NCBI GenBank assembly: GCA_964651255.1
Contig: CAZYWU010000001.1
Span: 131,890 to 195,889, forward strand
DNA: 64,000 nt
Source: an uncultured Anaerolineales bacterium
GTDB taxonomy: Bacteria > Chloroflexota > Anaerolineae > UBA1429
Direction: 5' to 3'
The position numbers were made by a program, and so were the translations under genes. Below the pieces are notes generated by a model. That model did no database searches, was not told where the DNA came from, and saw nothing but the letters and a program-made list of their open reading frames with translations. Below, piece after piece: positions 1 to 64,000 of this stretch (positions within the stretch are counted from its first letter, which is position 1; every line of letters begins with the position of its first letter).

Positions 1-127
1 TCTCGAGATCCGCCCCCTCTTCCATGGCCAGTCGTTCCGCCAGGCGTGTCACCCGCAACACATGATCGAACCCGTGCGCAGAGTCGTTGTCGGCGTACAG
101 CCTGCGGGCCTGATCGACACTGATCAT
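1..127 (-). CDS. HD-domain metal-dependent phosphohydrolase, N-terminal fragment running off the window
   Basis: Minus-strand translation from the ATG at 127 reads MISVDQARRLYADNDSAHGFDHVLRVTRLAERLAMEEGADLE, containing an HD motif (H..HGFDHVLRV). The ATG overlaps the stop of the upstream gene by ATGA. Confidence 0.5.
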   Translation of the reverse strand, partial: MISVDQARRLYADNDSAHGFDHVLRVTRLAERLAMEEGADLE

Positions 128-816
128 GCCAATGTCGCGCGGTCTGGTCGCCGCCCCAGTATGTGAGCTATGCCGATCACCACGGCAGAGAGCGCTCCGA
201 TGAGGACTATATAGTGCAGGACGGCGTTGGTCCAGAATTCCAGGGGATATAGTTGGATGAGCGTGTCCTCATACGCAAAGGTCCACGTGCCCGACTCGAA
301 AAAGACTCTGTGAAAGAGTGTGAAAAACACGTCAAAGTTGATCAGCGCGGACACTCCGACGATCGCCAGCAGGCCCATGGCGATAGCGGTACCCGCATAC
401 AATGCCCGCACAAGCCGTGCCCTATGATTCCTGAGCAGAGCAGCGGCGAGAATGGCCAAAAGCAAGGCGATGCCGTGCGCCACGAAAAAGGCCTGCACCA
501 CGCGTTTTACATCCACCAAGTGCTGCGTCTCTGACGGCAAGAGTGCCACCTGCCCGGCATCGGTCTGCATGCTGGCCAGCTCCTCCAGGGAGACATCGCC
601 CCGATTGTACCGCCAGATGGTCTCCGCGAGCCGAGTTCTCTCGGCGCGGGTGAAGCGGATCGATTCCGGAAAGCTCGGCTGGCGATACTGCAAGCCCGGA
701 TAGGCTGGGGTCACGATGACATAGAGTGGCGAAGCGATTAGTATCGTGGCAATGGACAGAGCCAACACGATCTGCAGGAGCGTGGCGATTGGGCTATGTG
801 ACATGGTTCTCCTCAC
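124..816 (-). CDS. DUF1461/TIGR01906-family integral membrane protein
   Basis: 230 aa with several hydrophobic helices and a conserved FESGTWTF-type core typical of the TIGR01906 membrane family. GTG start. Confidence 0.65.
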   Translation of the reverse strand: MRRTMSHSPIATLLQIVLALSIATILIASPLYVIVTPAYPGLQYRQPSFPESIRFTRAERTRLAETIWRYNRGDVSLEELASMQTDAGQVALLPSETQHLVDVKRVVQAFFVAHGIALLLAILAAALLRNHRARLVRALYAGTAIAMGLLAIVGVSALINFDVFFTLFHRVFFESGTWTFAYEDTLIQLYPLEFWTNAVLHYIVLIGALSAVVIGIAHILGRRPDRATLA

Positions 817-946
817 GGGTTGGGTGACGCGCCAAAGTATAGCACCGCACGGGCCCTGCCGCTACCGGCCGCTGGAGTGCGAACGCTTGACGCCTGCACC
901 GGAATCCGGTATTGGTATTGGCAGCCGCACGGGAGGGCCGCTTGTT

Positions 947-1684
947 GTGCGCATAGTCCATCTGACTGATCTTCACCTGCGCCATCATCTGCCAGGAAGC
1001 TCCGCCGTGCCGGGACGGGAAAGCCGCCTCGTGCCCGGGATACTCGCAGCTGCTGCACAGGCTGGCGCCCAGCGCTGGCCAGATCTGGGTGTGTTGAGCG
1101 GCGATCTCGTCGATGTTCCTGCGGGCGAGCCGGATTCCAGGTTATGCAACATGGCCTGGGACGATCTTCAGATTGTTGCGGGCGTATTAAGGCGCACCGA
1201 TTTCCCCTGGGTGGTCATCTCTGGTAACCATGACTTTCCGGAGCAGGTACTGCGCGCTTTTCCCGTGGCTAAGGACTGGAGCTTCTGCGGCTATCGCATT
1301 GTCTCCTTTGACGATCGCGAGCAGTACGAGCATGTCCCGGAACGGCTTGGTGAGGAACGCGAGCGTTTCCAAAGTGTGCTGAACGATGCGAGCGGTTTGC
1401 CGCAGATCCATATCCAGCACTATGTGATCCAGCCCAGGCTGGATGCGGGCTATCCACACACGTATCGCGATGGCGAGGCGCTGGCCGACGAGATCGCGTC
1501 ATCCTCGCGTGTGCGTCTTGTGCTCAGCGGCCATTACCACGCAGGCGTGAGCCCCTTCCGGCAGGGGGACACCTGGTTTTCGGTGGCGCCGGCCCTGTGC
1601 GTGCGTCCTTTTCCTGTGATGATCTACGATCTGGACGATTCAGTGCTGACCTGGGAGCGGATGGACATCGAGGACATGCTATGA
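947..1684 (+). CDS. calcineurin-like metallophosphoesterase
   Basis: Motifs VRIVHLTDLH, GDLVD and VISGNHD. The six-frame ORF beginning at 746 is an over-extension that overlaps the upstream gene. The likely start is the GTG at 947, preceded by GGGAGG at 931-936. Confidence 0.7.
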   Translation: MRIVHLTDLHLRHHLPGSSAVPGRESRLVPGILAAAAQAGAQRWPDLGVLSGDLVDVPAGEPDSRLCNMAWDDLQIVAGVLRRTDFPWVVISGNHDFPEQVLRAFPVAKDWSFCGYRIVSFDDREQYEHVPERLGEERERFQSVLNDASGLPQIHIQHYVIQPRLDAGYPHTYRDGEALADEIASSSRVRLVLSGHYHAGVSPFRQGDTWFSVAPALCVRPFPVMIYDLDDSVLTWERMDIEDML

Positions 1685-3207
1685 AAGAGTTGCTGTTAGC
1701 GCACGATCTCGGAACGACGGGTAACAAGGCCTCGCTCTTCACCTCAGAGGGCACGCTGCTGGCCAGCGCTTTCCAGCCGTATGGAACGCGTTACGAAAAG
1801 CCGGGGTGGGCGGAGCAGGATCCGGCCGACTGGTGGGAGGCAATTACGGTCTCTACGCACAGACTGTTGCTGGAAGCGGGCCGGGCACCGGACGATGTAG
1901 CGGCGGTGGGATTCTCTGGCCAGATGATGGCCTGCCTGCCCGTAGATGCCGCCGGGCACCCGCTCAGCAATGCCATTATCTGGGCGGATCAGCGGGCTCA
2001 GCGCGAAGCGGAATGGCTCCGGGAACGCATTGGCACGGAGGAGGTCTACCGCATCACGGGACACCGGGCCAGCCCGAGCTATACCGCTGCCAAGCTGCTC
2101 TGGCAACGGGGGCACCACCCCGAGCTCAAAGCAGCGACGCACCGCATACTACAGCCGAAAGACTATGTGGCCTACCGGCTTACCGGCGTCATGGCCACCG
2201 ACTATTCGGATGCCTCGGGCACCAACCTCTTTGATCTGAAAGAACGACGCTGGTCGGAGCGGATCATGGAGCGCCTGGAGCTGCCCATGGCGTTGCTGCC
2301 ACCGGCTGTACCGTCCGCAACGATCATCGGGTATGTCACGCGGGAGGCCGCTGAGGCGACGGGGCTGGCTTATGGAGCGCCTGTGGTGATCGGCGGTGGT
2401 GACGGGGCTTGCGCCACCGTGGGGGCAGGCGTCGTGCGTCCATCCGATGCCTACAACTATATCGGGTCATCGTCATGGATTTCGATTGTTTCAACCGAGC
2501 CTCTGTACGATCCGCAGCAACGCACTTTTACCTTTGCGCATCTGGATCCCCGTTACTTTTTCCCTACGGGAACGATGCAGTGCGCCGGAGGCTCCTATGA
2601 CTGGCTGGACCGCTTGCTGCGAGGATCTGAGGGTGAGCCGTTGTACCAGGAGCTCGACGCTCTGGCGGCCTCGGTCCCGGCGGGTGCAAAGGGGTTGCTC
2701 TTTCTTCCTTACCTGATCGGCGAGCGCAGCCCGCACTGGAACCCGAACGCGCGGGCTTGTTTCGTGGGTCTGTCCATGGCCCATGGGCGCGCCGAGGTTG
2801 CGAGGGCCGTGCTCGAGGGGGTGGCGCTCAATCTGCGTACCATACTCGGCGCCTTTAGAATTCAGGGGGCCAGGATCGATGGCCTGCGGGTGATCGGCGG
2901 CGGGGCACGGTCGGCCCTCTGGAGGCAGATTCTCGCCGACGTGCTCGATGTGCCGCTCTTGCGGCCTCGGCTGGCGGCTGAGGCCACGGCCCTGGGCGCC
3001 GCTATCGCCGCAGGCGTTGGCGTGGGTCTATTGCCTGACTATGGTGCCGCAACGGACTGGGTTGCAGTTGGTCCGGGCGAAACGCCGCGTCAGGCGGCAG
3101 TGGATGACTATGATGAGCTCTATCCACTCTTTGTCGCTGCCTATGAGGCGTTAGCCCCATTGTTCGAGAGCATGGCTGCGTACGCGGGAGGTGAGAGGGA
3201 AACATGA
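1681..3207 (+). CDS. FGGY-family carbohydrate kinase (xylulokinase/glycerol-kinase-like)
   Basis: MKELLLAHDLGTTGNKASLF N-terminus with the FGGY N- and C-terminal domains. Its ATG overlaps the stop of the upstream gene (ATGA). Confidence 0.85.
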   Translation: MKELLLAHDLGTTGNKASLFTSEGTLLASAFQPYGTRYEKPGWAEQDPADWWEAITVSTHRLLLEAGRAPDDVAAVGFSGQMMACLPVDAAGHPLSNAIIWADQRAQREAEWLRERIGTEEVYRITGHRASPSYTAAKLLWQRGHHPELKAATHRILQPKDYVAYRLTGVMATDYSDASGTNLFDLKERRWSERIMERLELPMALLPPAVPSATIIGYVTREAAEATGLAYGAPVVIGGGDGACATVGAGVVRPSDAYNYIGSSSWISIVSTEPLYDPQQRTFTFAHLDPRYFFPTGTMQCAGGSYDWLDRLLRGSEGEPLYQELDALAASVPAGAKGLLFLPYLIGERSPHWNPNARACFVGLSMAHGRAEVARAVLEGVALNLRTILGAFRIQGARIDGLRVIGGGARSALWRQILADVLDVPLLRPRLAAEATALGAAIAAGVGVGLLPDYGAATDWVAVGPGETPRQAAVDDYDELYPLFVAAYEALAPLFESMAAYAGGERET

Positions 3208-3992
3208 CGCCTACGATCAAGATTGCGACCTATAACGCCAATTCTATACGCACCCGTCTGGAGCAGATTATCTCCTGGCTTGATGAGAAGGCGGTTGACG
3301 TGCTGTGTGTCCAGGAGACCAAAGTCGAGGACGAAGAATTTCCGGTAAACGCCTTTGCCGAGGCTGGCCTCCATGTGGAGTTCAGCGGCCAAAAGGCACA
3401 GGCGGGTGTGGCCATCATCAGCCGCGAGGCGCTGGAGGATGTGTCGTGCGGATTCGACGATGACGGCCCGGCGGACTGTGCGCGTCTGATACGGGGCACA
3501 ACGCATGGCATCCATATCATCAACGCCTATGTGCCGCAAGGACGTAGCATCGACCATGAGATGTTCGCGTACAAACTAAAATGGTTTGCGCGACTGCGTG
3601 CCTATCTGGAGCGTCACTTTAGCATCGAGGACCGCGTGCTTTTGTGCGGAGACCTGAATGTCGCGCCGGAGCCCATCGACATCCATGATCCGAAGGCCAA
3701 TGCGCAGCACGTCGACTTTCATCCGCGCGTCCGCGAGGCTTTTGCCGAGCTGTGCTCGTGGGGTTTGGAGGATGTCTTTCGCCGCCACCATCCCGATGAG
3801 CCCGGCCAGTATAGCTATTATGACTATCGCGTCCGCAATGCGATAGACCGCGGGGTGGGCTGGCGCATCGACCATCTCCTGGCGACGCCGGCGCTGGCGA
3901 AACGTTCGACCGCGTGCTGGATCGACGTGGATGCCCGCAGGGCTGAGCGCCCTTCTGACCATACGTTTGTAGTTGCGGAGTTTGAACTCTAG
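3204..3992 (+). CDS. xth: exodeoxyribonuclease III (AP endonuclease)
   Basis: KIATYNANSIRTRLEQIISWL...DVLCVQETK and a C-terminal SDH motif typical of ExoIII/APE1. ATGA overlap with the kinase gene. Confidence 0.9.
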   Translation: MTPTIKIATYNANSIRTRLEQIISWLDEKAVDVLCVQETKVEDEEFPVNAFAEAGLHVEFSGQKAQAGVAIISREALEDVSCGFDDDGPADCARLIRGTTHGIHIINAYVPQGRSIDHEMFAYKLKWFARLRAYLERHFSIEDRVLLCGDLNVAPEPIDIHDPKANAQHVDFHPRVREAFAELCSWGLEDVFRRHHPDEPGQYSYYDYRVRNAIDRGVGWRIDHLLATPALAKRSTACWIDVDARRAERPSDHTFVVAEFEL

Positions 3993-4054
3993 GCGCTGGC
4001 AGGCCTTGTTGTTTCGCCCTCAGCCATTATCAAAGTTCGAATGCGGAGGGATAC

Positions 4055-4819
4055 ATGGGCATACTGGATCGGTTCTCACTGGCTGGCAGGACGGCGCTGG
4101 TAACGGGCGCGGGGCAGGGGATCGGGCAGGCCTATGCCATGGCGCTGGCAGAGGCTGGCGCGGATGTCGCGATCGTTGACATAAACTCTCAGACGGCCGC
4201 GGCGGTGGCTGAGGATGTCCGGGGAGTGGGGGTGCGCTCGCTGGCTCTGACGGTGGACGTTCGCGATTCGGTGCAGGTCGATGCCATGGTCGAGCGCATC
4301 ATCTCCGAGTGGGGACGGCTCGATATCGGAGTCAATAACGCGGGGATCGGCTCCTGGGCTGCCGGTGAGGAGATGTCCGACGAACAGTGGCGTTCCGTGA
4401 TCGCCATCAACCTGGATGCGGTGTTCTACTGCTGCCGCGCGGAAGGCCGCGTGATGCTGGCGCAGGGCTATGGCAAGATCATCAACACAGCGTCCATGTC
4501 CGCGCGCATCGTCAACCGCCCGCAAAAGCAGGTGTCCTATAATGCCTCCAAGGCGGGCGTGGTGCACCTGACGCACTCGCTGGCCACCGAGTGGGCCGCG
4601 CGAGGCGTTCGCGTCAACTGCATCAGCCCGGGGTACACCCGCACGTCGCTCGTCGATCAGGTGGCCGACCTGGTCCCCGGCTGGCTGGCTGATACGCCGA
4701 TGGGGCGCATGGCGGAGACCTCGGATCTGCAGGGCGCGCTGGTTTACCTGGCCTCTCCCGCCTCGGATTTCGTCACCGGCCACGACCTCGTCGTCGACGG
4801 CGGCTTTACGCTTTGGTGA
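4055..4819 (+). CDS. SDR-family short-chain dehydrogenase/reductase
   Basis: TGAGQGIGQA Rossmann motif, NNAG, S...YNASKAG catalytic tetrad. GGAGGG Shine-Dalgarno sequence (SD) upstream. Confidence 0.85.
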   Translation: MGILDRFSLAGRTALVTGAGQGIGQAYAMALAEAGADVAIVDINSQTAAAVAEDVRGVGVRSLALTVDVRDSVQVDAMVERIISEWGRLDIGVNNAGIGSWAAGEEMSDEQWRSVIAINLDAVFYCCRAEGRVMLAQGYGKIINTASMSARIVNRPQKQVSYNASKAGVVHLTHSLATEWAARGVRVNCISPGYTRTSLVDQVADLVPGWLADTPMGRMAETSDLQGALVYLASPASDFVTGHDLVVDGGFTLW

Positions 4820-4847
4820 CATACGTGGCACTGGCAAGCCGGAAAGA

Positions 4848-4876
4848 TTGTCAGGTAGGCGGTGTCATGCTATAAT
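4848..4876 (+). promoter_or_regulatory. sigma70-type promoter of the pyr operon (TTGTCA-17-TATAAT)
   Basis: TTGTCA at 4848-4853 and TATAAT at 4871-4876, spaced 17 bp, about 50 bp upstream of the pyrC ATG. Confidence 0.6.
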
Positions 4877-4926
4877 CCGTCGGATCGAGTGAGGGCAGAA
4901 GACACCGGTTTGCGGGCAGGTGCGGT

Positions 4927-6003
4927 ATGACACAGCTCAAGTTTCCGGGAATGGTGGATGCACACGTTCACCTGAGAGAGCCGGGGGCCGTGCACAAAGA
5001 GGATATCACCAGCGGCACGGTGGCCGCGTTGGCGGGTGGCGTGATAGGCATCCTGGATATGCCCAATAACACACCGCCAATCACAAGGCCGGACCGATTG
5101 GCGGCCAAGCACAAGCTTTTTGAGACCAGGGCCGTAGCCGACTACGGCCTTTTTGCTGGGTCGGATGGGTCCAGCGTTGACGACGTTGTGGCCATGGCTC
5201 CCGAAGCAGTCGGGCTCAAGCTGTACCTGGACGAAACCTTTGGTGACCTGCGGAACGCCGAGCCCGCAGCCCTCGCGGCCCTGTTCGAGGCGTGGCCCGG
5301 CCCAGGGCCCATCGCTGTGCACGCCGAGAGTCCATCCATACTCAAGGCGATCGAGCTCGCCGAGCGCTACAGACAGCGCCTGCACGTATGTCACGTGCCT
5401 GACCCTGACGACCTGCTGGTGATCGATGCCGCCCGGCAGCGCGGCGTTGACGTGACCTGCGAGGTTACCCCGCATCACCTCTTTCTCTCAGACGAGGCTA
5501 TGGGTCGGCTGGGTGCACTGGCGGTGATGAAGCCGCCGCTGGTCTCGGCTGCCCAGGTGGCCCTCTTTTGGGAGCGGCTGCCACTCGTCGATATGATCGC
5601 TTCGGACCATGCACCGCACACGCTGGCGGAAAAGGCGCTACCGAACCCGCCCCCGGGCGTTCCCGGCCTGGAGACCAGCGTGCCTTTGCTTCTGGCAGCC
5701 GTGGAGCGTGGCAGGCTCAGCTACGAGCGTATGGTCGAGCTCGTCCATAGCGCGCCCTTGAGGGTGTATGGCCTGTTAGCGCCGGCAGACAGTGAAGTGA
5801 TCTTGGATCTATCAGACGGGGTATACACGCTGGCCCGTGATGGCTTCAAGACGCGCTGCGGCTGGTCACCCTTTGCGGGACTGCCAGCTCTGGGCAGGGT
5901 GCAGTCGGTGCGGGTACGCGGACGTGTCGTGTGGGAGGAGGGCGTGCTCAAGGCTAACCCGGGAGATGGCCAGCCGCTGGCCCGCGGTGCGGCAAAGGTG
6001 TGA
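4927..6003 (+). CDS. pyrC: dihydroorotase
   Basis: HVHLREPG metal-binding HxH, SDHAPH motif, amidohydrolase fold. First gene of the pyr cluster. Confidence 0.8.
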
Positions 6004-6065
6004 TCCTCTGCTCTGTCTTGGTTTGTGGTCTCACTGTATGCGGTCGAAGAGGAGCAATGAGCCTA

Positions 6066-7042
6066 TGACAGCGAACGGGAACCTCAAAAAGGTGGGGCTC
6101 GCGCCCGACCGGCTGAATAGCTTTTACGGGCGTGATATCGTTTCGGTGATGCAGTTCTCGCGTGACGACCTGAACTATATCTTTGGCGTTGCCGATGAGA
6201 TGCGCAGCCTCGTCAAACGGGTGGGCGCCACAGACTTGCTCAAGGGGTATGTGCTCGCCAACCTGTTTTATGAACCCAGCACGCGCACCTCTTCCTCCTT
6301 CATTGCTGCGATGGAGCGCCTCGGCGGCTCGGTCATCCCCATTCACGGCGTGCAGTACTCGTCAGTCAGCAAGGGCGAGTCCCTTCCCGACACAATACGT
6401 ACGCTGCAGTGCTACGCCGACGTGATCGTACTGCGGCATCCTGAGATCGGGGCCTCCGCCGTTGCGGCACGCTATGCCAGCAAGCCAGTGATCAGCGCCG
6501 GCGATGGCACGGGTGAACATCCTACGCAGGGCTTGCTGGACATCTACACCATCTACAGTGAGCTGGGCACCGTTGATGGGCTGCATGTCGCTATGGTCGG
6601 CGACCTCAAGAACGGGCGCACGGTGCACTCGCTCGCGCGGCTCTTGAGGCTCTATGACACGAAAATGACCTTTGTCGCGCCCGATATCCTCAGGTTGTCG
6701 GCGGACATCAGAGACGAGATGGTGCAGGCCGGGCGCGACGTTCGCGAGACGGATCGCCTGCAGGACATCATCGGCGAGGCGGACGTCATCTATGTGACTC
6801 GCGTGCAAAAGGAGCGCTTTGACGATCTACGGCAATACGAAGCCGTCAAGGATTACTACGAGATCACGCCGGAACTGATGAGCCAGGCCAAGGCGCATAT
6901 GGTTCTGATGCATCCTCTGCCGCGGGTGGGTGAGATCCACTATGACGTGGACGATGATCCGCGCGCAGCGTACTTTAGGCAGATGGAGAATGGCATGTAC
7001 GTTCGCATGGCGCTGCTGGCTGCAGTGCTGGGCAAAGCGTAG
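6066..7042 (+). CDS. pyrB: aspartate carbamoyltransferase catalytic subunit
   Basis: STRTSSSF carbamoyl-phosphate motif, HPTQ, C-terminal HPLPRV. GAGGAG SD upstream. The ORF starting at 5837 is an over-extension. Confidence 0.9.
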
Positions 7043-7056
7043 GCAGGAGCATCGCA

Positions 7057-8466
7057 ATGGGGTTTTGGGAGAAACTGGCGGCGAGTATCGACAAGCGCGA
7101 TAGCCTGCTGTGTGTGGGTCTTGATCCGCATCCGGGGCAGATTCCCGCGCGCTATGGATCGGTCAGCGAGTTCATGCGGGCTGTCGTGGCCGAGACGTCG
7201 GACTATGCCTGCGTGTTCAAGCCTAACATTGCTTTCTACGAGGCGCTGGGGCCCGATGGCATGGACGTGCTCGCTGAGGTGCTTGCGGCCATTCCCGAGG
7301 ACATGCCCGTGATCCTGGACGGCAAGCGCAACGACATCTCCTCTACAGCGACGGCGTATGCGCAGGGTGTTTTCGAGCGCCTCGGGGCCGACGCTCTGAC
7401 CGTAAACCCTTATCTGGGCAGTGACGGTGTCGCGCCGTTCCTGGTCTACCGGGATCGCGGTGTCTTTCTGCTCTGCAAGACCTCCAACCCGGGCGCTGGC
7501 GAAGTACAGGATTGGACCCAGCGTGGCGTGCCCCTATACCAGCACGTCGCCGATCTGGCTTCAACGTGGGCGCAGGGCGGGGAGATCGGCCTGGTGATGG
7601 GCGCCACCTATCCGCAGGCGGCAGCTGAGATCAGGGCGGCTTATCCCAACACCTGGTTTCTGGTGCCCGGGATAGGCGCCCAGGGAGGGGATCTGGAAGC
7701 CGTTCTGGCGGCGGGGTTGCGTGGCGACGGCAAGGGGGTCGTCATCAACTCTTCCCGAGGGATCATCTATGCGGACGACCCGCGGCAAGCTGCCAGAGAG
7801 ACCCGGGACGCGATCAACCGCGCCCGGCGCACCACTCGGAGCACGGCTACGCAAGAGGCGATGCGCTCCAACCACCTGAGACGCCTGGCAAGGGCTCTCC
7901 ACGACACGGGTTGCGTGCAGCTGGGCGACTTTGTGCTGCACTCGGGGGCGCACTCGCCCATCTATGTGGATCTCCGGCGACTGGTGAGTGACCCGAAGGT
8001 GCTCGAGCTGGCTGCGCTGGAGTACCAGCGTCTGCTGAAGCCGCTGGACTATACGCGGATCGCGGGCATCCCCTACGCCGGCTTGCCGATCGGCACGGCG
8101 GTGGCGCTCCTCACTGGCGATCCGCTCATCTATCCGCGACGTGAGGCCAAGACCTACGGTACGCGCCGTTTGATCGAAGGCGAATATCAGCCTGGTGAGC
8201 GGGTGGTGCTGCTGGATGATCTGATCAGCAGCGGTGGCAGCAAACTTGAGGCGGCAGAGCCGCTCAAAGAGGCGGGCCTCGTGGTAGAGGACGTCGTCGT
8301 TCTGATCGACCGCGAGCAGGGCGGCAAGGCCGATCTGGCCGCGCACGGCCTGCGGCTGCATGCTGCCTGCACTCTGCGTGAGATCGTTGGCGCGCTGGTG
8401 GAACTGGGCCGGCTGGACAGCGAGACGCAGCTGCGCATAGAGAGCTACTTGAATGGCCGGGGGTGA
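7057..8466 (+). CDS. pyrF-pyrE: bifunctional orotidine-5'-phosphate decarboxylase (N-terminal, type 2) / orotate phosphoribosyltransferase (C-terminal)
   Basis: The N-terminal half has the type-2 ODCase motif ILDGKRNDISST. The C-terminal half has the PRPP-binding motif VVLLDDLISSGGS and OPRTase-like flanks. Confidence 0.85.
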   Translation: MGFWEKLAASIDKRDSLLCVGLDPHPGQIPARYGSVSEFMRAVVAETSDYACVFKPNIAFYEALGPDGMDVLAEVLAAIPEDMPVILDGKRNDISSTATAYAQGVFERLGADALTVNPYLGSDGVAPFLVYRDRGVFLLCKTSNPGAGEVQDWTQRGVPLYQHVADLASTWAQGGEIGLVMGATYPQAAAEIRAAYPNTWFLVPGIGAQGGDLEAVLAAGLRGDGKGVVINSSRGIIYADDPRQAARETRDAINRARRTTRSTATQEAMRSNHLRRLARALHDTGCVQLGDFVLHSGAHSPIYVDLRRLVSDPKVLELAALEYQRLLKPLDYTRIAGIPYAGLPIGTAVALLTGDPLIYPRREAKTYGTRRLIEGEYQPGERVVLLDDLISSGGSKLEAAEPLKEAGLVVEDVVVLIDREQGGKADLAAHGLRLHAACTLREIVGALVELGRLDSETQLRIESYLNGRG

Positions 8467-9406
8467 TACGACGGTCTCGCGCCCCGACCTGTCGGTCTCG
8501 CTGGCGGGGGTGCCCCTTCGGAGCCCGCTGGTGCTGGCCTCTGGCATCTGGGGCAGTGGCGCGAGCACGCTGGTGCGGGCCGGCCGCGCCGGCGCCGGTG
8601 CCGTAACCAGCAAGTCCTGCAGCGTGCTGCCACGCAGGGGCCACCCCAACCCCACAGTTCTGGACTGGGGACACGGACTGATTAACGCAGTGGGCTTGTC
8701 GAACCCTGGTGCCGAGGCGGAACGCGATGAGTTGATGCGCATGCGTGAAGAGCTTCGGGCGAGCGGCGCAGCGCTCATTGTCAGCGTGTTCGGCGATTCC
8801 CCCGAGGCCTTTGCGGAGGCGGTGCGGATCATGCAGCCGGTGGGCGCCGATCTGGTTGAGATCAACATCTCCTGCCCAAACGTGCATAGTGAGTTTGGGC
8901 GCCCCTTTGCCCTGGAGCCGGTCTCCGCGGCACTGGTGACCGAGGCGGTCCGGCGCGACCACGCGGGCCCTCTGTTCGTCAAGCTTTCGCCCAACACACC
9001 GGATCTGGTGGATGTGGCGCGCGCCGTCATCGCGGCCGGGGCCGACGGGCTCACGGCCATCAACACGCTGGGCCCGGGGATGGTCATCGACCTGCACGCA
9101 CGACGTCCTATCCTTGCCAACCGCACCGGCGGCGTATCGGGACCCGCCATTCGCCCCATCGCAGTGCGCTGCGTGTATGAGATCGCGGAAGCGCTGGATG
9201 TTCCCATCATCGGCACCGGAGGGATCAGTTCAGGGGCTGACGCCCTTGAGATGATTATGGCGGGTGCCACAGCAGTGGGCGTCGGTTCTGCGCTCGCGAC
9301 AGATGGTGAGGGGGTCTTTGGACGGGTGCTGCAGGAGATGTCTGGTCTCATGACCGAGTTGGGTATCGCCACACTGGATGAGATACGGGGCTGTGCCCAT
9401 GTCTGA
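8453..9406 (+). CDS. pyrD: dihydroorotate dehydrogenase (class 1B) catalytic subunit
   Basis: SGIWGSG, NAVGLSNPG and FVKLSPN motifs of PyrD. Confidence 0.9.
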   Translation: MAGGDTTVSRPDLSVSLAGVPLRSPLVLASGIWGSGASTLVRAGRAGAGAVTSKSCSVLPRRGHPNPTVLDWGHGLINAVGLSNPGAEAERDELMRMREELRASGAALIVSVFGDSPEAFAEAVRIMQPVGADLVEINISCPNVHSEFGRPFALEPVSAALVTEAVRRDHAGPLFVKLSPNTPDLVDVARAVIAAGADGLTAINTLGPGMVIDLHARRPILANRTGGVSGPAIRPIAVRCVYEIAEALDVPIIGTGGISSGADALEMIMAGATAVGVGSALATDGEGVFGRVLQEMSGLMTELGIATLDEIRGCAHV

Positions 9407-10145
9407 CAGTATCTACCGGGTGTATCGTCTTGTCGCGCGACGGCAGGAGGGTGAGGTCGGGGCGACACTGATACTCGACGGAGCGCTGCCGGCAGACCCG
9501 GGGCAGTTTGTCATGGTATGGCTGCCTGGCATCGAGGAACGGCCCCTGGCGGTGATGGGGACCGACCCGCTGAGCCTCACCGTGCGCGAGGTGGGGCCCT
9601 TTACCCGGGCGATGACGGCGCTGAACCTGGGCGACCGCGTCTGGGTACGGGGGCCCTATGGGCACGGCTTTCCTTTTCTTGATCAGAGCATGCTTCTGGT
9701 CGGCGGCGGGAGCGGTATCGCGTCGCTAACCCTGCTGGCGCAACGCGGCGTGCAATCCGCCAACGAGGTTCGCGCGGTACTGGGCGCGCGCACTGCCGGG
9801 CAACTGATGCTGGGCTGGCGCTTTGAGGAACTGGGCGTGCCCGTGACGATCGCGACCGACGATGGTTCGGCGGGCATCCGAGGAACTGTGGTGGACGCGA
9901 TGGAGCCGCTGATACGGCTGGACTGGCCCGGTGCAGTCTTTGCCTGTGGCCCGGAGCCCATGCTGCTGGCTCTGTGGCGCAGATTACAGGACAGCCCCGT
10001 ACCGCTTTATGTGAGTCTCGAACGCGTAATAAAGTGCGGCTTTGGCGTATGCGGCAATTGCCACTGCGGCGACCGGCTGGTGTGCCGCGACGGGCCTGTC
10101 TTTGCCGCCCAGGACGTGTTGCCCATATTGCTGGCAGAACACTGA
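9399..10145 (+). CDS. pyrK: dihydroorotate dehydrogenase electron-transfer subunit (FAD/2Fe-2S)
   Basis: C-terminal CGFGVCGNCHCG iron-sulfur cluster motif. Its ATG overlaps the pyrD stop. Confidence 0.85.
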   Translation: MSDSIYRVYRLVARRQEGEVGATLILDGALPADPGQFVMVWLPGIEERPLAVMGTDPLSLTVREVGPFTRAMTALNLGDRVWVRGPYGHGFPFLDQSMLLVGGGSGIASLTLLAQRGVQSANEVRAVLGARTAGQLMLGWRFEELGVPVTIATDDGSAGIRGTVVDAMEPLIRLDWPGAVFACGPEPMLLALWRRLQDSPVPLYVSLERVIKCGFGVCGNCHCGDRLVCRDGPVFAAQDVLPILLAEH

Positions 10146-10196
10146 CGGGCGGGCTCTGGCCCGCCCGCTGTTACCCCTGCTATGTGGCCTCGGTTG

Positions 10197-10961
10197 CTAA
10201 AAGGTGAACAGGCCCAGATATTGGGCGGCCAGCACCACCAGAGACAGGGCGAGCACCAGCCGCACAAAATCCTGGCCTTTATCCATCGCCACCCGGCTGC
10301 TAATCCACGATCCGAGACCGTAGCCAATCGCCAGCACTATTCCATATACCCAGTCGACCTGCCCCTGCAGCGCAAAGATCAGGATCGCCACCACGGTGTA
10401 TACGGCGGTTACAAAGACCTTGTGCATGTTGGCCTTGATCAAGTCCACGCCGGCAGTCACGACCAGCGCAGCGATCAAGAAGAAGCCCACGCCCGCCTGG
10501 ATGGCTCCTCCGTACACGCCGATCAGAAAGAACACGACGTAACTGATTGCCCTGCGTCGTGGCGTCATGGTCACCTGCCGGCCCTCAAGCCACTTTTTGG
10601 GGTTGACGATCAGGATGACCAGCATAATGAGCATGCAGACACCCAGCACGCGTTCAAACACCGCCTCGGGAAGGTCGACGACGACCAGCGCCCCGACGAT
10701 GGCCCCAAAGAGCGCCGGAATCGCAAACTGAAGGCTGGTCTTCATTTCCGAGGCGCCCTTACTGCGAAAGCCGAGCGCACCGGCGATGGCACCGAGCAGC
10801 ACGCCGAGGCGATTGCTGCCGTTGGCGACGCCGATGGGGAGGCCGATCAGGTCCAGGGCAGCCAGCGTCAAAAACGAGCCGCCTCCGGCAAGGGTATTGA
10901 TAACGCCGGAGAAAAAACCGGCGACTACCAGTAGCGCGGCATGGGCCAGGGTAATCTGCAT
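10197..10961 (-). CDS. TauE/SafE-family (DUF81) sulfite/anion exporter membrane protein
   Basis: 254 aa, about 8 TM helices with the glycine-rich repeats (LAGGGSFLT...) of the TauE family. Confidence 0.75.
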   Translation of the reverse strand: MQITLAHAALLVVAGFFSGVINTLAGGGSFLTLAALDLIGLPIGVANGSNRLGVLLGAIAGALGFRSKGASEMKTSLQFAIPALFGAIVGALVVVDLPEAVFERVLGVCMLIMLVILIVNPKKWLEGRQVTMTPRRRAISYVVFFLIGVYGGAIQAGVGFFLIAALVVTAGVDLIKANMHKVFVTAVYTVVAILIFALQGQVDWVYGIVLAIGYGLGSWISSRVAMDKGQDFVRLVLALSLVVLAAQYLGLFTF

Positions 10962-11058
10962 ATGCGCTCCTTGCTTGAGTGAAAATGAACCTATCCGAGT
11001 ATAGCGGGTCTTCAGGGAGGGGCAACTCGGAGATGCTGTAGTAGGCGTGGCCAGCCGG

Positions 11059-11086
11059 TTGACGAGGCACGACCAGCCAGTATAAT
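11059..11086 (+). promoter_or_regulatory. sigma70-type promoter (TTGACG-16-TATAAT) upstream of larE
   Basis: TTGACG at 11059-11064 and TATAAT at 11081-11086, with the larE ATG at 11111. Confidence 0.55.
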
Positions 11087-11110
11087 GGAAAACCTGTCGG
11101 GGGTATTTGC

Positions 11111-11923
11111 ATGGACCAGGATCTGAATATCAAGGAACAGCGCCTGAGGCAGATTCTACGGGATCTGTCATCCGTCGCCGTGGCCTTTTCCGGCGGCGTC
11201 GACAGCAGCTACCTGCTGGCGGCCTGTATCGACACGCTGGGTGCCGATCGGGTGACCGCTGTGACGATTGACTCGCCGCTCCTGCCGCGGTCGGAACTGG
11301 CCACGGCGCAGGAGATCGCACGCCTGCTCGGCGCGGATCATCATGTCGTCAAATTGGATGAGGTGAGTGACGGGATGATCGCCAGTAATCCTCCCGACCG
11401 GTGTTACTACTGCAAGCGCCTTCGCTTCAAGACCCTGCGGGCGCTGGTCGCCGCGACAGCGCCGGATCGCGTGCTGTTGCACGGCGACAATGCGGATGAT
11501 CATCTCGACTACCGCCCCGGCGGCCGAGCAGCAGCAGAGCTGGGGGTCCGTGCCCCACTGGCAGAGGCTGGGCTGACCAAAGCAGAGATACGCAAGCTGT
11601 CTCAGCGGCGCGGCCTGCCCACCTGGGACCATCCCGCGGAGGCCTGCCTGGCAACGCGGTTTCCAACTGGCACGACGCTGACGGCAGAGGCTCTGGCGCG
11701 GGTGGAGCGCGCCGAGTCGGCGTTGCACGATATCCTGGGTGTTGGGGGGTTGCGCGTTCGAGATCATTACCCCGTCGCCCGCATCGAACTGCCCTCCGGA
11801 ATGATTGCCGCTGTGGCGCAAGAACCCCTCCGAGACAGGATCGTCACGGTGCTGAGGGATGCCGGATACCGTTACGTGACGCTGGATCTGAGCGGATATC
11901 GCATGGGGAGCATGAATGACTAA
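11111..11923 (+). CDS. larE: PP-loop ATP pyrophosphatase, LarE-like sacrificial sulfur transferase
   Basis: SGGVDSS PP-loop and a CYYCK cysteine motif, in the LarE size range. Immediately followed by larB. Confidence 0.75.
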   Translation: MDQDLNIKEQRLRQILRDLSSVAVAFSGGVDSSYLLAACIDTLGADRVTAVTIDSPLLPRSELATAQEIARLLGADHHVVKLDEVSDGMIASNPPDRCYYCKRLRFKTLRALVAATAPDRVLLHGDNADDHLDYRPGGRAAAELGVRAPLAEAGLTKAEIRKLSQRRGLPTWDHPAEACLATRFPTGTTLTAEALARVERAESALHDILGVGGLRVRDHYPVARIELPSGMIAAVAQEPLRDRIVTVLRDAGYRYVTLDLSGYRMGSMND

Positions 11924-12680
11924 CCGAGAGAACGCTGATCACCTCAATAACCTGTCCGATGCCGTGCTGGATTTTTCGCGGGAGCATCGCAAGGGCGTGC
12001 CGGAGATCATCTATACCGGCAGCAAGGATGACGAGCAGAGCCTGGCGATCGCTGATCGCTTTCTCGAGGCCACTGGCAGGGCGATCTTGAGTCGGGTGTC
12101 GCCTTCGCTTGAGGCGAAAATCGCGGACAGGTACCGCGATGATCAGCTTGAATGGTACGGTTCTTCGCGCATTGCGATCATTCGGCGCGGTTCTAAGCCG
12201 GCCCGCTCTGGCGGCCGTGTGGGGATCCTGACGGCAGGCACTTCGGATAGGCCTACCGCTGAGGAGGCAGCCATCGTGTGTCAGGAGATGGGCTGCACTG
12301 TCTCTGCCCAGTACGATGTCGGGGTGGCTGGGCTGCACCGCCTCTTTGACCCGCTGCGCCAGCTATTGCAGGTCGATGATGTGGATGTCATCATCGTAGC
12401 CGCTGGTATGGATGGCGCCTTGCCTTCGGTGGTTTCCGGCCTGGTCGACGTGCCGGTGATCGGGTTGCCCACGCCGGTTGGCTATGGCAAGGGCGGCCAG
12501 GGTGAGGCGGCGCTTTTGGCGATGCTGCAGACCTGCTCTCCGGGTCTGGCTGTGGTCAACATCGACAACGGCGTCGGGGCAGGTGTGACAGCCGCTCTGA
12601 TCGCTAATCGCGCGGAAAAACAGCGCGCTCTGGCCCGTGCATCTGTCGCGTCGCCCGGGGATCAGGACTCACAGGCATGA
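11916..12680 (+). CDS. larB: nickel-pincer cofactor biosynthesis protein LarB (PurE-like pyridinium-3,5-biscarboxylic acid mononucleotide synthase)
   Basis: PurE-like core GILTAGTSDRPTAEEAAIVCQEMG with the N-terminal extension characteristic of LarB. Confidence 0.8.
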   Translation: MTNRENADHLNNLSDAVLDFSREHRKGVPEIIYTGSKDDEQSLAIADRFLEATGRAILSRVSPSLEAKIADRYRDDQLEWYGSSRIAIIRRGSKPARSGGRVGILTAGTSDRPTAEEAAIVCQEMGCTVSAQYDVGVAGLHRLFDPLRQLLQVDDVDVIIVAAGMDGALPSVVSGLVDVPVIGLPTPVGYGKGGQGEAALLAMLQTCSPGLAVVNIDNGVGAGVTAALIANRAEKQRALARASVASPGDQDSQA

Positions 12681-13156
12681 GCAGCGACGACGCGACACCC
12701 ACGCAGGTCATCTTGCTCGAATGCAACCTCGATGACATGACGGGTGAGGCGCTGGGCCATGCCCTGGAGCGCCTGCTCGGCGCCGGGGCGCTCGATGTCT
12801 GGTACACACCGATCTATGCGAAAAAGAACCGCCCTGCGGTGATGCTATCCGTGCTCTGCCGGGCCTCCGACGACGAGCGGATGACCGAAATGGTGCTTAC
12901 CGAGACGAGTTCGCTCGGCGTCCGAAGACGTGTGGTAGATCGCGTCATCTGCGCTCGGGAGACCCTAATTGTCCAGACACCCTGGGGCCCAGTTGGCTGC
13001 AAGGTCAAGCGATTCAATGGCCGTGTGCTGAGCGTCAAGCCCGAATATGACGATTGCGCGCGCCTGGCCAGTGAACACAACCTGCCCCTGGAGCAGGTCA
13101 CCGAGCGGGCGCGCACCTCCGCCTGGGATGAGCTGGAACGGGACGATATCGTCTGA
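12677..13156 (+). CDS. larC: LarC C-terminal half only (DUF111 C-terminal/CTP-binding region)
   Basis: LECNLDDMTGE...GALDVWYTPIYAKKNRPAVMLSVLC matches the mid/C-terminal region of DUF111. The N-terminal roughly 230 aa of full-length LarC are absent. ATGA overlap with the larB stop. Confidence 0.6.
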   Translation: MSSDDATPTQVILLECNLDDMTGEALGHALERLLGAGALDVWYTPIYAKKNRPAVMLSVLCRASDDERMTEMVLTETSSLGVRRRVVDRVICARETLIVQTPWGPVGCKVKRFNGRVLSVKPEYDDCARLASEHNLPLEQVTERARTSAWDELERDDIV

Positions 13157-13196
13157 TATCGTCCCATCCTCGATCGATATCGTATTCACGCTGCGG

Positions 13197-16169
13197 CTAC
13201 TCGTTCAGCGTGACCCAGTCTGTGCTCCCACTGTATCCCACCAGCTTGATGCGCACCTTGGCGGCTGTGCCCGCTTCCGGCTCTGTGCCGGTCACAATCA
13301 GCACCTCGTAGGTGCGGACGGCGGGACTAAGTTCGCCGAGGCCCGGGATCGGCTCGAAGACAAAGCTGGGCGGCAGAATCCCGATGATGCCGCCGAGTGA
13401 AAAGGTTGGCGTGGGCCCGGTATACGGTGTGGGCGTCCTGGTAGGTACGGCGGTTCTTGTCGGTGTGGGTGTCGGCAATGCGGCGCACACCATCAGGCTG
13501 CCGTCGTCCTTGTCGGAAGCGATCCAGCGGTCAAACACAAAGGGGATATACCCCGAGTCGCCCGCCACCAGCACCCTGTCCACATACCAATCGGGGCTGT
13601 AGCCTGTGTTGTCGTGTTGCAGGCAGACCTCTTTGTACGTCCCCACAAACTCGCCCGGGATGACAAATCCCCTGGCCTCCGCCGGCCCGAACACCGGTGT
13701 GGGTGTGGGTGTTGTCGTGGGCGAAGGCTGTGGCGTCGGCGAGGGCATATTGGCGATCGCAGCGGCTGTGCCGGCCGCGTCGGCCGTTGCCTGCATGGCT
13801 GCCATGGCAGCCTGCTGTGTGGCTTCTGCCTGGGCCTCTGCGGTCTTGGCCTCGGCAGTGCTCTCAGCAGCGACCGTCTTGCCCTCTGCTGCGACTGTCT
13901 TGGCCTCGTCTGTGCTCGACATCATCATGGCTAGCGCCATCTGGGTCGCGGTTTCCTGTGCTACCTGTGTCTGCTGCCGTTCGCCTCGTGTCTCGGCCGT
14001 CTGGGTGGCATAGACGATCGCCTGGGCGACCGCCGTGGCCTCTGCGGCGCGTTCTTTCTGCCTGTTCGTGTAGGCAAGCCCGATGGCCGCGGCAACGATG
14101 ACCACAAGCGTGGTCAGGAGGGGGATAGCCCAGGTGGGCAGCCAGGGCTTGACCTGGAGAGATGCCTGCGTGGTGGCAATCTGCTCGCCGTTCGCAAGCG
14201 CGGTGATGGCGTAGCTGTGCGTCTCTGGGCTACCCATCAACGCGCGCTTGCCGCGCATGGCGATGGGCAGTGAGACGTCTTTGAGCGTGCCAGCAGGCAC
14301 CGCCACAGGGGAACTCGGTGCGGTCGGCGTCAGGACCTGGTCCGGATCCTCCACAGCTAGAATGATCGATTCGGTAGCGTTGCCCTGGTTGCTGACGGTC
14401 ACGCGTCCCCTGCCAGCGTTGGTGATCGTTCGCGGCGTGACAGAGAGCGAGAGATCGCGGAATGGCTCAACATTCAGGGTGCCGGTGGCAGCCACGCTCT
14501 GCGCGGGTTGTGACTGGGAATAGACCCGGATCGAGTAGGTATGCTCACCAGCGCTGCTGGCAGGGCTCCTGGGCGCTGTGATGCGAATTGTCATCGTGCC
14601 TGCGTCGCCGGGCGCAAGGCGCAGGGGATCCTGTGGCATGGCGACCCACTCGGCGGGGATGCCTTCAATCGAGGGCATGAGATGGTCCACCTGTTGCTGG
14701 CGGTTGAGCAGACGCACCGTGACCACAGCGGGGACGCCAGTGCGAATCCGCTGACTGGGAGGATCCAGTGTCACCTGAATCGGGTCTGCCGCGTCAGCGA
14801 TGGCGCGGGGCGCGTAGGTGGCGGCTCCCGCGGGCGGCTCCGCCGGGGCGTCTGCGCCTGACACGCCCTGAAGCTTGAGCCAGTGATTGCCTATCCGCAC
14901 ACTCTGGGCCGGTCGCCAGGGCTCTGAAACGCCTGGCAGCAGCCGGTTGTCTCCCACCCATGTCCCATTGGTCGAGTTCAGATCGGTGATCTGGAACTTG
15001 CCCTGAGCGATCGTGATCTGCGCGTGGTGGCGCGAGACCTGCGAGTCGGCCAGCGTAATGTCGTTGTCGGGGTCACGGCCGATGGTGATTCTGCGCCGTG
15101 AGCCCAGCGCGAAGGAGCGGGTGGTGCCATCTTCCTGCAGGATGATAATCTGGCCCCCGGGCGTGGCGCTCGAGGGTGGTGTCGGCCAGCGATCCTTCTC
15201 AGGCGGGGGCTGGGGTTGCTCTCTGGACACCATGGTCGCCAGGCTTGCTTTGGGAGCCGGGGTGCCGGCTGTCATCGTGTGCTCGGCCGGCCTGGCGAGC
15301 GAGACCCGCGCGGCGTCGAGCGCCGACCGCAGCTCCCCGGCGTTCTGGTAACGATCGCCGGGTGACTTGGCGAGTGCCTTGAGGATGATCTCCTCTACCT
15401 GGGATGGGATCTCTGGATCCACTGACCGGGGTGGGGGCGGGGGCTCCTTGGTGTGGGCACGGATCGCCTCGGTGAGCGTATGCACCTCAAAGGGCAAGCG
15501 ACCGGTAACCATCTCATAGAGCACGATCCCGAGGGCGTAGATATCGGCTCGCCCGTCGATGTCGCCGCCCTCGCACTGCTCGGGGGCCATGTAGGCCGGG
15601 GTGCCCATGCTGGTGCCCGGCATGCTCATGATGCCGCCCTCGGATAGTTTGGCCAGCCCAAAGTCGGTCAGCATCGGATGAAACCCCAGGCCGAACGGGT
15701 CCGTCTGCCCGGGTTCCAGCGGCCGCAGGATTACGTTTCCCGGTTTGATGTCGCGGTGGAACACGCCCCGCGCATGGGCATAGCCTAGAGCGTCCGAGAC
15801 CTGTTCAACGATGGCGAGTGACTCGGGGAGCGCTAGCACCATCCCTCGCTCACTCAGCAGGTGCAGCCAGTCCTGCAGGTTCTGGCCCGGGATAAAGGCC
15901 ATGACGATATAGAGCAGCGTCGGATCGCGCGAAAAGGCATAGATCTGTACGATGCCCGGATGATCGAGCGCAGCAATCGCGCGCGCCTCTTGCATAAACC
16001 GCTCACGAAATCCCTGCTGCTGGGCGATGTGGCTGTGCATCACCTTGATGGCGACGGCGCGGTTCAGTGCGACATCCTGTGCACGAAACACGGCGCCCAT
16101 GCCGCCCTGCCCCAGGAGCTTTTCTATGCGATAGGTATTGTCCAGGACTGTGCCTACAAGGCCTTCCAT
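13197..16169 (-). CDS. membrane Ser/Thr protein kinase with FHA domain, Ig-like repeats, one TM helix and a PLAT-like C-terminal ectodomain
   Basis: N-terminal Hanks kinase (GQGGMGAVF, HRDIKPGNV, DFGLA). FHA domain (GR...SRHHA...NGT). TM helix WAIPLLTTLVVIVAAAIGLAY. A/T/Q and P/T linkers. C-terminus with HDNTG...W and TG...AGT PLAT-like signatures. True start is the ATG at 16169 with a GGAGAG SD; the ORF beginning at 16337 is over-extended. Confidence 0.85.
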   Translation of the reverse strand: MEGLVGTVLDNTYRIEKLLGQGGMGAVFRAQDVALNRAVAIKVMHSHIAQQQGFRERFMQEARAIAALDHPGIVQIYAFSRDPTLLYIVMAFIPGQNLQDWLHLLSERGMVLALPESLAIVEQVSDALGYAHARGVFHRDIKPGNVILRPLEPGQTDPFGLGFHPMLTDFGLAKLSEGGIMSMPGTSMGTPAYMAPEQCEGGDIDGRADIYALGIVLYEMVTGRLPFEVHTLTEAIRAHTKEPPPPPRSVDPEIPSQVEEIILKALAKSPGDRYQNAGELRSALDAARVSLARPAEHTMTAGTPAPKASLATMVSREQPQPPPEKDRWPTPPSSATPGGQIIILQEDGTTRSFALGSRRRITIGRDPDNDITLADSQVSRHHAQITIAQGKFQITDLNSTNGTWVGDNRLLPGVSEPWRPAQSVRIGNHWLKLQGVSGADAPAEPPAGAATYAPRAIADAADPIQVTLDPPSQRIRTGVPAVVTVRLLNRQQQVDHLMPSIEGIPAEWVAMPQDPLRLAPGDAGTMTIRITAPRSPASSAGEHTYSIRVYSQSQPAQSVAATGTLNVEPFRDLSLSVTPRTITNAGRGRVTVSNQGNATESIILAVEDPDQVLTPTAPSSPVAVPAGTLKDVSLPIAMRGKRALMGSPETHSYAITALANGEQIATTQASLQVKPWLPTWAIPLLTTLVVIVAAAIGLAYTNRQKERAAEATAVAQAIVYATQTAETRGERQQTQVAQETATQMALAMMMSSTDEAKTVAAEGKTVAAESTAEAKTAEAQAEATQQAAMAAMQATADAAGTAAAIANMPSPTPQPSPTTTPTPTPVFGPAEARGFVIPGEFVGTYKEVCLQHDNTGYSPDWYVDRVLVAGDSGYIPFVFDRWIASDKDDGSLMVCAALPTPTPTRTAVPTRTPTPYTGPTPTFSLGGIIGILPPSFVFEPIPGLGELSPAVRTYEVLIVTGTEPEAGTAAKVRIKLVGYSGSTDWVTLNE

Positions 16170-16183
16170 GATCTTCTCTCCGC

Positions 16184-17182
16184 CTAGGTGATCTGGAGCG
16201 TGTAACTTGTGTGCGCCGGGCGATTTACATCGATGATGCGCTCGATGATCCGCCGGTCGATCTCTCGATCCCCGCTGACGATAATCACACGAAAGGTGTG
16301 CGGGCCGTCGACATTTTCCTCTATTCGAACCTCGCATCCCGTGGCGATGCGCAGATGGGTCGATAGCCCGTCAACGGTGCCTCTCGCCTGGTGCAGCCAG
16401 TTGGCTTTGAGCAGCAACTCTCGTTGTGTCTCCGGCGACCAGTGCTCGTCGACCAGATGGGCCATCCAGTCGTTGAGCCACGGCAGGAACGTCTCCGGTG
16501 CGGTATCTGGATTCAGGAACATGTCCCAGTGGGCAACGATCTGCTGGATTGGGCCGATCAGATCCTCAAAGACCAGCAGATAGCGCCCGATAAAGTCCGT
16601 TTGGGCGTATATCGGCGGAAGGTACTGCAGCCAGCGGCTTGCCCGCGATGGCATACCCACCCAGGGCTGAACAGGCGCCGGTCCCATCACGGTGATCGGG
16701 GCCTCTGGCGGCGGGCCAGCGGGGCTCTCCGGTGGTCGCCTGGAGGCGCGCCGGGTACCCAGCCGCTCCAGCATGGCCAGGTCCACGGGGGGCGACTCTA
16801 TTTCTTGCTCAGGCGGCACCTCTGCTTCTGGCGTTTCTTCGTGCGCTGTCATAGAGGGCTCTTCCGTCACAAGCTGCTCAAAGGTCAGGCGGAATGGCCC
16901 GATCGCGATCACATCGCCGGGCTTGAGGGGCCGCGGCTCGTTAGGGGCCAGGGGCAAGTCGTTCAGCTGCGTCCCGTTGCTGCTGCCGAGATCTTCGATC
17001 CGGTACGGTTCGCGATCGCCCAGGATCCTAGCATGAACCCGCGACACCCAGGCGTGAGCAAGAACCAGGCTGGCCTGGGTCGAGTCGCGGCCAATCAGGA
17101 CCAGCGGCTCCTCAATCGTATACTCTCTGGCCGGTTCGTCGGGTGACACGATCACCAGCCTGTAACGAGGTTGCTGAGTCAT
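16184..17182 (-). CDS. CIS baseplate wedge protein, P2 gpI-like (Afp12-type), with N-terminal FHA domain
   Basis: N-terminal FHA (LVLIGRDSTQASLVLAHAWVSRVHARI...SSNGTQLN), a Pro-rich linker, and a C-terminal Tail_P2_I-like domain (FLPWLNDWMAHLVDEHWS...). ATG at 17182, 10 nt after the baseplate-J stop. Confidence 0.75.
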   Translation of the reverse strand: MTQQPRYRLVIVSPDEPAREYTIEEPLVLIGRDSTQASLVLAHAWVSRVHARILGDREPYRIEDLGSSNGTQLNDLPLAPNEPRPLKPGDVIAIGPFRLTFEQLVTEEPSMTAHEETPEAEVPPEQEIESPPVDLAMLERLGTRRASRRPPESPAGPPPEAPITVMGPAPVQPWVGMPSRASRWLQYLPPIYAQTDFIGRYLLVFEDLIGPIQQIVAHWDMFLNPDTAPETFLPWLNDWMAHLVDEHWSPETQRELLLKANWLHQARGTVDGLSTHLRIATGCEVRIEENVDGPHTFRVIIVSGDREIDRRIIERIIDVNRPAHTSYTLQIT

Positions 17183-17192
17183 CTCGTCAGCC

Positions 17193-19178
17193 TCATTCCA
17201 CCATGATCTCGACCTGGTGAATATCGGAAACAACGACCTCGTGCGCCAGCAAGTCGATCTTGCGGTCCGCCTGGTGGGCACGATCCTCGTCGTCGATCCA
17301 ATACATGTCGATGTTCTGAACGTTGAGCAAGCCCTCTACCTTTTGGATACAGCTGTAGAGATCGGAAAGGTACAACTCGCGGCCGAAAGGCCATCCGGTG
17401 CCCGCCGGCCCGCCACGGAGCGGGTTCACGAACCGGTCCAGCGCTGAGCGGATGTCCGCACCCAGGCGCCGTTCATCGACCTCCGGTCGCGCTATGACCT
17501 GTGCGCTGATACGGATGCGCTTGTAGCCTGCAGCCTGTACCTCAAGCTGGGTCGTCAGCAGGCGGCGGGCGTTCAGAAACGCCGTGATCCGCTCCTGGAG
17601 GTCGGATGAAAGCGCCAGCCGGGGCAGGGGAATGTAGTGGGTGGCCTCCTCTTCAGGCAGGTTCGGAATCACGAGCACGTACACCTGGCCAGGGCCACTG
17701 CGGTCCGCTCCCATACCCGCAAAGGCCGTCTGGAGGCAACACACACGGGCAACCTCGCCCTTGAAGGCATCCAGGGTGAGGAACTCATAGTCCTCCGGCG
17801 TGACCGCGCGGTAACGCGATCGCAGCAGGTTGCGGGCCCGAAACATGGCCTGTTCGAGTGTCTCCTGATCCAAACCGCCCTGTGCTGCTGTGCGGTTTGA
17901 GGTGCGGTCGATGTAGGCCAGCGCCGCACGCGGCTCGGTGATCGAGGCTGCCCGCACATTGCCTGCCGTACCGCCGCCATAGCGGTAGCGCGAGAACCGG
18001 AGCTCAGCCCCGCGTGGCGGCAGGGCACCGTAGCGCAACACGGTACCGTCGCGCTGCCGGAGTGCGGGTCCAAAGCGTACCTCGCCGGTCGCGCTGTCCA
18101 GCGCGTAATGACGGTCCTGAGGGCCAGATTCGGCGAGGGTTTCAACCTCCTCCCATGGCTCCCATCCCTCCATGCCCGGCATCCAGATTTCGACGCGCTC
18201 ATCCGCGTGGCGCGGCAGGACGGGCGTGTGTTCCAGATGGAACACTTGGCCAGGAGACCCGTCGCTCCTGCCCAGCGCCTCATTGGCGATTTCTGTGGCA
18301 TGCGAGGCCATCACGGTCGCGCCCCAGGTCACCATTTCCAGACGCCGCAGAATGGGCGAGGTGGCGTAGGGGCGCTGATCTTCGCGCGGCGGCGTCACCT
18401 GACAGCGGATCCAGTAGGCTTCGATGCCATTGATCTCGGAGCGCGACATGACAGGCAGGTGCATCCGGACCTGTCCGGTAAAGCTCATACCGCCGGTCGA
18501 GTCCACCTCAACGTCCGTGTCGCGCCAGCCATTGGCGGTCCATGCCTGCCAGACGATGGGCGGCGATTCGGGGATGATATTCAGTCCCCCGGCCCGCACG
18601 GCAGCCATGTCCAACCCGATATAATGATGGTCCAGATTGACGTCGAACCCGACGTACAGCGCGTCGCCCTCGGCGGGGCGGTCCGGGCTGAATACGGAGA
18701 ACTCGCCGCTCAGCCGGGCCAGGGGCACCTCGTGATAGGCCATGCCGCCGTCGGCGCTGCGATAGCGCGTGACGATGTGCAGCAGCCGGGCGGGGCGGAT
18801 CTCCAGGCTCTCCTCGGTGGTAAAGACTACCGCCTCGCCGCCGGCTCGTGACGTGGCTGTGGCGGTGCCTCGCGGGACCGTGATGGTCTGCTGTTGTGGC
18901 GCGGAGAGGTAAAAGGTCACCGGCACAGAGGCAGCCTGCGGTGGCTCGAGTTGGATGCCCAGCAGGTTGAGCAGTTCGATATAGTGCCGCGCCGGCATCT
19001 GGTTGACCCGGTAGAGCAGGATATCGACCATCCATGCGAACAACTCAATCAGAGTGACGCCCGGGTCGCTGACGTTGTGGTCCGTCCATTCCGGACAATA
19101 CAGCGGGATGCGCCTCTTGGCCTCATCGACCAGGTCCTGAAAGGAGCGATCGTCGAGCGGCTGCGTGGGTAACGGCAT
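17193..19178 (-). CDS. CIS baseplate protein, phage baseplate J / gp6-like (Afp11-type)
   Basis: 661 aa with the N-terminal PLYCPEWTDHNVSDPGVTLIELFAWM motif of the baseplate-J family (TIGR02243-like). Confidence 0.85.
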   Translation of the reverse strand: MPLPTQPLDDRSFQDLVDEAKRRIPLYCPEWTDHNVSDPGVTLIELFAWMVDILLYRVNQMPARHYIELLNLLGIQLEPPQAASVPVTFYLSAPQQQTITVPRGTATATSRAGGEAVVFTTEESLEIRPARLLHIVTRYRSADGGMAYHEVPLARLSGEFSVFSPDRPAEGDALYVGFDVNLDHHYIGLDMAAVRAGGLNIIPESPPIVWQAWTANGWRDTDVEVDSTGGMSFTGQVRMHLPVMSRSEINGIEAYWIRCQVTPPREDQRPYATSPILRRLEMVTWGATVMASHATEIANEALGRSDGSPGQVFHLEHTPVLPRHADERVEIWMPGMEGWEPWEEVETLAESGPQDRHYALDSATGEVRFGPALRQRDGTVLRYGALPPRGAELRFSRYRYGGGTAGNVRAASITEPRAALAYIDRTSNRTAAQGGLDQETLEQAMFRARNLLRSRYRAVTPEDYEFLTLDAFKGEVARVCCLQTAFAGMGADRSGPGQVYVLVIPNLPEEEATHYIPLPRLALSSDLQERITAFLNARRLLTTQLEVQAAGYKRIRISAQVIARPEVDERRLGADIRSALDRFVNPLRGGPAGTGWPFGRELYLSDLYSCIQKVEGLLNVQNIDMYWIDDEDRAHQADRKIDLLAHEVVVSDIHQVEIMVE

Positions 19179-19185
19179 AGTAGCG

Positions 19186-19581
19186 CTACTCCTCGGGAAT
19201 CAGATAAAAGGGGTACACCAGGCTGCGGCTGGAATGGGTAGACCGGATTGTATACCTCACATTGATTAACATGCGGGCTGTATCCTCCGGGTCAGGGGAT
19301 GCGGTCACCTGCTCGACCTGGATTCGCGGTTCCCAGCGCCCCAGGGCCAGCCGCACAAAGCGCTCGGCCTGGGCGATGGTCTGTAGATTGTTGGGTGCAA
19401 AGACGATCTCATTCAGCCGGCAGCCGAACTCTGGGCGCATGACGCGCTGGCCGGGGGAGGTCATCAGGATGATGCGGATCGATTCCTCAATCTCCTGCTC
19501 CCCCGACACGGTGGCGATGCGACCGCGATGGTCCAGCCGCGGCGGAAAGGCCCAGCCTCTTCCGATGATATCGTCCGACAC
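19186..19581 (-). CDS. CIS baseplate wedge protein, gp25/GPW lysozyme-like (Afp9-type)
   Basis: 131 aa with the GRGWAFP...RPEFGC motif of GPW_gp25. Confidence 0.85.
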   Translation of the reverse strand: MSDDIIGRGWAFPPRLDHRGRIATVSGEQEIEESIRIILMTSPGQRVMRPEFGCRLNEIVFAPNNLQTIAQAERFVRLALGRWEPRIQVEQVTASPDPEDTARMLINVRYTIRSTHSSRSLVYPFYLIPEE

Positions 19582-19613
19582 GTGATGCTCCTTATCGCTG
19601 CTGAACGAAGGCG

Positions 19614-20018
19614 CTACCCTCCGGCCATGACCGTGCCCGTGGCGATCACGGTTCCGGCCGGGGCCGGGTTGATGTCATCGCAGGTCCGCGCGGAATCCCC
19701 GTTCCGCGCGACTCCCTGACCATTGACCAGCACCGTCGTGCTGCCCATCACAATGGTAGCCAGGTTGGTGGGCGGCACCTGAAAGCTTGGGCCCCCAATA
19801 GGTATGTGCGGCGGCTGGTTCACCGCCGTGCTATTGACCGTGGCGACCGGCATGCCCCCGATCATTACGTTGCTGCTGAGCCCTCCGTTGATCATGCCGT
19901 TGAATGGATGCCCGGGCGTTGGCGTTGGCACAGGACCGCCCGGCGAGGGCACCATCACGATGTGCGTATCCATCGCGGTGACCATGTCCCCCATTTTCGC
20001 GATCGGCTGTGCTGGCAT
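19614..20018 (-). CDS. PAAR-domain spike-tip protein (Afp10-type)
   Basis: 134 aa, Gly/Pro-rich with repeated xxGxP..G blocks and ARNGDS.C, typical of PAAR cones. Confidence 0.75.
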   Translation of the reverse strand: MPAQPIAKMGDMVTAMDTHIVMVPSPGGPVPTPTPGHPFNGMINGGLSSNVMIGGMPVATVNSTAVNQPPHIPIGGPSFQVPPTNLATIVMGSTTVLVNGQGVARNGDSARTCDDINPAPAGTVIATGTVMAGG

Positions 20019-20030
20019 GATGCTCGCCTG

Positions 20031-21731
20031 CTACGGGTTCAGCTGGATCATGGCACCCTTGATCGTCAGGTTGCCGCTGGCCTCTATTTCCATGTTCGCA
20101 CCAGCCTTGATGCTGACGTTCGTGCCCCCTTCGATCTCCAAGTCACCGTCGCCCTTGATCGTGATCTTTCGCCCATTATCGTCCAGAGATAGTACGGCGC
20201 CGCCCGAGGTCGTAATCTCCACCTTGCCATCATCGTCGTGCAGCACCAGGATGTGACCGCCGGCGGTCTCGATCTGGACAAAGGCCTCGTTTTCCTCCGC
20301 CAGAGTGATCTTGTGTCCCACTCGTGTGACCAGGGCGCGCTGGACGATACTCCCGTTGGCTACTGATGTAGCCCTGTCGATCGGGGTGGCATCCTGGCCG
20401 TTCCAGAGGCCGCCAATCACGACCGGGCGTTCGATGTCTCCCTGCTCAAAAGCCACCAGGACCTCGTCATTGACCTCGGGCAACCAGTAGATGCCACGAT
20501 CCGGACCGGCGCCCGTGCCGATGACGCGCGCCCAGGGGCTGCTCAGGTCCGGGTTCAGCCACGGGAACTTGACCGTGACGCGTCCCATCTCGTCGGGATC
20601 GTTGATATCGGTAACGATACCCGTCATCACTGGCCAGCTTGTACCGGGTCGTACGTCCCTGTCGAGCAGTCGCGCCAGCGTGTCGTCGCGGCGGCCGCGC
20701 ACGGTAAAGTACGTGACATAGTCGCGCTCTGTATTCCACACATGTCTGGCCGTGGTGACCCGATACGTGCCGCTGAACCGGTTCCCCAGCGCGGTGATGT
20801 TCGCCATCTTGCGGGCCTGCAACTCGGGCATGCCAAAGCACTCGCCTTCGGCCTCGACAAAGGCGCCGTCGTACTCGTCCAGTATGGCCTGTGCCAGTTC
20901 ATCCGCCTCGGCCTGGTCCGCGACACTGGTGGCGACAGTCAGCTCGCTGGCACTGCCAAAGACATTCTCTGCCAGGCTGCCGCCCGTGCCTTGCTCTCCG
21001 ATCGATGGCGCGGCCTCGCCCGATGTCGCCCGGCCCACGATCTCGTTTTTCGTGGAAGGGTCCCAGCCCCGCACCTGCACCTCACTGACCTGCTCGCCCA
21101 GGCTGAGGATGGGCCGGAAACTGCGCAGGTTCTCGCCCCACTCAAGATTGACAGTTTCGCCCTGTGCCGTGCCCGCCTTGAAGCAGAGGGTGCGACCCTC
21201 GACATAGACGTCATAGCCGATTCTGCGCGCTCGCTCGCGAAGAAACGCCATGTGGGTTTGGCCGTGCTGGAACACGTGCTTGTGCTCGGTCGATGTCGCC
21301 TCGACGTCCGCGCGCAGCTGCACCTGACTGGCGACATCGGACGCGATGGCGCTGTCGGTCATGTTGGTGTAGGTTCTGGTGATGGCACCGCGATGCAGGC
21401 GATGCGACCGGTCGTAGGCGCGCACCACCAGATCGGCGACTGTGCCCTCGCGAAAGTCAGGCTCGATCCCGGTGATCTCACCGTCAAAGAGCGCGGTCTC
21501 CCCGCGGCCCTGTTCATCAGCGACGCCCACTTCGAGGCTGGCCCCCAGGTCAAAGGGCCCGTTGTTGATCAGCTCGGCCCCCGTGTCGTGCACGTTCAGC
21601 ACACACATTGCCGGGAGCGTCAGGCTGCTCTCGACCTCGACCCGGTAGAGCTCGTCCATGACGGCGGTCTGGAGCGAGGTCCCGTTGATTTTGACATAGA
21701 GTTGTCGACTCAGGGCTGCATCGCGGCTCAC
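20031..21731 (-). CDS. VgrG-like central spike (gp27/gp5 fusion, phage late-control-D-like; Afp8-type)
   Basis: 566 aa with a gpD/VgrG N-terminal region and a C-terminal beta-helix repeat (GGAVLSLDDNGRKITIKGDGDLEIEGGTNVSIKAGANMEIEASGNLTIKG). Confidence 0.9.
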   Translation of the reverse strand: MSRDAALSRQLYVKINGTSLQTAVMDELYRVEVESSLTLPAMCVLNVHDTGAELINNGPFDLGASLEVGVADEQGRGETALFDGEITGIEPDFREGTVADLVVRAYDRSHRLHRGAITRTYTNMTDSAIASDVASQVQLRADVEATSTEHKHVFQHGQTHMAFLRERARRIGYDVYVEGRTLCFKAGTAQGETVNLEWGENLRSFRPILSLGEQVSEVQVRGWDPSTKNEIVGRATSGEAAPSIGEQGTGGSLAENVFGSASELTVATSVADQAEADELAQAILDEYDGAFVEAEGECFGMPELQARKMANITALGNRFSGTYRVTTARHVWNTERDYVTYFTVRGRRDDTLARLLDRDVRPGTSWPVMTGIVTDINDPDEMGRVTVKFPWLNPDLSSPWARVIGTGAGPDRGIYWLPEVNDEVLVAFEQGDIERPVVIGGLWNGQDATPIDRATSVANGSIVQRALVTRVGHKITLAEENEAFVQIETAGGHILVLHDDDGKVEITTSGGAVLSLDDNGRKITIKGDGDLEIEGGTNVSIKAGANMEIEASGNLTIKGAMIQLNP

Positions 21732-21747
21732 ATTGATAACCTCGCTG

Positions 21748-22407
21748 CTATTCCATCGGCGGGATGATGATCAGCCGTCCGGTGCGCAGGTGCAAAGGAT
21801 CGTCTATCCCGTTGGCCTGGGCGATCTGTCGCCACTTGGTGCTGTCTCCGTACGCGTCATAGGCGATGAGATCGAGCCGGTCGCCCGCATCGAGCATGCG
21901 TGTGGTCGGGGCGATCCCGCCCCCGGACGTGGGGTTCTGCCCCAGAATGTCAAAGGCATCGCTCACCTGCTGCAGGCTGATCTGGATCGTGCTGCGCACC
22001 GCGGTACCGGAGGGCAGAAACAGGCCGATCTGCTCGCTCATCTGCGTGATGACCGCCTCAAAGGAAAAGGCGCCCCAGATAAACATGCAATGGGGCGGTT
22101 CACTCTTGCCCGTGCGCGGGTCCGTGCGCGCGTCGTCTACCATCATCATGTTCCAGAGATGCGCTGTCAGAGAGCGGACATCCTGGCCCGCGTCCAGTGT
22201 GTCAAAGAGCAAGCGCAATGTCAGAGTCTGAGCGCCGCCCTGCTGGAACCGGATGTGCGGGATGTTCTTGCCTTTGGTATCTGCCTGCTCGTAAGAGTTA
22301 GTCTTGGCGATGGTGTACTCGTACGGGTTGAACATGCAGGGCACAGACTCCCCCGTGTTCTTGTTCACGAGCACTGCGGGCGCCAGACCTCCTCGTGTTG
22401 TCGGCAT
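21748..22407 (-). CDS. CIS tube-initiator / LysM-domain protein (Afp7 / P2 gpX-U-like)
   Basis: N-terminal PCMFNPYEYTI motif and a C-terminal LysM (DRLDLIAYDAYGDSTKWRQIAQANGIDDP). Confidence 0.85.
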   Translation of the reverse strand: MPTTRGGLAPAVLVNKNTGESVPCMFNPYEYTIAKTNSYEQADTKGKNIPHIRFQQGGAQTLTLRLLFDTLDAGQDVRSLTAHLWNMMMVDDARTDPRTGKSEPPHCMFIWGAFSFEAVITQMSEQIGLFLPSGTAVRSTIQISLQQVSDAFDILGQNPTSGGGIAPTTRMLDAGDRLDLIAYDAYGDSTKWRQIAQANGIDDPLHLRTGRLIIIPPME

Positions 22408-22421
22408 CTCTACGTTTCTCC

Positions 22422-24503
22422 TTAGCGCAGGCGCGAGCCACCCATGCGCTCACGCTCCACACGCAAACGATCTCTCAGCTTGCTGAACACACGTTCCGCC
22501 AGTTCTTCGATATCCGGAGCCCGTTCCGCTTGCGGAGACTCTTCAGATTCTGCCGGGGCAGTCTCCGTAGAGGAATCTGCGCGGGTTGTATCCGCGGGCG
22601 CCTCGGCGCGCCGGATAGGCGGGCCCGGCGAGTCCCCTCGATCTCGTGTAACGCGAGTTGGTGCAGCCATGGATGCGACCACCTGATCGATAGGCAGTAC
22701 CTGCCTCGGAAGTGGGTGGGGAGCGCCGGGCGTCAACCTCTGTTGCTCAGCCGTAGCCAGTTGGGCAGGGGTGCGGTCCGGGAAACCGGTCTGCCTGCGC
22801 ACAGGCGGATGTTGCGATGTCGGCGTCACGGCGGACAAGGCAGATCCTCCTGCTGAGGCTGGCGGCGTCTGGGCCGGCGGTACCTCCTGTACCCATTGCG
22901 CCGACTCGCGCGGTGACCGCGGCTGGATCGGAGGCGCGCTGGAGGGCGGGAGCTGTGCTATAGCTGGCTCAGGCCAGGGCGGTATCGTCTCAGGCTCGGT
23001 GCTCGCCTCAGTCGCAAAGCGCTGCAACTGCGCCCGGTAAGCCTCGGCCAGATCCAAGCTCGCAGGGACGCTCTGCACAGGAGCATGTTCCGAACCGGGT
23101 GCCCGCCGTTGTTCGGCCGCTGCGGTGACGGCTGGTGCCTGCACATCGGGACTGCGCCTCACAACCGGCTTTACTGGAGGCGCGTCGGGTTCGACCGCGG
23201 GCTCAAACGATGGTGCCTCCGGTCTGGTCAATGCGCCTTCTGGTGTCTCTGGGAGCGCCGCGGCAGCGGCCCGGATATGGTGTAAAGCATCTCTCTGTTC
23301 TACCCGCGCTGGCGACGGCTCGATGGCGTCAGACTGCAGCGTAACGGCTGGCGCGGGCGCCATGGGCATCTCGGGAATGGGCTCGCTATCGCTTGGCACA
23401 GGCTGCGTATCCGCCGGTCGTGCCACCTGCTCGCGCGTCGCCTCAGGCGTGGCGGTGGGGCCGGCGGGAGCAGATCTCTCTTCAGGTGCACGGTAGACCG
23501 CCTGTGCCCGGGAGATCGCCTCGGACTCGCGCCGCAGCGGTTGCGCGGAGCTAGATGCGTCCGAGGGGCCCGCCGTTCCAGTCTCCGCCGGCGGCGGCGT
23601 CTCGGCCGTCGTGTCCGCAAGATCAGTCGCGGGCCTTACTGGCACGCCTGGCGTCCCAGTATCGAAATCCGGCACAGCCGTCTCGCGCCTCACGGTCTGG
23701 GAAGTCGTTGGACCCTGCCCCTGGGGCGATACGGTTGCCTCTGTCGTCGAAACCGTGCTCTGCGTTTCCGCGGTACGCCGGATCAGTGGCGCTGCGAGCT
23801 GAGAGGTCGGCCTGTCCGCTGTGCCCTCGGCACGGGCTGGCCCTCGTGCCGCCTGTGTTCGGACCGTGTCCGTTGGCGTGCCCGCTTGTTGTGCCGGAGG
23901 CTGTTCATAGAGCTGCGAGACGGGTTTGGGCCGCGCCCCGGGCGCGGGAGGCGTGGCAGATGCCGTTGCGGAGGGCCGCGCGCCTCCTCGTGCCTGCCCA
24001 GCGGCCTGCGTACCTGGTGAGGCCTGGCTTGATGCCGGCGACCGGGGCCGCTGGAGCGCTCGCCGTACCTCTTCCACGGTAAAGCCGGGCCGTGGTGGGG
24101 CCAGAGGTTCCGAAGCTGGCTCTGCGTCCGGTGAGAGGGGACCCCCATCTCTCGCGCCCAGGGCGGACACCGCGCCCGTGAATCCTGACTGGTGGCCACG
24201 ACCGCGCTCAAGTATCTCTACTTCCGGAGTCATGAGCGCCAGCGCAGGGGATTGAGATGGTTCTGTGGCCGGTGCAGAGGCGGGCCTGGCCGGCTCGATG
24301 GTGCGCTCGATGACCGGTGACACGCGCGCCGGCGTTGGCTCGGCAATGCTCTGCACGACTGGATGCCTTGTCAGCGTCATGGGGGTATATCGCGTGGCCT
24401 GCCGCTGCAGAGGCCCGGGTTCCGGCTCCGGTATGATGTACCGGCGCTTGATATGCCGGGCGAAAGCCACGCTGACAAGTCGCAGGCCGTTCCCGTCTGT
24501 CAT
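22422..24503 (-). CDS. proline/alanine/threonine-rich low-complexity protein in the tape-measure (Afp14) position
   Basis: 693 aa. Position between tube 2 and the LysM protein matches the P2-like tube–tape-measure–U/X order. ATG overlaps the tube-2 stop (ATGA). Only the short N- and C-termini look non-repetitive. Confidence 0.5.
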   Translation of the reverse strand: MTDGNGLRLVSVAFARHIKRRYIIPEPEPGPLQRQATRYTPMTLTRHPVVQSIAEPTPARVSPVIERTIEPARPASAPATEPSQSPALALMTPEVEILERGRGHQSGFTGAVSALGARDGGPLSPDAEPASEPLAPPRPGFTVEEVRRALQRPRSPASSQASPGTQAAGQARGGARPSATASATPPAPGARPKPVSQLYEQPPAQQAGTPTDTVRTQAARGPARAEGTADRPTSQLAAPLIRRTAETQSTVSTTEATVSPQGQGPTTSQTVRRETAVPDFDTGTPGVPVRPATDLADTTAETPPPAETGTAGPSDASSSAQPLRRESEAISRAQAVYRAPEERSAPAGPTATPEATREQVARPADTQPVPSDSEPIPEMPMAPAPAVTLQSDAIEPSPARVEQRDALHHIRAAAAALPETPEGALTRPEAPSFEPAVEPDAPPVKPVVRRSPDVQAPAVTAAAEQRRAPGSEHAPVQSVPASLDLAEAYRAQLQRFATEASTEPETIPPWPEPAIAQLPPSSAPPIQPRSPRESAQWVQEVPPAQTPPASAGGSALSAVTPTSQHPPVRRQTGFPDRTPAQLATAEQQRLTPGAPHPLPRQVLPIDQVVASMAAPTRVTRDRGDSPGPPIRRAEAPADTTRADSSTETAPAESEESPQAERAPDIEELAERVFSKLRDRLRVERERMGGSRLR

Positions 24504-24931
24504 GACACCGTCACCATCTCGTAGGCCAGTTCCAGAGATTCTATCGCGATCGCGGAACTGCCCGCACTGAGCTCGGGCCCGCTCCACTTGGTGGGAAAGG
24601 CCATGTGAAAGTCCCAGCGGATAACTGGCTCACCGGCGTCGTCCAACAGCGTCACCGACACCTGCTTACGGGCCGCCATCAGCTGGCCCTGAATCACCTG
24701 GGTGTACCAGGCCATCAGGTCGCTGCCGGTGGCCACGCCTCGTTTGAGCGTCAGCGTGCCTCGGCGAACGCGCCCGGGCAGAGGGTGCGATCCCACGTTA
24801 TAGCCGCCCTCTTTCTGCTCCTGGATCTCTACCTCCAGTGCCGGGAGGGTGCATTCGGTGAATGTCGCTCCCGGAAGACCGTCGATCTGGACGCTAAAGC
24901 GATAGGCGGGATGGGCATCCGGACGTTCCAT
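24500..24931 (-). CDS. CIS inner tube protein, paralog 2 (Afp5/T4 gp19-like)
   Basis: 143 aa with YRFSVQIDGL...FTECT..., homologous to the tube protein at 25459-25902. Confidence 0.85.
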   Translation of the reverse strand: MERPDAHPAYRFSVQIDGLPGATFTECTLPALEVEIQEQKEGGYNVGSHPLPGRVRRGTLTLKRGVATGSDLMAWYTQVIQGQLMAARKQVSVTLLDDAGEPVIRWDFHMAFPTKWSGPELSAGSSAIAIESLELAYEMVTVS

Positions 24932-25089
24932 CAGGTCCCGACCTCATTGGTGTGAATTCTGTCGACCTCGCGCACCCATCGCCGGCGCTCGGGATGTTCG
25001 AGTGACAGGATGTCGTCCCGTGACCAGTGCAAGTAATAGGCCAGGTACGCTACCTCCTCGAGCATCCGGTCGAGGGGGTAGCGCGTCAT
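24931..25089 (-). CDS. 52-aa conserved-looking microprotein, translationally coupled between the 119-aa ORF and tube 2
   Basis: The internal ATG at 25089 overlaps the stop of the upstream ORF (ATGA). Its own stop overlaps the tube-2 ATG (TGATG). The longer 69-aa ORF in the track would overlap the upstream gene by 55 nt. Confidence 0.4.
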   Translation of the reverse strand: MTRYPLDRMLEEVAYLAYYLHWSRDDILSLEHPERRRWVREVDRIHTNEVGT

Positions 25090-25445
25090 TCCCCCAGTGG
25101 CACGATCTCCTGTCGAAAGACCGTATGACAGTTCGGGCATTCCACCTCGATCGTATCGGCGCCGGTCTCGTTGATACGCCTGTAAAAGTCTTGCAGGTAG
25201 GCCATATCTGCGGCGAACAGGTTTTCGATGACATGAGGGGTCACCTGGTCCAGACTGCCCAGGCGAGTGACGACGCGCGACAGCAGCAGTATCGCCAGGT
25301 AAGCCTCGTTAGATCGCACGCGCATGTCCCGGAGCGGGGCGATCTCATCCATTGCCGTGGCCAGCCTCATCACGCCCTGGCGATGGACCCGCCCCTCTCC
25401 GTCGACGTACCCGCGCGGAAGCTCGAAGGGGAACTCTGTCTGCAT
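25086..25445 (-). CDS. 119-aa CIS-associated hypothetical protein (Afp6-position) with C-terminal CPNC zinc-ribbon-like motif
   Basis: Located between the two tube genes. GGAGG SD 5 nt before the ATG. No confident family assignment. Confidence 0.55.
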   Translation of the reverse strand: MQTEFPFELPRGYVDGEGRVHRQGVMRLATAMDEIAPLRDMRVRSNEAYLAILLLSRVVTRLGSLDQVTPHVIENLFAADMAYLQDFYRRINETGADTIEVECPNCHTVFRQEIVPLGE

Positions 25446-25458
25446 AAGGGCCTCCGGT

Positions 25459-25902
25459 CTAGCTTACGCGGAATAGGCCCTCATGGGTGATCACGAGCTC
25501 CTCGACCCCCAGCTCATTGCTATCCGCCTTGATGGACGGACCGGACACCTTGACTGGCCAGGCTTTCTCAAAGTTCCAGCGGGCCACCTCGTTCAGGCCC
25601 TGGTCGAACATGATGATCGATCCCTCACGGCGGGCCTCGTCGACCTTGCCCTGAACGACCAACTCACGCCAGTCCCAGATGTCCATGTTGTCGGTGATAC
25701 CGCGCTTGAGCGTGATGTTCTCCCATTTGAGCCGGCCGGGGATTTTGAGCACATGCTCTCGCCCGGCTTCATCGACGACCTTGTGCTCGATCACCTCGTT
25801 CTCGGAGCCGATGCCGGAGCACTCGGTAAAGTACCCGGTGACCTCGCCCGCAACATCAATCGCATAGTGAAAACCAACAAGCGGATCTTTTCGGTCCGTC
25901 AT
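25459..25902 (-). CDS. CIS inner tube protein, paralog 1 (Afp1/T4 gp19-like)
   Basis: 147 aa, FHYAIDVAGEVTGYFTECSG...LKRG, the classic eCIS/T6SS-Hcp-like tube signature. Confidence 0.9.
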   Translation of the reverse strand: MTDRKDPLVGFHYAIDVAGEVTGYFTECSGIGSENEVIEHKVVDEAGREHVLKIPGRLKWENITLKRGITDNMDIWDWRELVVQGKVDEARREGSIIMFDQGLNEVARWNFEKAWPVKVSGPSIKADSNELGVEELVITHEGLFRVS

Positions 25903-25938
25903 GGATCGCTCTCCTTGCTCTACTTAGCTGGGCTGGCG

Positions 25939-27504
25939 CTAGGCCGCGGCGGGCCCCGCCCACTGGCTGATACGGAAGATCACAAACTCCGCCGGCTTGA
26001 CCGGGCAGATGCCGATCTCGATGATCAACTGGCCCAGGTCGCGCACTTCGACCGGATTCAGTTCCTCATCGCACTTTACATAAAACGCCTCATTGGGGGT
26101 TGTGCCAAAGAGTGCGCCGGATGTCCACACTGTACGCAGGAAGGCCGTCACATCGCGCCTGACGCGCGCCCAGAGGTCCGGGTCGTTAGGCTCAAAGACG
26201 ACCCACTGTGTGCCGCGCTCGATGGATTCCTCCACCATGTTAAAGAGGCGACGCACATTGATGTATCGCCACGCCGGATCGCTGCTCAGCGTGCGGGCGC
26301 CCCAGATGCGGATTCCGCGGCCGGGGAAGGCACGGATGCAGTTCACCCCGATGGGGTTCAGCGCATCCTGCTCGCCTCGGGTGAGCTGAACCGGAAGGCC
26401 AGTGGCGCCGCGGATCACCTCGTTGGCCGGGGCCTTGTGCACCCCGCGCTCGGCATCGCTGCGCGCATAGACACCCGCAATGTGGCCAGAAGGCGGAATG
26501 CGGATGCTCCCCTTACCCTTGACCATATCTGCGGTCTCGATCCAGGGATAGTACAGCGCAGCGTACTTGGTATCATAGTTGCTGGACTGGCGCCACTGCA
26601 GCATCGCCTGAGGACTGAGATCGGGCGGGCAGTCCAGAATAGCAAAGCTGTACTTGCTCTGCTCGCAGTGCTCGTACAGCGCCTGCTGTACCGCCTGGAC
26701 ATCCTGCAGCGACATCTCGCCAGACTGGAAGCTCTGCATCAGGTCCGGCACCGCCACCATCGTGACCTCGTCTACGGGCGTGAGGCCACCCAGCCCGGTG
26801 CGTTCTGCCACTTCGCCCCGATAGGCCGCCACGGTGAGCGCTTTGGTCTCGATCTTGCCGCCCTGCAGGGTATACTCGCCGGCGCGCGGTCTGCGCTCCG
26901 CCAGTGTGCCCTTGCTTTGCTGCACCTGCACCGTGATGAACCGAGACCGCGTATTGACCACCGTCTCGACATTCTGATCGCCCTTGCCCAGAGTTAGATC
27001 CTGAAAGGTCTCTGTACCGCCGGGAGCTGAGATGATCAGCGTAAAGGTCTCGGCGGCCGGGTCCTCAGGCTCGCGCACTGTGACCTTGATCTCGTTGCCG
27101 CTCGGGCCGCCAGACCTGGCCTTGATCTGAAGCGTGTCGCCGCCGCCTTCCGCGCGCGCCGGTAGTGCCGCGACAGCCGGCGTGGCCAGCCGTTCGTCCA
27201 CAGAGGCGCCCAGTGCCTTGACAGAGACTACGTAGCAGCGACTACCCCCGTTCGCAAAGTAACCATAGACCGAATAGGGCAGGTAGGCCCCCTCGACAAA
27301 CCCACCGAATTTGTCGGTGTACTGGGTCCAGTTGGTGATGGCCACGGGGCGATTCTGGAGCGAGGTCACCTCGCCATTGCTGACTTCCTCAGCCTTTTCG
27401 GTAAAGCCGATAAAGGCTGCGACAGCCGTGCCCACGGCCTCGATGGGCCGGGTTCCGCCCTCACGTTCTTCGATGTAAACACCAGGTGACAGATAAGTTG
27501 GCAT
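25939..27504 (-). CDS. contractile sheath protein (Afp2-4 / phage tail sheath family)
   Basis: Starts MPTYLSPGVYIEE (the ATG at 27504 is preceded by AGGA). 521 aa. Only one sheath gene is present in the locus. Confidence 0.9.
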   Translation of the reverse strand: MPTYLSPGVYIEEREGGTRPIEAVGTAVAAFIGFTEKAEEVSNGEVTSLQNRPVAITNWTQYTDKFGGFVEGAYLPYSVYGYFANGGSRCYVVSVKALGASVDERLATPAVAALPARAEGGGDTLQIKARSGGPSGNEIKVTVREPEDPAAETFTLIISAPGGTETFQDLTLGKGDQNVETVVNTRSRFITVQVQQSKGTLAERRPRAGEYTLQGGKIETKALTVAAYRGEVAERTGLGGLTPVDEVTMVAVPDLMQSFQSGEMSLQDVQAVQQALYEHCEQSKYSFAILDCPPDLSPQAMLQWRQSSNYDTKYAALYYPWIETADMVKGKGSIRIPPSGHIAGVYARSDAERGVHKAPANEVIRGATGLPVQLTRGEQDALNPIGVNCIRAFPGRGIRIWGARTLSSDPAWRYINVRRLFNMVEESIERGTQWVVFEPNDPDLWARVRRDVTAFLRTVWTSGALFGTTPNEAFYVKCDEELNPVEVRDLGQLIIEIGICPVKPAEFVIFRISQWAGPAAA

Positions 27505-27605
27505 CTCTCTATCCTTTGACTGATAGCAGGCCGGGGACATGACCGGCGTGCGACGAGGTCCACTGGTCCGGAGCTATAGAGCGATACCCTCCTTTCTTGT
27601 GGTGG

Positions 27606-28436
27606 CTATATCTCGAGGTCGTATGATTCCAGGCTTTGCGGCGGCACGGGCACGCGGTGCGTCGCCTCGCGGCCATCCGCCTGCACTCGGAGCCGGTATT
27701 CTCCGCCCGATAGCCCACCAAAGCGATAGCGTCCAAAGTGGTCGGTGAGGCAAGTCTGCCCCGTCTCTATCACGCTAACTGTGGCCCTGGGTACAGCAGG
27801 GCCACCCCTGGCCTGAAAAACGATGCCCGCGATCTCAAAGGTCGTCGACCGCGTAGCTTCGGCAGCATTGCGGTCAAGAACATCCACGCGCCGAGAGATG
27901 ACCCACGGGCTCGTAAAGGCCACGGCACGCTCCATGGCCAACGTGACTGTATAGTTGATCGAGGGCCTGAGCTGGTTCTCCATGACGCCCCAGAGATCGG
28001 GCAGGTTCTCGATGGCGCGCGAAGGCTGAGCGGTTCGCGCGTGCACCGGATAGGGCTGATTGCGCAGGCCGGGCTCAAGGATTTCCGTGTCCAGCGTCGG
28101 CGTGCCAGCCAGCGCACCAAGCACGCGCCACAGTATCGCGTGTTCATCCTCCACCTGATTCTGCGTCCAGACGGTGACCAGGTACGAGAGATCGTAGCGC
28201 AGAGGCGCCAGCCGCTTGCTGACCTGGCCTTCAGAATCACGCTCGACGATCCACTCTTGTGAACGAAGCTCCGTATTCTCCCGTATGTCGTACAGGTAAA
28301 AGTTGATCGTCGGGCGCGTCAGTCCAGCAGCCCAGTCGCCGGTGGGCTGGTCAAAGCTCACCGTGACACTGTCCGTGTCAAAGTTGCCGTGCTTTAGCAC
28401 CAGATTCCGGATGGTCTCGTCGAGCTGATTGATCAT
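27606..28436 (-). CDS. CIS tail terminator/cap, DUF4255 (Afp16/Pvc16-like) with carboxypeptidase-regulatory-like C-terminal domain
   Basis: N-terminal LTRPTINFYLYDI DUF4255 signature. C-terminal GIVFQARGG...GRYRFGGLSGGEYRLRV beta-sandwich. Confidence 0.8.
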   Translation of the reverse strand: MINQLDETIRNLVLKHGNFDTDSVTVSFDQPTGDWAAGLTRPTINFYLYDIRENTELRSQEWIVERDSEGQVSKRLAPLRYDLSYLVTVWTQNQVEDEHAILWRVLGALAGTPTLDTEILEPGLRNQPYPVHARTAQPSRAIENLPDLWGVMENQLRPSINYTVTLAMERAVAFTSPWVISRRVDVLDRNAAEATRSTTFEIAGIVFQARGGPAVPRATVSVIETGQTCLTDHFGRYRFGGLSGGEYRLRVQADGREATHRVPVPPQSLESYDLEI

Positions 28437-28505
28437 CCCCTGCCTCGAATTAGCTCTAGCACCTGACTAGCCTGCAATGACGCGCCGAGGTGTTACCCTT
28501 CTGGG

Positions 28506-29195
28506 CTATGCTTCCTCCAACTCTTCCTCTTCTTGCCGGCGCACTGTCTGTACCGCTTCTTCCTCCTCCTCCTCGTCCTCGGCCTGGCGCTGGACAGCGT
28601 CGCCTCCGGTGTCTGGCGCCCTGCTGGCCAGGCGCTGCACCACCTGATCGGCCATGGCGTCCGCCTCGAGTTCGGCGGGGTCATTGGCAGCACCTACATC
28701 CAGCTTGGCGCCATCTTGCTGCTGTGCAACGTGGGCGAGTTCGTGAGCCAGCAAGCGCTGCCCGTCCCCGGTCGCCGGGTTGTACTGGCCGGCGGAGAAA
28801 AAGATGTCGTTGCCCCGCGTAAAGGCCCGTGCTGACAGCTCAGAGTTCAGCGTATCAGCCTCAGAGTCGTTGTGTATGCGAACCCCCGCAAAGTCGGCCC
28901 CAAAGGCTCCTTCCATGCTCTGTCTGGTCGCGTGATCCATGGCTGACCCCGATCCAGCCTGGGAATCGATGGCGCGCTCCACATGCTCGGGGGCCACAAA
29001 GGCGTCTTCCTGTGCAAAGCGCCGCGCGATCCGGTTGCCCGCGCGCCGGGCGACCTCGCGCAGGACGTGCGGTGTCAGCACCCGCGCCAGACGAGATGGC
29101 CGGGCGCGTGGCGACGTTTCGGCGTCGACTGTGTTCGAGGGCTGCTGTACAGCCAGTCTACTTCTTGTGCGGATCCATTCATGCTCAGTACTCAT
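28506..29195 (-). CDS. DUF4157-like protein with HExxH motif and polyglutamate C-tail (possible CIS effector/payload)
   Basis: LLAHELAHVAQQQ zincin-like motif inside a DUF4157-type core. C-terminus RQAEDEEEEEEAVQTVRRQEEEELEEA. ATGA overlap with the ATPase stop. Confidence 0.65.
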   Translation of the reverse strand: MSTEHEWIRTRSRLAVQQPSNTVDAETSPRARPSRLARVLTPHVLREVARRAGNRIARRFAQEDAFVAPEHVERAIDSQAGSGSAMDHATRQSMEGAFGADFAGVRIHNDSEADTLNSELSARAFTRGNDIFFSAGQYNPATGDGQRLLAHELAHVAQQQDGAKLDVGAANDPAELEADAMADQVVQRLASRAPDTGGDAVQRQAEDEEEEEEAVQTVRRQEEEELEEA

Positions 29196-31315
29196 CGTCC
29201 CGGCCTCCCCGATGATGTGTCGTGGATTGCCACGACACGACGGACGAGTTCCATTCCAAAGTCATCTTCATCGATCAGTTTGCCGAGCTTTTGAAACTCG
29301 CGGCGCACGCCCCACAAGAGATGACGCATGGCAACGATCTCGCCATCCCTGGCCGCCAAAAAGGCGGCGTTCACGAGGGCGTTGCGGATGCTGCCGCCAG
29401 AGAGCCGAAAACGGCCCGCAAGCGAGGCCAAGTCCACATCAGCCGCCAGGGGCAGTTGCGCAGGCACGGTGCGCTCCCAGATGAGGCGGCGCGACGCTTC
29501 GTCCGGAAACGGGAATTCGATACTGAACTGCAGCCTGCGCAGGAACGCCTCATCCAGATTCTGTCTCAGGTTGCTGGTGAGGATCACGACGCCGTCGTAT
29601 TCTTCCACCTTTTGCAGCAGGTAACTGATCTCTATGTTCGCGTAGCGGTCATGGGCATCTTTGGTCTCGGAGCGCTTGCCAAAGAGCGCATCGGCCTCGT
29701 CAAAGAGTAGGATCGCGTTCGAGTCGCGGGCCAGATCAAATATCCTGTCCAGGTTCTTTTCGGTTTCGCCGATATATTTGCTGACCACGCCCGAGAGATC
29801 GATCTTGTACAGGTCCAGCGACAGATCGGTGGCGATCACCTCTGCGGCCATAGTCTTGCCCGTGCCCGAGGGCCCAGCGAACAAGGCTGAAAGGCCCTGG
29901 CCCCGCGCCGATTGGCGTCCAAAGCCCCAGGCACCATAGACCACGTGTCGGAAGCGAAACTGGTCGCACATCTCGTGAATCTGAGCCGTGCGGTCGGCAG
30001 GCAAGACGAGGTCTTCCCAGGTGTGTCTGGCGACGATCTGGCTGGCAAGATCACCCAGCCTCACGGCACTCACGGCCCGAGAGGCGGCCGCCAGATCATC
30101 AAAGGTGATGACAGGCTCCGAGGAGCGACGCTGCCAGGCATGTTCCGCGGCACCGCGGGTGGCAACGTGGATCTGTGCGCCATCGAGCCTGTAGCGTGCT
30201 GCCAGGACTGGCAGGTCGTCCGGATCAGCCAGGGCGCGTCCTTGAAGGGCGCGCTGCCAGAGTACCAGGCGCCCCTCATAGTCCGGTGCCGGCAGGTCGA
30301 GCACCGCCACGCGCACCGCCTCCGAGGCCGGCTGCGGCAGGCTCGTGTGCCTGGGTGTGTGCCAGACCACGGTGAGCCCGGGGTGTTCCAACAGGGTTGC
30401 CCATTCGAATGCGGCATAGCTGTCGTGAATGGCAACACGATCTGTGATCTCAACATACAGGACAGCGTCGTACAGCAGCGCATCTCGCGCGGCTTGTTGC
30501 ACGCGCAGCAGCACCGCCTCTTGCTGATCCGAATCGTCAACGGAGAGCGTCACCATGGGGCGAGCTTGCTGTGCGGCGCAGTCCTGGGCCAGAGCGCATG
30601 ATGTCCAGGAGCGATCGGAACGCACCTGGATCCACAGCGGCCGGTCGCCACTGGTGATAAGCGACCAGATCGCTTCACGCGCCTCCGCCGGGTATAGATC
30701 GGGCAGCCAGGTGCTATCTTCGCCCCTCCAGTAAGGTGAAGCCGAGGCTGGACCCTCCTTGTCTGGCGACAGCAAGAAGCGAACAACCTGCGGGGCAACC
30801 TGAGCCGTACGTCTCAGAAGCGTATCGGGTCCCTCAGCGGGCGGTGACAGGATCATGAGCCCGTAACGCGAGAGGGTAGCCTCCCCATGAAAGAGGGTGC
30901 GCGCGGCCAGCCGTGCGCCAAGATCAGGCCACAGCAGAGCGAGAAGGAGGTCGACGATGGGGCGTTTGCAGGTAACGTCATCCTGGAGGAATCCAAAGAT
31001 GCGTTCGTAACGGAGGTCGAACTCGGGTAACAGACAGATGAGCAGTATCTGAGACTCGGTCGCGCTCAGATCAAAGACACGTTTCAGATGCGTCCAGCGA
31101 TCTTCTTCGGAAAGAGGTGGAAAGGCAGCAGGAGCAGAAGTTACCAGTGACGCACCGAAGGGTTGCTCTAAAAGTTGAAGAAACTCATGATCGGTAATAA
31201 ATAGGCCACGAAACTCCCCATTGTCTGGCGCGCGCTCTTCATACAACCTTCTGGCGGTTTGCACCAGAAAGCCATCGATGCGCCGCAGTTCGTTGAGAAG
31301 GGTGCCCCCGACCAT
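29192..31315 (-). CDS. CIS AAA+ ATPase (Afp15-type) with large N-terminal extension
   Basis: 707 aa. C-terminal AAA+ module with Walker A GPSGTGKT and Walker B ILLFDEADALFGKR. N-terminal roughly 440 aa is non-ATPase. Confidence 0.85.
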   Translation of the reverse strand: MVGGTLLNELRRIDGFLVQTARRLYEERAPDNGEFRGLFITDHEFLQLLEQPFGASLVTSAPAAFPPLSEEDRWTHLKRVFDLSATESQILLICLLPEFDLRYERIFGFLQDDVTCKRPIVDLLLALLWPDLGARLAARTLFHGEATLSRYGLMILSPPAEGPDTLLRRTAQVAPQVVRFLLSPDKEGPASASPYWRGEDSTWLPDLYPAEAREAIWSLITSGDRPLWIQVRSDRSWTSCALAQDCAAQQARPMVTLSVDDSDQQEAVLLRVQQAARDALLYDAVLYVEITDRVAIHDSYAAFEWATLLEHPGLTVVWHTPRHTSLPQPASEAVRVAVLDLPAPDYEGRLVLWQRALQGRALADPDDLPVLAARYRLDGAQIHVATRGAAEHAWQRRSSEPVITFDDLAAASRAVSAVRLGDLASQIVARHTWEDLVLPADRTAQIHEMCDQFRFRHVVYGAWGFGRQSARGQGLSALFAGPSGTGKTMAAEVIATDLSLDLYKIDLSGVVSKYIGETEKNLDRIFDLARDSNAILLFDEADALFGKRSETKDAHDRYANIEISYLLQKVEEYDGVVILTSNLRQNLDEAFLRRLQFSIEFPFPDEASRRLIWERTVPAQLPLAADVDLASLAGRFRLSGGSIRNALVNAAFLAARDGEIVAMRHLLWGVRREFQKLGKLIDEDDFGMELVRRVVAIHDTSSGRPGR

Positions 31316-31386
31316 GTGTGCCTCGCGTTCACATCGAGAGGAGAAGGACGCTATCAGGCACGACTAACGATTGTTGACTCCATACT

Positions 31387-31415
31387 ATCATAGCGCATGG
31401 TCAACTGGGTGTCAA
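31387..31415 (-). promoter_or_regulatory. near-consensus sigma70 promoter (TTGACA-17-TATGAT) driving the CIS operon
   Basis: On the minus strand, TTGACA at 31415-31410 and TATGAT at 31392-31387, exactly 17 bp apart, about 72 bp upstream of the ATPase ATG (31315). Confidence 0.6.
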
Positions 31416-31492
31416 CGGATTTTCGAGCGGGGTGGCGTGGAACGTGGTATAATCGCGGGCATCGACGCTTCGATGCATTATCCAGGGAAAAC

Positions 31493-31999
31493 ATGACACA
31501 CTTGTTCGCGATAGTGGGCTGGCATAACGCAGGCAAGACGACCGTGGTCGAGGGCCTGGTCCAGGAATTCCGACGAAGCGGCGCGCGCGTGGCGGTCGTC
31601 AAGCATTCGCGTGAGGGGTTTGACCTCGACCATCCCGGAACCGATACCTGGCGCTTTGCTCAGGCGGGCAGCGACGCGGTTGTCATCGCCAGCAAGAGCG
31701 CTTTGGCCTGGTTTGAGAACACTGTGCAGGAAGTGACTCTCCAGGACATCGTCGCGCGGCTGGATCCCAGCATCGACGTGGTAATCGCGGAGGGGTTCAA
31801 GCGTGAGGCCTGTCCCAAGATCGAGGTCATGCGTGCTGCTACGGGGACCGATCCGATCGTCTCTGCTCAAGAGCTGCTTGCCATCGTCACCGACGATGTC
31901 ATGGACCCCAGACCGGCACCAAAGTTTGGGTTCGACCATATCTGCGAGCTCGCGGACTACCTGGCGGAGCAGGGGCTGGGCCCACGGCCTCGACCCTAG
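31493..31999 (+). CDS. mobB: molybdopterin-guanine dinucleotide biosynthesis protein B
   Basis: FAIVGWHNAGKTT P-loop and the MobB fold. Divergent from the CIS operon. Confidence 0.8.
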   Translation: MTHLFAIVGWHNAGKTTVVEGLVQEFRRSGARVAVVKHSREGFDLDHPGTDTWRFAQAGSDAVVIASKSALAWFENTVQEVTLQDIVARLDPSIDVVIAEGFKREACPKIEVMRAATGTDPIVSAQELLAIVTDDVMDPRPAPKFGFDHICELADYLAEQGLGPRPRP

Positions 32000-33036
32000 T
32001 CCCCGGCTGATACGTCATCGCCGCCGACGCGCGCCACGGACGCTACGAACCAGACAAAAGCCAGACCAAAGACCACCAGCGTGCCGAACTTGAGCATCCT
32101 GTTGGGCACCAGCAGCCCAACGGCGCCCAGAAATGCCGTGATGCCATAGTACATCAGGACGATGCGTCGTTGAGACCAGCCGAGGTCTTGAAGCCGCAAG
32201 TGCAGATGCCCCCGGTCTCCCAGCGAGATGGGCTGGCCTCGCCGCCACCGCGAATAGACCTGCCAGATCAGATCTACGATCGGCAGCCACATCACCAGCA
32301 GCGCTGTGGCGACCTTGGCGCCAGAAACGATCGACAGCGTGGCGACCCCAAACCCCAGCACATAAGCGCCGCCCCCGAGGAATATCCGGGCAGGGCTAAA
32401 GTTGAATCGCAGAAACCCCAGGCAGCATCCCAGGAGTGCCAGCGGAAGCAGCGAGACGCTGTATTGCCCGAGGCGAAGCATGTGGATGAACAGGACCGCG
32501 GCCGCGATCGCCGTTACTCCAGTGGCGAGGCCATCCAGCCCATCGATCGAGTTGACCATGTTGGTCAGCCCCACGATCCATATGAGGCTGATCGGCAGCA
32601 TCAGGTACCAGTCTACCACGATCTGTTCATTGGTGAACGGGTTGTTAAATCGCTCCACGAACACCTTGAACAGAATGGCAACGAGTGCTCCCGCGACGAG
32701 CCCGCCGAATTGTGCCGCGGGAGGCAGTTTATAGCGGTCATCGGCCAGGCCAACGATCCAGACAATCCCCATCCCGAGCAGGACGCCCGTCAGACGTGTC
32801 AGCTCCAGTGCATCATCCCTGGGGCTGCCGACGAGGACCGGGATCAGGGCGGCGATGGCAAAGGCGGGATAGATCCCCAGGCCCCCGATGCGGACGATTT
32901 CGCCGTGATGCGTTCGGCGGCCTCCCGGGCGATCCACGATATCCAGTCGGCGTCCCAGTTTGATAGCCACCGGCGTGAGCAGGACGACGACAAGCCAGGC
33001 CGCCGCGAAGACGCTGACAAACAGCCAGATGGGCAC
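31996..33036 (-). CDS. polyprenyl-phosphate sugar-1-phosphate transferase (MraY/WecA/TagO glycosyltransferase family 4)
   Basis: 346 aa, about 10 TM helices, DDRYKL and NMVNSIDGLDGLA motifs of the GT4 family. Confidence 0.8.
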   Translation of the reverse strand: MPIWLFVSVFAAAWLVVVLLTPVAIKLGRRLDIVDRPGGRRTHHGEIVRIGGLGIYPAFAIAALIPVLVGSPRDDALELTRLTGVLLGMGIVWIVGLADDRYKLPPAAQFGGLVAGALVAILFKVFVERFNNPFTNEQIVVDWYLMLPISLIWIVGLTNMVNSIDGLDGLATGVTAIAAAVLFIHMLRLGQYSVSLLPLALLGCCLGFLRFNFSPARIFLGGGAYVLGFGVATLSIVSGAKVATALLVMWLPIVDLIWQVYSRWRRGQPISLGDRGHLHLRLQDLGWSQRRIVLMYYGITAFLGAVGLLVPNRMLKFGTLVVFGLAFVWFVASVARVGGDDVSAGD

Positions 33037-33050
33037 GATAGCGCCGCCTT

Positions 33051-33710
33051 TCAGAGCGTCCCGAACTGCCGATCGCCGGCATCGCCCAGGCCTGGTACGA
33101 TATAGCCTTCCGGCGGATCGTCTGGCGACGAGGGAGGGGGCGTGAGGTGGTCATCGATGGCGCCCAGATAGATGGCAACATCGGGATGAGCTGCGGTCAG
33201 AGCACGGACGCCCTCAGGCGCAGCGATGATGCCAAGATACTTTATCCTGGGGATACTGCTCTCTTTGAGCATGTCCACCGCGGCAATCGCTGACCCTCCA
33301 GTGGCGAGCATTGGGTCCAGCACGAGGCAAAGATCGAGCCGCGGCTGTGCCGGCAGTTTGTTGTAATATGGCACCGGCTTGAGCGTCTCATGATCCCTAA
33401 AGACGCCGATATGCCAGACCTGTGCCTCTGGTAAAAGCTGCCAGATGCCCTCCACCATGCCCAGTCCAGCGCGCAAAATGGGTACAAGTGCGATGCGTTC
33501 CGCGATACGTGCCCCCGTCGTCTCAGCCAGCGGGGTAGTGACCGAGGACGTTTCCAGGCGCACGTCGGCCGTCGCCTCGACGGCAAGCAGTGTCGCGATC
33601 TCCGCAATGGTACGGCGAAAGACGACCGTTGAGGTCGTCTTGTCTCTGAGAATCGCGAGTTTCTGCTTGACCAGCGGGTGCTGCGAGGTGTAGATGAGTT
33701 CAGAAGCCAA
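33051..33710 (-). CDS. upp: uracil phosphoribosyltransferase
   Basis: VPILRAGLGM and LVLDPMLATGGSA PRPP-binding motifs. 219 aa. Confidence 0.9.
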   Translation of the reverse strand: MASELIYTSQHPLVKQKLAILRDKTTSTVVFRRTIAEIATLLAVEATADVRLETSSVTTPLAETTGARIAERIALVPILRAGLGMVEGIWQLLPEAQVWHIGVFRDHETLKPVPYYNKLPAQPRLDLCLVLDPMLATGGSAIAAVDMLKESSIPRIKYLGIIAAPEGVRALTAAHPDVAIYLGAIDDHLTPPPSSPDDPPEGYIVPGLGDAGDRQFGTL

Positions 33711-33775
33711 GCTGTGGCCTCCTGTTATCTTGAGGGGCAGCCCGATGTGAGCTACCCCTCGTTCAGGGCTCGATT

Positions 33776-34726
33776 TCAGGCCTTGCTGCTGGCCTCGTCA
33801 GCCAAGAGCCGCTCCCACTCCTGATCAACCTTGGCCTGGATCTCTTCTACGATCCACTCGTTTGCCGGGCGGAAGAGGTGGCGGAAGCGTCCCTGTCGTT
33901 TGAGCCAGTCGGCTACAGGCTTTTTGTCACGCGGCTTGTAGTTGACTGTAGTCTTGCCGTTCTCGACCTCATACAGAGGCCAGTAGCAGGTGTCGACTGC
34001 AAGCTCCGCGATCGACATGGTCTCGTCGGCCCCATGTCGCCAGCCGCGCGGGCACGGCACCATCACATTCAAAACGGCAGGGCCCTCTACTGTCGAAGCC
34101 TTTTTCGCCTTGCGCATCAGGTCACGGTAGTTGTGCGGTGAGCACTGCGCGACGTAAGGGATGTCGTGCGCCGCCATTATCCGCGTAAACGGCTTGCGCC
34201 ACTGCGTCTTGCCGGGCAGCACCTCACCGTCAGGGGAGGTGGTTGTGCTGGCACCCCGCGGTGTGGCGCTTGAGCGTTGGATGCCCGTGTTCATGTACGC
34301 CTCGTTGTTGAGGCACACGTAGATGAAATTGTGGCCGCGCTCAAGAGCACCCGAGATGTACTGGAATCCGATGTCATAGCTTGCGCCGTCACCGCCAAAG
34401 GCGATAAAGGTGATGTTCTTGTCCTCAGGTATCTTGCCCCGACGCTTGAGAGCCTTGAAGGCTGCCTCGGCGCCCGTAATCGTCGTTGAAGAGTTTTCAA
34501 AGGCGCTATGGATCCAGGGCACGTTCCATGAGGAATACGGGTAGACGGTTGTCGAGACCTCAAGACATCCGGTGGCCGTTGCGATCACCACAGGGTTGTC
34601 GATAGCGTGCAGGATCTGCCGCACTGCCGTGGGCTCGGCGCAGCCAGCGCAGAGCCGATGCCCTGCGGCCAGCCTCTCGTCCGGGGTGATGATGTCTCTC
34701 AGATTTATGCGCACTCGGTCTGTCAT
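33776..34726 (-). CDS. porB: 2-oxoacid:ferredoxin oxidoreductase beta subunit (TPP-binding)
   Basis: CAGC, GGDGASYDIG and NNEAYMNTG TPP motifs. Confidence 0.85.
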   Translation of the reverse strand: MTDRVRINLRDIITPDERLAAGHRLCAGCAEPTAVRQILHAIDNPVVIATATGCLEVSTTVYPYSSWNVPWIHSAFENSSTTITGAEAAFKALKRRGKIPEDKNITFIAFGGDGASYDIGFQYISGALERGHNFIYVCLNNEAYMNTGIQRSSATPRGASTTTSPDGEVLPGKTQWRKPFTRIMAAHDIPYVAQCSPHNYRDLMRKAKKASTVEGPAVLNVMVPCPRGWRHGADETMSIAELAVDTCYWPLYEVENGKTTVNYKPRDKKPVADWLKRQGRFRHLFRPANEWIVEEIQAKVDQEWERLLADEASSKA

Positions 34727-34780
34727 GATCGTTACTCCTTGCTGCTGGAATCTCGCGACACGTGATGCCGCCCTGCGTAA

Positions 34781-35977
34781 CTAGTCACGCAGGCCAAGAT
34801 AGCGCACCATATCGCCGCGATCGCCCGTGTCGGCAATGACCTTGAGATCGGCAAACGCGGACTCTATCATCGGCGGCGTAGTGTCGCGACCGCCCAGTCC
34901 ATAGATGTAGTTAACAATGGGCAGACCGCTGACGCCTGAGTTAAAGAGCGCCGCAGTGATGTCTGTGAACAGCGGCCCCATACCTTGAGGAGCGCCAAAA
35001 GAGATCGCCCGGTCGAGGACGCCCACGGCCTTGCAGTTCTTGATGCAATCGACGATCTGCTGCGCGGGGAAGGGGCGGTATAGCCGAGGCTTGAGGACGC
35101 CCACCTTGGTGCCCTCAGCGCGCATGCGGCGCGCTACCGAGCGGGCCGTTCCGGCTGTCGACGATAGGACCACGAGGGCATATTCGGCATCATCCATGCC
35201 GTAGCAATCGAGGATCGGCTGTGGCCGCTCGGACAACCGCTCGTACTCCTCGCAGACCTCGAGGATGATCGGCATAGCGTTGTTCATCGCCTCGGTCTGC
35301 TGCCGCTTGTGCTCAAAGTAATAGTCCGTAAAGTCCCAGGCACCCATGGTGACGGGATGATCTGTGTCGAGCAGGTAGATCTCTGGATCGTAGCTGCCGA
35401 CAAACTCCTGCACCACTTCATCCGGCAGTAGCCCGACGCGCTCGACGCCGTGACCGGTGATAAAGCCGTCCTGGCAACTCATGACCGGGAGCAACAGATC
35501 CTTGCGCTCGGCGATTTTGAGTGACTTGATGGTGTTGTCGTAGGCTTCCTGTCCGCTCTCGGCGTAGAACTGCAGCCAGCCGGAATCGCGGGCGCCCATA
35601 GCGTCCGAGTGATCGCAGTGGATATTGAGCGGGCTGGAAAGCGCTCGGTTTACCACGGTGAGCACAATCGGAAGCCTCATGCCCGAGGCGATGTAGAGCA
35701 TCTCCCACATCAGCGCCAGACCGTTGGCCGCCGTGGCTGTCATGACGCGAGCTCCGGCAGCGGAGGCACCGATACAGGCACTCATGGCGGCGTGCTCGCT
35801 CTCGACCGGAATGAACTCGGTGTTGACGATACCGTCCGCCACGTACTGCGAAAAGTTCTGCACGACCGCTGTCTGCGGTGTGATCGGGTAGGCAGCAACC
35901 ACGTCAGGATTGATCTGACGCATTGCCTGGGAGACAGCGTTGGCGCCGTCCAGAGGCAAGTACTTGCTAGCGACCAT
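34781..35977 (-). CDS. porA: 2-oxoacid:ferredoxin oxidoreductase alpha subunit
   Basis: 398 aa PorA/VorA-like. Four-gene gamma-delta-alpha-beta order. Confidence 0.85.
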   Translation of the reverse strand: MVASKYLPLDGANAVSQAMRQINPDVVAAYPITPQTAVVQNFSQYVADGIVNTEFIPVESEHAAMSACIGASAAGARVMTATAANGLALMWEMLYIASGMRLPIVLTVVNRALSSPLNIHCDHSDAMGARDSGWLQFYAESGQEAYDNTIKSLKIAERKDLLLPVMSCQDGFITGHGVERVGLLPDEVVQEFVGSYDPEIYLLDTDHPVTMGAWDFTDYYFEHKRQQTEAMNNAMPIILEVCEEYERLSERPQPILDCYGMDDAEYALVVLSSTAGTARSVARRMRAEGTKVGVLKPRLYRPFPAQQIVDCIKNCKAVGVLDRAISFGAPQGMGPLFTDITAALFNSGVSGLPIVNYIYGLGGRDTTPPMIESAFADLKVIADTGDRGDMVRYLGLRD

Positions 35978-36012
35978 TCGTTTCCTCCTTATGCTCCAGG
36001 TGGGTTCTGGAC

Positions 36013-36375
36013 CTACCGGGTATAGTCTTCAAACTCGGATTCGGGCACCATCTGAATGACTTTGCCCAGTTTGCCGGTGTAACTGTGGGGCTGACGGATG
36101 TTCACGGGGCAACGCTCGGCACATACGCCGCAACCCTTGCAGTGAGCATAATCATAGACATCCACCTTGCCATCCTTGACGAGTATGGCCGAATCGGGGC
36201 ACATGATCCAGCAGACGAGGCACTGCGTGCACTGGGCAGCATCACGAACAGGTCTCATCGTGCGCCAGGTGCCCGTCACATAGGTCTCCGAGTTCCCCAC
36301 TGTAGTGACAACGCCCCCCGGAGCAACCTCTTCCCAGGGCAGATCCAGCCGTGGGACTTTATGTTTGGTCGTCAT
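36013..36375 (-). CDS. porD: 2-oxoacid:ferredoxin oxidoreductase delta subunit (2x[4Fe-4S] ferredoxin)
   Basis: CTQCLVCWIMCP and CKGCGVCAERCP cluster motifs. Confidence 0.8.
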   Translation of the reverse strand: MTTKHKVPRLDLPWEEVAPGGVVTTVGNSETYVTGTWRTMRPVRDAAQCTQCLVCWIMCPDSAILVKDGKVDVYDYAHCKGCGVCAERCPVNIRQPHSYTGKLGKVIQMVPESEFEDYTR

Positions 36376-36441
36376 CGAACAACCTCCTCACTGATCAGGT
36401 TCGTAACAATGCTGGGAAGGTGTCTCTATGGCTTGCTGTTG

Positions 36442-37014
36442 CTAGCCTTTGACACATTCCTTATTGGCACGCTCAACGGCCCGTATGTTGGCTTCCACGA
36501 TCTCCGGACGCAGCTTGCCGCCGAGGCTCTCGCGCGTAGCCTCCACTACTGCTTCCAGACTCACCAGGCCGGAGGCCCGGACGACCACACCAAGCAGAAC
36601 AGTGCTCGGGATGTCGCGTTTCAGCTCAGACATGGCGATCTCGGTAGCATCGATGCACCATACGGTGCCAGTACGAAAGTCCAGGCGCTCGCGAATCTCG
36701 GCCGGCGTCTGCGGCGTGTTGACGATCAGCGTGCCCTCCGGCTTGAGCCCTTCGGTCAGATCGACGATCCCGATCAGGTTGGGATTCACGACGACCACCA
36801 TGTCTGGCTCCAGGATCGGTGCATGGACCTCGATGGGCTCGTCACTCAACCGGGTGTACGCTTTGATGGGTGCACCCATGCGCTCAGCCCCGTACTCTGG
36901 AAACGCCTGAAAGTACAGGCCCTCGCGCATCGCGGCTTCGCCGAGCGATTCACCGGCTGTGACCACGCCCTGGCCGGCACGGCCGTGCCAGCGGATCTCG
37001 AGCATCTTGCTCAT
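36442..37014 (-). CDS. porG: 2-oxoacid:ferredoxin oxidoreductase gamma subunit
   Basis: 190 aa PorG family, first gene of the cluster. Confidence 0.8.
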   Translation of the reverse strand: MSKMLEIRWHGRAGQGVVTAGESLGEAAMREGLYFQAFPEYGAERMGAPIKAYTRLSDEPIEVHAPILEPDMVVVVNPNLIGIVDLTEGLKPEGTLIVNTPQTPAEIRERLDFRTGTVWCIDATEIAMSELKRDIPSTVLLGVVVRASGLVSLEAVVEATRESLGGKLRPEIVEANIRAVERANKECVKG

Positions 37015-37344
37015 CTTGACCTCCTCGTAACAGTGAAAAGATACAGTGTTGACGCCTGGTTGGCGTCATGCTGGCAATCGTGGGCCCTGTGCGTGACACT
37101 GGCGCACCATGGCCGTGAGAAGCCGGATGGGATGTCTACGTTCTATGACAGCACCGATCGCAGAGTTCCTGCGCGTGTCCTCAAACCAAGTCATTCTAGG
37201 CCAGAGCGGGAGCCATTGTCAAACCCGCGCGAGTACACAAAGGACCAGTTCTATTCAGTATGATCAGTCTTGATCGAACATTCCCTGCTTCGGTCAGGTT
37301 CTTATTTGAGTGAACACGCTCCGATCGCGCAACTTGACTCACAG

Positions 37345-37385
37345 AAAAGGAGGGCCCGTGATCTGGCCCTCCCAATCTTTGGTCT
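37345..37385 (-). terminator. rho-independent terminator after the apt–dksA-like genes
   Basis: Minus-strand hairpin GGGAGGGCC-agatcacg-GGCCCTCC followed by TTTTCTGTG. Confidence 0.6.
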
Positions 37386-37436
37386 CGTAACGATCCAGAT
37401 CCGCTGCATTGCGGAAAATACGTGCGATGCTGTCCG

Positions 37437-37847
37437 CTAGCTCTCGTCGTCTGCGACGTGAATCGGTCGCTCTCGGCGCCGCGGCGTCACGCCACTCGGC
37501 CCTGCTTCCAGCAGGTTCGCGCAGCGAACACAGAGACTGGTCTCTGGCATGATCATCAGGCGCTCTGGGTCGATCTCCGCGCCGCAGTTCTTGCAGATAC
37601 CATACAGGCCTTTGCGCACACGATCGATGGCCTCATCGAGTGAACGAAGCCTGTCCTCGCGGTTCTGAATCAGCGAGATAACTTTGCCACGCTCATAGAT
37701 GGCAGCCGCCGCATCGGCCGAGTCCTCATCTGTGGCGGAAGCCGGTTCGATCTCCTCCTGGAGTTGTTCGCGGAGATGTGCTATCTCCTCAACTGTACGC
37801 GCCCGCTCGGCCTCCAACTCCCGTATCTTGTCTTCACGCTTGCTCAT
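37437..37847 (-). CDS. DksA/TraR-family C4 zinc-finger protein
   Basis: CKNCGAEI...CVRC zinc finger preceded by a coiled-coil region. The start at 37847 is chosen just after the apt stop. Confidence 0.7.
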   Translation of the reverse strand: MSKREDKIRELEAERARTVEEIAHLREQLQEEIEPASATDEDSADAAAAIYERGKVISLIQNREDRLRSLDEAIDRVRKGLYGICKNCGAEIDPERLMIMPETSLCVRCANLLEAGPSGVTPRRRERPIHVADDES

Positions 37848-37848
37848 A

Positions 37849-38373
37849 TCATGATCCTTCCTTGAACGTGACAAGCGAATGTACATCATAGCCAGTCAGC
37901 TTATCACGGCCGCGCAAGAAACCCAGTTCGACCAGAAACGACATACCTGCGACAATACCGCCCACGCTCTCCACCAGCTCGGCGGCCGCGCGGGCAGAGC
38001 CTCCCGTGGCCAACAGGTCGTCGACGACCAGTACCCGTTCTCCTGGCTTGATGGCATCGCGATGCATTTCGAGGCGGTTCACGCCATACTCGAGGGTATA
38101 CTCCGCACCCACGGTCTCGGCCGGTAGCTTGCCGGGCTTGCGCACCGGGACAAAACCGGCATCCAGCAGATAGGCAAGCGGGGCGCCCAGGATGAATCCG
38201 CGTGCCTCGATCCCCACGACACTGTCAATCTGGGCGTCGGTGTAGTGTGCTGCCATCTGCTCAATGGCTGAGCGTAGCGATTGATGATCATGCAGGAGCG
38301 GCGTGATGTCCTTGAATTGAATCCCCTCGATGGGGAAATTGGGTATGTTTCGAATCTGTTCTTCCAGACTCAT
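37849..38373 (-). CDS. apt: adenine phosphoribosyltransferase
   Basis: VLVVDDLLATGGSA PRPP motif. 174 aa. Confidence 0.9.
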   Translation of the reverse strand: MSLEEQIRNIPNFPIEGIQFKDITPLLHDHQSLRSAIEQMAAHYTDAQIDSVVGIEARGFILGAPLAYLLDAGFVPVRKPGKLPAETVGAEYTLEYGVNRLEMHRDAIKPGERVLVVDDLLATGGSARAAAELVESVGGIVAGMSFLVELGFLRGRDKLTGYDVHSLVTFKEGS

Positions 38374-38722
38374 CGAATCATCACCCCGATCGTTTGGTGC
38401 TAAAAGTCATATAGCCTGTCGGGGTGGTCCCAACAGGCAGTTGATCTCTTGACTCACGATGTTACCATTTACTCTCCACTCTGTCAAAAACCTGGTCTGC
38501 CTTCCTGTCCGGTTTGCTTTCCGCGGCAAAGGCGCGGAGCAGGTCTGGGCACATGGCTGGACGGCGCTCTGCGGCCACGGCAGTGTCCTGTGGTATAATG
38601 TGGCTGAGCATATCGCAGTACGCTGCGTTCCGGGATTCGATCCAGGGCGGTTGCGGGTTCTCTCTGGTTATAGTGGCCAGAGATCGCGTTACTTACAGTA
38701 CTCTACGGTGAGGACTAGACGG

Positions 38723-40018
38723 ATGACATCGCAGGTCCACAGCATTCTGCAGTTTGAGAGCGCGTTGAGCCGAGACGCTCAGCGCAAGATCCGCAAGATC
38801 GGTGCTGCTGATCTGGTGATTGGCATTCCCAGCCATCGCAACGGCCGTACCATCGGCGAGGTTGTTGATGCAGTGATCGCGGGGGTAAGGGCCTACTTTC
38901 CTGATGTGCAGGTTGTGTTGATGAATGCGGATGGAGGGTCGTCGGATAACACCGTCAAGCACCTGGAGGACGCCGATGTGCCCGAAAACGTTGTCAAACT
39001 GCTGACAACCTATGAGGGTATCACGGGCAAAGGCACGGCGATTCGCAGCATATTTGAGGCTGCTGGACGGCTTGGCGCCAGAGCCTGTGCTATCGTTGAG
39101 GCCAGAGCGATCGGCATTCAGCCAGAATGGCTTCCCGCCCTGATTACGCCTGTCCTGCAGGGTGATGATGTCGTCATGGCATGTTACCAGCGCTCTGCGC
39201 TTGATGCCGCGCTCACAGACAATCTCGTCTTTCCGTTTCTCCACAGCTTTTGGGCTTCTGAGCTGCGTGAGCCGCTGGCAAGCGAGTTCTGTGTATCTGG
39301 GACTATGGCCGTGCACCTAGCCGAGTGTGATGTCTGGGAGACGAACGTATCGCGTTTTGGAGTCAACGTCTGGTTAGCGCTCCACGCACTTGCCGAACAT
39401 CTCAGGCTCGCGCAGGTCGATCTGGGCTATCGTGGCGCCAGTGGTGGTGAGCCAGCAGCTCCTGGCGACCTGCGGTTTATCCATACTGTCGGCACACTTT
39501 TCCGGGCCCTGACCCTGTACCGGCGCACCTGGACGCAAGGCGTAGCCTTTGGCAATGTCCCCTTCCGAGGCCTGCGCGCTCCCGATCGCGCCATGGATTC
39601 TGACCAGGACTTGGCGCCGTTCGACGAAGCCTTCCGCGCTGGTTTTCAAGACTATATCGAGGATTGGCAGGGCATCCTGACACCCGAGGCGCTCACTGCC
39701 CTGAAAGAGATCCCCCTGAACAGAGCCGAGGTTCCGGCTGTCCCGGTGGCGCTCTGGGTTCGCCTGGTCTACGAGTTTGCGACCGTCTTTAACAAGGGTG
39801 AGGGCGATCCTGACAAGGTTATCGAAGCTCTCCTGCCGATCTTTTATGGCAGGGCGGCAACGTATGCTCGCGAAGTGGCCTCTCTCACCGTCCGTGGGCG
39901 CGATGATGTGGTTCAGGGAATCTGCTCAGAGTTTGACGAGCAACGGCCCTATTTTCAGGAGCTATGGGACACTTACCAGGAGTGGGAGGACGACGTCACA
40001 CGGTTCTGGACGAGCTAG
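38723..40018 (+). CDS. GT-A fold glycosyltransferase (family 2/81-like)
   Basis: LVIGIPSHRNGRTIGEVV...NADGGSSDNT nucleotide-sugar-binding region. GGTGAGGA SD 8 nt before the ATG at 38723. The ORF starting at 38459 is over-extended. Confidence 0.55.
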   Translation: MTSQVHSILQFESALSRDAQRKIRKIGAADLVIGIPSHRNGRTIGEVVDAVIAGVRAYFPDVQVVLMNADGGSSDNTVKHLEDADVPENVVKLLTTYEGITGKGTAIRSIFEAAGRLGARACAIVEARAIGIQPEWLPALITPVLQGDDVVMACYQRSALDAALTDNLVFPFLHSFWASELREPLASEFCVSGTMAVHLAECDVWETNVSRFGVNVWLALHALAEHLRLAQVDLGYRGASGGEPAAPGDLRFIHTVGTLFRALTLYRRTWTQGVAFGNVPFRGLRAPDRAMDSDQDLAPFDEAFRAGFQDYIEDWQGILTPEALTALKEIPLNRAEVPAVPVALWVRLVYEFATVFNKGEGDPDKVIEALLPIFYGRAATYAREVASLTVRGRDDVVQGICSEFDEQRPYFQELWDTYQEWEDDVTRFWTS

Positions 40019-40764
40019 CCAGATTCTTCGGTCGACCGTGCTCCAGGGTTTCTCTGTCTCACCAGCGAAGGATATGCCATGTTGAGGTCGTTGTTACCTG
40101 GTGCTTCCCTTCTGGCGGCTCTCACTCGTACTCTGATGGCGCTGCTGCTCCTCATCATCGGACTCACGGCGGGCGCCGCACGAGAAGTCAAGGCGCGCTG
40201 CATTGTGCAGTTGGTATCCCCTGATGGCCTGTTGCGCGCTTTTGGGATAGCCACTTTCCGACGCCATCGCAGCGGATGTCACTGAGCTTCAAAGGCTATC
40301 CCGTGGGTTGCGTTGGCTACACCTCACCAAAGGTGATCGCTGCCCGGCCGTAGTTTTGCTGTGTCCCCTCGGCCCAGGGTCACTCTGGGATCGTGGTTAC
40401 TTTTTTTATCCCCATCGGGATGCGTACGCGTGCCGGTCTGGGGAATGGTTCCATCGCCGCCGGCTAAGCCAGTCCGCTTGTTGTCGACAACGATCGAGTT
40501 CTTTGGCGGTGGCATGGATACACGCCCGTGCATTGATGCACCTGTCGAATTCACTATGGATGACTTTGTCTCTACGCGCACGGCCGTAACGACCGTCAGA
40601 CCTGCGTCGACGCCTACACCCACGCCGGAGCCGACAACTTGAGCCTGCGCTTGTTGCCACGATTGTTCCTGCGCCCGTGTGGCTGTGGCACCTGCCGTTG
40701 GCGCATCGTTAGCTACTGCTGAACCCGGGGGCATCGGCGGGCAGGGTCCGCGCGGGCAACACGG

Positions 40765-40800
40765 ACTGAGACAACAAAGACCGCCCAATATCGGGCGGCC
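40765..40800 (-). terminator. rho-independent terminator downstream of tmRNA
   Basis: Minus-strand stem GGCCGCCC-gatatt-GGGCGGTC followed by TTTGTTGTCTC. Confidence 0.5.
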
Positions 40801-40828
40801 TCTGCGCACCACAGGCCCTGATGCTTTA

Positions 40829-41216
40829 TGGTGGAGATGGCGGGAATCGAACCCGCGTCCAGAAAGTTCGACCAGAGGCGTCTACAAGCTTGTTCGCTCC
40901 TATGATCTCGCGGGCCCGTCCTCGAGCGACAGATTTCGGACCTCGCCAGCCGATTCATCTTTGACCGGTGGTATCGGCATTAGCCGGCCGCATCCCGACT
41001 TTGTCGACGCCTGGCTCCTCCCTCTCGGGAAAAGTGAGGGACAGACGTGACGGACTCTGTCCGTCAGTGGCTCTACTCAGCCGTTGTTACGCGGCGAGAG
41101 CGAATGCCGGTGTAGTGCTTGTGTTGGCACTTGATTGTTTGCCTCTGATTAGCGAGGTTGAGGCACCTCGGCTTGCAGCCTGTGACCAGCCCTCCCTGTC
41201 GAGACCTTTCATCCCC
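40829..41216 (-). ncRNA. ssrA: transfer-messenger RNA (tmRNA)
   Basis: Minus-strand 5' GGGGAUGAAAGGUCUCGAC... and 3' ...GCGGGUUCGAUUCCCGCCAUCUCCACCA (T-arm, acceptor stem, CCA). Internal tag reading frame ...PAFALAA followed by UAA. smpB lies 1.1 kb away on the same strand. Confidence 0.8.
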
Positions 41217-41368
41217 AACATAACCAGTATACCACGAGCGCCCCCTGCGTGCAACCTGTCGTGGCGAATCGGTCCGGCGCTCACAGGCAGGGTCCGGAGA
41301 AAGCCTGATTGTTCACGCGGGTCTGCGCCCGTATAATGACCACACAAGTGCACGGGGAGGTACAGGCC

Positions 41369-42238
41369 ATGGGCGATGTTCAGATTGGGGTCATTGGCGG
41401 AAGTGGGATGTACGAGATCGAGGGGCTGACGGATATCGAGAGGCAGTTTCCCGAGACGCCCTTTGGTCGTCCCAGTGACGAGATCGTCACCGGCACGTTG
41501 CGGGGCGTGCGTATCGCCTTTCTGCCTCGCCATGGACGCGGACACGTGCTGAGTCCCAGCGAGTTGCCGTCACAGGCAAACATCTGGGCGCTCAAGATGC
41601 TCGGTGTGCAATCCATTCTCTCGATCAGCGCCGTGGGCAGCTTGCGGGCTGAGCTCGAGCCGCGGCACATCGTGATTCCGGACCAGCTGATCGATCGTAC
41701 CAAGGGGATCCGCCCGCCGTCTTTCTTTGGTCAGGGCATCGTGACCCATATCTCCTTCGCAGAACCCTATTGTCCGGAACTGCGGCACATTGTCTATGAG
41801 GCGACCAAAGAGGTCATGGGGGCTGCTGCGCACGATGGTGGCACCCTTGTGGTCATGGAGGGGCCCCAGTTTTCCACGCGTGCCGAGTCGCGCTTTTACA
41901 GGCAGATTGGAGGCGACCTCATCGGTATGACGGCCCTGCCGGAGGCGAAACTGGCTCGCGAAGCAGGCATCTGCTACTGCACACTGGCGCTGGTTACGGA
42001 CTATGACAGCTGGCACGACAGCGAAGAGTCTGTCACGGTGGAGATGGTGGTCAACAACATGACGGCGAATGTCGAGCACGCCAAGGCCATTGTCGCGGCC
42101 AGTGCACCGCGCATCGGTGCGAGCACACGTGCGTGCACCTGCCACGACGCTTTACGAAACGCGATCATCACCCGTGCGGACAGCATCCCGGAAGAGCGCA
42201 GGGAGATGCTTTGGCCACTGATCGGTCCCTATCTCTGA
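41369..42238 (+). CDS. mtnP: S-methyl-5'-thioadenosine phosphorylase
   Basis: IGVIGGSG start and PNP/MTAP family motifs. GGGGAGG SD 8 nt before the ATG at 41369. Confidence 0.85.
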   Translation: MGDVQIGVIGGSGMYEIEGLTDIERQFPETPFGRPSDEIVTGTLRGVRIAFLPRHGRGHVLSPSELPSQANIWALKMLGVQSILSISAVGSLRAELEPRHIVIPDQLIDRTKGIRPPSFFGQGIVTHISFAEPYCPELRHIVYEATKEVMGAAAHDGGTLVVMEGPQFSTRAESRFYRQIGGDLIGMTALPEAKLAREAGICYCTLALVTDYDSWHDSEESVTVEMVVNNMTANVEHAKAIVAASAPRIGASTRACTCHDALRNAIITRADSIPEERREMLWPLIGPYL

Positions 42239-42295
42239 GGCCGGCGCTAAGGTAGGGCAGCGTAACGGCAATGGGGCAAGGGGCGGCTGCCATGA

Positions 42296-42784
42296 CTAGT
42301 GCAGGCGCTCTTTGATCTCACGCTCGATCTCGCGTTCAGTATCGCGGTCTCGCAGGCTCTCCCGTTTGTCGTACGTGTGCTTGCCTTTGGCCAGGCCGAT
42401 CTCGACCTTGGCACGGTTGTTCTTGAGATAAAGGCGCGTCGGCACGACGGTATAGCCGCGCTGTTCCACCTGCGCGCGCAGACGTTGGATCTCCCGGCGG
42501 TGAAGCAGCAGCTTGCGATCGCGCACAGGATCGTGATCGAGATAGCTGGCCTCGTTGTAGCCGGCGATGTGGGCGCCTATCAGCCAGGCTTCGCCCTCGC
42601 GAAAGGCTACATAACTGTCGCGCAGGTTGACCCTGCCGGCTCTGATGGACTTTATCTCTGACCCATGCAGAGCCAGGCCAGCCTCAAGCGTTTCTGTGAT
42701 GGAATAATCGTGAAACGCTTTGCGATTCTGGCTAATGGTTCTGTTTGGGCCCTGGTCAGTTTTCTCTCCGCGTTTGTTCCTGGC
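42296..42784 (-). CDS. smpB: SsrA-binding protein
   Basis: ISQNRKAFHDYSI...GSEIKS canonical SmpB sequence. The ORF from 42940 is over-extended. Confidence 0.9.
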   Translation of the reverse strand, partial: ARNKRGEKTDQGPNRTISQNRKAFHDYSITETLEAGLALHGSEIKSIRAGRVNLRDSYVAFREGEAWLIGAHIAGYNEASYLDHDPVRDRKLLLHRREIQRLRAQVEQRGYTVVPTRLYLKNNRAKVEIGLAKGKHTYDKRESLRDRDTEREIEREIKERLH

Positions 42785-42795
42785 CATTGCGTCCC

Positions 42796-44073
42796 CTAAC
42801 GGGATTCCTCGAGCAAGTATTGCACGGCGCGGTCCAGCTGCGGATCCTCGCCAGCCGCGGCCTGGTCGGGCGTAATCTCTACCAGAATGTCGGGCTCGAT
42901 GCCGTCTCCCTCGAGGATGCGCCCCCCGGGGAGCACCCACTTGGCGATGGTCACGCGCAGGCTCGACCCATCGCTCAACGTATGCGTAGACTGAACCGAA
43001 CCCTTACCATACGTCGTGACTCCGATCAGGGCACCACGGCCGTGATACTGGATCGCTCCTGCCACAATCTCTGAGGCGCTGGCACTCCCACCATTGACAA
43101 GCACCACCAGAGGAATGTCGGTTGCCTGTCCGTTTCGCCTCACCGTGTAGGCGCGGGGCTCCTGATCGCGTTGCTGTTCCGTCACCACGAGCGTTCCGCG
43201 CGGTAAAAACTCGCTGGCGATTTCGATGGCCATATTCAGATAACCGCCAGGATTGTTGCGCAGGTCCAGAATCAGGCCAACGGGGTCCTCTCGGTCAAGT
43301 TCGCGGAGCGCCCTTTGCACCTGCTCCAGAGCGACAGCATTGAACTCGGCCAACGCGATGTAGGCGATGTCCCCATCCAGCATGCGGCTCTCAACGGTTG
43401 CCACCTCGATCTCGTCCCGGGTGACCTCCACGGTGAACGGCTCTTCAATGCCCTCTCGCTCGATCAACAGGGCAACGACGGTCCCCTTGGGGCCACGGAT
43501 CAGCGTGATGGCATCCATAAGCTCCATCCCCTCGATGGATATACCATCGACGGCGAGCACCCGGTCCCCGGCCTGAATGCCGGCCGCAACAGCGGGACTG
43601 TTGGGCAGGGGCTGCACAATTGTCAGGACGCCATCCACGAGATCGACGGTGGCACCGATACCTTCGAAGGAACCCTGCATGTCCTCTTCCATGATTGCGG
43701 CTTGCACAGGCTCCACAAACATCGTGTTGGGGTCGCCCAGTGACGACACCAGTCCGGAAGCGGCACCGTAGGTCATCTCCACTGGATCGAGGCGGTCAGG
43801 GTCGATGTACTCTTGCTCGAGCAGCGCGGTGATCTCATCCAGAAGCCGCTCCCGGTCGCTGCTGCCTATGCGTGTCTTGATCGGGGACCCCGCGGGCTCT
43901 GTTGCCATTGGCGCTTCTGTGGCGACACTGGCCTGTGACGGCCCCGCTACCCACATGGTGGCCATTCCCGCGGCAAAGCCGATGCCAACGAGCACGGCGA
44001 CAAGGAAAATGGTCGCGATCACCTGTCCGATTGTGACTGTGTGCTTGCGTCGCGTTTCTGCCTGTATTTCCAT
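42796..44073 (-). CDS. S41-family carboxyl-terminal processing protease (PDZ domain)
   Basis: N-terminal TM anchor, PDZ (GIQAGDRVLAVDG), and VVLVNGGSASASEIVAGA S41 catalytic-region motif. Confidence 0.85.
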   Translation of the reverse strand: MEIQAETRRKHTVTIGQVIATIFLVAVLVGIGFAAGMATMWVAGPSQASVATEAPMATEPAGSPIKTRIGSSDRERLLDEITALLEQEYIDPDRLDPVEMTYGAASGLVSSLGDPNTMFVEPVQAAIMEEDMQGSFEGIGATVDLVDGVLTIVQPLPNSPAVAAGIQAGDRVLAVDGISIEGMELMDAITLIRGPKGTVVALLIEREGIEEPFTVEVTRDEIEVATVESRMLDGDIAYIALAEFNAVALEQVQRALRELDREDPVGLILDLRNNPGGYLNMAIEIASEFLPRGTLVVTEQQRDQEPRAYTVRRNGQATDIPLVVLVNGGSASASEIVAGAIQYHGRGALIGVTTYGKGSVQSTHTLSDGSSLRVTIAKWVLPGGRILEGDGIEPDILVEITPDQAAAGEDPQLDRAVQYLLEESR

Positions 44074-44286
44074 TGCGTGCCCTTTTATCCTCGCGATAAT
44101 GAGGACTGTAGTATAGCACACAGACAGGTGCGTCCCAATTGGTGGCAGAGCTGGCCGAACGAGGCGTGGCCAGCGGGCCGTGCTATCATGCCGGAGTGGT
44201 CTGATTGGCGAGCACCGTTGCGTGGCTGTCTTTGAGGTGAGCTCGATCTGCTGAGTGCCACAGGGAGGGGTGTAAGGTTGCTCCCT

Positions 44287-45504
44287 TTAGCCAGCCTTCT
44301 GCATTTCCGATCTCGGCTGCCGGGCACGAGCGTGGGTCTCTTCAGCAACAAGCCAGAACGCCAGCCCTACGAAGATGAATAGCAGGCCGTTCGCCCAGAG
44401 TGCCGTGCCATGATCGAACCGGTCGCTCAGCGCTCCAAGCAGGATCGGTCCCAGGACCATACCCACGTCGCTGACGGTACGAAACATGCCCATCGTTAGC
44501 CCTCGCCCACCGGGAAGGTCCAGGTCCGAGACGTAGGCGGCCGGTGCAGGGCCACCGACACCGGTGCCCAGGCCGAGCAGAAGACTGCTGGCCATGAAAT
44601 GGAGATAGGTATGGCCCAGCGCATAGCTGATCACCGCCAGGCCGCAGAGAATACAGCTGGGCACGATGGCGGTCTTGCGCCCGTAACGATCACACAGGAT
44701 GCCAGAGACGTTGATCGTGAGAAAGTTGATCGCTGCGATGGCGGTAAAGGCATATCCAAGCCTGGCGGGGCCTATTCCCAGGCGATCGCTGCCTAACAAG
44801 GGTAGGATGGTGTTCTGCGTGCCAGATCGCGTGAAAAAGATCGCCAGGGATACCAGGGAGATGAGAAGGAAATTACGGTTGCGCAACAAGGCGAGTCCGT
44901 TCGGGCGTGGCGAGGTCGCTACTGGTCTTACGGGGCTGACTCGATTTCCGGTGTCATCCGCGGCGCTGAGACTGCGGGTCTCTGGCACAACGAAAAAGGC
45001 CCAGGCGGCGGCGCACAGCGCCAGCGCACCATAGACAAAAAAGGGCATCCGGTAGCCGAACTGCTCTCCGAGAAGACCTCCGATTATGGGGCCGACGCCG
45101 GTACCAAGCAGAAGGGCACCCTGATAGGTGCTCATCGTCCGACCTCGATCTCGTGGCGTGCTGATATCCGCCACAACGATCATGCTCGCGGTCATCTGAA
45201 AGGCCGAGCCTGCACCCTGGAGGAGGCGAAAGACGATCATCTGACCGAAGCTGCTGGCCATGCCGCTGAGCACAGCCGACACGGCGATGAGGAGAGGTCC
45301 AGCCACAAGTAGCGGGCGTCGCCCGATACGCTCTGCCAGGGCCCCCGCAGGGACGTTGATCGGTATGCGCGCGATGCCAAAGCTCGAGATCAAAAGGCCG
45401 ACCATCGCGGCGCTGACACCAAAGGAGTCGGCATAGAGGGGGAGCACCGGTCCGATGATCCCGACACCCAGCATGTTGATGAAGGTCTGGCCGACCATCG
45501 CCAT
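44287..45504 (-). CDS. MFS transporter
   Basis: 12 predicted TM helices and GIARIP...AERIGRR MFS signature. Start uncertain (45504 or 45588). Confidence 0.75.
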   Translation of the reverse strand: MAMVGQTFINMLGVGIIGPVLPLYADSFGVSAAMVGLLISSFGIARIPINVPAGALAERIGRRPLLVAGPLLIAVSAVLSGMASSFGQMIVFRLLQGAGSAFQMTASMIVVADISTPRDRGRTMSTYQGALLLGTGVGPIIGGLLGEQFGYRMPFFVYGALALCAAAWAFFVVPETRSLSAADDTGNRVSPVRPVATSPRPNGLALLRNRNFLLISLVSLAIFFTRSGTQNTILPLLGSDRLGIGPARLGYAFTAIAAINFLTINVSGILCDRYGRKTAIVPSCILCGLAVISYALGHTYLHFMASSLLLGLGTGVGGPAPAAYVSDLDLPGGRGLTMGMFRTVSDVGMVLGPILLGALSDRFDHGTALWANGLLFIFVGLAFWLVAEETHARARQPRSEMQKAG

Positions 45505-45691
45505 CAAGATGCCGGGATTCTGGGACCAGGTCAGAAGGCGAGCTGATCTCCGTCCTGTTCCAACGTGCTGTGAGTCCCTCGAGCGCATCCATACTCCTCG
45601 TGTGCGAGATCTGGCTGTGACACCAGAGCCTCGGGGCGGCGGCTGGCGTAGGGCCTATGTTCGGTGTATTGATCGGTCTGTTGGATCAGGC

Positions 45692-47134
45692 CTACTGGCG
45701 CGCCGCCAGCTCTGTCTTGAGCATCTCGGTTGCGACAGCGACGTTCGCCTGGCCGCGCGTCTGGCGCATGACCTGGCCCACCAGAAAGCCCAGAACCTGC
45801 GACTTGCCTTCGAGATACTGCTGAACGGGACGCGGGTTCTGCTCCAGAACGGCAAGAACCACGGCTCTTAGTGCGTCCTCATCGTTGATCTGGGCCAGCC
45901 CGCGGCGGTCAACGATCTCCTCGGCGCCGCGCCCCGTACTGAACATCTCGCTCAGCACCTCCTTGGCCGTGGTCCCGTTGATCGTTGCTTTCTCGAGAAG
46001 CTCTAGGAGTACTGCAAGGGCCGCAGGCGATACCTGGCAGTTGGCGATCTCTGTTCCGCTTTCACTCAATAAGCGGAAGAGCTCCACGAGCACCCAGTTG
46101 GCCACTGTTTGCGCTGCAACTTTGGTCGTGGCCCGACAGGTAGACTCGAAATAGTCAGCGATCTGCTGATCCTGCGTGAGCAGTTCGGCGTCGGCCATGC
46201 GAATGCCGTACTCAGCGACGAGCCGCTCGCGCTTGGCATCGGGCAGCTCGGGCATGCGTTCGAGAATCTTATTACGCCAGATCTCGTCGATCTCGATCGG
46301 CGGAAGGTCGGGCTCGGGAAAGTACCGATAGTCCTCGGCGCCTTCCTTGGACCGTTGGAACACGGTGCGATGGTTCGTCTCGTCCCAGCCCATGGTGACC
46401 TGGTGCACCTGGCGGCCCTGTTCGAGCAGGTTCACTTGCCGCTCGTATTCGTACGCGATGGCCATGCGGACCGACCGGAACGAGTTGAGATTCTTTATCT
46501 CTACCTTGGTTCCCAGTTCCTCAGCACCGGCTGGTCGCACGGAGATATTCGCCTCACACCGCATGGCGCCCTCTTCCATATTACCCGTGCTGACACCCAG
46601 GTAGCGCAGAATCTGGCGAAGCTTGACCAGATAGGCATAGGCATCCTCTGCGGTGTGCATGTCGGCCTCGGTCACGATCTCCATCAGCGGGACGCCCGAA
46701 CGGTTAAAGTCCACCAGGCTGACACCATTCTGGTGGACGAGGCGGGCGGTATCCTCTTCCAGGTGAACACGGCGGATGCCGAAACGCCGGGGGGTCCCCT
46801 CCACCATCACGTCCAGGTAGCCATTCGTGCACAGAGGCAGGTCGTACTGGCTGATCTGATAGCCCTTGGGAAGGTCAGGATAGTGGTAGTTTTTCCGATC
46901 GAACTTGCTAAAGGTCGGAATGGTGCAGTTCAGCGCCATGCCCGTGAGGACTGTCGCCTCCACCGCCACGCGGTTGATCATCGGCAGCACCCCGGGCATG
47001 CCCAGGCAGATCGGGCAGGTGTGCGAATTGGGGGCCGCAGAAGTCAGATCATTGGGGCAGGCGCAGAACATCTTGGTCCGCGTCAGTATCTCGGCATGAA
47101 CCTCCATGCCGATGGTGGCTGTGTATTGCTGCAT
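45692..47134 (-). CDS. gatB: Asp/Glu-tRNA amidotransferase subunit B
   Basis: [19 protein letters not shown]...CPICLG zinc-binding motif and GatB/YqeY C-terminus. ATG at 47134 with a GAGGAG SD. Confidence 0.9.
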
Positions 47135-47257
47135 GGTGCTCCTCAGATCAAGCAGATGGCTTGGATTATAGACGTGACGCGCGCGTGCGGCGAACAGGCG
47201 TGCGCAACCGGTGCCGCGATGCCATGGTATAGTTTGGGCACTGGTTGAGCACGTCAC

Positions 47258-49156
47258 TCAGATATCGAGGTTCTCGACCTCGCGCGCGTGCGTTTGAATA
47301 AACTTGCGGCGCGGCGGCACATCATTGCCCATGAGCATATCAAAGATCCGGTCTGCCGAGGCGGCATCCTCGATGGTTACCTGTATCAGCTGCCGGCCCG
47401 CCGGGTCCATGGTGGTCTCCCACAGTTGATCGGCGTTCATCTCACCCAGACCCTTGTAGCGCTGAAGTTCAACACGACTATCGTTGAGCTCCGCCACGCG
47501 TCGATCTTTCTGTTCCTCAGAGTACACATACTCTGACGTTTTGCCCGACGTAATACGGTACAGCGGCGGTTGAGCCAGGAAAAGGTGGCCGTTCGTGATC
47601 AGGTCATCCATGTAGCGGAAGAAAAAGGTGAGCAACAGGGTGATGATATGCGCGCCATCTACGTCAGCATCGGTCATGATGATGATCTTGCCATAACGCA
47701 GATTGCTGAGGTCGAACTGCGCGCCGATGCCGCAGCCCATCGCCTGGATCAGCGCCTTGATCTCATTGTTCTCAAGGGCGTGATCCATACGCTTTTTCTC
47801 GACATTCAGAATCTTGCCGCGCAGAGGCAGGATCGCCTGAAAGCGTCGATCGCGGCCCTGTTTCGCCGATCCGCCGGCCGAGTCTCCCTCTACGATGAAC
47901 AGCTCGGTGCGATTGGCGCTGCGCTCGGAGCAATCGGCGAGCTTGCCCGGCAGTGTACTGCTCTCCAGAGCCGTCTTGCGCAATACCAGCTCTCGGGCCT
48001 GTCTGGCCGCCACGCGCGCCCGGCGCGCAGTGGTGGCCTTGTTGATGATCGTCCTGGCCGCCGGTTCCTTTTCCAGCCACTTGCTCAAGGCCTCGCCAAA
48101 GACGCTCGCCACCTGTCCCTGAACTTCGGCGTTTCCCAGCTTGGCCTTGGTCTGGCTCTCAAACTGCGGATCCGATAGTTTCACGCTGATGATCGCCGTC
48201 AAGCCCTCACGGACGTCCTCTCCCGAGAAGTTCCCTTCACTGTCCTTGAGAATGCCCGAACTGCGCGCATACTCGTTCAGTGAGCGGGTAAGGGCGCTTC
48301 GGAAGCCGGTGAGGTGCGTGCCACCATCGACAGTGTTGATATTGTTGGCGAAGGAGAACACCGACTCGGCATAACCGTCGGTGTACTGAAGCGCCACTTC
48401 GACCGCGGTGCCCTCGATCTCACCTTCGACATAAAAAGCATCATGCAGGCGCTTGCGGTTGCGATTCAGCAGATGGATAAAGGCCCTCAGGCCGCCCTCA
48501 AAGTGGTAGGTGGCCTCGCGCCCGTCTCTGAGATCCCTGGCGTGAATAGTCAAGCCGCGTGTGAGAAAGGCCATCTCGCGAAAGCGCTGAGTTAGCGTCT
48601 TGAAACGATAGTCCAGCGTGCGAATGATGTCAGTGTCCGGCATAAAGTGGGTGCGTGTGCCGTGGCCAGTGGCTTTTCCCAGCTCTGTGACCTCGGTGAC
48701 GGGCAGCCCGCGCTCGTAGCGCTGTGAATAGCGCCGCCCCTCGTATTGCACCTCAACTTCCAGCCAGCGGGAGAGGGCATTCACCGCGGAGACACCCACA
48801 CCGTGGAGCCCGCTGGCGACTTTGTACCCGCCGCCGCCGAACTTGCCGCCCGCGTGCAGGACCGTGTGTACCACCTCCAGCGTGTTGCGCCCGGTGGTCT
48901 TTTCGATGCCGACCGGGATGCCACGCCCGTTGTCCTGCACCGACACGGAACCGTCCTCGTGAATGGTTATCTCTATCCGATCGCATACGCCGGCCAGGGC
49001 CTCATCGATGGAGTTGTCGACCACTTCGTACACGAGATGATGCAGGCCGCGCTGATCTGTGCTCCCGATGTACATACCCGGTCGCCGGCGTACTGCCTCC
49101 AGGCCTTCCAGCACCTGGATGTCGTCTGAGGTGTAGCTGGTGGGTCTGTCCGTCAT
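47258..49156 (-). CDS. gyrB: DNA gyrase subunit B (type IIA topoisomerase ATPase subunit)
   Basis: GHKL ATPase motifs ([17 protein letters not shown]), [24 protein letters not shown]. Confidence 0.85.
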
Positions 49157-49189
49157 GACTCCTGTCTTTCTATCTCTGCAAGCGAGGAC

Positions 49190-50101
49190 CTAGGCCTCGC
49201 GGGGCATCTGGATTCGCACGAGCCTCGACGACCGGTCGCTGTAAAAGTAGAACAGTGCCGCAGTCAGGCCAGTTCCAATGAGCGAGCTCAAGATAATTGC
49301 CACGATCATGCCCATGGGAACTACGGTGGCAAGCTGTTGCCACACCAGCGACAGGCCGGCGTCCAGCAGATTGACCAGCAGCAACAAGCCCAGCGTTGGC
49401 CAGAGGCTGGTCCGAACGACGTGTATGCTGACGACCGCAGCCGCAAGCGGCTTGAAACCTCCGAGCGTCACCGCCTGGGGGAAAAAGGACAGATACAGCA
49501 GCATCCACACCAATCCGATGAACAGGAACGCAGCAAAGGGTCCAAGCAAAGCCGTACCAATTGAGGCAGAGATGATCGCAGCTCCGATCGCGAGGGAGAT
49601 CAAGCCCAGCCTTGCCCACGCGGTTGCCACTGACTGCGCAAGCTCGCCAAGGGATAGAGCCTTGCCTTTGAGACTCGTCCCGATCAACACCAGGTAGAGG
49701 GCGGCAAACACCAGGCCGATAGCCAGCACAGCCGCGGCGATCAGCGCGAGTTGCCATACCTGGGTGATCTGTATGACAGCATCCCCGTCACGGATCGGCA
49801 TGCTCGCAGCTATGCTGGGCACTCCCAGGCTGTCCCAGGCGACATAGCCAAAGACATTGATGGCCGCGACGGTTTCACGCAACAGGGTAACTGTCTCTGT
49901 CAGGCTCTCAGAGGTGACCTGGGATGCGGCGAGTGATGCTGTCCAGTTGTTCAGCCAAGTCACCAGCCGTTCGATGAGCACCGACATGGACAGCTTCGGG
50001 GCGCGCCAAAGGGCCATATCCAGGAGAAAGGGGATCAGTGCGAGCCAGGGCCTGCGAAAGACCAGCCTGAATCCTGCGTTCAAAGTGTCAATGACGCCCA
50101 T
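49190..50101 (-). CDS. hypothetical polytopic membrane protein
   Basis: 303 aa, about 6 TM helices, no recognisable catalytic motif. Confidence 0.5.
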   Translation of the reverse strand: MGVIDTLNAGFRLVFRRPWLALIPFLLDMALWRAPKLSMSVLIERLVTWLNNWTASLAASQVTSESLTETVTLLRETVAAINVFGYVAWDSLGVPSIAASMPIRDGDAVIQITQVWQLALIAAAVLAIGLVFAALYLVLIGTSLKGKALSLGELAQSVATAWARLGLISLAIGAAIISASIGTALLGPFAAFLFIGLVWMLLYLSFFPQAVTLGGFKPLAAAVVSIHVVRTSLWPTLGLLLLVNLLDAGLSLVWQQLATVVPMGMIVAIILSSLIGTGLTAALFYFYSDRSSRLVRIQMPREA

Positions 50102-50279
50102 TACACAACCTCCTCAGCGATTCTACCACAATGGTCCAGGGTGTGGAAACGGGCGTCGGCACATGCTTTACGCATTACGTATTGAGTGGGGGAAGGATCA
50201 GCCTCGCGTTTGCTCCATGATCCAGTGTCGCTCGCGACAGCCGCTCTGCGCACAGGTCGTGCATGCTCAGTTCCTGGGT

Positions 50280-51617
50280 TTAGCTTGCCCCGACAGCATA
50301 AGGAACCGTGCCCCACTCTATGGGATCACGGGCGTCCTCAATGGGGCAATCATGTTTGTCCTGATCCTCTTGCGAGATGTCCGCGCCCAGGGAGGCGAGC
50401 TTGGAGCAGATGTCCTCATAGCCACGGTCGATATAGATCACGTTGGCAATCGTTGTGCGTCCCTCGGCGGCCAGCCCGGCCAGAACCATGGCTGCGCCGG
50501 AACGGATATCCAGGGCGCACACGTCAGCGCCATGGAGCGGAGTAGGGCCGTGGACCATCGCCGTGCGGCCCGAGCCGGAGACATCGATCCGGGCGCCCAT
50601 CCTGGCGAGCTCGCTGACGTACTGCAGGCGGCCTTCGAACATGGTCTCGTGAATGGAGCTCCTGCCGTATGCCTGCGTCATCACCGTAGTGAAGGGGGCC
50701 TGCAAGTCCGTGGGAAATCCAGGATACGGGTAGGTCTGAATGTCCGCTGGATCGAGTTTCTCGGGCCCTGTCACCTCGTAAGTATCGCCGTCTGTGCGCA
50801 CGGTCGCGCCAGCGTAACGCAGCTTGTCCGTGAGGGCACCCATCCAGCGTGTGACTCTGCCATCCATCGAAACTTTGCCCCGCGTGATCGCGGCTGCCAA
50901 AGCAAAGGTGCCCGCTTCCATGCGGTCCGGCATAATACGATACACCGCACCATGCAGCCGGGATGCGCCGTCAACACGGATCGTATTGGTGCCAGCACCA
51001 TGAATGCGTGCGCCCATAGCGCACAAAAAGTTCGCCAGGTCCGTGACTTCAGGCTCAATGGATGCATTCTCGATCAGCGTGGTGCCTTCCGCCAGGCAGG
51101 CAGCCATCAGCAGGTTTTCAGTGCCCGTGTGGCTGGGGTAATCGAGATAGAGGCGCTGGCCCTGCAGCCGCGGCGCCGAGATGATATAGTCCAAATCGTC
51201 CGTGGCGACCTCTGCCCCCATCGTCTGAAAGCCCTTGAGGTCCACACTCACCGGCCGCGTGCCGATCGCGCATCCGCCAGGATGCGGCGCCTGCGCATGG
51301 CCGAATCTGGCCAGCAGGGGGCCCACAATGAGAAAACTGGCCCGCATCTTTTGTGCCAGATCACGGGGCAACATGGAGCGGGAGATACGCGTGGCTTTGA
51401 TCCGCAGCACATTAGGACCTTCGAATCGTGCTGCTACGCCCATCCCGTGGAGCACCTTGACCAGGGTGCGTATATCCTCGATGTAGGGCACATTCTCCAG
51501 CAGAACCTCGTCTGCGGTCAGCAGACTGGCCGCAATGATCGGCAGAGCCGCGTTTTTGGCCCCTCCGATGGTCACCTCGCCGCTGAGTGGGCGCCTGCCC
51601 TCTATGACTATCGACAT
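50280..51617 (-). CDS. murA: UDP-N-acetylglucosamine 1-carboxyvinyltransferase
   Basis: [23 protein letters not shown] and the EPT fold. Follows the atp operon. Confidence 0.9.
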
Positions 51618-51666
51618 AGCATCATCCCCATCGATGGGTTATTTCCATGAAGCCATTATAGTACAC

Positions 51667-54384
<2,718 letters not shown>

Positions 54385-54387
54385 GCA

Positions 54388-55926
54388 TCACCCTCGTTTT
54401 TCCCAGATGGTGCGCTGGAAGTCATTTAGTGCGAGGCTCAAGGAGTTTTCAAGCTCCGGGGTCATACGGCGCTCAAAGGCGATGGCGTTGCGTACACTCT
54501 GTCGCTCACGGTTGAGGTACTGCACGAGCAGCGACTCGAACTCGGAAACGTCGTCGATTGCCACATGCTGAAGATACCCATGCGTGGCCGCGAAAAAGAT
54601 GGCCACCTGATCCTCTGGTGCAAAGTAGGTGTGCTGCGGCTGCTTGATAAGCTCCACAAGCCGCGCGCCACGGTTCAGGGCAGTCTGCGTCGCCGCATCC
54701 AGGTCGGTACCGAACTGAGCAAAGGCTTGCAACTCCCGGTACTGGGCCATATCCAAACGCATCTGCCCGGCTACCTGACGCATGGCCGGGCTCTGGGCTG
54801 CGCCCCCTACGCGTGACACTGATAGGCCGGCGTTGATGGCCGGCCGCACGCCGCTGTGGAACAGCTCGGTCTCGAGATAGATCTGCCCATCTGTGATGGA
54901 GATAATGTTCGTTGGAATGTAGGCCGCCAGATCCCCGAGCTGGGTCTCGACAATGGGGAGGGCTGTCATCGAGCCGCCCCCGCGACGCTCGTCGAGACGG
55001 CCTGCGCGCTCAAGAAGGCGTGCATGGAGGTAGAAAATGTCACCAGGGTAGGCCTCGCGGCCGGGCGGACGGCGCAGAAGCAAGGATAGTTGCCGGTAGG
55101 CCCAGGCATGTTTGGTCAAATCGTCATACACGATCAGTGTGTCACGGCCGCTCTGCATAAACTCCTCGGCCATGGCACAGCCCGCGTAGGGCGCAATGTA
55201 CTGCAGAGCTGCAGGTGCACTGGCCTCAGCGGTGATCACAATTGTGTGCTCCATCGCCCCGCTGCGCTGCAGTGCGTTAACAACCTGTGCGACGTTGGAG
55301 AGCTTTTGACCGATGGCGACATAGACGCACAGCACATCGTTCGGGCGCTGGTTGAGTATGGTATCCACCGCCAGGGTTGTCTTACCGGTCTGCCGGTCCC
55401 CGATAATCAGCTGGCGCTGGCCGCGCCCGATGGGGACCAGGGCATCGACAGCCTTAATACCAGTGGTCAGCGGCTGATCTACCGGGGCGCGCTCGATAAT
55501 GCCAGGGGCGGGTCTCTCAATGGCCCGCACCCGCGCCGTGCTGACGGGGCCTTTGCCATCGACAGGGCGGCCGAGGGCGTCAACCACGCGCCCCAGCATC
55601 TGCTCTCCCACAGGCACAGAGGCCACATAGCCCAGGGCCTGAACATTGCCCCCGCGCACGATGCCCTCGTTGGAGCCCATGATGATGGCGCCGACGCTCT
55701 CTGTGGTGAGGTTCAGGGCCATGCCCAGGGAATCGTTGTCGAACCGGAGGATCTCGCCCACCATAGCCTGGCGCAGCCCGGAGACGTGGACAATGCTTTC
55801 GCCCACATCCATGACGGTGCCCATGGAGACTGGCTCGGGGGTATACTCGAAATGGGCGATCTCCTCCCTGAACTCTTGCAGGAGGCGCTCCAGTCCAGGC
55901 GCATACACGTGAGAACTGTCGCTCAT
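54388..55926 (-). CDS. atpA: F1 ATP synthase alpha subunit
   Basis: GDRQTGKT P-loop. The ATG at 55926 overlaps the atpH stop (ATGA), with an AGGGAG SD. Confidence 0.95.
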   Translation of the reverse strand: MSDSSHVYAPGLERLLQEFREEIAHFEYTPEPVSMGTVMDVGESIVHVSGLRQAMVGEILRFDNDSLGMALNLTTESVGAIIMGSNEGIVRGGNVQALGYVASVPVGEQMLGRVVDALGRPVDGKGPVSTARVRAIERPAPGIIERAPVDQPLTTGIKAVDALVPIGRGQRQLIIGDRQTGKTTLAVDTILNQRPNDVLCVYVAIGQKLSNVAQVVNALQRSGAMEHTIVITAEASAPAALQYIAPYAGCAMAEEFMQSGRDTLIVYDDLTKHAWAYRQLSLLLRRPPGREAYPGDIFYLHARLLERAGRLDERRGGGSMTALPIVETQLGDLAAYIPTNIISITDGQIYLETELFHSGVRPAINAGLSVSRVGGAAQSPAMRQVAGQMRLDMAQYRELQAFAQFGTDLDAATQTALNRGARLVELIKQPQHTYFAPEDQVAIFFAATHGYLQHVAIDDVSEFESLLVQYLNRERQSVRNAIAFERRMTPELENSLSLALNDFQRTIWEKRG

Positions 55927-56291
55927 AGGGGCTCCCTGTTTGCAGCGGGGCCGGCGCCCTCGGGAATCACGCAGCTGGCGCACAGACGCTCATGCAGGGC
56001 GTTCAGGCGCGCACGGACGGTGCCGTCGATCACGAGGTCATCCATGCGCACCCACACCCCGCCGAGAATAGAGGGGTCCATACGCACCTCCATCTCCACG
56101 GGGCGTCCGGCGATGCGCTCCAGACAGGCACGGAGCCGCGTCTCTTCTTCGTGCGTCAGCGGCACCACAACGCGCACCTCGGCGAGCTGTGGTGACTGCT
56201 CAAGCAGCATGGTGCCGTCCGGCGCAAAGAGGCTGTCGCTCCGTTGCGGGCCAAGGGCGTCAGTAAGGGCGGCGGAAGCGTTGCTGGTCAT
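55923..56291 (-). CDS. atpH: F1 ATP synthase delta (OSCP) subunit, short form (122 aa)
   Basis: C-terminal ILGGVWVRMDDLVIDGTVRARL matches the delta C-terminal domain. ATGA overlaps on both sides. Confidence 0.65.
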   Translation of the reverse strand: MTSNASAALTDALGPQRSDSLFAPDGTMLLEQSPQLAEVRVVVPLTHEEETRLRACLERIAGRPVEMEVRMDPSILGGVWVRMDDLVIDGTVRARLNALHERLCASCVIPEGAGPAANREPL

Positions 56292-56779
56292 GAAGGCTCA
56301 ACCTGCGTGAGGAACTCTTCGATGAGCCTGTGGTGCACGGCCTCATCCAGGTCTTGCCCAATGACCCGGGATGCTGCAGCAATGGCCAGGTCGACAATCT
56401 GCTGTCTGAGGGCGATTTCGCCCAGTTGTAGCTCACGCTCGGCCTGCTCTTGAGCGCGTGTGATGATCTGCTGAGCCTCTTCCCGGGCAGCGGCAAGGAT
56501 CTCCTGGCGCTGCTGTTCCGCGGCCCGCGTACCTTGCTCAATGATGTCGTGCGCCTCGCGTTGCGCCCGGTCTATCTCCTCACTGTACCGCTGCTGCATG
56601 GCGGCCAGCAACTCGTCGGCGGCCCTGGCCTTGGCCAGGCTCTCCTCAACGCGTTTGGCACGCGCTTCAAACGCGGCCAACAGTGGCTTGTGAAGCAAGT
56701 GATGCAGGATCAAGATCATCAACGTAAAGTTGACGATCTGTGACAAGAGCAGACGCGGGTCCAGTCCTAGTTCACCCAC
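56288..56779 (-). CDS. atpF: Fo ATP synthase b subunit
   Basis: Single N-terminal TM helix and a long charged coiled coil. Confidence 0.8.
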   Translation of the reverse strand: MGELGLDPRLLLSQIVNFTLMILILHHLLHKPLLAAFEARAKRVEESLAKARAADELLAAMQQRYSEEIDRAQREAHDIIEQGTRAAEQQRQEILAAAREEAQQIITRAQEQAERELQLGEIALRQQIVDLAIAAASRVIGQDLDEAVHHRLIEEFLTQVEPS

Positions 56780-56807
56780 GGCGACTTCCTTTCGTAACCC
56801 GGCTCAT

Positions 56808-57032
56808 CTACGCGACAAACTTGACGGCAAGCGCCACCACAAGAGCGTAGATGGCAATGGCCTCTGTAAAGGCCAGAGCGATGATGAGGTTGGTGCTCAC
56901 AGCGCGCTCAGCCTCCGGGTTGCGGCCCAGCGCCTCCATGGCTGCCGACGCCAGCCTGCCGATTGCGATGGAGGGCCCCAGGCTTCCCACTGCGATTGTC
57001 AACCCTGCTACCAGATCCGGTGTGATTTCCAT
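56808..57032 (-). CDS. atpE: Fo ATP synthase c subunit
   Basis: 74-aa hairpin with GRNPEA loop and conserved carboxylate helix (AFTEAIAIYALVVA). Confidence 0.9.
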   Translation of the reverse strand: MEITPDLVAGLTIAVGSLGPSIAIGRLASAAMEALGRNPEAERAVSTNLIIALAFTEAIAIYALVVALAVKFVA

Positions 57033-57077
57033 GCGTTACTCCTACAAACGAATTTGCTGCGACTGCCGTCTCGCCTG

Positions 57078-57959
57078 TCAGCCGTGTGTCGATGCGGCGC
57101 GAACAGCAAAGGCGGTGCTCAGTATCGTAAAGATCACAGCCTGGACGAATCCGGTCATGATCTCCAGCCCAATAAAGGGCAGAGACACGATATAGGGCAA
57201 GATAAAGGCGATCACCAGCAACAGAACCTCGCCCCCAAACATATTCCCAAAAAGACGAAAGGAAAATGAGATCACTTTGGTAAGCTCCTCAAAGATCTCC
57301 AGCAACCCGATAAAGAGCTCGAGTACGCCATTGAGGAGCAATCCGGGCTGGACCTTGCCAGATTGCAGCTGGCGGAAGAACTGGACGAATGAACCGATGC
57401 GAACAAAGCGGCTAATGTAGGTGAGTGACCCCTGGATATAGATGCCATAGATCTGTGCGGAGAGTACAGACAGGAACGCGAGTGCGACAGTGGTGTTGAG
57501 GTCGGCTGTGGCGCCACGCAGCAGCGGAATAAACTCCCTTGCCTCTCCCTCTCCGCGCCATAGGCCGATGCTGCCGAAACCCGGGAACAGGGAGAACAGG
57601 TTCATCGCAAGGATCGAGATGAAAAAGCCGGCAGCGATGGTATAGTACTTGCGCACCAGGGGCCCGGCAAAGCGCTCGAGATAGTCCAGCAACCCCTCAA
57701 AGATGGTCTGCACAATATTCTGAACAGAGTGCGGCGCGGGGCATTCCACCATCCGCCTGCGGACGATCCATGCCAGGAGCGTAAGCATCGCCATTACGAC
57801 CCAGGTCGCGAGTATCGAGTTGGTGACGACGAGCGGCCCCGCCTCGAACAACACCTCGGCGTTGATCGCAATGTTCAGTTCGTCGAGCCGAAGGGGTGCG
57901 TACAGGTTTGCGCCAATGATGGCGACAATTGCCAGCCCGATCAGTACCTTTTTGATCAC
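57078..57959 (-). CDS. atpB: Fo ATP synthase a subunit
   Basis: 293 aa polytopic, with conserved Arg in the penultimate helix (LSFRLFGNMFGGE). Confidence 0.85.
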   Translation of the reverse strand: MIKKVLIGLAIVAIIGANLYAPLRLDELNIAINAEVLFEAGPLVVTNSILATWVVMAMLTLLAWIVRRRMVECPAPHSVQNIVQTIFEGLLDYLERFAGPLVRKYYTIAAGFFISILAMNLFSLFPGFGSIGLWRGEGEAREFIPLLRGATADLNTTVALAFLSVLSAQIYGIYIQGSLTYISRFVRIGSFVQFFRQLQSGKVQPGLLLNGVLELFIGLLEIFEELTKVISFSFRLFGNMFGGEVLLLVIAFILPYIVSLPFIGLEIMTGFVQAVIFTILSTAFAVRAASTHG

Positions 57960-58426
57960 GTGCTATCTCCCTCGCGGTCTTTCGCACGCATAGATTCGAC
58001 AATTTCCAACAGGCCGACCACTGCGATGACCAATCCCACAATCATCAATGCCAACGAAAACACAATCTCAGTGCCCAGATAGCGATCGAGCCACAGGCCA
58101 GGCAATCGCAAGATAACAGGCAGCGCCACAAGGGCCAGGGCCTTGACAGCTGTCTTGAGCCCGCCACCTAAGCCGGAGAAAGCATAGCCAGCTGTGTCAC
58201 TCTCGTTCAGATAATCTCTCGTGCGGATGGCCAGGCGAATGATCGCGACCTGACCGATGACGATGCCGGCGATGAGCAGGAGAATCGTCGCATATGGGGC
58301 TGTACCGAGGAGGTCGTCGACCTGTCTTCCGACCCACAGTCCGAGGAAGATCAGCCCAGCTGCGGTCAGTCCCATGGTCATGCCCAGCTCCGTAGCAAGG
58401 CCTGCGATCTGTCTCTTGTTGTTCAT
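57956..58426 (-). CDS. atpI: AtpI/AtpZ-like small membrane protein preceding atpB
   Basis: Hydrophobic 4-TM protein immediately upstream of, and overlapping, atpB. Start uncertain; may be two fused small genes. Confidence 0.45.
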   Translation of the reverse strand: MNNKRQIAGLATELGMTMGLTAAGLIFLGLWVGRQVDDLLGTAPYATILLLIAGIVIGQVAIIRLAIRTRDYLNESDTAGYAFSGLGGGLKTAVKALALVALPVILRLPGLWLDRYLGTEIVFSLALMIVGLVIAVVGLLEIVESMRAKDREGDST

Positions 58427-58564
58427 GCGTGCTCCGAGCTCTCGCCCTGGCGGACGCCACCGGTGCCGCACTGCACCAAGGACGAAATGATACACCCCTG
58501 CATGGAGAGCGTCAAACCTTTCGGCACTGTTGGCACAGTTAAGCAAGCTGCTGGCAGCGCAGCG

Positions 58565-60061
<1,497 letters not shown>

Positions 60062-60086
60062 AGGTACCCCCGGATTGTCTTCTGCG

Positions 60087-61106
60087 TTAAAGATCTGACA
60101 GTGTGGTAGCTTTGGCCTTTTCCGCGGGCTCTGGACGCGGGCTGGCGGACACAGCAGACAGTATGCTGTCCTGAATCATGTGCGCCAGTCGGTCGGCTGC
60201 TTCAGGCGGGACCGCTAGTGCGTCGTTTGGCAGCTCACCCCGGGTAAGAGCATCAAGCTCCTGTTGGGCGATGGTGTCGGTCCATACGCCCAGCTGCACA
60301 TTGTCGAGCAGCACGACAGTGGTCCCTTGCTGGTCTGCCCTGGAAAGGGCGATTTGTTCGGCCACCCCTGCTACATGCTGTTCGCTGAGGTCGATAGGTA
60401 TGACAGCGATGTGCTGCACCTGCTGCAACGCCAGACTTAGCAGCTGGCTGGTCACGGTAGGGGATGCAAAGGGATGAGCCTTGCACACGATACAGGCGTC
60501 GGCCAGCCGCCGCTTCAGCTGCTCCGTCAGCGCCGCCAACGCCTTTGCTGTGGCAGGGAAGTCCTGTTCGGCTGAGTAGGAGCGTCTGATCCGGGCGAGG
60601 ATCCAAGGCCTGGAGAACCAACCCGAGTCCTCGCGGGTTGCAGTTACCGATGGACGCAGATAGGCGACCCAGTGCTCAGGGCCTGCGTAGTGTTCCGGGT
60701 GCGCCTGCGCCACCAGTACCACCGCACAAGGTCGTACCGGGTGGTCTGTTTCGTCACCCGTAATCATCGACCACTCCTGTGTAGACGACACCTGGCGGGC
60801 TCTTGCGGCGTAGGCGATGAGTGCACAGAATGCCACGATAGCAGCTGCCATGATTCCGCTCGTGGGGCGCGTCCATCCCATCCAGAGGACAAGGGCAAGT
60901 GCGATGACAACACCCAGCCCGATGCGGTAACGCTGACGCGGGAGGTCACTGGGGGCACATGTCAGGTAATTGGCTGTCCCCCAGCCGATAATCATGCCAC
61001 AAGTCGCCAGAACAACCCGATTCCACACCGCTGTTCCCCTTTGATCCGTTCCCTTGCTTCCGGCGGGCTCGGTCCAAGCCGGAAGGCAAGGGTTCGGTGC
61101 CGTCAC
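60087..61106 (-). CDS. hypothetical membrane-anchored protein (2 N-terminal TM helices), translationally coupled to the second atpG
   Basis: 339 aa. ATGA overlap with the gamma-2 stop at 61103-61106. No family recognised. Confidence 0.45.
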
Positions 61107-62008
61107 ATATCAGAAACCTGCGTCTGCCCGCGGCTGGCCTCTGCGCCGGCTGCGAGGTCGAGCATCTCCATGGTGATGGCATGCTGACGGGCCGAGTGAT
61201 ACTGCAACGTCAGTTCTTCGATCACCCGTGCAAGGTTGCTGCTGGCCGTGTCCATCGCGCGGTAGCGCGCGGCCTGCTCGCTGGCGGCCGCCTCGATAAC
61301 CATGCGGTACAGGCGTGCCGTGGTCCACTCTGTCAGTGCACGCTGAAAGAGTGTGACAGGATCGCCCTCGATGATGATCTCCGGTCTCTCTGCGGCAGCT
61401 CGGGGCAGGATGCTTTCGTCCACAGGCGACCATCGTTCGGAGACCACTGGGGCCAGTGTGCCACCGCGATAGGGAGAGTATAGAATGTACACTGCGTCCG
61501 CCGTGCCCTCGGACATCTCCTCACGCAACTCGGTGGCAATCTGGTTCACCATCTCCATGGTGGCGACCCGAGAGGTGGGCAGCGGCCACTCCAGGCTGAC
61601 CTGCCTGCCCAGGCGACGAAGGTAGGCGGCCCCGCGCGCGCCCAGGGCGCCCACGTGCACCTCGTCGCTCTGCACGGCCTGGCTCGTGATCAACTGGTCG
61701 GCGCCGCGAGCCACCAGATCATTATAGGCACCGCAGAGACCGCGCTGTGAGCTGATGACCACCAGTAGAGGGCGCCGGGGCGGCTCTGTCCCCTGGCGCA
61801 TCCCCAGGGATCGCAGGGAGGGTTGTGGTATCAGATGGATTGTCGATGAGAGCACCCACCGCAAATAGTCGCTAAAGCTGGTGCTTGCCTCGCGCCGCTG
61901 CAGTGCCTGCCGCCAGCCGCCTGCGCTGATGGTCCGCATCGAGGTGACGATGGGCTCGATGGCCTCGATGTTGTCGCGCCGCTCCCTGATCTGCTCGATG
62001 TCTTCCAT
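61103..62008 (-). CDS. atpG: F1 ATP synthase gamma subunit, second copy
   Basis: IRERRDNIEAIEPIVTSMRTIS N-terminus and LTLQYHSARQHAITMEMLD C-terminus. Confidence 0.8.
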   Translation of the reverse strand: MEDIEQIRERRDNIEAIEPIVTSMRTISAGGWRQALQRREASTSFSDYLRWVLSSTIHLIPQPSLRSLGMRQGTEPPRRPLLVVISSQRGLCGAYNDLVARGADQLITSQAVQSDEVHVGALGARGAAYLRRLGRQVSLEWPLPTSRVATMEMVNQIATELREEMSEGTADAVYILYSPYRGGTLAPVVSERWSPVDESILPRAAAERPEIIIEGDPVTLFQRALTEWTTARLYRMVIEAAASEQAARYRAMDTASSNLARVIEELTLQYHSARQHAITMEMLDLAAGAEASRGQTQVSDM

Positions 62009-62009
62009 G

Positions 62010-63836
62010 TCAGGAGAGCTGCTTTGTGTAGGTCTCGATCGCCTGGCGCAATTCCTGCTCGGTGGACGAGCTCAGGCGGTGCTCTTCGGCGATGGATCGC
62101 AGCGCGCGGGGAGCGGTGCGCTCTATGTGCGTCCAGAGGCCGGCCTCGTAACGCTCGATGTCGTTCACGTCCACTTCGTCGAGGAGACCCAGATCAACAG
62201 CCAGCAGTATGAGGATCTCGCGGGCGAGTGGCAGTGGCTCATAGGGCGGCTGGCGCAGCACGCGTCTGAGACGTTCACCCCTCACCAGTTGCTGGCGCGT
62301 AGCACGGTCGATCTCGGTGCCAAACCGGGAAAAGTGAGCCACTTCCTCATATTGTGAGAGCGTCAACCGAAGCTGACCGCTCACACGTCGCATAGCCTGG
62401 GTCTGTGCCGACCCGCCGACGCGCGAGACCGACTGGCCGATATCGATAGCCGGCTTGGAACCCTGGTTAAAGAGATCGGGATCAAGGTAGATCTGGCCAT
62501 CGGTGATCGAGATCAGGTTAGTCGGGATGTAGGCGGAAATGTTGCCGCGGCGTGTCTCTACGATTGGCAATGCGGTAATGCTACCCCCGCCAGCCTCCTG
62601 GTTGCGTCGACAGGCGCGCTCCAGCAGGCGCGCGTGCAGGTAGAAAACATCCCCTGGATAGGCTTCGCGTCCCGGGGGGCGACGTAGCAGCAGTGATATC
62701 TCGCGATAGGCGTCAGCGTGCTTGGTGAGGTCGTCATAGACGATCAGGACGTCGTGTCCCTCGTCCATGAAGGACTCGGCGATGGCCACGCCGGCGTACG
62801 GGGCAAGGTAGAGCAAGGCAGGGGGATCATCGGGCGCTGCTACGACGATGATCGTGTGGTCCATGGCTTCCGCATCCTCAAGGATGCGTACCGCCTGCAG
62901 CACTGAACTGGCTCGTTGACCGATGCAGACATACACACAGATGACTTTGGTATCTCTCTGACTGATGATGGCATCCAGCGCTATGGCCGTTTTGCCGGTC
63001 TGCCGGTCGCCGATGATGAGCTCGCGCTGACCGCGCCCGATCGGGATCATGGCGTCAACAGCCTTTATTCCCGTGTGCAGGGGCACAGAGACCGGTTCGC
63101 GATCGACCACGCCCACGGCTTCACTCTCGATCAGTCGGCGCTCGCTAACGTACAGCGGCCTCTTGCCATCCAGAGGTATGCCAAGCGGGCTGATGATACG
63201 GCCGAGCAACCTGTCTCCTACGGGCACCGTCGCTCGCTGGGCGGTTGCCCAGACGATATCGCCACCCTGGATCCCCTCCGCAGGTCCCAGCAGGATACAG
63301 TCTGCCTGGTTCACATCGAGATTCATCACGAGGCCCAGCACCGAGTTGGGAAAGAGCAGCAATTCATCGGTGGCGGCCTGTGCCAGTCCCCAGACAGAGG
63401 CGACGCCCTCTCCCACCTGCTTGACGGTGCCCACATGCTGTATCTGAAGCCCCGCCCGCGATCCCGCACTGATCGTGGCGATTGTTTCGACGAGCGCCTG
63501 AACACTATGTGCTGAATCGCGGTGCAGACGCTCAAAAAAGCCAGAGCCAGCGCCAAGCCGGGCATTCTTGGTGACGCCCCAGAGCGGGATGCTCGTGAGA
63601 CTGGTTCGCGGCATGACGTCCATGTCCCTGGGCCGGATCGGTGCGCGTCCATCCCCACAGACGGTTGCCACGGAGTCCAGGAGCGCGGCCAGCGGTCCCG
63701 CGCTGTTCGAACCAGGGCTATCACTGGCGCCACGGCCGCTCACGATGGCGTTGGCGGGAGTGAGCCCATCACTGTTCTGTCCTGGGGATTCAGCCTGCTG
63801 TGAAGGCTGGCCCGTGTACTCGCGTTGATCGGTCAT
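62010..63836 (-). CDS. atpA: F1 ATP synthase alpha subunit, second copy, with roughly 105-aa low-complexity N-terminal extension
   Basis: GDRQTGKT P-loop and alpha-specific C-terminus. The ATG at 63836 overlaps the stop of the upstream delta-like gene (ATGA). Confidence 0.85.
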   Translation of the reverse strand: MTDQREYTGQPSQQAESPGQNSDGLTPANAIVSGRGASDSPGSNSAGPLAALLDSVATVCGDGRAPIRPRDMDVMPRTSLTSIPLWGVTKNARLGAGSGFFERLHRDSAHSVQALVETIATISAGSRAGLQIQHVGTVKQVGEGVASVWGLAQAATDELLLFPNSVLGLVMNLDVNQADCILLGPAEGIQGGDIVWATAQRATVPVGDRLLGRIISPLGIPLDGKRPLYVSERRLIESEAVGVVDREPVSVPLHTGIKAVDAMIPIGRGQRELIIGDRQTGKTAIALDAIISQRDTKVICVYVCIGQRASSVLQAVRILEDAEAMDHTIIVVAAPDDPPALLYLAPYAGVAIAESFMDEGHDVLIVYDDLTKHADAYREISLLLRRPPGREAYPGDVFYLHARLLERACRRNQEAGGGSITALPIVETRRGNISAYIPTNLISITDGQIYLDPDLFNQGSKPAIDIGQSVSRVGGSAQTQAMRRVSGQLRLTLSQYEEVAHFSRFGTEIDRATRQQLVRGERLRRVLRQPPYEPLPLAREILILLAVDLGLLDEVDVNDIERYEAGLWTHIERTAPRALRSIAEEHRLSSSTEQELRQAIETYTKQLS

Positions 63837-64000
63837 GAATTGTTCAGGCCCTGTTTCGATAGAAAATCGACCCACGCCGCATCTCTGATCTGAAGCAGCT
63901 GCTGGCGTATGCTGTTCTCCATCAGCTGGTCTGCGATGCGCACCTGGATGCCGGCAATGATGCTGGGGTCAACGGCTTCGCGGACCTCGACCCTGCGGTC
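63833..64000 (-). CDS. atpH: F1 ATP synthase delta subunit, second copy, C-terminal fragment at the window edge
   Basis: ...VDPSIIAGIQVRIADQLMENSIRQQLLQIRD matches the delta C-terminal consensus. Confidence 0.6.
   Translation of the reverse strand, partial: DRRVEVREAVDPSIIAGIQVRIADQLMENSIRQQLLQIRDAAWVDFLSKQGLNNS

Follow-up and report, generated by a model that had tools for sequence, protein, structure and literature searches.

The 14-gene operon of a phage-tail-like contractile injection system (CIS) in the 64-kb stretch of Anaerolineales DNA analysed here (the window) is closed by a gene coding a 990-residue receptor-type Hanks Ser/Thr kinase. The gene that precedes it codes gpI, a baseplate wedge protein with an FHA domain. 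The conserved last position of the kinase gene and the FHA domain of the baseplate suggest that docking or triggering of the machine at the membrane is switched by phosphorylation. The kinase is probably a dedicated membrane component of a Streptomyces-type CIS, endowed with a phosphothreonine docking or trigger switch, in a filamentous Anaerolineales host.

The kinase gene and its product

The coding sequence begins at the ATG at position 16169 of the minus strand, preceded by GGAGAGAAG. A longer ORF from 16337 (1046 aa) was rejected because it overlaps the gpI gene and homologues begin at the ATG at 16169. The kinase had been described as lying close behind the FHA–gpI gene on the same strand; the measured gap to the TAG stop of that gene is 14 nt, both genes being on the minus strand. 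A scan of this gap yielded no promoter- or terminator-like site, a result that speaks of obvious signals only since shuffled sequence gave totals at least as good. A strong hairpin is found only past the kinase stop, and not between gpI and the kinase, and is the likely operon end (Table 1). The earlier expectation that no separate promoter and terminator would isolate the kinase agrees with this layout.

Table 1. Features of the kinase gene, its product and the CIS operon (window positions; residues are those of the 990-aa protein)
Feature	Position	Strand	Basis
Hairpin with 15-bp stem in the space between the converging kinase and LarC genes	13136..13169	-	fold energy -40.1 kcal/mol, z = -4.3; no U-tract
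Receptor-type Hanks Ser/Thr kinase, 990 aa, last CIS operon gene	13197..16169	-	ORF and start codon, Pfam, AF2 model, orthologues directly after FHA-gpI elsewhere
Circularly permuted PLAT/LH2 beta-sandwich, residues 825-897 and 950-990	13200..13697	-	two invariant Cys
Disordered extracytoplasmic stalk, A/T/Q- and P/T-rich, residues 704-821	13707..14060	-	AF2 pLDDT <50
Single TM helix, residues 681-699	14073..14129	-	hydropathy scan; AF2 long helix 681-719
Two Ig-like domains, cytoplasmic, residues 464-567 and 573-673	14151..14780	-	FixG_C Pfam match 484-560; AF2
FHA domain of the kinase, residues 340-434 (G364, R365, S379, R380, H382, N401)	14868..15152	-	Pfam residues 361-416, E 1e-17; AF2 pLDDT 82-91
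Linker motif S309-L-A-T312	15234..15245	-	invariant columns, alignment A3, 40 homologues
Kinase domain, residues 13-275 (VAIK K42, E61, HRD H138-R139-D140, DFG 169-171 with D169)	15345..16133	-	Pfam Pkinase E 4e-45
Baseplate wedge gpI/Cis12 homologue with N-terminal FHA	16184..17182	-	Pfam FHA 16877..17182; Tail_P2_I 16187..16630
Remaining CIS operon: Cis11/gpJ (Baseplate_J), gp25, PAAR, VgrG-like spike, CIS_tube-LysM, Pro-rich protein, two gp19 tubes, sheath, Pvc16_N cap, eCIS_core (DUF4157), AAA+ ATPase	17193..31315	-	Pfam
Promoter-like site 5' of the first CIS gene, 11/12 consensus positions	31387..31415	-	consensus match only; overall count no higher than in shuffles

Pfam, AlphaFold and hydropathy agree on the domain order that was proposed initially: a Hanks kinase, an FHA domain, two Ig-like domains, one TM helix, an A/T/Q-rich stalk and a PLAT-like end. 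The kinase domain (154.6 bits for Pfam Pkinase; cut-off 31.7) is of the Hanks type (PknB-like), its catalytic residues listed in Table 1 being present and conserved. Its nearest solved structures are M. tuberculosis PknA and PknB (E 1e-51 in the PDB). Foldseek with the full-length model retrieved kinases only and was silent on the Ig and PLAT parts. Distant CIS-linked kinases retain the S-L-x-T motif of the linker as VSLxT, and one non-CIS paralogue lacks it; the motif is a candidate phospho-acceptor or FHA-docking site. The pThr-binding residues of the FHA domain that follows are invariant or nearly so among homologues. Both Ig sandwiches are modelled with confidence, and a phmmer search of the Ig-Ig region against the PDB gave nothing significant.

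The position of the TM helix is identical in all CIS-linked homologues. Note that the sequence NRQKER just past the helix carries positive charges contrary to the positive-inside rule for an N-in topology. The stalk is replaced, or lengthened, by TSP3 calcium-binding repeats in relatives. The PLAT/LH2 domain is an eight-stranded beta-sandwich that fits the Pfam profile (38.7 bits for residues 825-891; cut-off 23) and is circularly permuted: the last 41 residues of the protein supply its N-terminal strands. When the domain was re-permuted in silico it gave a single match to profile positions 1-112 of 117 at 54.6 bits, against 43.8 bits in the native order. A hydrophobic, P/T-rich insert of ~50 residues interrupts it, and P/T linkers accompany the two invariant Cys of the ectodomain.

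A fibre-less machine with an FHA domain on its wedge protein

The preliminary description had placed an FHA reader within the baseplate itself, and the gpI protein bears this out: Pfam FHA matches its amino terminus and all canonical pThr-binding residues (G31, R32, S47, R48, H50 and N69) are invariant in 21 sequences. The FHA domains of gpI and the kinase score 64.6 and 62.7 bits in Pfam (cut-off 20.7). The gpI identity is supported by NCBIfam TIGR02242 and TIGR01634, both above cut-off, and its carboxyl domain matches Streptomyces Cis12 (chain 9gtp_E, E 1e-12). The two gpI regions are joined by a long, disordered linker rich in P, E and T that has no conserved Thr. The wedge protein is peripheral and present in six copies per baseplate, each carrying its FHA domain. 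Searching homologues with the gpI carboxyl domain alone found 2 proteins only; this query was superseded by an exhaustive representative search. Among the remaining operon products (Table 1), the Pro-rich protein (721 aa) occupies the tape-measure position and the AAA+ ATPase is of the Afp15 type.

Judged from its sequences, this CIS is closely related to that of Streptomyces. CIS-Sc from Streptomyces coelicolor (PDB 9GTP) lies in the cytoplasm, has no tail fibres and depends on CisA, a bitopic membrane protein whose gene comes immediately after the baseplate genes (PMC12237407). The Chloroflexota sheath (E 1.7e-160 against 8bky/9gtp), Cis11/gpJ (E 2.5e-141 against 9gtp_1K) and the Cis12 domain of gpI are all homologous to their CIS-Sc counterparts. 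The two systems also share the absence of tail fibres and a filamentous host: no tail-fibre gene was found in the cluster, where every ORF between 13197 and 31315 is accounted for and none has a fibre-like Pfam match. They differ in that an FHA domain is missing from Streptomyces Cis12 (190 aa) and, to our knowledge, phosphorylation is not known in CIS-Sc.

Since the machine is closest to the cytoplasmic CIS of Streptomyces, CisA appears to be the best analogue of the kinase in position and topology, the two proteins being set side by side by description. CisA, as published, has an unstructured amino terminus and a solute-binding-like carboxyl terminus domain, whereas the 990-aa protein places its kinase, FHA and two Ig domains on the inner side of the membrane and its permuted PLAT domain on the outer side. 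Their likeness is therefore limited to position and topology.

A second intracellular precedent, resembling what is proposed for the CIS studied here, is the thylakoid-anchored tCIS of Anabaena, a membrane-attached CIS of a multicellular bacterium whose attachment involves baseplate-associated elements. However, the tCIS is anchored by extensions of its own baseplate proteins, lacks kinase and FHA, and its sheath is similar to the one of the window only in the C-terminal part (E 6e-56).

The same limited similarity, confined to the C-terminal part of the sheath, is observed with Afp and PVC, the classical extracellular CIS. The kinase gene occupies the position that tail fibre genes have in these systems and that cisA has in Streptomyces. 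Were the window to encode an extracellular CIS, the kinase could be its cargo or effector, or else a surface receptor or immunity factor of the producer cell. The eCIS_core gene and the Afp15-type ATPase would fit such a particle, and toxins are encoded at the 3' ends of eCIS loci (Geller et al.). This is nevertheless very improbable: a bitopic kinase-FHA membrane protein of 990 aa is implausible as tube cargo, the Afp13-like fibre that typifies these particles has no counterpart in the cluster, the nearest characterised machine is cytoplasmic, and protein architecture and TM position are conserved while the ectodomain alone varies.

Linkage of the kinase to CIS loci

The adjacency of kinase and CIS genes, put forward from the window, is conserved in related genomes across Chloroflexota, well beyond local synteny, including rearranged loci. 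The kinase is found directly downstream in 31 of 36 informative FHA-gpI loci and in none of the 33 loci whose gpI lacks FHA (Fisher p = 1.4e-14, for loci that are not phylogenetically independent). The co-occurrence may go back to a single ancestral event rather than to many independent ones. Within the genome collection, the kinase-FHA-Ig-TM gene directly follows gpI in 25/29 informative FHA-gpI loci. Further kinase-linked loci are one binned to Myxococcota and L090. In L086 the kinase is found at the opposite end of the CIS cluster, beside a BTAD regulator, and L087 codes an extra kinase and an FHA-Ig-PD40 protein in addition to it. FHA-gpI loci with no adjacent kinase in the available sequence are L018, L022, L024 and L153, and the sequence of L023 extends just 1.9 kb downstream of its FHA-gpI gene.

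It could be argued that inherited synteny has by chance put a signalling kinase of general use in Chloroflexota beside the CIS. The downstream LarC/LarB/LarE genes are also common to close relatives, Chloroflexota have many kinases of this family, and at least one of the paralogues that share its cytoplasmic architecture (P0064) has no CIS linkage. Such a fortuitous neighbourhood is already disfavoured and hardly credible. Adjacency is kept without the LarB/LarC flank in Thermogemmatispora aurantia (a cultured genus, in which gene order is rearranged too), Ca. Flexifilum and groundwater Chloroflexi, and it persists across loci whose gpI identity is as low as 30–40%. Pure synteny was rejected because the linkage endures in loci that lack LarB/LarC or have reordered genes; the near-perfect association with FHA on gpI also stands against it.

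FHA-less loci often encode after gpI a kinase-less protein with an amino terminus Ig-Ig module followed by TM segments, which is homologous to the Ig–TM part of the kinase (blastp E 7e-18 to 2e-11). The ectodomains differ among lineages, being PLAT, TSP3 repeats, DUF1080-type or, as in Thermogemmatispora, without recognised domain. Some CIS-linked kinases are degenerate: HRD is changed to HQS/HES in a clade (L030-32, L037) that also misses the S-L-x-T motif, and the membrane-proximal kinase of the double-kinase protein from L027 reads HRQ. Because of these variants, catalysis is, to judge from the motifs, dispensable in some lineages.

The kinase-less homologues in the same position, the persistence of pseudokinase variants in CIS-linked copies and the absence of a nearby phosphatase would all fit a protein acting purely as scaffold. 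Its Ig-Ig-TM part would tether the CIS, with kinase and FHA serving as phospho-independent interaction modules, and catalysis would be unneeded for docking or firing. We consider this quite unlikely. The window protein and most orthologues conserve all catalytic residues and, in both FHA domains, all those that bind pThr, which is hard to explain without phospho-signalling, and double-kinase proteins retain one intact kinase.

Related kinase–FHA systems and a possible phosphothreonine latch

PpkA of the T6SS has a periplasmic vWA domain; none was detected in the 990-aa kinase. The T6SS threonine phosphorylation pathway engages TagE/PpkA, TagG/PppA and TagH/Fha1, as well as p-TssL-Fha in Agrobacterium, and its FHA protein recognises phosphothreonine and thereby furthers assembly or firing at a selected place on the membrane (PMC13584744). 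In both systems the genes of a contractile machine include one for a membrane Hanks kinase, accompanied by an FHA protein with pThr-binding residues. Unlike the T6SS, the machine of the window is a phage-sheath type CIS without TssB/C, TssJLM and ClpV: no Tss family was detected in the cluster, which has a single sheath of the Phage_sheath_1 type. Its FHA domain is fused to a structural wedge protein instead of forming a separate TagH, and its kinase is distinguished by FHA and Ig domains of its own and by the PLAT ectodomain. Both FHA proteins score far below the cut-off of NCBIfam VI_FHA (TIGR03354; 41.8 and 39.7 bits against 120.25), which places them outside the TagH/Fha1 family. The cognate PP2C phosphatase (PppA/TagG type) envisaged initially was not found in the 64-kb window by tblastn with approximate PrpC and PstP queries; these queries detected PP2C genes in unrelated loci and, near CIS, only weak matches in L026 and L029 (Flexifilum-type). 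Membership in the T6SS pathway was rejected because of the low TagH scores, the lack of PP2C and the absence of Tss genes. The resemblance to the PpkA–Fha1 switch that had been drawn from the window holds for function and not for membership, and the best reading is that the phospho-switch would work like PpkA–Fha without belonging to the T6SS pathway.

The likeness to mycobacterial PknB/PknA includes, besides the kinase fold, the single-pass receptor-kinase topology. The co-crystal of the PknB kinase domain with its FHA substrate GarA (6i2p) is among the structural neighbours of the kinase. The mycobacterial FHA partners are GarA, FhaA and FhaB/FipA, and in mycobacteria FHA docks on the autophosphorylated kinase. 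The protein studied here differs by having no PASTA domains, by scores below cut-off for all NCBIfam equivalogs, and by its FHA partner, predicted to be a part of a contractile-machine baseplate and not a metabolic or cell-division regulator.

The T6SS also provides a precedent for regulation of assembly, PpkA acting through Fha1 (PMC13584744). By analogy, the kinase might sense an envelope signal and phosphorylate the gpI linker, the AAA+ ATPase or sheath-assembly factors, with the FHA domains only recruiting substrates and the particle never docking on the kinase. The length, disorder and P/E/T-rich composition of the gpI linker and the BTAD regulator next to the kinase in L086 would be in line with this scheme. 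It is rendered unlikely by the gene position shared with tail fibres and CisA, by the cytoplasmic Ig-Ig-TM core common to kinase-less proteins, by the lack of a conserved Thr in the gpI linker and by the location of FHA on the six peripheral wedges.

For the docking or trigger switch that we favour, the following sequence of events can be envisaged. The ancestral core, an older accessory of the CIS lineage, would combine the cytoplasmic Ig pair with one TM helix and an outside domain that varies. In one large sub-lineage this Ig-Ig-TM adaptor would have gained the amino terminus Hanks kinase and FHA, the gpI of the same loci bearing FHA. By sensing an envelope or lipid cue, the permuted PLAT ectodomain could bring about kinase dimerisation and autophosphorylation, either in the activation loop and/or at the invariant S-L-x-T motif. 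The FHA domains of the six baseplate wedges would bind the phosphothreonine, possibly in a reciprocal arrangement with the kinase's own FHA. A free cytoplasmic CIS would then attach to the membrane baseplate first and become licensed for firing, which could end in self-lysis or cell death, the outcome in Streptomyces, or else in an attack on a neighbour. Its most specific formulation is offered tentatively: a sub-lineage of the Streptomyces-type CIS, mostly from filamentous Chloroflexota, would have a built-in phosphothreonine latch, in which the receptor kinase on its Ig-Ig-TM adaptor autophosphorylates upon an envelope or lipid cue and the six wedge FHA domains clamp it, docking and firing a cytoplasmic CIS at a defined site on the membrane. 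No paper tying FHA or Ser/Thr kinases to a non-T6SS CIS was found in the literature, of which subscription papers were partly covered so that this absence is not proof.

These observations address how the fibre-less cytoplasmic CIS of multicellular monoderm bacteria reach the membrane and choose their time of firing. The locus spells the putative coupling in recognisable domains (a receptor kinase, the S-L-x-T motif and an FHA reader on the wedge), which makes the docking or trigger step directly testable. Proteins of the Ig-Ig-TM family recur in this CIS lineage as membrane accessories, and the variation of their ectodomain between lineages is reminiscent of the swapping of receptor-binding domains in tail fibres. 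If phosphorylation occurs as we infer, threonine-phosphorylation control of contractile machines would not be confined to the Gram-negative T6SS. The phosphothreonine latch, if true, would be convergent with the T6SS threonine phosphorylation pathway, as a counterpart hard-wired into the structure of the machine, and an intracellular CIS would for the first time have a defined trigger mechanism.

The CIS operon and its terminal gene

A complete contractile injection system (CIS) lies upstream of the kinase gene on the same strand, and its genes are spaced a few bases, or at most a few tens of bases, apart. Its sheath is similar along the full length to that of the Streptomyces CIS (8bky/9gtp, E 1.7e-160), and matches were also obtained for the Baseplate_J protein with Cis11 (9gtp_1K, E 2.5e-141) and for the carboxyl-terminal domain of gpI with Cis12 (9gtp_E, E 1e-12). 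Cis12 of the Streptomyces coelicolor system (CIS-Sc) has 190 residues and lacks FHA, whereas the baseplate wedge protein found here, FHA-gpI, carries this domain. No tail-fibre gene was found in the CIS cluster upstream of the kinase; CIS-Sc particles, whose extended model is 9GTP, are cytoplasmic and devoid of tail fibres (Casu et al. 2025, PMC12237407). The true start of the Pro-rich 721-aa protein is probably further downstream because its annotated GTG overlaps the preceding tube gene.

Features of the CIS operon, the kinase protein and the adjoining flank
Feature	Position	Strand	Remarks
AAA+ ATPase	29192..31315	-	first in transcription order
eCIS_core/DUF4157		-	second CIS gene, after AAA+ ATPase
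Pvc16 cap, then sheath		-	after eCIS_core/DUF4157
Tube, two small ORFs, tube		-	after sheath
Pro-rich 721-aa protein	22422-24587	-	after second tube gene, tape-measure position; Pro/Ala/Thr-rich, no Pfam or NCBIfam match
CIS_tube-LysM, VgrG-like spike, PAAR, gp25, Baseplate_J, in that order		-	after Pro-rich protein
FHA + Tail_P2_I (FHA-gpI)	16184..17182	-	after Baseplate_J
Kinase ORF	13197..16169	-	990 aa
Kinase: Pkinase	residues 13-275		Pfam, E 4e-45
Kinase: FHA	residues 361-416		Pfam, E 1e-17
Kinase: two Ig sandwiches	residues 464-567, 573-673		AlphaFold2, confident
Kinase: FixG_C, Ig-like	residues 484-560		Pfam
Kinase: single long helix	residues 681-719		AlphaFold2
Kinase: single TM segment	residues 681-699		hydropathy scan
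Kinase: disordered A/T/Q- and P/T-rich segment	residues 704-821		AlphaFold2
Kinase: PLAT	residues 825-891		Pfam, above gathering score
Kinase: C-terminal beta-sandwich	residues 825-897 + 950-990		AlphaFold2
Circularly permuted PLAT	13200-13697	-	
Hairpin after kinase stop	13136-13169		perfect 15-bp stem, -40 kcal/mol, z = -4.3, no U-tract
LarE-like, LarB (AIRC), short LarC C-terminal (Ni_insertion)	11111-13156	+	converge on kinase gene

The kinase ATG at 16169 follows a ribosome-binding site (GGAGAGAAG) and is separated by 14 nt from the gpI TAG stop; the preliminary description likewise places both genes on one strand and gives the distance as 15 bp. Ahead of the first CIS gene is a promoter-like site that agrees with the consensus at 11 of 12 positions. 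No promoter- or terminator-like site that would isolate the kinase was found when the gpI-kinase gap was scanned; the hairpin beyond the kinase stop is located where the kinase and LarC genes converge, overlaps the LarC stop and may be a bidirectional terminator. The LarC/LarB/LarE genes, which face the end of the CIS operon, are syntenic in closer relatives only. Elsewhere the window consists of chromosomal housekeeping genes, among them gyrB, gatB and those for ATP synthase. The nearest genome on record, L006, is a MAG of an uncultured member of the Anaerolineales (92-98% identity).

The domain organization first proposed for the kinase protein (kinase, FHA, two Ig, one TM, stalk, PLAT) is borne out by Pfam, hydropathy and an AlphaFold2 model from 40 homologues (mean pLDDT 75), in which the kinase and FHA domains are both resolved. 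The catalytic set is complete (K42, E61, HRD 138-140, DFG 169-171) and the closest solved structures are Mycobacterium tuberculosis PknA and PknB (E 1e-51). In the permuted PLAT domain the carboxyl-terminal two-thirds come first, followed by a P/T-rich hydrophobic insert of ~50 residues (FSLGGIIGILPPSFVF) and by the amino-terminal strands, an order kept in 16 aligned PLAT-type homologues (alignment A4). Positive charges directly outside the TM helix conflict with the positive-inside rule.

Linkage of the kinase to FHA-bearing gpI

Kinase orthologues with 66%, 56% and 49% identity all lie directly after FHA-gpI, an adjacency that could be synteny alone because the LarC/LarB flank is also common to those loci. 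A scan with the FHA-gpI alignment, using one genome per species and analysed by local tblastn, yielded 32 gpI loci. FHA is present on gpI in 31 of them. Downstream sequence was sufficient in 29 FHA-gpI loci, and in 25 of these the next gene on the same strand codes for a Hanks kinase-FHA-Ig protein, usually at 17-63 bp. Linked loci include those of the cultured Thermogemmatispora aurantia A1-2 (L028), Ca. Flexifilum breve (L026) and groundwater Chloroflexi (L030-33, L037), where gpI is 30-40% identical, the Lar flank is missing and the kinase is still adjacent. Kinase-CIS adjacency in related genomes, on which the original proposal had been made to depend, was thus found also where no Lar flank is present; that the kinase is a chance neighbour of the CIS is unlikely.

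An exhaustive gpI-domain search covered 1.84 billion representatives. FHA was found in 101-103 of the nearest 150 clusters, which shows that FHA-gpI fusions are frequent in this lineage. The named clusters are assigned to Anaerolineae or Anaerolineales, except for one from a MAG binned as Myxococcota, in which the ORF after FHA-gpI opens with a kinase N-lobe. A 966-aa kinase follows FHA-gpI in L090. In L087, two genes at 6493-9904 separate FHA-gpI from the membrane kinase P0098: one codes for a stand-alone kinase (281 aa), the other for an FHA-Ig-PD40 protein (836 aa, with TM and a PD40/Tricorn beta-propeller). The kinase homologue P0051 of L086 (10001-17452) is upstream, at the 5' end of the CIS cluster and next to a BTAD regulator. 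The order there is kinase-FHA-Ig-TM homologue, BTAD/TPR transcriptional regulator and AAA+ ATPase, the same association rearranged. The paralogue P0064 is not CIS-linked.

FHA-gpI has no adjacent kinase in L018, L022, L024 and L153, nor in a fifth locus, L023, with only 1.9 kb of downstream sequence. L018, L022 and L024, covered downstream of gpI, form a sub-clade; two ORFs of unknown function and an eCIS_core gene take the place of the kinase in L024.

For the converse, FHA-less gpI proteins served as seeds in a scan of metagenomes (66 loci). None of the 31 informative FHA-less loci has a kinase directly downstream (one kinase is 5.9 kb away); 12 have an Ig-Ig protein without kinase and 18 have neither. 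Among the four informative FHA-bearing loci, three have the kinase directly downstream (+12 to +39 bp), one has neither and none has an Ig-Ig protein without kinase. The kinase-FHA module accompanies FHA on gpI: in pooled loci a kinase is adjacent in 31/36 with FHA-gpI vs 0/33 without FHA (Fisher p = 1.4e-14, with counts that are not phylogenetically independent). A single origin possibly inflates this statistic.

L092 (8593-16570) codes for an FHA-less 189-aa gpI followed by four paralogous proteins, all of which open with the two-Ig module of the kinase (blastp E 7e-18 to 2e-11). TM segments and varied carboxyl-terminal parts are found in three of them, while the fourth runs off the locus end. 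The same tandem pattern is present in L107 (7559-13219), behind a DUF4159 gene. Since Ig-Ig-TM proteins follow FHA-less gpI, the Ig-Ig-TM-ectodomain unit is the older accessory in this lineage of CIS. The gpI domain also has other amino-terminal fusions, one with a PASTA domain and another with a response-regulator receiver (P0197; one A5 alignment member), so that signalling inputs into the baseplate protein may be diverse.

Phosphothreonine signalling and membrane anchoring

The proposal that an FHA reader is built into the baseplate protein holds: FHA and Tail_P2_I are in one gene, and the pThr-contacting residues are kept in the FHA of gpI (G31, R32, S47, R48, H50, N69) as in that of the kinase (G364, R365, S379, R380, H382, N401). 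The kinase-FHA linker is variable overall, yet S309 and T312 (S-L-A-T), which adjoin a W-P-T-P-P motif, do not vary in any of 40 sequences; VSLxT is kept in P0051 and P0098, two distant kinases with CIS linkage, and absent from the unlinked P0064. CIS-linked kinases have one common architecture with a single TM helix within residues 670-790 (most 670-745), while ectodomains vary by lineage: the close clade has permuted PLAT, many others have TSP3 repeats, P0035-P0037 have a DUF1080-type domain (PF06439) and Thermogemmatispora has no assigned domain.

CIS-Sc contraction requires CisA, a bitopic membrane protein whose cytoplasmic amino terminus is predicted to bind Cis11 and whose outer domain is a proposed sensor (PMC12237407). 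The kinase has the same genomic position and topology as CisA. The best-supported reading is that it would serve a CIS-Sc-type machine as its dedicated adaptor and sensor at the membrane, the kinase-FHA/FHA-gpI pair providing a pThr-dependent docking or trigger switch. One main rival is regulation by the kinase without anchoring of the particle, and a role of the kinase as effector is unlikely. The other main rival is a scaffold, a phospho-independent adaptor, to which pseudokinase clades among CIS-linked copies and kinase-less homologues of the Ig-Ig-TM part lend support. Homologues in the groundwater Chloroflexi L030, L031, L032 and L037 (kinase genes ~11300-14060) are probably pseudokinases with the FHA-Ig-TM architecture kept, because HRD is changed to HQS/HES and the S-L-x-T motif is missing. 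The membrane-proximal kinase of the L027 double-kinase protein reads HRQ. In Flexifilum-type loci (L026 11782-16946, L029 8815-13974, L027 5104-10920), an eCIS_core gene separates FHA-gpI from giant proteins, which contain two kinase domains and as many as four FHA domains. The weak points of the pThr-dependent switch are the loci L018, L022, L024 and L153 (and L023, with its short downstream sequence), where no kinase adjoins FHA-gpI, the TM-flank charges and a possible single-origin inflation.

By analogy, the kinase-FHA/FHA-gpI pair would work like the T6SS PpkA-Fha/TssL pathway (PMC13584744). The arrangement also resembles PknB-type kinases with FHA partners, the PknB-GarA co-crystal 6i2p being among the structural neighbours. 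The preliminary description suggested a search of the genome for a cognate PP2C; in the 64-kb window no such gene was found with control queries that find PP2C elsewhere. Downstream of the kinase genes of L026 and L029, at a distance of a few kb, there are weak PP2C-like matches. PpkA has a periplasmic vWA domain, and none of this type was detected in the window kinase. Because this domain was not detected, TagH scores far below the cut-off, and there is neither a linked PP2C nor Tss genes, membership of the T6SS pathway was rejected; the mirroring of the PpkA-Fha1 switch claimed earlier stands as functional likeness.

A full-text search of 8 million texts found no link of FHA or Ser/Thr kinases to non-T6SS CIS, and the main eCIS surveys mention neither FHA nor Chloroflexi. 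CIS-Sc-like systems are themselves already described; one with a hard-wired threonine-phosphorylation module is rated as a new variant. What makes it clearly interesting to the CIS/T6SS field is that the way in which a cytoplasmic CIS is recruited to the membrane and fired becomes directly testable, with Thermogemmatispora aurantia as a cultured carrier of the kinase module.

Follow-up and report, generated by a model that had tools for sequence, protein, structure and literature searches.

A contractile injection system (CIS) encoded in the window, by which we mean the entire 64-kb stretch of Anaerolineales DNA analysed here, carries an FHA domain fused to its baseplate wedge protein Cis12, and the gene next to it encodes a predicted membrane Ser/Thr kinase with an FHA domain of its own. 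On the basis of sequence and synteny, this combination of a baseplate FHA domain and an adjoining membrane kinase gene is an undescribed CIS feature; we found no published description of the pair in the literature. We consider it moderately probable that the two proteins serve to dock a cytoplasmic CIS at the membrane, or to trigger it there, in a phosphorylation-dependent manner.

An earlier note on this DNA had described a CIS rather than a prophage and proposed profile searches as a check. These searches (Pfam, NCBIfam) recovered all core CIS parts above curated cut-offs, while a Pfam scan of the ~65 ORFs in the window gave no match to families of capsid, terminase, portal, integrase or lysis proteins. 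With a full core set and no genes for head, packaging, integration or lysis in the window, the assignment as a CIS is confirmed at the sequence level. By homology, the predicted particle comprises the cap, sheath, two tubes, tube initiator, VgrG/PAAR spike, gp25-like protein, Cis11 and Cis12; the AAA+ ATPase, the DUF4157 protein, the chaperone pair and the Pro/Ala-rich protein in the tape-measure position are assigned as assembly or loading helpers (Table 1).

Table 1 Features of the CIS locus, listed in the direction of transcription (window positions)
Feature	Position	Strand	Evidence
Sigma-70-type promoter TTGACA-17-TATGAT	31387..31415	-	11/12 consensus positions
Cis15 AAA+ ATPase, N-terminal winged-helix domain	29192..31315	-	PF22977 E 4e-29; PF00004 E 4e-26; PHROG 10401
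DUF4157 / PVC-metallopeptidase ('eCIS core') protein	28506..29195	-	PF13699 E 1.7e-31
Cis16 cap (Pvc16_N) with extra C-terminal CarboxypepD_reg domain	27606..28436	-	PF14065 E 1e-33; PF13620 E 8e-11
Cis2 sheath	25939..27504	-	PF04984, PF17482
Cis1a inner tube (gp19)	25459..25902	-	PF06841 E 5e-36
Tail-assembly-chaperone-like protein, 119 aa	25086..25445	-	PHROG 508 E 3.8e-7; RefSeq 'phage tail assembly protein'
DUF6760 reading frame	24931..25089	-	PF20546 E 1.3e-10
Cis1b second tube protein	24500..24931	-	PF06841 E 3e-38
Pro/Ala/Thr-rich protein, 693 aa, tape-measure position	22422..24503	-	Position; composition P 15.7%, A 16%
Cis7 tube initiator (CIS_tube), LysM-like C-terminus	21748..22407	-	PF19266 E 2.7e-24
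Cis8 VgrG spike, one contiguous ORF	20031..21731	-	PF04717 E 1e-27; CISSc 9gtr_q E 1.5e-49
Cis10 PAAR tip	19614..20018	-	PF05488 E 1e-11
Cis9 gp25-like sheath initiator	19186..19581	-	PF04965 E 2e-26
Cis11 baseplate J wedge, single copy	17193..19178	-	TIGR02243 E 1.4e-133
FHA-Cis12 (Tail_P2_I)	16184..17182	-	PF00498 E 5e-17; PF09684 E 4e-13
Bitopic Ser/Thr kinase, 990 aa	13197..16169	-	PF00069 E 5e-45; PF00498 E 1e-17; PF01477
Hairpin after kinase stop codon, 11-bp perfect stem, 4-nt loop	13140..13165	-	-25.9 kcal/mol, z -4.19

The CIS gene set consists of 15 minus-strand genes running in one direction from 31315 to 16184, which matches the number given in the earlier note (Pfam, NCBIfam and PHROG matches). 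The genes are packed as tightly as it had claimed, the widest gap being 101 nt. Its 'many' ATGA overlaps were overstated, as ATGA occurs at three of 15 junctions and TGATG at one. Its view of the last gene as a gpI-like wedge agrees with Cis12 but overlooked the N-terminal FHA fusion, and its operon boundary at 16184 left a sixteenth gene, that of the kinase, outside. This gene starts 14 nt downstream of the FHA-Cis12 gene with its own RBS, no terminator was found between the two, and the only strong hairpin lies past the kinase gene, where it likely marks the end of the transcription unit. Promoter-like sites occur across the region at chance level (4 found, 3.6 expected). The TTGACA-17-TATGAT promoter proposed earlier gained support from three relatives, in which both hexamers are intact despite 5 spacer changes (L085) or the site reads TTGACT-17-TATGAT (L087) or TTGACA-18-TATGAT (L086). 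Together with the explanation favoured here as a whole, we regard a 16-gene operon of ~18.2 kb, extending from 31415 to 13140 on the minus strand, as fairly probable. The housekeeping surroundings noted earlier (mobB, upp, POR) were also recovered, along with pyr genes, larB/C/E, gyrB and ATP synthase genes.

Several products show individual traits. The DUF4157 protein, whose gene overlaps that of Cis15 by ATGA, combines a HELAHVAQQ motif with an acidic tail; HExxHxxQ is the described signature of DUF4157-type metallopeptidases (PMC3482391). The sheath start was set at the second ATG, the one with an RBS. The 693-aa protein in the tape-measure position had zero Pfam, NCBIfam or PHROG matches, and its conservation is confined to the last ~40-60 residues, with the L001 and L023 counterparts matching at the C-terminus only.

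The chaperone-like protein (57-82% identical across phyla) and DUF6760 are encoded by two overlapping ORFs, the latter shifted by -1 with respect to the former. This frame relationship recurs in 14/14 Chloroflexota loci. A G-run (G GGG G at 25095-25091 in the window) just upstream of the chaperone stop codon is conserved as well. No start codon is possible for DUF6760 in five independent relatives (L003/L014, L005, L013, L017, L018), and RefSeq used ATA or CTG starts for its counterpart in Nostoc and Streptomyces. Either coupled translation at the ATGA or fusion by -1 frameshifting may give rise to the product, and the conserved pattern makes a -1 frameshift in this gene pair likely. With lambda G/GT and P2 E/E', the pair shares overlapping -1-frame ORFs between the tube and tape-measure genes and a second ORF without its own start, but no slippery heptamer of the canonical X XXY YYZ form is present; in its stead, 5-7 consecutive G next to the stop codon are conserved.

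Among solved structures, CISSc from Streptomyces coelicolor supplies the best-matching chain for each of five products, namely the sheath, Cis11, Cis12, cap and VgrG. The sheath (8bky_A, E 1.7e-160) and Cis11 (9gtp_1K, E 2.5e-141) match over their full length, the cap within residues 1-167 (9gts_0A, E 1.8e-24). Gene content points to eCIS subtype IId, which is defined by a single afp11, a contiguous afp8, PAAR, and the lack of afp13 and of an Afp14-type tape measure (PMC6899500): the operon has a single Cis11, a contiguous VgrG and PAAR, and no match to an afp13 fibre or an Afp14-type tape measure was obtained in it with Pfam and NCBIfam. Judged by best hits and gene content rather than by a tree, the CIS thus appears to belong to the Streptomyces-like subtype IId(-like) lineage and not to be a classical extracellular Afp/PVC-type machine. 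Studied members of this lineage act in the cytoplasm (PMC12237407, PMC12998442), and the Roseiflexus and Deinococcus relatives form free cytoplasmic particles (PMC12998442). By analogy with these relatives (PMC10066040, PMC12237407, PMC12998442), the CIS of the window would likewise act in the cytoplasm, firing within its own producer and killing it under stress.

FHA-Cis12 is composed of an FHA domain (aa 1-105; 16868-17182), a disordered Pro-rich tether (aa 106-185; ~80 residues, Thr/Ser-rich) and the wedge core (aa 186-332; 16187-16627), which matches CISSc Cis12 (9gtp_E, 190 aa) with an E of 1e-12. An AF2 model gave pLDDT >90 for the FHA part and <50 for the linker. Foldseek paired the FHA part with the FHA domains of GarA/OdhI (rmsd 1.3-1.6 A) and the C-terminal part with a 9GTP baseplate chain, listed as 9gtp_A. 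The pThr-pocket residues (GR, SRxH, SSNGT) do not vary among 21 homologues with identities down to 34%, suggesting an intact pocket; because of this invariance and a fold shared with the pThr-binding FHA domains of GarA/OdhI, we favour a functional domain. It is widespread, occurring in 95 of the nearest 150 Cis12-core cluster representatives (50% identity). Since Cis12 is present once per wedge in CISSc (PMC12237407), a baseplate built in the same way would display six FHA domains.

The neighbouring gene occupies the tail-fibre/CisA position. In an AF2 model its product comprises a kinase domain (1-290), an FHA domain (340-435), two Ig-like domains (464-673) and a TM helix (680-700), followed by a low-complexity region and a circularly permuted PLAT domain (831-897 and 951-990; permutation test). 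The protein is therefore modelled as single-pass and N-in/C-out, with kinase, FHA and Ig-like domains predicted to be cytoplasmic and PLAT extracytoplasmic. The catalytic motifs K42, HRD138-140, DFG169-171 and APE195-197 are intact, and GR / SRxH / SxNGT are invariant in both FHA domains of the operon. In some distant homologues the catalytic motifs have degenerated (HES in L003/L014, HGN in L046), so catalysis may be dispensable there. In 16/20 loci the Ig-like module leads into a TM helix. The ectodomain differs among homologues, being PLAT, TSP3 or, in Deinococcus, ~900 aa in size; such variability is expected of a sensor and supports this role.

Of the 20 loci that were informative, 17 have an FHA-Cis12 gene followed by a kinase-FHA-Ig-TM gene. 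Besides the window, these are L001, L003, L005, L006, L008-L010, L012-L014, L019 (a Roseiflexus MAG), L046, L104 and megaplasmids of cultured Deinococcus species (D. psychrotolerans, D. aquaticus, D. grandis). The kinase gene of D. aquaticus lies within the cluster, between Cis12 and VgrG. In the other three FHA-Cis12 loci (L007, L011, L105) the kinase domain is not adjacent, and none of nine loci whose Cis12 has no FHA contains a kinase gene. Window and Roseiflexus proteins are 34% (FHA-Cis12) and 41% (Cis11) identical, and the Deinococcus homologues ~26-34%. As the linkage is kept in two phyla with a spacing of 4-14 nt, chance adjacency is excluded.

In the mechanism that we propose, the CIS particle would be assembled free in the cytoplasm. 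A signal from outside the membrane would then activate the kinase; since PLAT is a lipid-binding fold, that signal is likely to be stress on the envelope or membrane. The kinase would autophosphorylate threonines of its linker, possibly in the SLxT / WPTPPS segment, which is conserved among closer relatives only. Binding of these phosphothreonines by the Cis12 FHA domains would bring the baseplate to the membrane and lead to contraction, and that cell of the filament might then die or lyse in a regulated way, as in Streptomyces. The FHA domains would then resemble intracellular tail fibres reading a phospho-mark. As a tentative extension, such fibres with the pThr-marked membrane kinase as their receptor could form a phospho-switch that gates firing, is independent of T6SS PpkA-Fha and is common to Chloroflexota and Deinococcota. 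If true, regulated death of cells within a multicellular filament would be under the control of a Ser/Thr phospho-switch. The three FHA-Cis12 loci without an adjacent kinase domain, the degenerate catalytic motifs and the limited conservation of the linker segment count against the proposed mechanism, and so does a further result: tblastn with a PP2C query, which gave positive-control matches elsewhere, found no PP2C phosphatase in the window or in related CIS loci, so the reversibility of phosphorylation is unexplained. The Roseiflexus particles, observed unanchored (PMC12998442), fit conditional docking and, equally, no docking.

The module might instead govern assembly, with the kinase phosphorylating Cis12 or another CIS protein, or with the FHA domains scaffolding baseplate nucleation, so that particles would be built only under a signal. 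T6SS PpkA-Fha provides a precedent (PMC12607579), both FHA domains gave weak NCBIfam matches to TagH/VI_FHA, the Thr/Ser-rich Cis12 tether and the Thr-rich protein in the tape-measure position could plausibly serve as substrates, and CIS production in Roseiflexus varies with niche and condition. However, the FHA domain is covalently joined to a structural wedge protein and is no free scaffold, and a membrane-anchored kinase in the tail-fibre/CisA position, beside cytoplasmic Ig-like domains, suits a docking platform. We therefore consider assembly control unlikely as the explanation, although it is compatible with docking.

A machine anchored at the membrane and firing outward in a T6SS-like manner, with the kinase-FHA link holding the baseplate while the spike is fired into neighbours, would draw on the bitopic partner, the baseplate adaptor, PAAR and VgrG, and on the DUF4157 protein, whose class is described as N-terminal carriers of PVC toxins (PMC3482391). 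Yet the operon contains neither a toxin domain nor an immunity gene, the DUF4157 protein has just its acidic tail, Pfam and NCBIfam detected no ClpV-like recycling ATPase or TssJLM-type complex in the operon, and studied relatives are free-floating and cytoplasmic (PMC12998442, PMC10066040), which renders this reading very improbable. Still less credible is that lysis releases a classical extracellular CIS, with the kinase as an expression regulator or an unrelated neighbour: the general gene set resembles that of Afp/PVC, but a tail-fibre gene is absent (Pfam, NCBIfam), homology to CISSc is far stronger than to Afp/PVC, and the FHA-Cis12/kinase linkage persists across two phyla. A defective prophage or R-type tailocin can practically be dismissed, since, for all the phage-tail origin of its structural genes and its tail-assembly-chaperone pair, the locus has CIS-specific Cis15, Pvc16 cap and DUF4157 proteins and the GC content of its flanks, and the 64 kb lack repressor, holin and endolysin genes as well as the families scanned for above.

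Among known systems, the closest is CISSc (IId), which shares with the window the pair of tubes, the single Cis11, the short Cis12, the absence of a tail fibre and a gene for a bitopic membrane protein directly after the baseplate genes. In Streptomyces this is CisA, which is needed for CIS firing (PMC12237407) and offers a precedent for docking or triggering at the membrane, the reading that we prefer; both hosts are filamentous and multicellular. CISSc Cis12 has no FHA domain, and the window has PAAR and an extra cap domain but no Sco4256-58-type TM effectors. By published description, the cytoplasmic N-terminus of CisA is disordered, its ectodomain is substrate-binding-like, and kinase, FHA and Ig-like domains are absent; compared with this description, the window kinase has the same predicted topology and gene position but different domains. 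The Chloroflexota-Deinococcota CIS including Roseiflexus (Gaisin et al. 2026, PMC12998442) correspond in phylum and gene set, and their particles are intracellular; the FHA-Cis12 and kinase-FHA-Ig-TM pair of the window is also present in the Roseiflexus MAG and on pDEGR-1 of D. grandis (L110). In the accessible portions of that publication, annotation is confined to genes for baseplate, spike, tube, cap and ATPase, and those portions of its main text and supplementary material make no mention of FHA or a kinase.

The T6SS PpkA/PppA/Fha-TagH pathway likewise places a membrane Hanks-type kinase with a variable extracytoplasmic sensor and an FHA protein in the cluster of a contractile machine, and the window kinase is of this Ser/Thr type with intact catalytic motifs. 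According to the parts of the literature available, PpkA and Fha control where and when the T6SS is assembled and positioned (PMC12607579; PMC7817224). In contrast to the T6SS with its TssJLM and ClpV, the window has a phage-type sheath and a Cis15 ATPase; no TssB/C sheath, TssJLM or ClpV was detected among the 16 gene products (Pfam, NCBIfam). One of its FHA domains forms part of a structural baseplate wedge protein, a second one lies inside the kinase, and PP2C (PppA) is missing. The hosts are Chloroflexota and Deinococcota rather than Proteobacteria. The resemblance of the modules looks like convergence, not shared ancestry. Afp and PVC share the core parts list and the Afp1-16 naming, but no counterpart of their three sheath paralogues, long Cis12, Afp13 fibres, Afp14 tape measure or toxin cargo genes was found in the operon. 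Finally, Anabaena tCIS, to which homology is weaker (7b5h sheath E 6e-56, Cis11 E 4e-4), is also an intracellular CIS of a multicellular filament and, in the sections of the reports available, is attached to the membrane through additions to baseplate proteins (PMC8894136, PMC12237407). As described there, its anchoring by extensions of baseplate components is constitutive, whereas the addition in the window is a signalling domain, and attachment would be conditional.

At its downstream end, the contractile injection system (CIS) operon of the window encodes a baseplate wedge protein carrying an N-terminal FHA domain (FHA-Cis12), followed by a predicted membrane Ser/Thr kinase. All long ORFs from 31315 to 16184 lie on the minus strand, and profile searches against Pfam, NCBIfam and PHROG identified fifteen genes, with the sheath, tube, VgrG and gp25 all recovered. 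This bears out the fifteen co-directional genes proposed in an earlier note from the sequence alone. The operon is tightly packed as described there (largest intergenic gap, 101 nt), but “many” ATGA overlaps was generous wording for three ATGA junctions and one TGATG. The proposed promoter agrees with the consensus at 11 of 12 positions. Because promoter-like sites are no commoner in the region than chance predicts (four found, 3.6 expected), it was tested by comparison with related CIS loci (designated L plus a number throughout). Both hexamers are intact in L085 (ATPase 93% identical), where 5 of the 17 spacer bases are changed, and the equivalent sites read TTGACT-17-TATGAT in L087 (60% identical) and TTGACA-18-TATGAT in L086 (65% identical), so that the promoter stands.

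The surroundings are housekeeping in nature, as noted earlier for mobB, upp and por: pyrimidine synthesis, larB/C/E, mobB, GT4 transferase, upp, POR, gyrB, gatB and ATP synthase genes flank the operon. The same flanking lar genes are present in metagenome relatives, and GC content is uniform across the window. No head, packaging, integration or lysis gene was found in the 64 kb, supporting the initial assignment as a CIS; with head, packaging and lysis genes lacking there, a prophage or tailocin is rejected. The LarC-like gene adjoining the operon end covers only positions 239-374 of the 375 in the Ni_insertion model (the C-terminal third), and the same short form is found at the same place in L001. 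Two F-type ATP synthase gene sets lie close together with a glucose-6-phosphate dehydrogenase gene between them. The first comprises epsilon, beta, gamma, alpha, b, a and an AtpI-like gene; the second includes another gamma, an alpha of 621 aa that is extended at its N-terminus, and an ORF of 339 aa without a Pfam match.

Features of the CIS operon and its surroundings (window coordinates; residues refer to the kinase protein)
Feature	Position	Strand	Description
Promoter	31415-31387		TTGACA-17-TATGAT
Gene 1 (transcription order)		-	Cis15 AAA+ ATPase, winged-helix N-domain
Gene 2		-	DUF4157 'eCIS core' / PVC-metallopeptidase protein
Gene 3	27606-28436	-	Pvc16-type cap (Cis16) with added C-terminal CarboxypepD_reg (Ig-like) domain
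Gene 4		-	Sheath
Gene 5		-	gp19-type tube
Gene 6		-	119-aa protein, PHROG 508 match (tail assembly chaperone)
Gene 7		-	DUF6760
Overlapping genes 6 and 7	24931-25445	-
Junction and G-run of genes 6 and 7	25097-25086
Gene 8		-	Second gp19-type tube
Gene 9	22422-24503	-	693-aa Pro/Ala-rich protein, tape-measure position
Gene 10		-	CIS_tube/LysM initiator
Gene 11		-	VgrG
Gene 12		-	PAAR
Gene 13		-	gp25
Gene 14		-	Baseplate J, TIGR02243, E 1.4e-133
Gene 15	16184-17182	-	Tail_P2_I protein (FHA-Cis12)
Gene 16	13197-16169	-	Kinase protein, 990 aa
Kinase domain			Hanks-type Ser/Thr; K42, HRD, DFG, APE motifs intact
Second FHA domain	residues 340-435
Two Ig-like beta-sandwiches	residues 464-673
Transmembrane helix	residues 680-700		Predicted
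Low-complexity stretch			Between transmembrane helix and PLAT domain
PLAT/LH2 domain	13200-13679 (residues 831-990)	-	Extracytoplasmic
LarC-like gene	12677-13156	+	Adjoins operon end
F-type ATP synthase gene sets	51667-57959 and 60087-63875	-

For five parts, the best homologue of solved structure is in each case a chain of the cytoplasmic CIS of Streptomyces coelicolor (CISSc; PDB 9GTP, 9GTR, 9GTS, 8BKY). Matches are full length for the sheath (E 1.7e-160) and Cis11 (E 2.5e-141), followed by VgrG (E 1.5e-49), the cap (E 1.8e-24) and Cis12 (E 1.1e-12), whereas Afp, PVC, AlgoCIS and Anabaena tCIS proteins gave far weaker matches. Of the CISSc cap, the N-terminal 166 residues alone align with Cis16. 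Subtype IId is described as having one Cis11, a contiguous VgrG and PAAR, with no fibre and no Afp14-type tape measure (PMC6899500); the window likewise has a single Cis11, a contiguous VgrG and PAAR, and lacks a fibre and an Afp14-type tape measure. Judged by best hits and gene content rather than by a tree, the operon fits subtype IId. The lineage itself is already known. Roseiflexus and Deinococcus CIS of this Chloroflexota/Deinococcota lineage have been imaged as free intracellular particles (PMC12998442), and CISSc acts from inside the cytoplasm to bring about cell death under stress (PMC10066040). The protein in the tape-measure position, 32% Pro plus Ala, has no match in Pfam, NCBIfam or PHROG and is conserved among relatives only in its last ~40-60 residues; if it is a length ruler, it would be extended rather than helical.

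The overlapping chaperone-like and DUF6760 genes resemble the lambda G/GT pair. DUF6760 is in the -1 frame relative to the chaperone in the window and in each of 13 related Chloroflexota loci, and there a run of 5-7 G stands 0-5 nt ahead of the chaperone stop codon (window junction, CTGGGGGAATGA). No ATG, GTG or TTG start of DUF6760 is possible in five independent loci (L003/L014, L005, L013, L017 and L018). The same CTG/CCG GGG GAA motif is found at the junction in Nostoc and Streptomyces plasmids, whose RefSeq DUF6760 starts are ATA and CTG. Together, the arrangement suggests that a CIS assembly gene contains a conserved, putative programmed -1 frameshift. A canonical slippery heptamer was not found at the junction, and the G-run is not universal: in D. 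aquaticus the sequence reads GCGTGA, and the start is GTG. The 119-aa ORF has no match in the PDB. A literature search that missed most subscription journals returned nothing on DUF6760 or this frameshift.

Gene 15 was previously recognized as a gpI-like wedge, in line with its Tail_P2_I match, while its FHA fusion was overlooked. From its true start (ATG at 17182), the protein spans 332 aa: residues 1-105 form the FHA domain (PF00498, E 5e-17), a Pro-rich linker follows, and residues 186-331 match the whole 190-aa CISSc Cis12. AlphaFold pLDDT exceeds 90 in the FHA domain and in the core from about residue 225, and is below 50 for most of residues 108-219 (linker and core start). In Foldseek, the FHA part matched the phosphothreonine-binding domains of GarA and OdhI (rmsd 1.3-1.6 Å), and the C-terminal part matched a baseplate chain of 9GTP (listed as 9gtp_A). 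The phosphothreonine-holding residues (GR, SRxH and SxNGT) do not vary across 21 homologues with identities as low as 34%. The fusion is not rare: when 1.84 billion cluster representatives were searched exhaustively for the Cis12 core in HMMER, 959 matched at E <= 1e-10, and 95 of the best 150 of these representatives (50%-identity clusters) carry an FHA domain, while one of the same 150 carries a receiver domain. In a different CIS lineage with a split VgrG and a 1008-aa Cis11 (L103, 8001-15003), Cis12 bears a PASTA domain; next come one unannotated 517-aa gene and then three FHA-domain proteins, of which one is a fusion with an SLT lytic transglycosylase and another with NHL/Vgb_lyase repeats. 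The Cis12 N-terminus appears to serve as a general socket for signalling domains.

The fifteen genes do extend to 16184 as first outlined, but a sixteenth had been left out. The kinase gene begins 14 nt past the Cis12 stop codon and is preceded by GGAGAG, and only 3' of it is there a hairpin, at 13165-13140, with a perfect stem of 11 bp (-25.9 kcal/mol, z -4.2). Its PLAT domain, a lipid-binding fold, is circularly permuted, with the C-terminal half leading, then a Pro/Thr linker and finally the N-terminal half at the protein end. In native order the Pfam model is matched as two pieces (44.2 bits); when the halves are swapped in silico, one stretch covers model positions 1-112 of 117 (55.8 bits). 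The permuted order recurs in homologues P0096 and P0098. A segment between the kinase and FHA domains, SLxT[ML]...WPTPPS, is conserved among closer homologues.

Several related kinase genes downstream of FHA-Cis12 depart from this form. HES replaces HRD in L003/L014, and HGN..I replaces HRD..K in L046; both retain the FHA, Ig-like and transmembrane parts, and their products may be pseudokinases with a scaffold role only. In L008 and L012 (Aggregatilineales / Anaerolineae MAGs), stop-to-stop frames of 2096 and 2264 codons after FHA-Cis12 hold two kinase and three to four FHA domains, then the Ig-like/transmembrane module, with an extra DUF4157 gene in between.

To survey the linkage, domains were mapped by tblastn across loci gathered by scanning a genome collection and looking up contigs, and on annotated plasmids. 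FHA-Cis12 is followed on the same strand by a kinase-FHA-Ig-TM gene at 17 of 20 loci with informative downstream sequence: the window, L001, L003, L005, L006, L008, L009, L010, L012, L013, L014, L046, L104, L019 (a Roseiflexus MAG) and the megaplasmids of cultured Deinococcus psychrotolerans, D. aquaticus and D. grandis. The exceptions are L007, L105 and L011, the last with FHA plus Ig without a kinase beside FHA-Cis12. The D. aquaticus order (gp25, Cis11, FHA-Cis12, kinase, hypothetical gene, VgrG) places the kinase gene inside the CIS cluster, and synteny across two phyla rules out a chance neighbour. At nine loci with an FHA-less Cis12 (Dehalococcoidia, Thermomicrobiales and Chloroflexia), the kinase was never found; kinase and FHA-on-Cis12 occur together, in raw locus counts that include shared ancestry. 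Five of these nine (L015, L020, L021, L024 and L025; Dehalococcoidia and other Chloroflexota) encode an opposite-strand, convergent FHA-Ig(-TM) protein without a kinase domain, with a transmembrane helix predicted in L015, L020 and L024 and not in L021 or L025, and two more of the nine encode Ig-TM proteins. From these domain surveys, a membrane protein with a predicted cytoplasmic Ig-like module beside the baseplate genes emerges as the common denominator in these phyla. In D. grandis pDEGR-1 (L110, 8559-9576), the FHA part is present, although the deposited annotation splits or misses FHA-Cis12, places an opposite-strand hypothetical gene over the FHA part and labels the 1602-aa kinase “hypothetical protein”. 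Such mis-annotation may be the reason why the module was overlooked.

Starting from the established parts list, fusion, intact catalytic and phosphothreonine-binding motifs, predicted topology and conserved linkage, we propose that the particle would assemble unattached in the cytoplasm, like those of Roseiflexus, Deinococcus and Streptomyces. An external cue would activate the kinase, and the PLAT fold points to the membrane or envelope as its source. The kinase would then autophosphorylate threonines, for which SLxT[ML]...WPTPPS is a candidate segment, and the tethered FHA domains of Cis12 would bind these marks. With one Cis12 per wedge as in CISSc (PMC12237407), there would be six FHA domains per baseplate. 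Binding could orient the baseplate on the membrane and set off contraction.

We hold with fairly high confidence that some CIS step is under phospho-control, and with moderate confidence that this step is docking or firing. The main rival is that the module gates assembly rather than docking. Several observations speak against the proposed mechanism: a PP2C phosphatase is absent from the window and the related CIS loci, the kinase is absent at three FHA-Cis12 loci, its motifs are degenerate in some distant homologues, and Roseiflexus particles are unanchored in unstressed cells (PMC12998442). On the side of docking or firing, the kinase gene occupies the site of fibre genes or cisA in other systems. 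Megaplasmids of cultured Deinococcus carry the module, and CIS particles of one of these species have already been imaged; the hypothesis is therefore directly testable.

We found no literature linking FHA domains or kinases to eCIS/CIS; most subscription journals were outside the search, and absence is not proof. FHA-Cis12 or a linked kinase is not mentioned in the text or supplements examined of the Roseiflexus/Deinococcus paper (PMC12998442), in the CISSc papers (PMC12237407, PMC10066040), in the dbeCIS paper (PMC6899500), or in the metagenome survey or fibre catalogue of the literature. The module bears on what prompts cytoplasmic CIS to fire and on how a particle lacking fibres locates the membrane, and the locus and its relatives offer a chemically defined, mutable link consisting of a kinase active site, a phosphothreonine pocket on the wedge and a variable external sensor.

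In Streptomyces, the only known element of firing control is the requirement for CisA, a bitopic membrane protein believed to recruit the baseplate to the membrane (PMC12237407); docking or firing under phospho-control would make the kinase its signal-gated counterpart. The proposed kinase-FHA control parallels the PpkA-Fha axis of type VI secretion systems (T6SS), which sets the site and the start of T6SS assembly at the membrane (PMC12607579) and responds to membrane stress (PMC7817224). Unlike PpkA-Fha, the module here is built differently and belongs to a different machine, and would therefore be convergent. If true, T6SS would be joined by a second contractile nanomachine under Ser/Thr-phosphorylation control, an independent case that would suggest a general design principle.

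Follow-up and report, generated by a model that had tools for sequence, protein, structure and literature searches.

An injection-system (CIS) gene cluster of an uncultured member of the Anaerolineales (Chloroflexota) encodes, within one gene, an FHA domain, a linker, and a gpI/Cis12 baseplate wedge domain. This fusion, FHA-Cis12, was found in the window (the whole stretch of 64,000 nucleotides that was analysed) and lies beside a gene for a membrane Ser/Thr kinase, which suggests that phosphorylation controls the place or the timing of the machine's docking or firing. The gene and its parts are as follows.

16184..17182, minus strand: FHA-Cis12 gene, 332 amino acids; its three parts are listed next.
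16874..17164, minus strand: FHA domain, amino acids 7–103 (Pfam, pocket residues, AF2, Foldseek, dN/dS).
16643..16873, minus strand: Pro/Glu-rich flexible linker, amino acids 104–180 (AF2 pLDDT, alignment, dN/dS).
16187..16642, minus strand: gpI/Cis12 core, amino acids 181–332 (Tail_P2_I, TIGR02242, profile matches to solved Cis12).

Translation of FHA-Cis12 starts at an in-frame ATG at 17182 (MTQQPRY...), inside an ORF on the minus strand (16184..17281), and ends at a TAG codon (16184–16186). The frame is uninterrupted, with no frameshifts and no internal stops. Homologues have the same start methionine, and gene callers on other assemblies give the identical 332-amino acid product. The identical protein occurs on 12 contigs, 4 of which were traced to different sequencing runs. 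An earlier note on this DNA had described an N-terminal FHA domain, a Pro-rich linker, and a C-terminal gpI-like domain in the last structural gene, and had named a frameshift revealing two separate genes as something that would argue against it. The architecture was borne out by a domain search of the 332-amino acid protein, in which FHA (PF00498) and Tail_P2_I (PF09684) both scored above their cut-offs (see below), and a single ORF was found. The single ORF, the 12 identical contigs, and the recurrence of the architecture in ~100 50%-identity clusters exclude a gene pair, a frameshift, or an assembly artefact; the invariant pThr pocket and low dN/dS of the FHA domain (see below) likewise speak against an artefact. 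FHA-Cis12 is indeed the final phage-tail-type gene of the operon, and the order gp25, Cis11, Cis12 is shared by the window and all 40 loci compared with it (L001–L040).

The C-terminal domain matches Tail_P2_I over amino acids 206–317 (E=4.1e-13, 49.8 bits, cut-off 20.6) and the NCBIfam models tail_TIGR02242 (82.7 bits, cut-off 51.85) and tail_P2_I TIGR01634 (34.6 bits, cut-off 30.05). In profile searches it matches Cis12 of the Streptomyces coelicolor CIS, solved by cryo-EM (9gtp_E; E=1.5e-23, residues 22–181 of 190) and, more weakly, pyocin R2 Tri2 PA0619 (E=1.9e-4). Foldseek also relates the core to 9gtp_E (E=2.6e-7), and the AF2 model of the domain has pLDDT values of 81–95. Against the NCBIfam equivalog for long Cis12 proteins (CIS12_fam, NF053768, 715 positions), the score was 63.3 bits (cut-off 860), from the shared core only (model positions 472–570). 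By these matches FHA-Cis12 is identified as a Cis12 (gpI/Tri2/TssG-type) wedge subunit, and its C-terminal domain corresponds to nearly all of the structure-verified Cis12 of CISSc.

The other genes of the cluster, apart from the kinase gene, lie upstream of FHA-Cis12 in the direction of transcription.

17193..19178, minus strand: Cis11, Baseplate_J/gpJ-like wedge (Pfam; TIGR02243, E=1.4e-133; full-length match to CISSc Cis11 in 9gtp, E=2.5e-141).
19186..19581, minus strand: Cis9, gp25-like (Pfam).
19614..20018, minus strand: PAAR protein, Cis10 (Pfam).
20031..21731, minus strand: VgrG-like spike, Cis8 (Pfam).
21748..22407, minus strand: Cis7, CIS_tube with a weak LysM match (Pfam).
22422..24587, minus strand: low-complexity Pro/Ala/Thr-rich protein of up to 721 amino acids, start codon uncertain (no Pfam or NCBIfam match).
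24500..24931, minus strand: second tube-like protein, gp19 family (Pfam).
25086..25445, minus strand: 119-amino acid protein with a CxxC motif at its end (two related loci have genes for 121–128 amino acids at the corresponding place).
25459..25902, minus strand: tube protein, Cis1 (Pfam).
25939..27540, minus strand: sheath, Cis2 (Pfam; match to the CISSc sheath in 8bky/9gtp, E=1.8e-160).
27606..28436, minus strand: cap protein, Pvc16_N/Cis16 (Pfam).
28506..29195, minus strand: DUF4157/eCIS_core protein (Pfam).
29192..31315, minus strand: AAA+ ATPase, Cis15 (Pfam).

The eCIS core set is thus complete: sheath, tube, Cis7, spike, PAAR, gp25, Cis11, Cis12, Cis16 cap, and Cis15 ATPase. The best solved match of Cis11 is to the S. 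coelicolor CIS, with the next system at only E=7.5e-6. The sheath likewise matches S. coelicolor best, followed by 8bl4/9gts (9.7e-158) and 9ezm (3.6e-108), with tCIS, PVC, and AFP at 1e-56 or weaker. As judged from its genes, the machine is of the fibreless Streptomyces CISSc type. The 721-amino acid ORF stands between the second tube-like gene and Cis7, and Pfam-blank genes occur at this position in three other loci (L005–L007); from position only, it is probably the tape-measure protein. All ORFs between 13197 and 31315 were accounted for, and no fibre-like gene (Cis13) is among them, as the earlier note had stated. The 721- and 119-amino acid ORFs gave no Pfam match above threshold and no NCBIfam match above cut-off, and the former is not fibre-like. 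The note's further idea, that the FHA domain stands in the fibre's stead, was not borne out: fibres are missing throughout the lineage, Streptomyces CISSc included, whose 190-amino acid Cis12 has no space for an FHA domain ahead of its gpI core, and so the FHA domain did not replace a fibre. As worded, the note's placing of the FHA domain at the position that usually bears the fibre is unsupported too: the domain hangs from the N-terminus of Cis12 on a flexible tether, and in Anabaena tCIS the fibre-like Cis13 is touched by Cis11, not Cis12.

The FHA domain of FHA-Cis12 has a complete predicted phosphothreonine (pThr) pocket. The Pfam FHA model matches amino acids 28–95 over all of its 67 positions (1–67; E=4.6e-17, 62.7 bits, cut-off 20.7). 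The signature GR...SR.H...NGT pointed out in the earlier note corresponds to the canonical pocket residues G31 and R32; S47, R48, and H50; and S67, S68, N69, G70, and T71. These residues do not vary over 26 aligned homologues (36–76% identity) and are also intact in clades that lack a kinase neighbour or have a pseudokinase-like one. The AF2 model of the domain is confident (pLDDT 90–97), and Foldseek superimposes it on the FHA domains of GarA and OdhI with target TM-scores of 0.84–0.91 and rmsd of 1.3–1.6 Å. GarA is also the nearest FHA relative by profile (E about 5e-18). In comparison with locus L008, dN/dS is 0.073 for the FHA domain, 0.046 for the gpI/Cis12 core, and 0.29 for the linker. 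Two other models also match the domain: Pfam Yop-YscD_cpl (E=4.4e-12, 46.5 bits, below the score of the generic FHA model) and, partially, NCBIfam FhaB_Rv0019c.

The linker forms a disordered tether of about 80–100 residues between the FHA domain and the gpI core. It is rich in proline (19% across amino acids 105–205), has AF2 pLDDT values below 50 over most of amino acids 107–208, and ranges from ~50 to 290 amino acids in length among homologues. Its mean identity to the window protein is 28%, versus 55% in the flanking domains, and a small motif, G-[LV]-x-[VL]-R-x-A-P, is kept within it. No conserved Ser or Thr occurs in the linker across the alignment of homologues. This favours a polarity in which the FHA domain of Cis12 reads the kinase, and disfavours the reverse, in which the kinase's FHA domain reads a phosphorylated Cis12 linker.

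The kinase gene begins 14 nucleotides past the stop codon of FHA-Cis12, with a Shine-Dalgarno-like GGAG upstream, and is apparently translationally coupled to it.

13197..16169, minus strand: single-pass membrane Ser/Thr kinase, 990 amino acids (Pfam, junction sequence, synteny).
15345..16133, minus strand: kinase catalytic domain (VAIK with K42, HRD with D140, DFG with D169, and APE intact).
15234..15236, minus strand: conserved Thr312, in an SLATM motif within the disordered kinase-to-FHA linker.
14868..15116, minus strand: the kinase's own FHA domain (GR, SR-H-H, and STNGT motifs; Pfam).
14145..14852, minus strand: Ig-like "mid" region, assigned to the cytoplasm (FixG_C-like match, phmmer).
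14064..14132, minus strand: sole predicted TM helix, amino acids ~680–702 (Kyte-Doolittle scan).
13200..14063, minus strand: presumed extracytoplasmic part (Ala/Thr/Gln-rich stretch, Pro/Thr linkers, circularly permuted PLAT).

The domains run in the order Pkinase (amino acids 13–275, E=4.3e-45), linker, FHA (amino acids 352–434, E=1.1e-17), Ig-like region (FixG_C, E=1.9e-6), TM helix, and PLAT (E=1.9e-9), all E-values being from Pfam. With its four motifs intact, the kinase domain is active-looking. Thr312 is kept in 21 of the 26 aligned kinase sequences, in a linker that is otherwise variable, and is inferred to be a candidate phospho-acceptor and FHA docking site; the residue at +3 varies among these kinases, so that the support for a defined FHA docking motif is weak. 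An N-in/C-out topology is presumed from the argument that the kinase has to be cytoplasmic, and the positive-inside rule is not obeyed by the residues on either side of the helix. The ectodomain differs by lineage (PLAT, TSP3 repeats, or SH3_3) and could itself be a receptor. Searches by phmmer with the window's own domains turned up no other ORF with a kinase or FHA domain anywhere in the window. No PP2C phosphatase occurs among the cluster or flanking genes scanned with Pfam. A calcineurin-like phosphoesterase (746–1684) was discounted, as it is surrounded by housekeeping genes at a distance of ~11.5 kb from the cluster.

The earlier note had asked whether homologous CIS loci also carry FHA fusions, and a large family that does so was found, mostly in Chloroflexota; the fusion is a trait of this family and extends beyond a single locus. 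Of the 150 best 50%-identity representatives in an exhaustive HMMER search for the gpI domain, about 100 have the FHA-gpI architecture, and the two domains are likewise combined in about 74 clusters at 90% identity. All 31 FHA-Cis12 loci from a genome scan belong to Chloroflexota, a range that is a lower bound because the scan pattern (peptide S[RS]WLQYLP[PAY]) is biased towards the window's clade; one cluster carries a Myxococcota label. A kinase-FHA-Ig gene is found at most 1 kb downstream of FHA-Cis12 in 22 of the 26 assessable species genomes, loci that share a lineage in which the synteny is inherited and that therefore do not count as independent events. The Ig-like mid region of the kinase gave a phmmer match in the downstream gene of all 22. 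The kinase likewise follows FHA-Cis12 in L006 and L007, and in L039 the gene that follows has a kinase-like N-terminus. By these comparisons, the FHA-Cis12/kinase gene pair is conserved over the family. The kinase is not always encoded in cis, since four of the genomes (L019 and L022–L024), and also L005, have an intact FHA-Cis12 followed by DUF4157 genes in place of the kinase. In a clade of six (L006, L031–L034, and L038), the neighbour has HES or HQS where HRD is expected and may be a pseudokinase. Other N-terminal extensions of Cis12 were also observed. One locus (L040) has a PASTA-Cis12 followed by three FHA proteins, and within a set of 17 Cis12 homologues with non-FHA N-terminal extensions, one protein has a weak receiver-domain match.

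We consider it likely that the FHA domain couples the baseplate to Ser/Thr-kinase signalling. Taken as a whole, phosphorylation-gated membrane docking or firing by FHA-Cis12 and the kinase is the best explanation that we can infer, and a reasonably probable one. The pro-firing version of it, in which the baseplate docks on the kinase through the FHA domain, has in our estimate not quite an even chance. By homology to CISSc, which has one Cis12 per wedge and six chains in 9GTP, each baseplate would carry six FHA domains as tethered "tentacles." A signal to the kinase, possibly via its ectodomain, would lead to autophosphorylation, for which the candidate sites are Thr312 of the linker's SLATM motif and the threonines of the activation loop. 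The FHA domains of the baseplate would then bind the kinase phosphothreonines, and an otherwise free-floating cytoplasmic particle would be pulled to the membrane, baseplate-first. This recruitment would license or trigger contraction. The kinase would take the role of Streptomyces CisA, whose slot it occupies, with a phosphorylation switch added, and the kinase/FHA-Cis12 pair would correspond in function to the PpkA-Fha1/TssL threonine phosphorylation pathway of T6SS. Control of docking or firing by Ser/Thr phosphorylation, as put forward in the earlier note, is supported by the kinase gene 14 nucleotides downstream, its presence in 22 of 26 genomes, and the pThr pocket that is invariant in 26 homologues. 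The note had set such control against receptor contact, which was an overreach, as the kinase ectodomain (PLAT, TSP3 repeats, or SH3_3) could act as a receptor. We tentatively suggest a receptor-kinase-gated intracellular machine, in which the ectodomain senses an external or envelope cue, autophosphorylation docks the six FHA tethers, and the particle is captured there and fired. More widely, the N-terminus of Cis12 may be a general attachment point for signalling modules, as hinted by PASTA-Cis12 and the receiver-domain match.

An assembly checkpoint like that of T6SS TagH/Fha1 would account equally well for the conserved kinase neighbour and the intact pocket; phosphorylation of CIS components would then decide whether or where particles are built rather than the docking or firing of finished ones. 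The FHA domain could bring the kinase to baseplates under construction, or draw the baseplate to the kinase, and the FHA domain of the kinase itself could bind CIS proteins that have been phosphorylated. There is precedent in TagH, which promotes T6SS assembly after PpkA activation (PMC13584744). CISSc particles, however, assemble free in the cytoplasm, where CisA is needed for contraction and not for assembly, and the Cis12 linker has no conserved Ser or Thr; both points weigh lightly. We consider a checkpoint unlikely. Architecture and synteny are also compatible with a safety lock, in which the FHA domains would keep the machine inactive by binding the baseplate to a partner that is constitutively phosphorylated, or to a phosphorylated CIS component, until dephosphorylation under stress released it for firing. 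Negative control would be sensible for cytoplasmic CIS of the CISSc type, which have been linked to stress-induced cell death. Against a lock, the locus has no phosphatase, the known FHA-kinase control of contractile machines (that of T6SS) is activating, and six flexible tethers would suit capture better than a rigid lock, and we regard this explanation as quite improbable.

The Yop-YscD_cpl match (E=4.4e-12), the pseudokinase-like neighbours of some loci, and the lack of a kinase in others would be accounted for if the FHA domain were a phospho-independent structural adaptor, as are T3SS YscD/EscD-type cytoplasmic domains; it might then bind the neighbour's Ig-like region or form a ring beneath the baseplate. 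Phospho-independent FHA-like domains such as that of YscD have lost the pThr-contacting residues. In FHA-Cis12, by contrast, the canonical pThr-contacting residues are all invariant, even in the kinase-less and pseudokinase clades, the generic FHA model scores higher (62.7 versus 46.5 bits), and the closest structural matches, GarA and OdhI, are proven pThr readers. An adaptor role is accordingly very unlikely. Least probable, and in our view scarcely credible, is a released extracellular particle that uses the FHA domain in place of a fibre as its target binder. The eCIS core genes (DUF4157/eCIS_core, Cis16 cap, and Cis15 ATPase) are present and a fibre gene is not, as such a particle would have it, but FHA ligands are phosphoproteins, found inside cells; CISSc, the closest relative with a solved structure, is cytoplasmic and fibreless; and the conserved partner is the producer cell's own kinase. 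Phosphorylation-gated docking or firing remains the reading that we prefer.

How fibreless cytoplasmic CIS, such as Streptomyces CISSc and cyanobacterial tCIS, find the membrane and time their firing is an open question. The FHA-Cis12 family offers a wired-in and tractable answer, consisting of a defined reader, a baseplate subunit, and an adjoining kinase. Point mutants with predictable effects can be named (R32 and S47 of the FHA domain, K42 and D140 of the kinase, and Thr312), and a natural comparison set exists in loci with an active-looking kinase, with a likely pseudokinase, with no adjacent kinase, and with, in one case, an FHA-less Cis12. If the proposal is right, phosphothreonine control of contractile machines would extend from the proteobacterial T6SS to another class of CIS and another phylum; it would also suggest a modular route to engineered CIS particles that dock on command. 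If the receptor-kinase-gated reading holds, target sensing, which phages and eCIS leave to fibres, would fall to the kinase ectodomain in a machine that works from inside the cell, and the system would be a covalently wired and independent reinvention, in Chloroflexota, of the T6SS threonine phosphorylation pathway. Should the FHA domain be only a structural adaptor, the finding would shrink to a lineage-specific decoration. In the full-text literature searched, which took in the principal surveys of eCIS and the papers on CISSc and tCIS but few subscription journals, there was no mention of an FHA domain or a Ser/Thr kinase linked to Cis12 or to a non-T6SS CIS.

The nearest known system is Streptomyces CISSc, to which the window's machine is related in its Cis12 core (E=1.5e-23), Cis11 (E=2.5e-141), and sheath (E=1.8e-160), in having no fibre gene, and in the gene right after the baseplate genes, whose product crosses the membrane once and has a large N-terminal part in the cytoplasm. 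In Streptomyces this protein is CisA (SCO4242), which is required for CISSc firing, its contact with the baseplate being yet to be demonstrated (PMC12237407). The two systems differ in that CISSc Cis12 is 190 amino acids in length, of which the gpI core takes up residues 22–181, leaving no room for an FHA domain. In published descriptions of CisA the N-terminal region is unstructured and the C-terminal domain substrate-binding-like, with no kinase or FHA domain reported, whereas the slot in the window is filled by a kinase-FHA-Ig-TM-PLAT protein, which is likened to CisA by slot and single-pass layout only. Afp/PVC-type extracellular CIS have the core gene set in common with the window but, unlike it, a tail fibre (Cis13).

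A precedent for Cis12 as a site for adding membrane-anchoring modules comes from the thylakoid-anchored CIS (tCIS) of Anabaena, in which an added domain of Cis12 (All3315) forms a baseplate-membrane connector, and the fibre-like Cis13 is contacted by a C-terminal extension of Cis11 and not by Cis12 (PMC8894136). The added domain there is large (amino acids 610–1100) and is thought to touch the membrane directly or via another protein. Unlike FHA-Cis12, the tCIS Cis12 has no FHA domain or link to phosphorylation, and the fibre-like Cis13 of tCIS has a TM helix. Among phages and related machines, the resemblance to P2 gpI, pyocin Tri2, and TssG lies in the Tail_P2_I and TIGR01634 matches above cut-off, the Tri2 match (E=1.9e-4), and the order gp25, gpJ, gpI. 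P2 gpI (139-position NCBIfam and Pfam models) and Tri2 (177 amino acids), however, are short and core-only with no signalling domain, and phage and pyocin baseplates carry fibres, which the window's machine does not. To our knowledge, TssG has no signalling domain either.

The T6SS threonine phosphorylation pathway (PpkA/TagE, PppA/TagG, and Fha1/TagH) similarly places a membrane Ser/Thr kinase and an FHA reader within the cluster of a contractile machine. TagH/Fha1 binds pThr on PpkA in Pseudomonas or on TssL in Agrobacterium, and the machine is activated (PMC13584744). TagH is free-standing, whereas the FHA domain in the window is covalently part of a wedge subunit. When FHA-Cis12 was considered as a TagH, it scored 39.7 bits against TIGR03354 (cut-off 120.25), in a single match to the N-terminal part of the model (positions 18–169 of 420), and so it is not a TagH. 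No TssJLM or TssK family occurs among the cluster genes scanned with Pfam. The window has a single phage-type sheath, a Pvc16 cap, a putative tape measure, and eCIS_core, in contrast to the TssB/C sheath pair of T6SS; its machine is an Afp/PVC/CISSc-type CIS in Chloroflexota that lacks a phosphatase, whereas T6SS is proteobacterial. The FHA domain itself is best compared to actinobacterial FHA proteins that are paired with Ser/Thr kinases, namely GarA/OdhI, with PknB/PknG, and FhaB/FipA. These regulate metabolism or cell division as small free-standing proteins outside contractile machines; they are its nearest relatives by sequence and fold, and their docking on phosphorylated kinases as pThr readers is well established.

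FHA-Cis12 is encoded in an operon with the following features.

31315 to 13197, minus strand: operon encoding, in order, an AAA+ ATPase (Cis15), a DUF4157/eCIS_core protein, Pvc16-type cap, sheath, tube, a 119-amino acid protein, a second tube-like protein, a 721-amino acid low-complexity protein, Cis7, VgrG, PAAR, gp25, Baseplate_J (Cis11), FHA-Cis12, and a Ser/Thr kinase
25086–25445, minus strand: the 119-amino acid protein, flanked by the two tube genes; CxxC motif at the C-terminus
16184–17182, minus strand: FHA-Cis12, 332 amino acids
16745–16768, minus strand: short motif in the FHA-Cis12 linker
13197–16169, minus strand: Ser/Thr kinase, 990 amino acids
14040–14140, minus strand: flanks of the kinase transmembrane helix
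13200–13730, minus strand: kinase PLAT domain (C-terminal ~175 amino acids)

The 721-amino acid protein is a putative tape measure, assigned from position only. The 119-amino acid protein had no family match over threshold; genes for proteins of 121–128 amino acids occupy the equivalent position in two related loci, L006 and L007. The operon is flanked by housekeeping genes (pyrimidine synthesis, LarB/C/E-like functions, MobB, and a glycosyltransferase), and the locus is therefore chromosomal. Among solved structures, the nearest relatives of this machine by far, as judged from sequence, are the proteins of CISSc, the cytoplasmic CIS of Streptomyces coelicolor, with a full-length match for Cis11 (E=2.5e-141) and a match for the sheath (E=1.8e-160). 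No fibre gene occurs within the operon, and CISSc is likewise fibreless.

FHA-Cis12 is a single ORF, which mechanically begins at GTG 17281. The true start is the in-frame ATG at 17182 (MTQQPRY...), which is located 10 nt past the stop codon of the Baseplate_J gene and is preceded by GAGG. Homologues have the same Met start, and gene callers on independent assemblies yield the identical 332-amino acid product. Pfam matches to FHA (amino acids 28–95, E=4.6e-17, 62.7 bits) and Tail_P2_I (amino acids 206–317, E=4.1e-13) are far over their gathering scores, and NCBIfam returned tail_TIGR02242 (82.7 bits, cut-off 51.85) and tail_P2_I (34.6 bits, cut-off 30.05). In an AlphaFold2 model made from 26 homologues, the FHA part forms a β-sandwich (pLDDT 90–97) and the C-terminal domain is composed of helices and β-structure (pLDDT 81–95), while most of amino acids 107–208 fall below pLDDT 50; proline makes up 19% of amino acids 105–205. 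In Foldseek, the FHA part superposes on both GarA and OdhI (1.3–1.6 Å rmsd), and 9GTP, the baseplate of the S. coelicolor CIS, was also found. The earlier note's reading of the protein as FHA domain, Pro-rich linker, and gpI-like domain is thus borne out. A frameshift artefact joining two separate genes, the objection that note had raised, was rejected: the ORF is single, the identical protein occurs on 12 contigs, and the architecture is common to ~74 clusters at 90% identity and to 100 of the best 150 representatives at 50% identity in a search with the gpI domain alone. These proteins are named "phage tail protein I" or "FHA domain-containing protein" in databases.

The family profile matches chain E of 9GTP over residues 22–181 of 190 (E=1.5e-23), and the C-terminal half is therefore a complete Cis12. 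Chain E is present in six copies per baseplate, in agreement with one Cis12 per wedge in the CISSc paper. A weaker match occurs to pyocin R2 Tri2 (PA0619; E=1.9e-4). The FHA domain and linker are, from these comparisons, an N-terminal addition absent from Streptomyces Cis12. Within the otherwise variable linker, amino acids ~139–146 (LGTRRASR) correspond to a short motif, G-[LV]-x-[VL]-R-x-A-[PS], kept in most aligned family members and not evident in the long-linker clade (P0068–P0074); it may be a linear binding motif or an N-terminal strand contacting Cis11.

The FHA domain has features expected of a phosphothreonine reader. Invariant among 26 homologues of 36–76% identity are G31-R32, S47-R48-x-H50, and S67-S68-N69-G70-T71, which correspond to the phosphate- and backbone-contacting loops of FHA domains. 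Relative to a 92% identical orthologue (L008, dS about 0.47), the FHA domain has a dN/dS of 0.073 and the Cis12 core one of 0.046, against 0.29 in the linker; mean family identities to the protein are 55%, 56%, and 28%, respectively. Constraint on the FHA domain is thus as strong as on the structural domain. A match of the FHA domain to the T3SS-type Yop-YscD_cpl model is weaker than that to FHA (46.5 vs 62.7 bits). The T6SS TagH model scored 39.7 bits, far under its cut-off of 120.25; thus this is an FHA-domain protein, but not TagH. By its genes alone, the system classes as FHA, Cis12/gpI, and CISSc-type CIS, and not as T6SS.

The kinase gene starts 14 nt past the Cis12 stop codon, with GGAG ahead. 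Its kinase domain has intact VAIK (K42), HRD (D140), DFG (D169), and APE motifs, and is followed by a disordered linker, a canonical FHA domain of its own, two Ig-like (FixG_C-type) regions, the only predicted transmembrane helix (amino acids ~680–702), and a C-terminal part in which Pro/Thr linkers accompany a PLAT domain. This PLAT domain is apparently a circular permutant: profile positions 54–112 only are matched in natural residue order (43.6 bits), and positions 1–112 once the last 41 residues are moved to the front (53.6 bits), with a Pro/Thr-rich linker connecting the two pieces. The transmembrane helix is preceded by one Lys and followed by RQKER, charges that run counter to the positive-inside rule for the N-in topology required by a cytoplasmic kinase domain. 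Between loci, the cytoplasmic module (kinase, FHA, and Ig-like region) is conserved and the part after the helix varies (PLAT, TSP3 repeats, SH3_3, or no recognisable domain), a pattern that would be expected of a receptor kinase. Thr312, in an SLATM motif within the variable kinase-to-FHA linker, is kept in 21 of the 26 kinase sequences aligned. No PP2C-type phosphatase was found among the operon and flanking genes scanned with Pfam.

For each GTDB species, one genome was scanned with a peptide pattern biased towards this clade. All 31 loci obtained come from Chloroflexota MAGs, the majority Anaerolineae or Anaerolineales, and their ORFs were searched with the window's own domains. The fusion occurs in 30 of the 31. 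Of the 26 fusion loci with at least 1.9 kb of sequence on the downstream side, 22 have a kinase-FHA-Ig gene no more than 1 kb away in that direction, although these loci are not phylogenetically independent. The exceptions (L019 and L022–L024) form one subclade with L005; they have no adjacent kinase, their FHA pocket is still intact, and their downstream genes encode DUF4157/eCIS_core proteins, which are toxin-associated (Geller 2021), or have no Pfam match. DUF4157/eCIS_core proteins, or ORFs with DUF4157-like N-terminal motifs, occupy or share the post-baseplate slot in L005, L019 (a 1152-amino acid protein), L022 (several short paralogous ORFs), L024, and L036. In L036 the DUF4157 gene lies between Cis12 and the kinase, and L017 and L027–L030 have similar gaps of about 0.9–1 kb. 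A useful natural contrast is L035 (class Chloroflexia MAG; 5941–8249), the sole related locus found with a short, FHA-less Cis12 (186 amino acids); it has a 478-amino acid PKD-domain protein downstream and no kinase. A MAG labelled Myxococcota encodes a 574-amino acid FHA-Cis12 whose gene overlaps the next ORF by 4 nt; this ORF has a kinase-like beginning.

The neighbour itself varies. In the clade with 420–437-amino acid FHA-Cis12 proteins, HES or HQS replaces HRD, with VALK and DFG kept (L006, 11290–14052; L031–L034 and L038, each about 7290–10070), and these neighbours may be pseudokinase scaffolds. In Ca. Flexifilum breve and relatives (L027–L030, about 7580–12842) it is a giant protein of at least 1660–1690 amino acids, with a canonical kinase, three FHA domains, a degenerate second kinase domain (HRALSPTS; TEF replaces DFG), a fourth FHA, and an Ig-like region.

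Cis12 also carries other modules. In a different CIS lineage (L040, 8001–15003; Logan SRR12684511, 59% GC), PASTA replaces FHA, and the gene is followed by those for a 517-amino acid protein and three FHA proteins of 139, 751 (faint NHL and Vgb_lyase matches), and 492 amino acids (two FHA domains and an SLT lytic transglycosylase); no kinase was found in 17 kb. This arrangement suggests that phospho-signalling modules were recruited beside Cis12 more than once. N-terminal extensions of 90–205 amino acids with no FHA match occur in 16 of the best 150 gpI-domain representatives (within P0134–P0265). Pfam matches in these and in a PASTA-Cis12 from another protein search (P0077) were Tail_P2_I, Phage_Mu_Gp48, one PASTA, and one weak Response_reg (E=2.6e-4). 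The N-terminus of Cis12 may serve generally as a place to add modules.

The adjoining kinase and invariant pocket go beyond the earlier note's evidence and, at the level of sequence, support its idea of control by Ser/Thr phosphorylation. Precedents exist for the components of such control. Contraction in Streptomyces depends on CisA, a single-pass membrane protein whose gene lies in the same post-baseplate slot as the kinase and whose cytoplasmic N-terminal part is the predicted contact with the baseplate (PMC12237407). In Anabaena, an extra Cis12 domain connects baseplate to membrane (PMC8894136), and the T6SS machine is activated when TagH, an FHA protein, binds pThr on PpkA or, in Agrobacterium, on TssL (PMC13584744). 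The best-supported reading is that a cue would cause autophosphorylation of the membrane kinase, whose phosphothreonines would be captured by the baseplate FHA domains, six per particle on flexible tethers by homology with CISSc; the cytoplasmic particle would then dock on the membrane baseplate-first, licensed to fire. Thr312 is a candidate docking site, with activation-loop threonines as an alternative. The claim that a reader replaces the fibre in its socket, in contrast, is unsupported: FHA-less Streptomyces CIS is also fibreless, the FHA domain sits on a long N-terminal tether, and the fibre-like Cis13 of Anabaena tCIS is contacted by Cis11, not Cis12. Nor does control "rather than receptor contact" take account of the kinase's variable ectodomain.

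The reverse polarity, in which the kinase FHA reads phosphorylated Cis12, is disfavoured because not one Ser or Thr of the Cis12 linker is kept throughout the alignment. Invariance of the FHA pocket counts against a phospho-independent adaptor, with FHA as a binding module only. Assembly could instead be the step controlled, as a checkpoint in the manner of TagH, and the sequence data are alike for this and for control of docking or firing. Less probable alternatives are an inhibitory lock, in which FHA acts negatively on the machine, and an extracellular binding role for FHA.

In the parts of the literature covered (full text and eCIS surveys, namely Geller 2021, the 2025 metagenome landscape, and the 2026 receptor-binding-domain catalogue, along with CISSc and tCIS structure papers), a coverage that is incomplete, no tie of FHA or Ser/Thr kinase to Cis12 or a non-T6SS CIS is described. 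The pair would be notable to CIS specialists and directly testable. The concept has precedent because the T6SS pathway exists, and in its inferred function this locus resembles that threonine phosphorylation pathway placed on a CISSc-type machine. Unlike in T6SS, the FHA domain is covalently joined to the wedge subunit, and the kinase occupies the place of CisA or a fibre gene.
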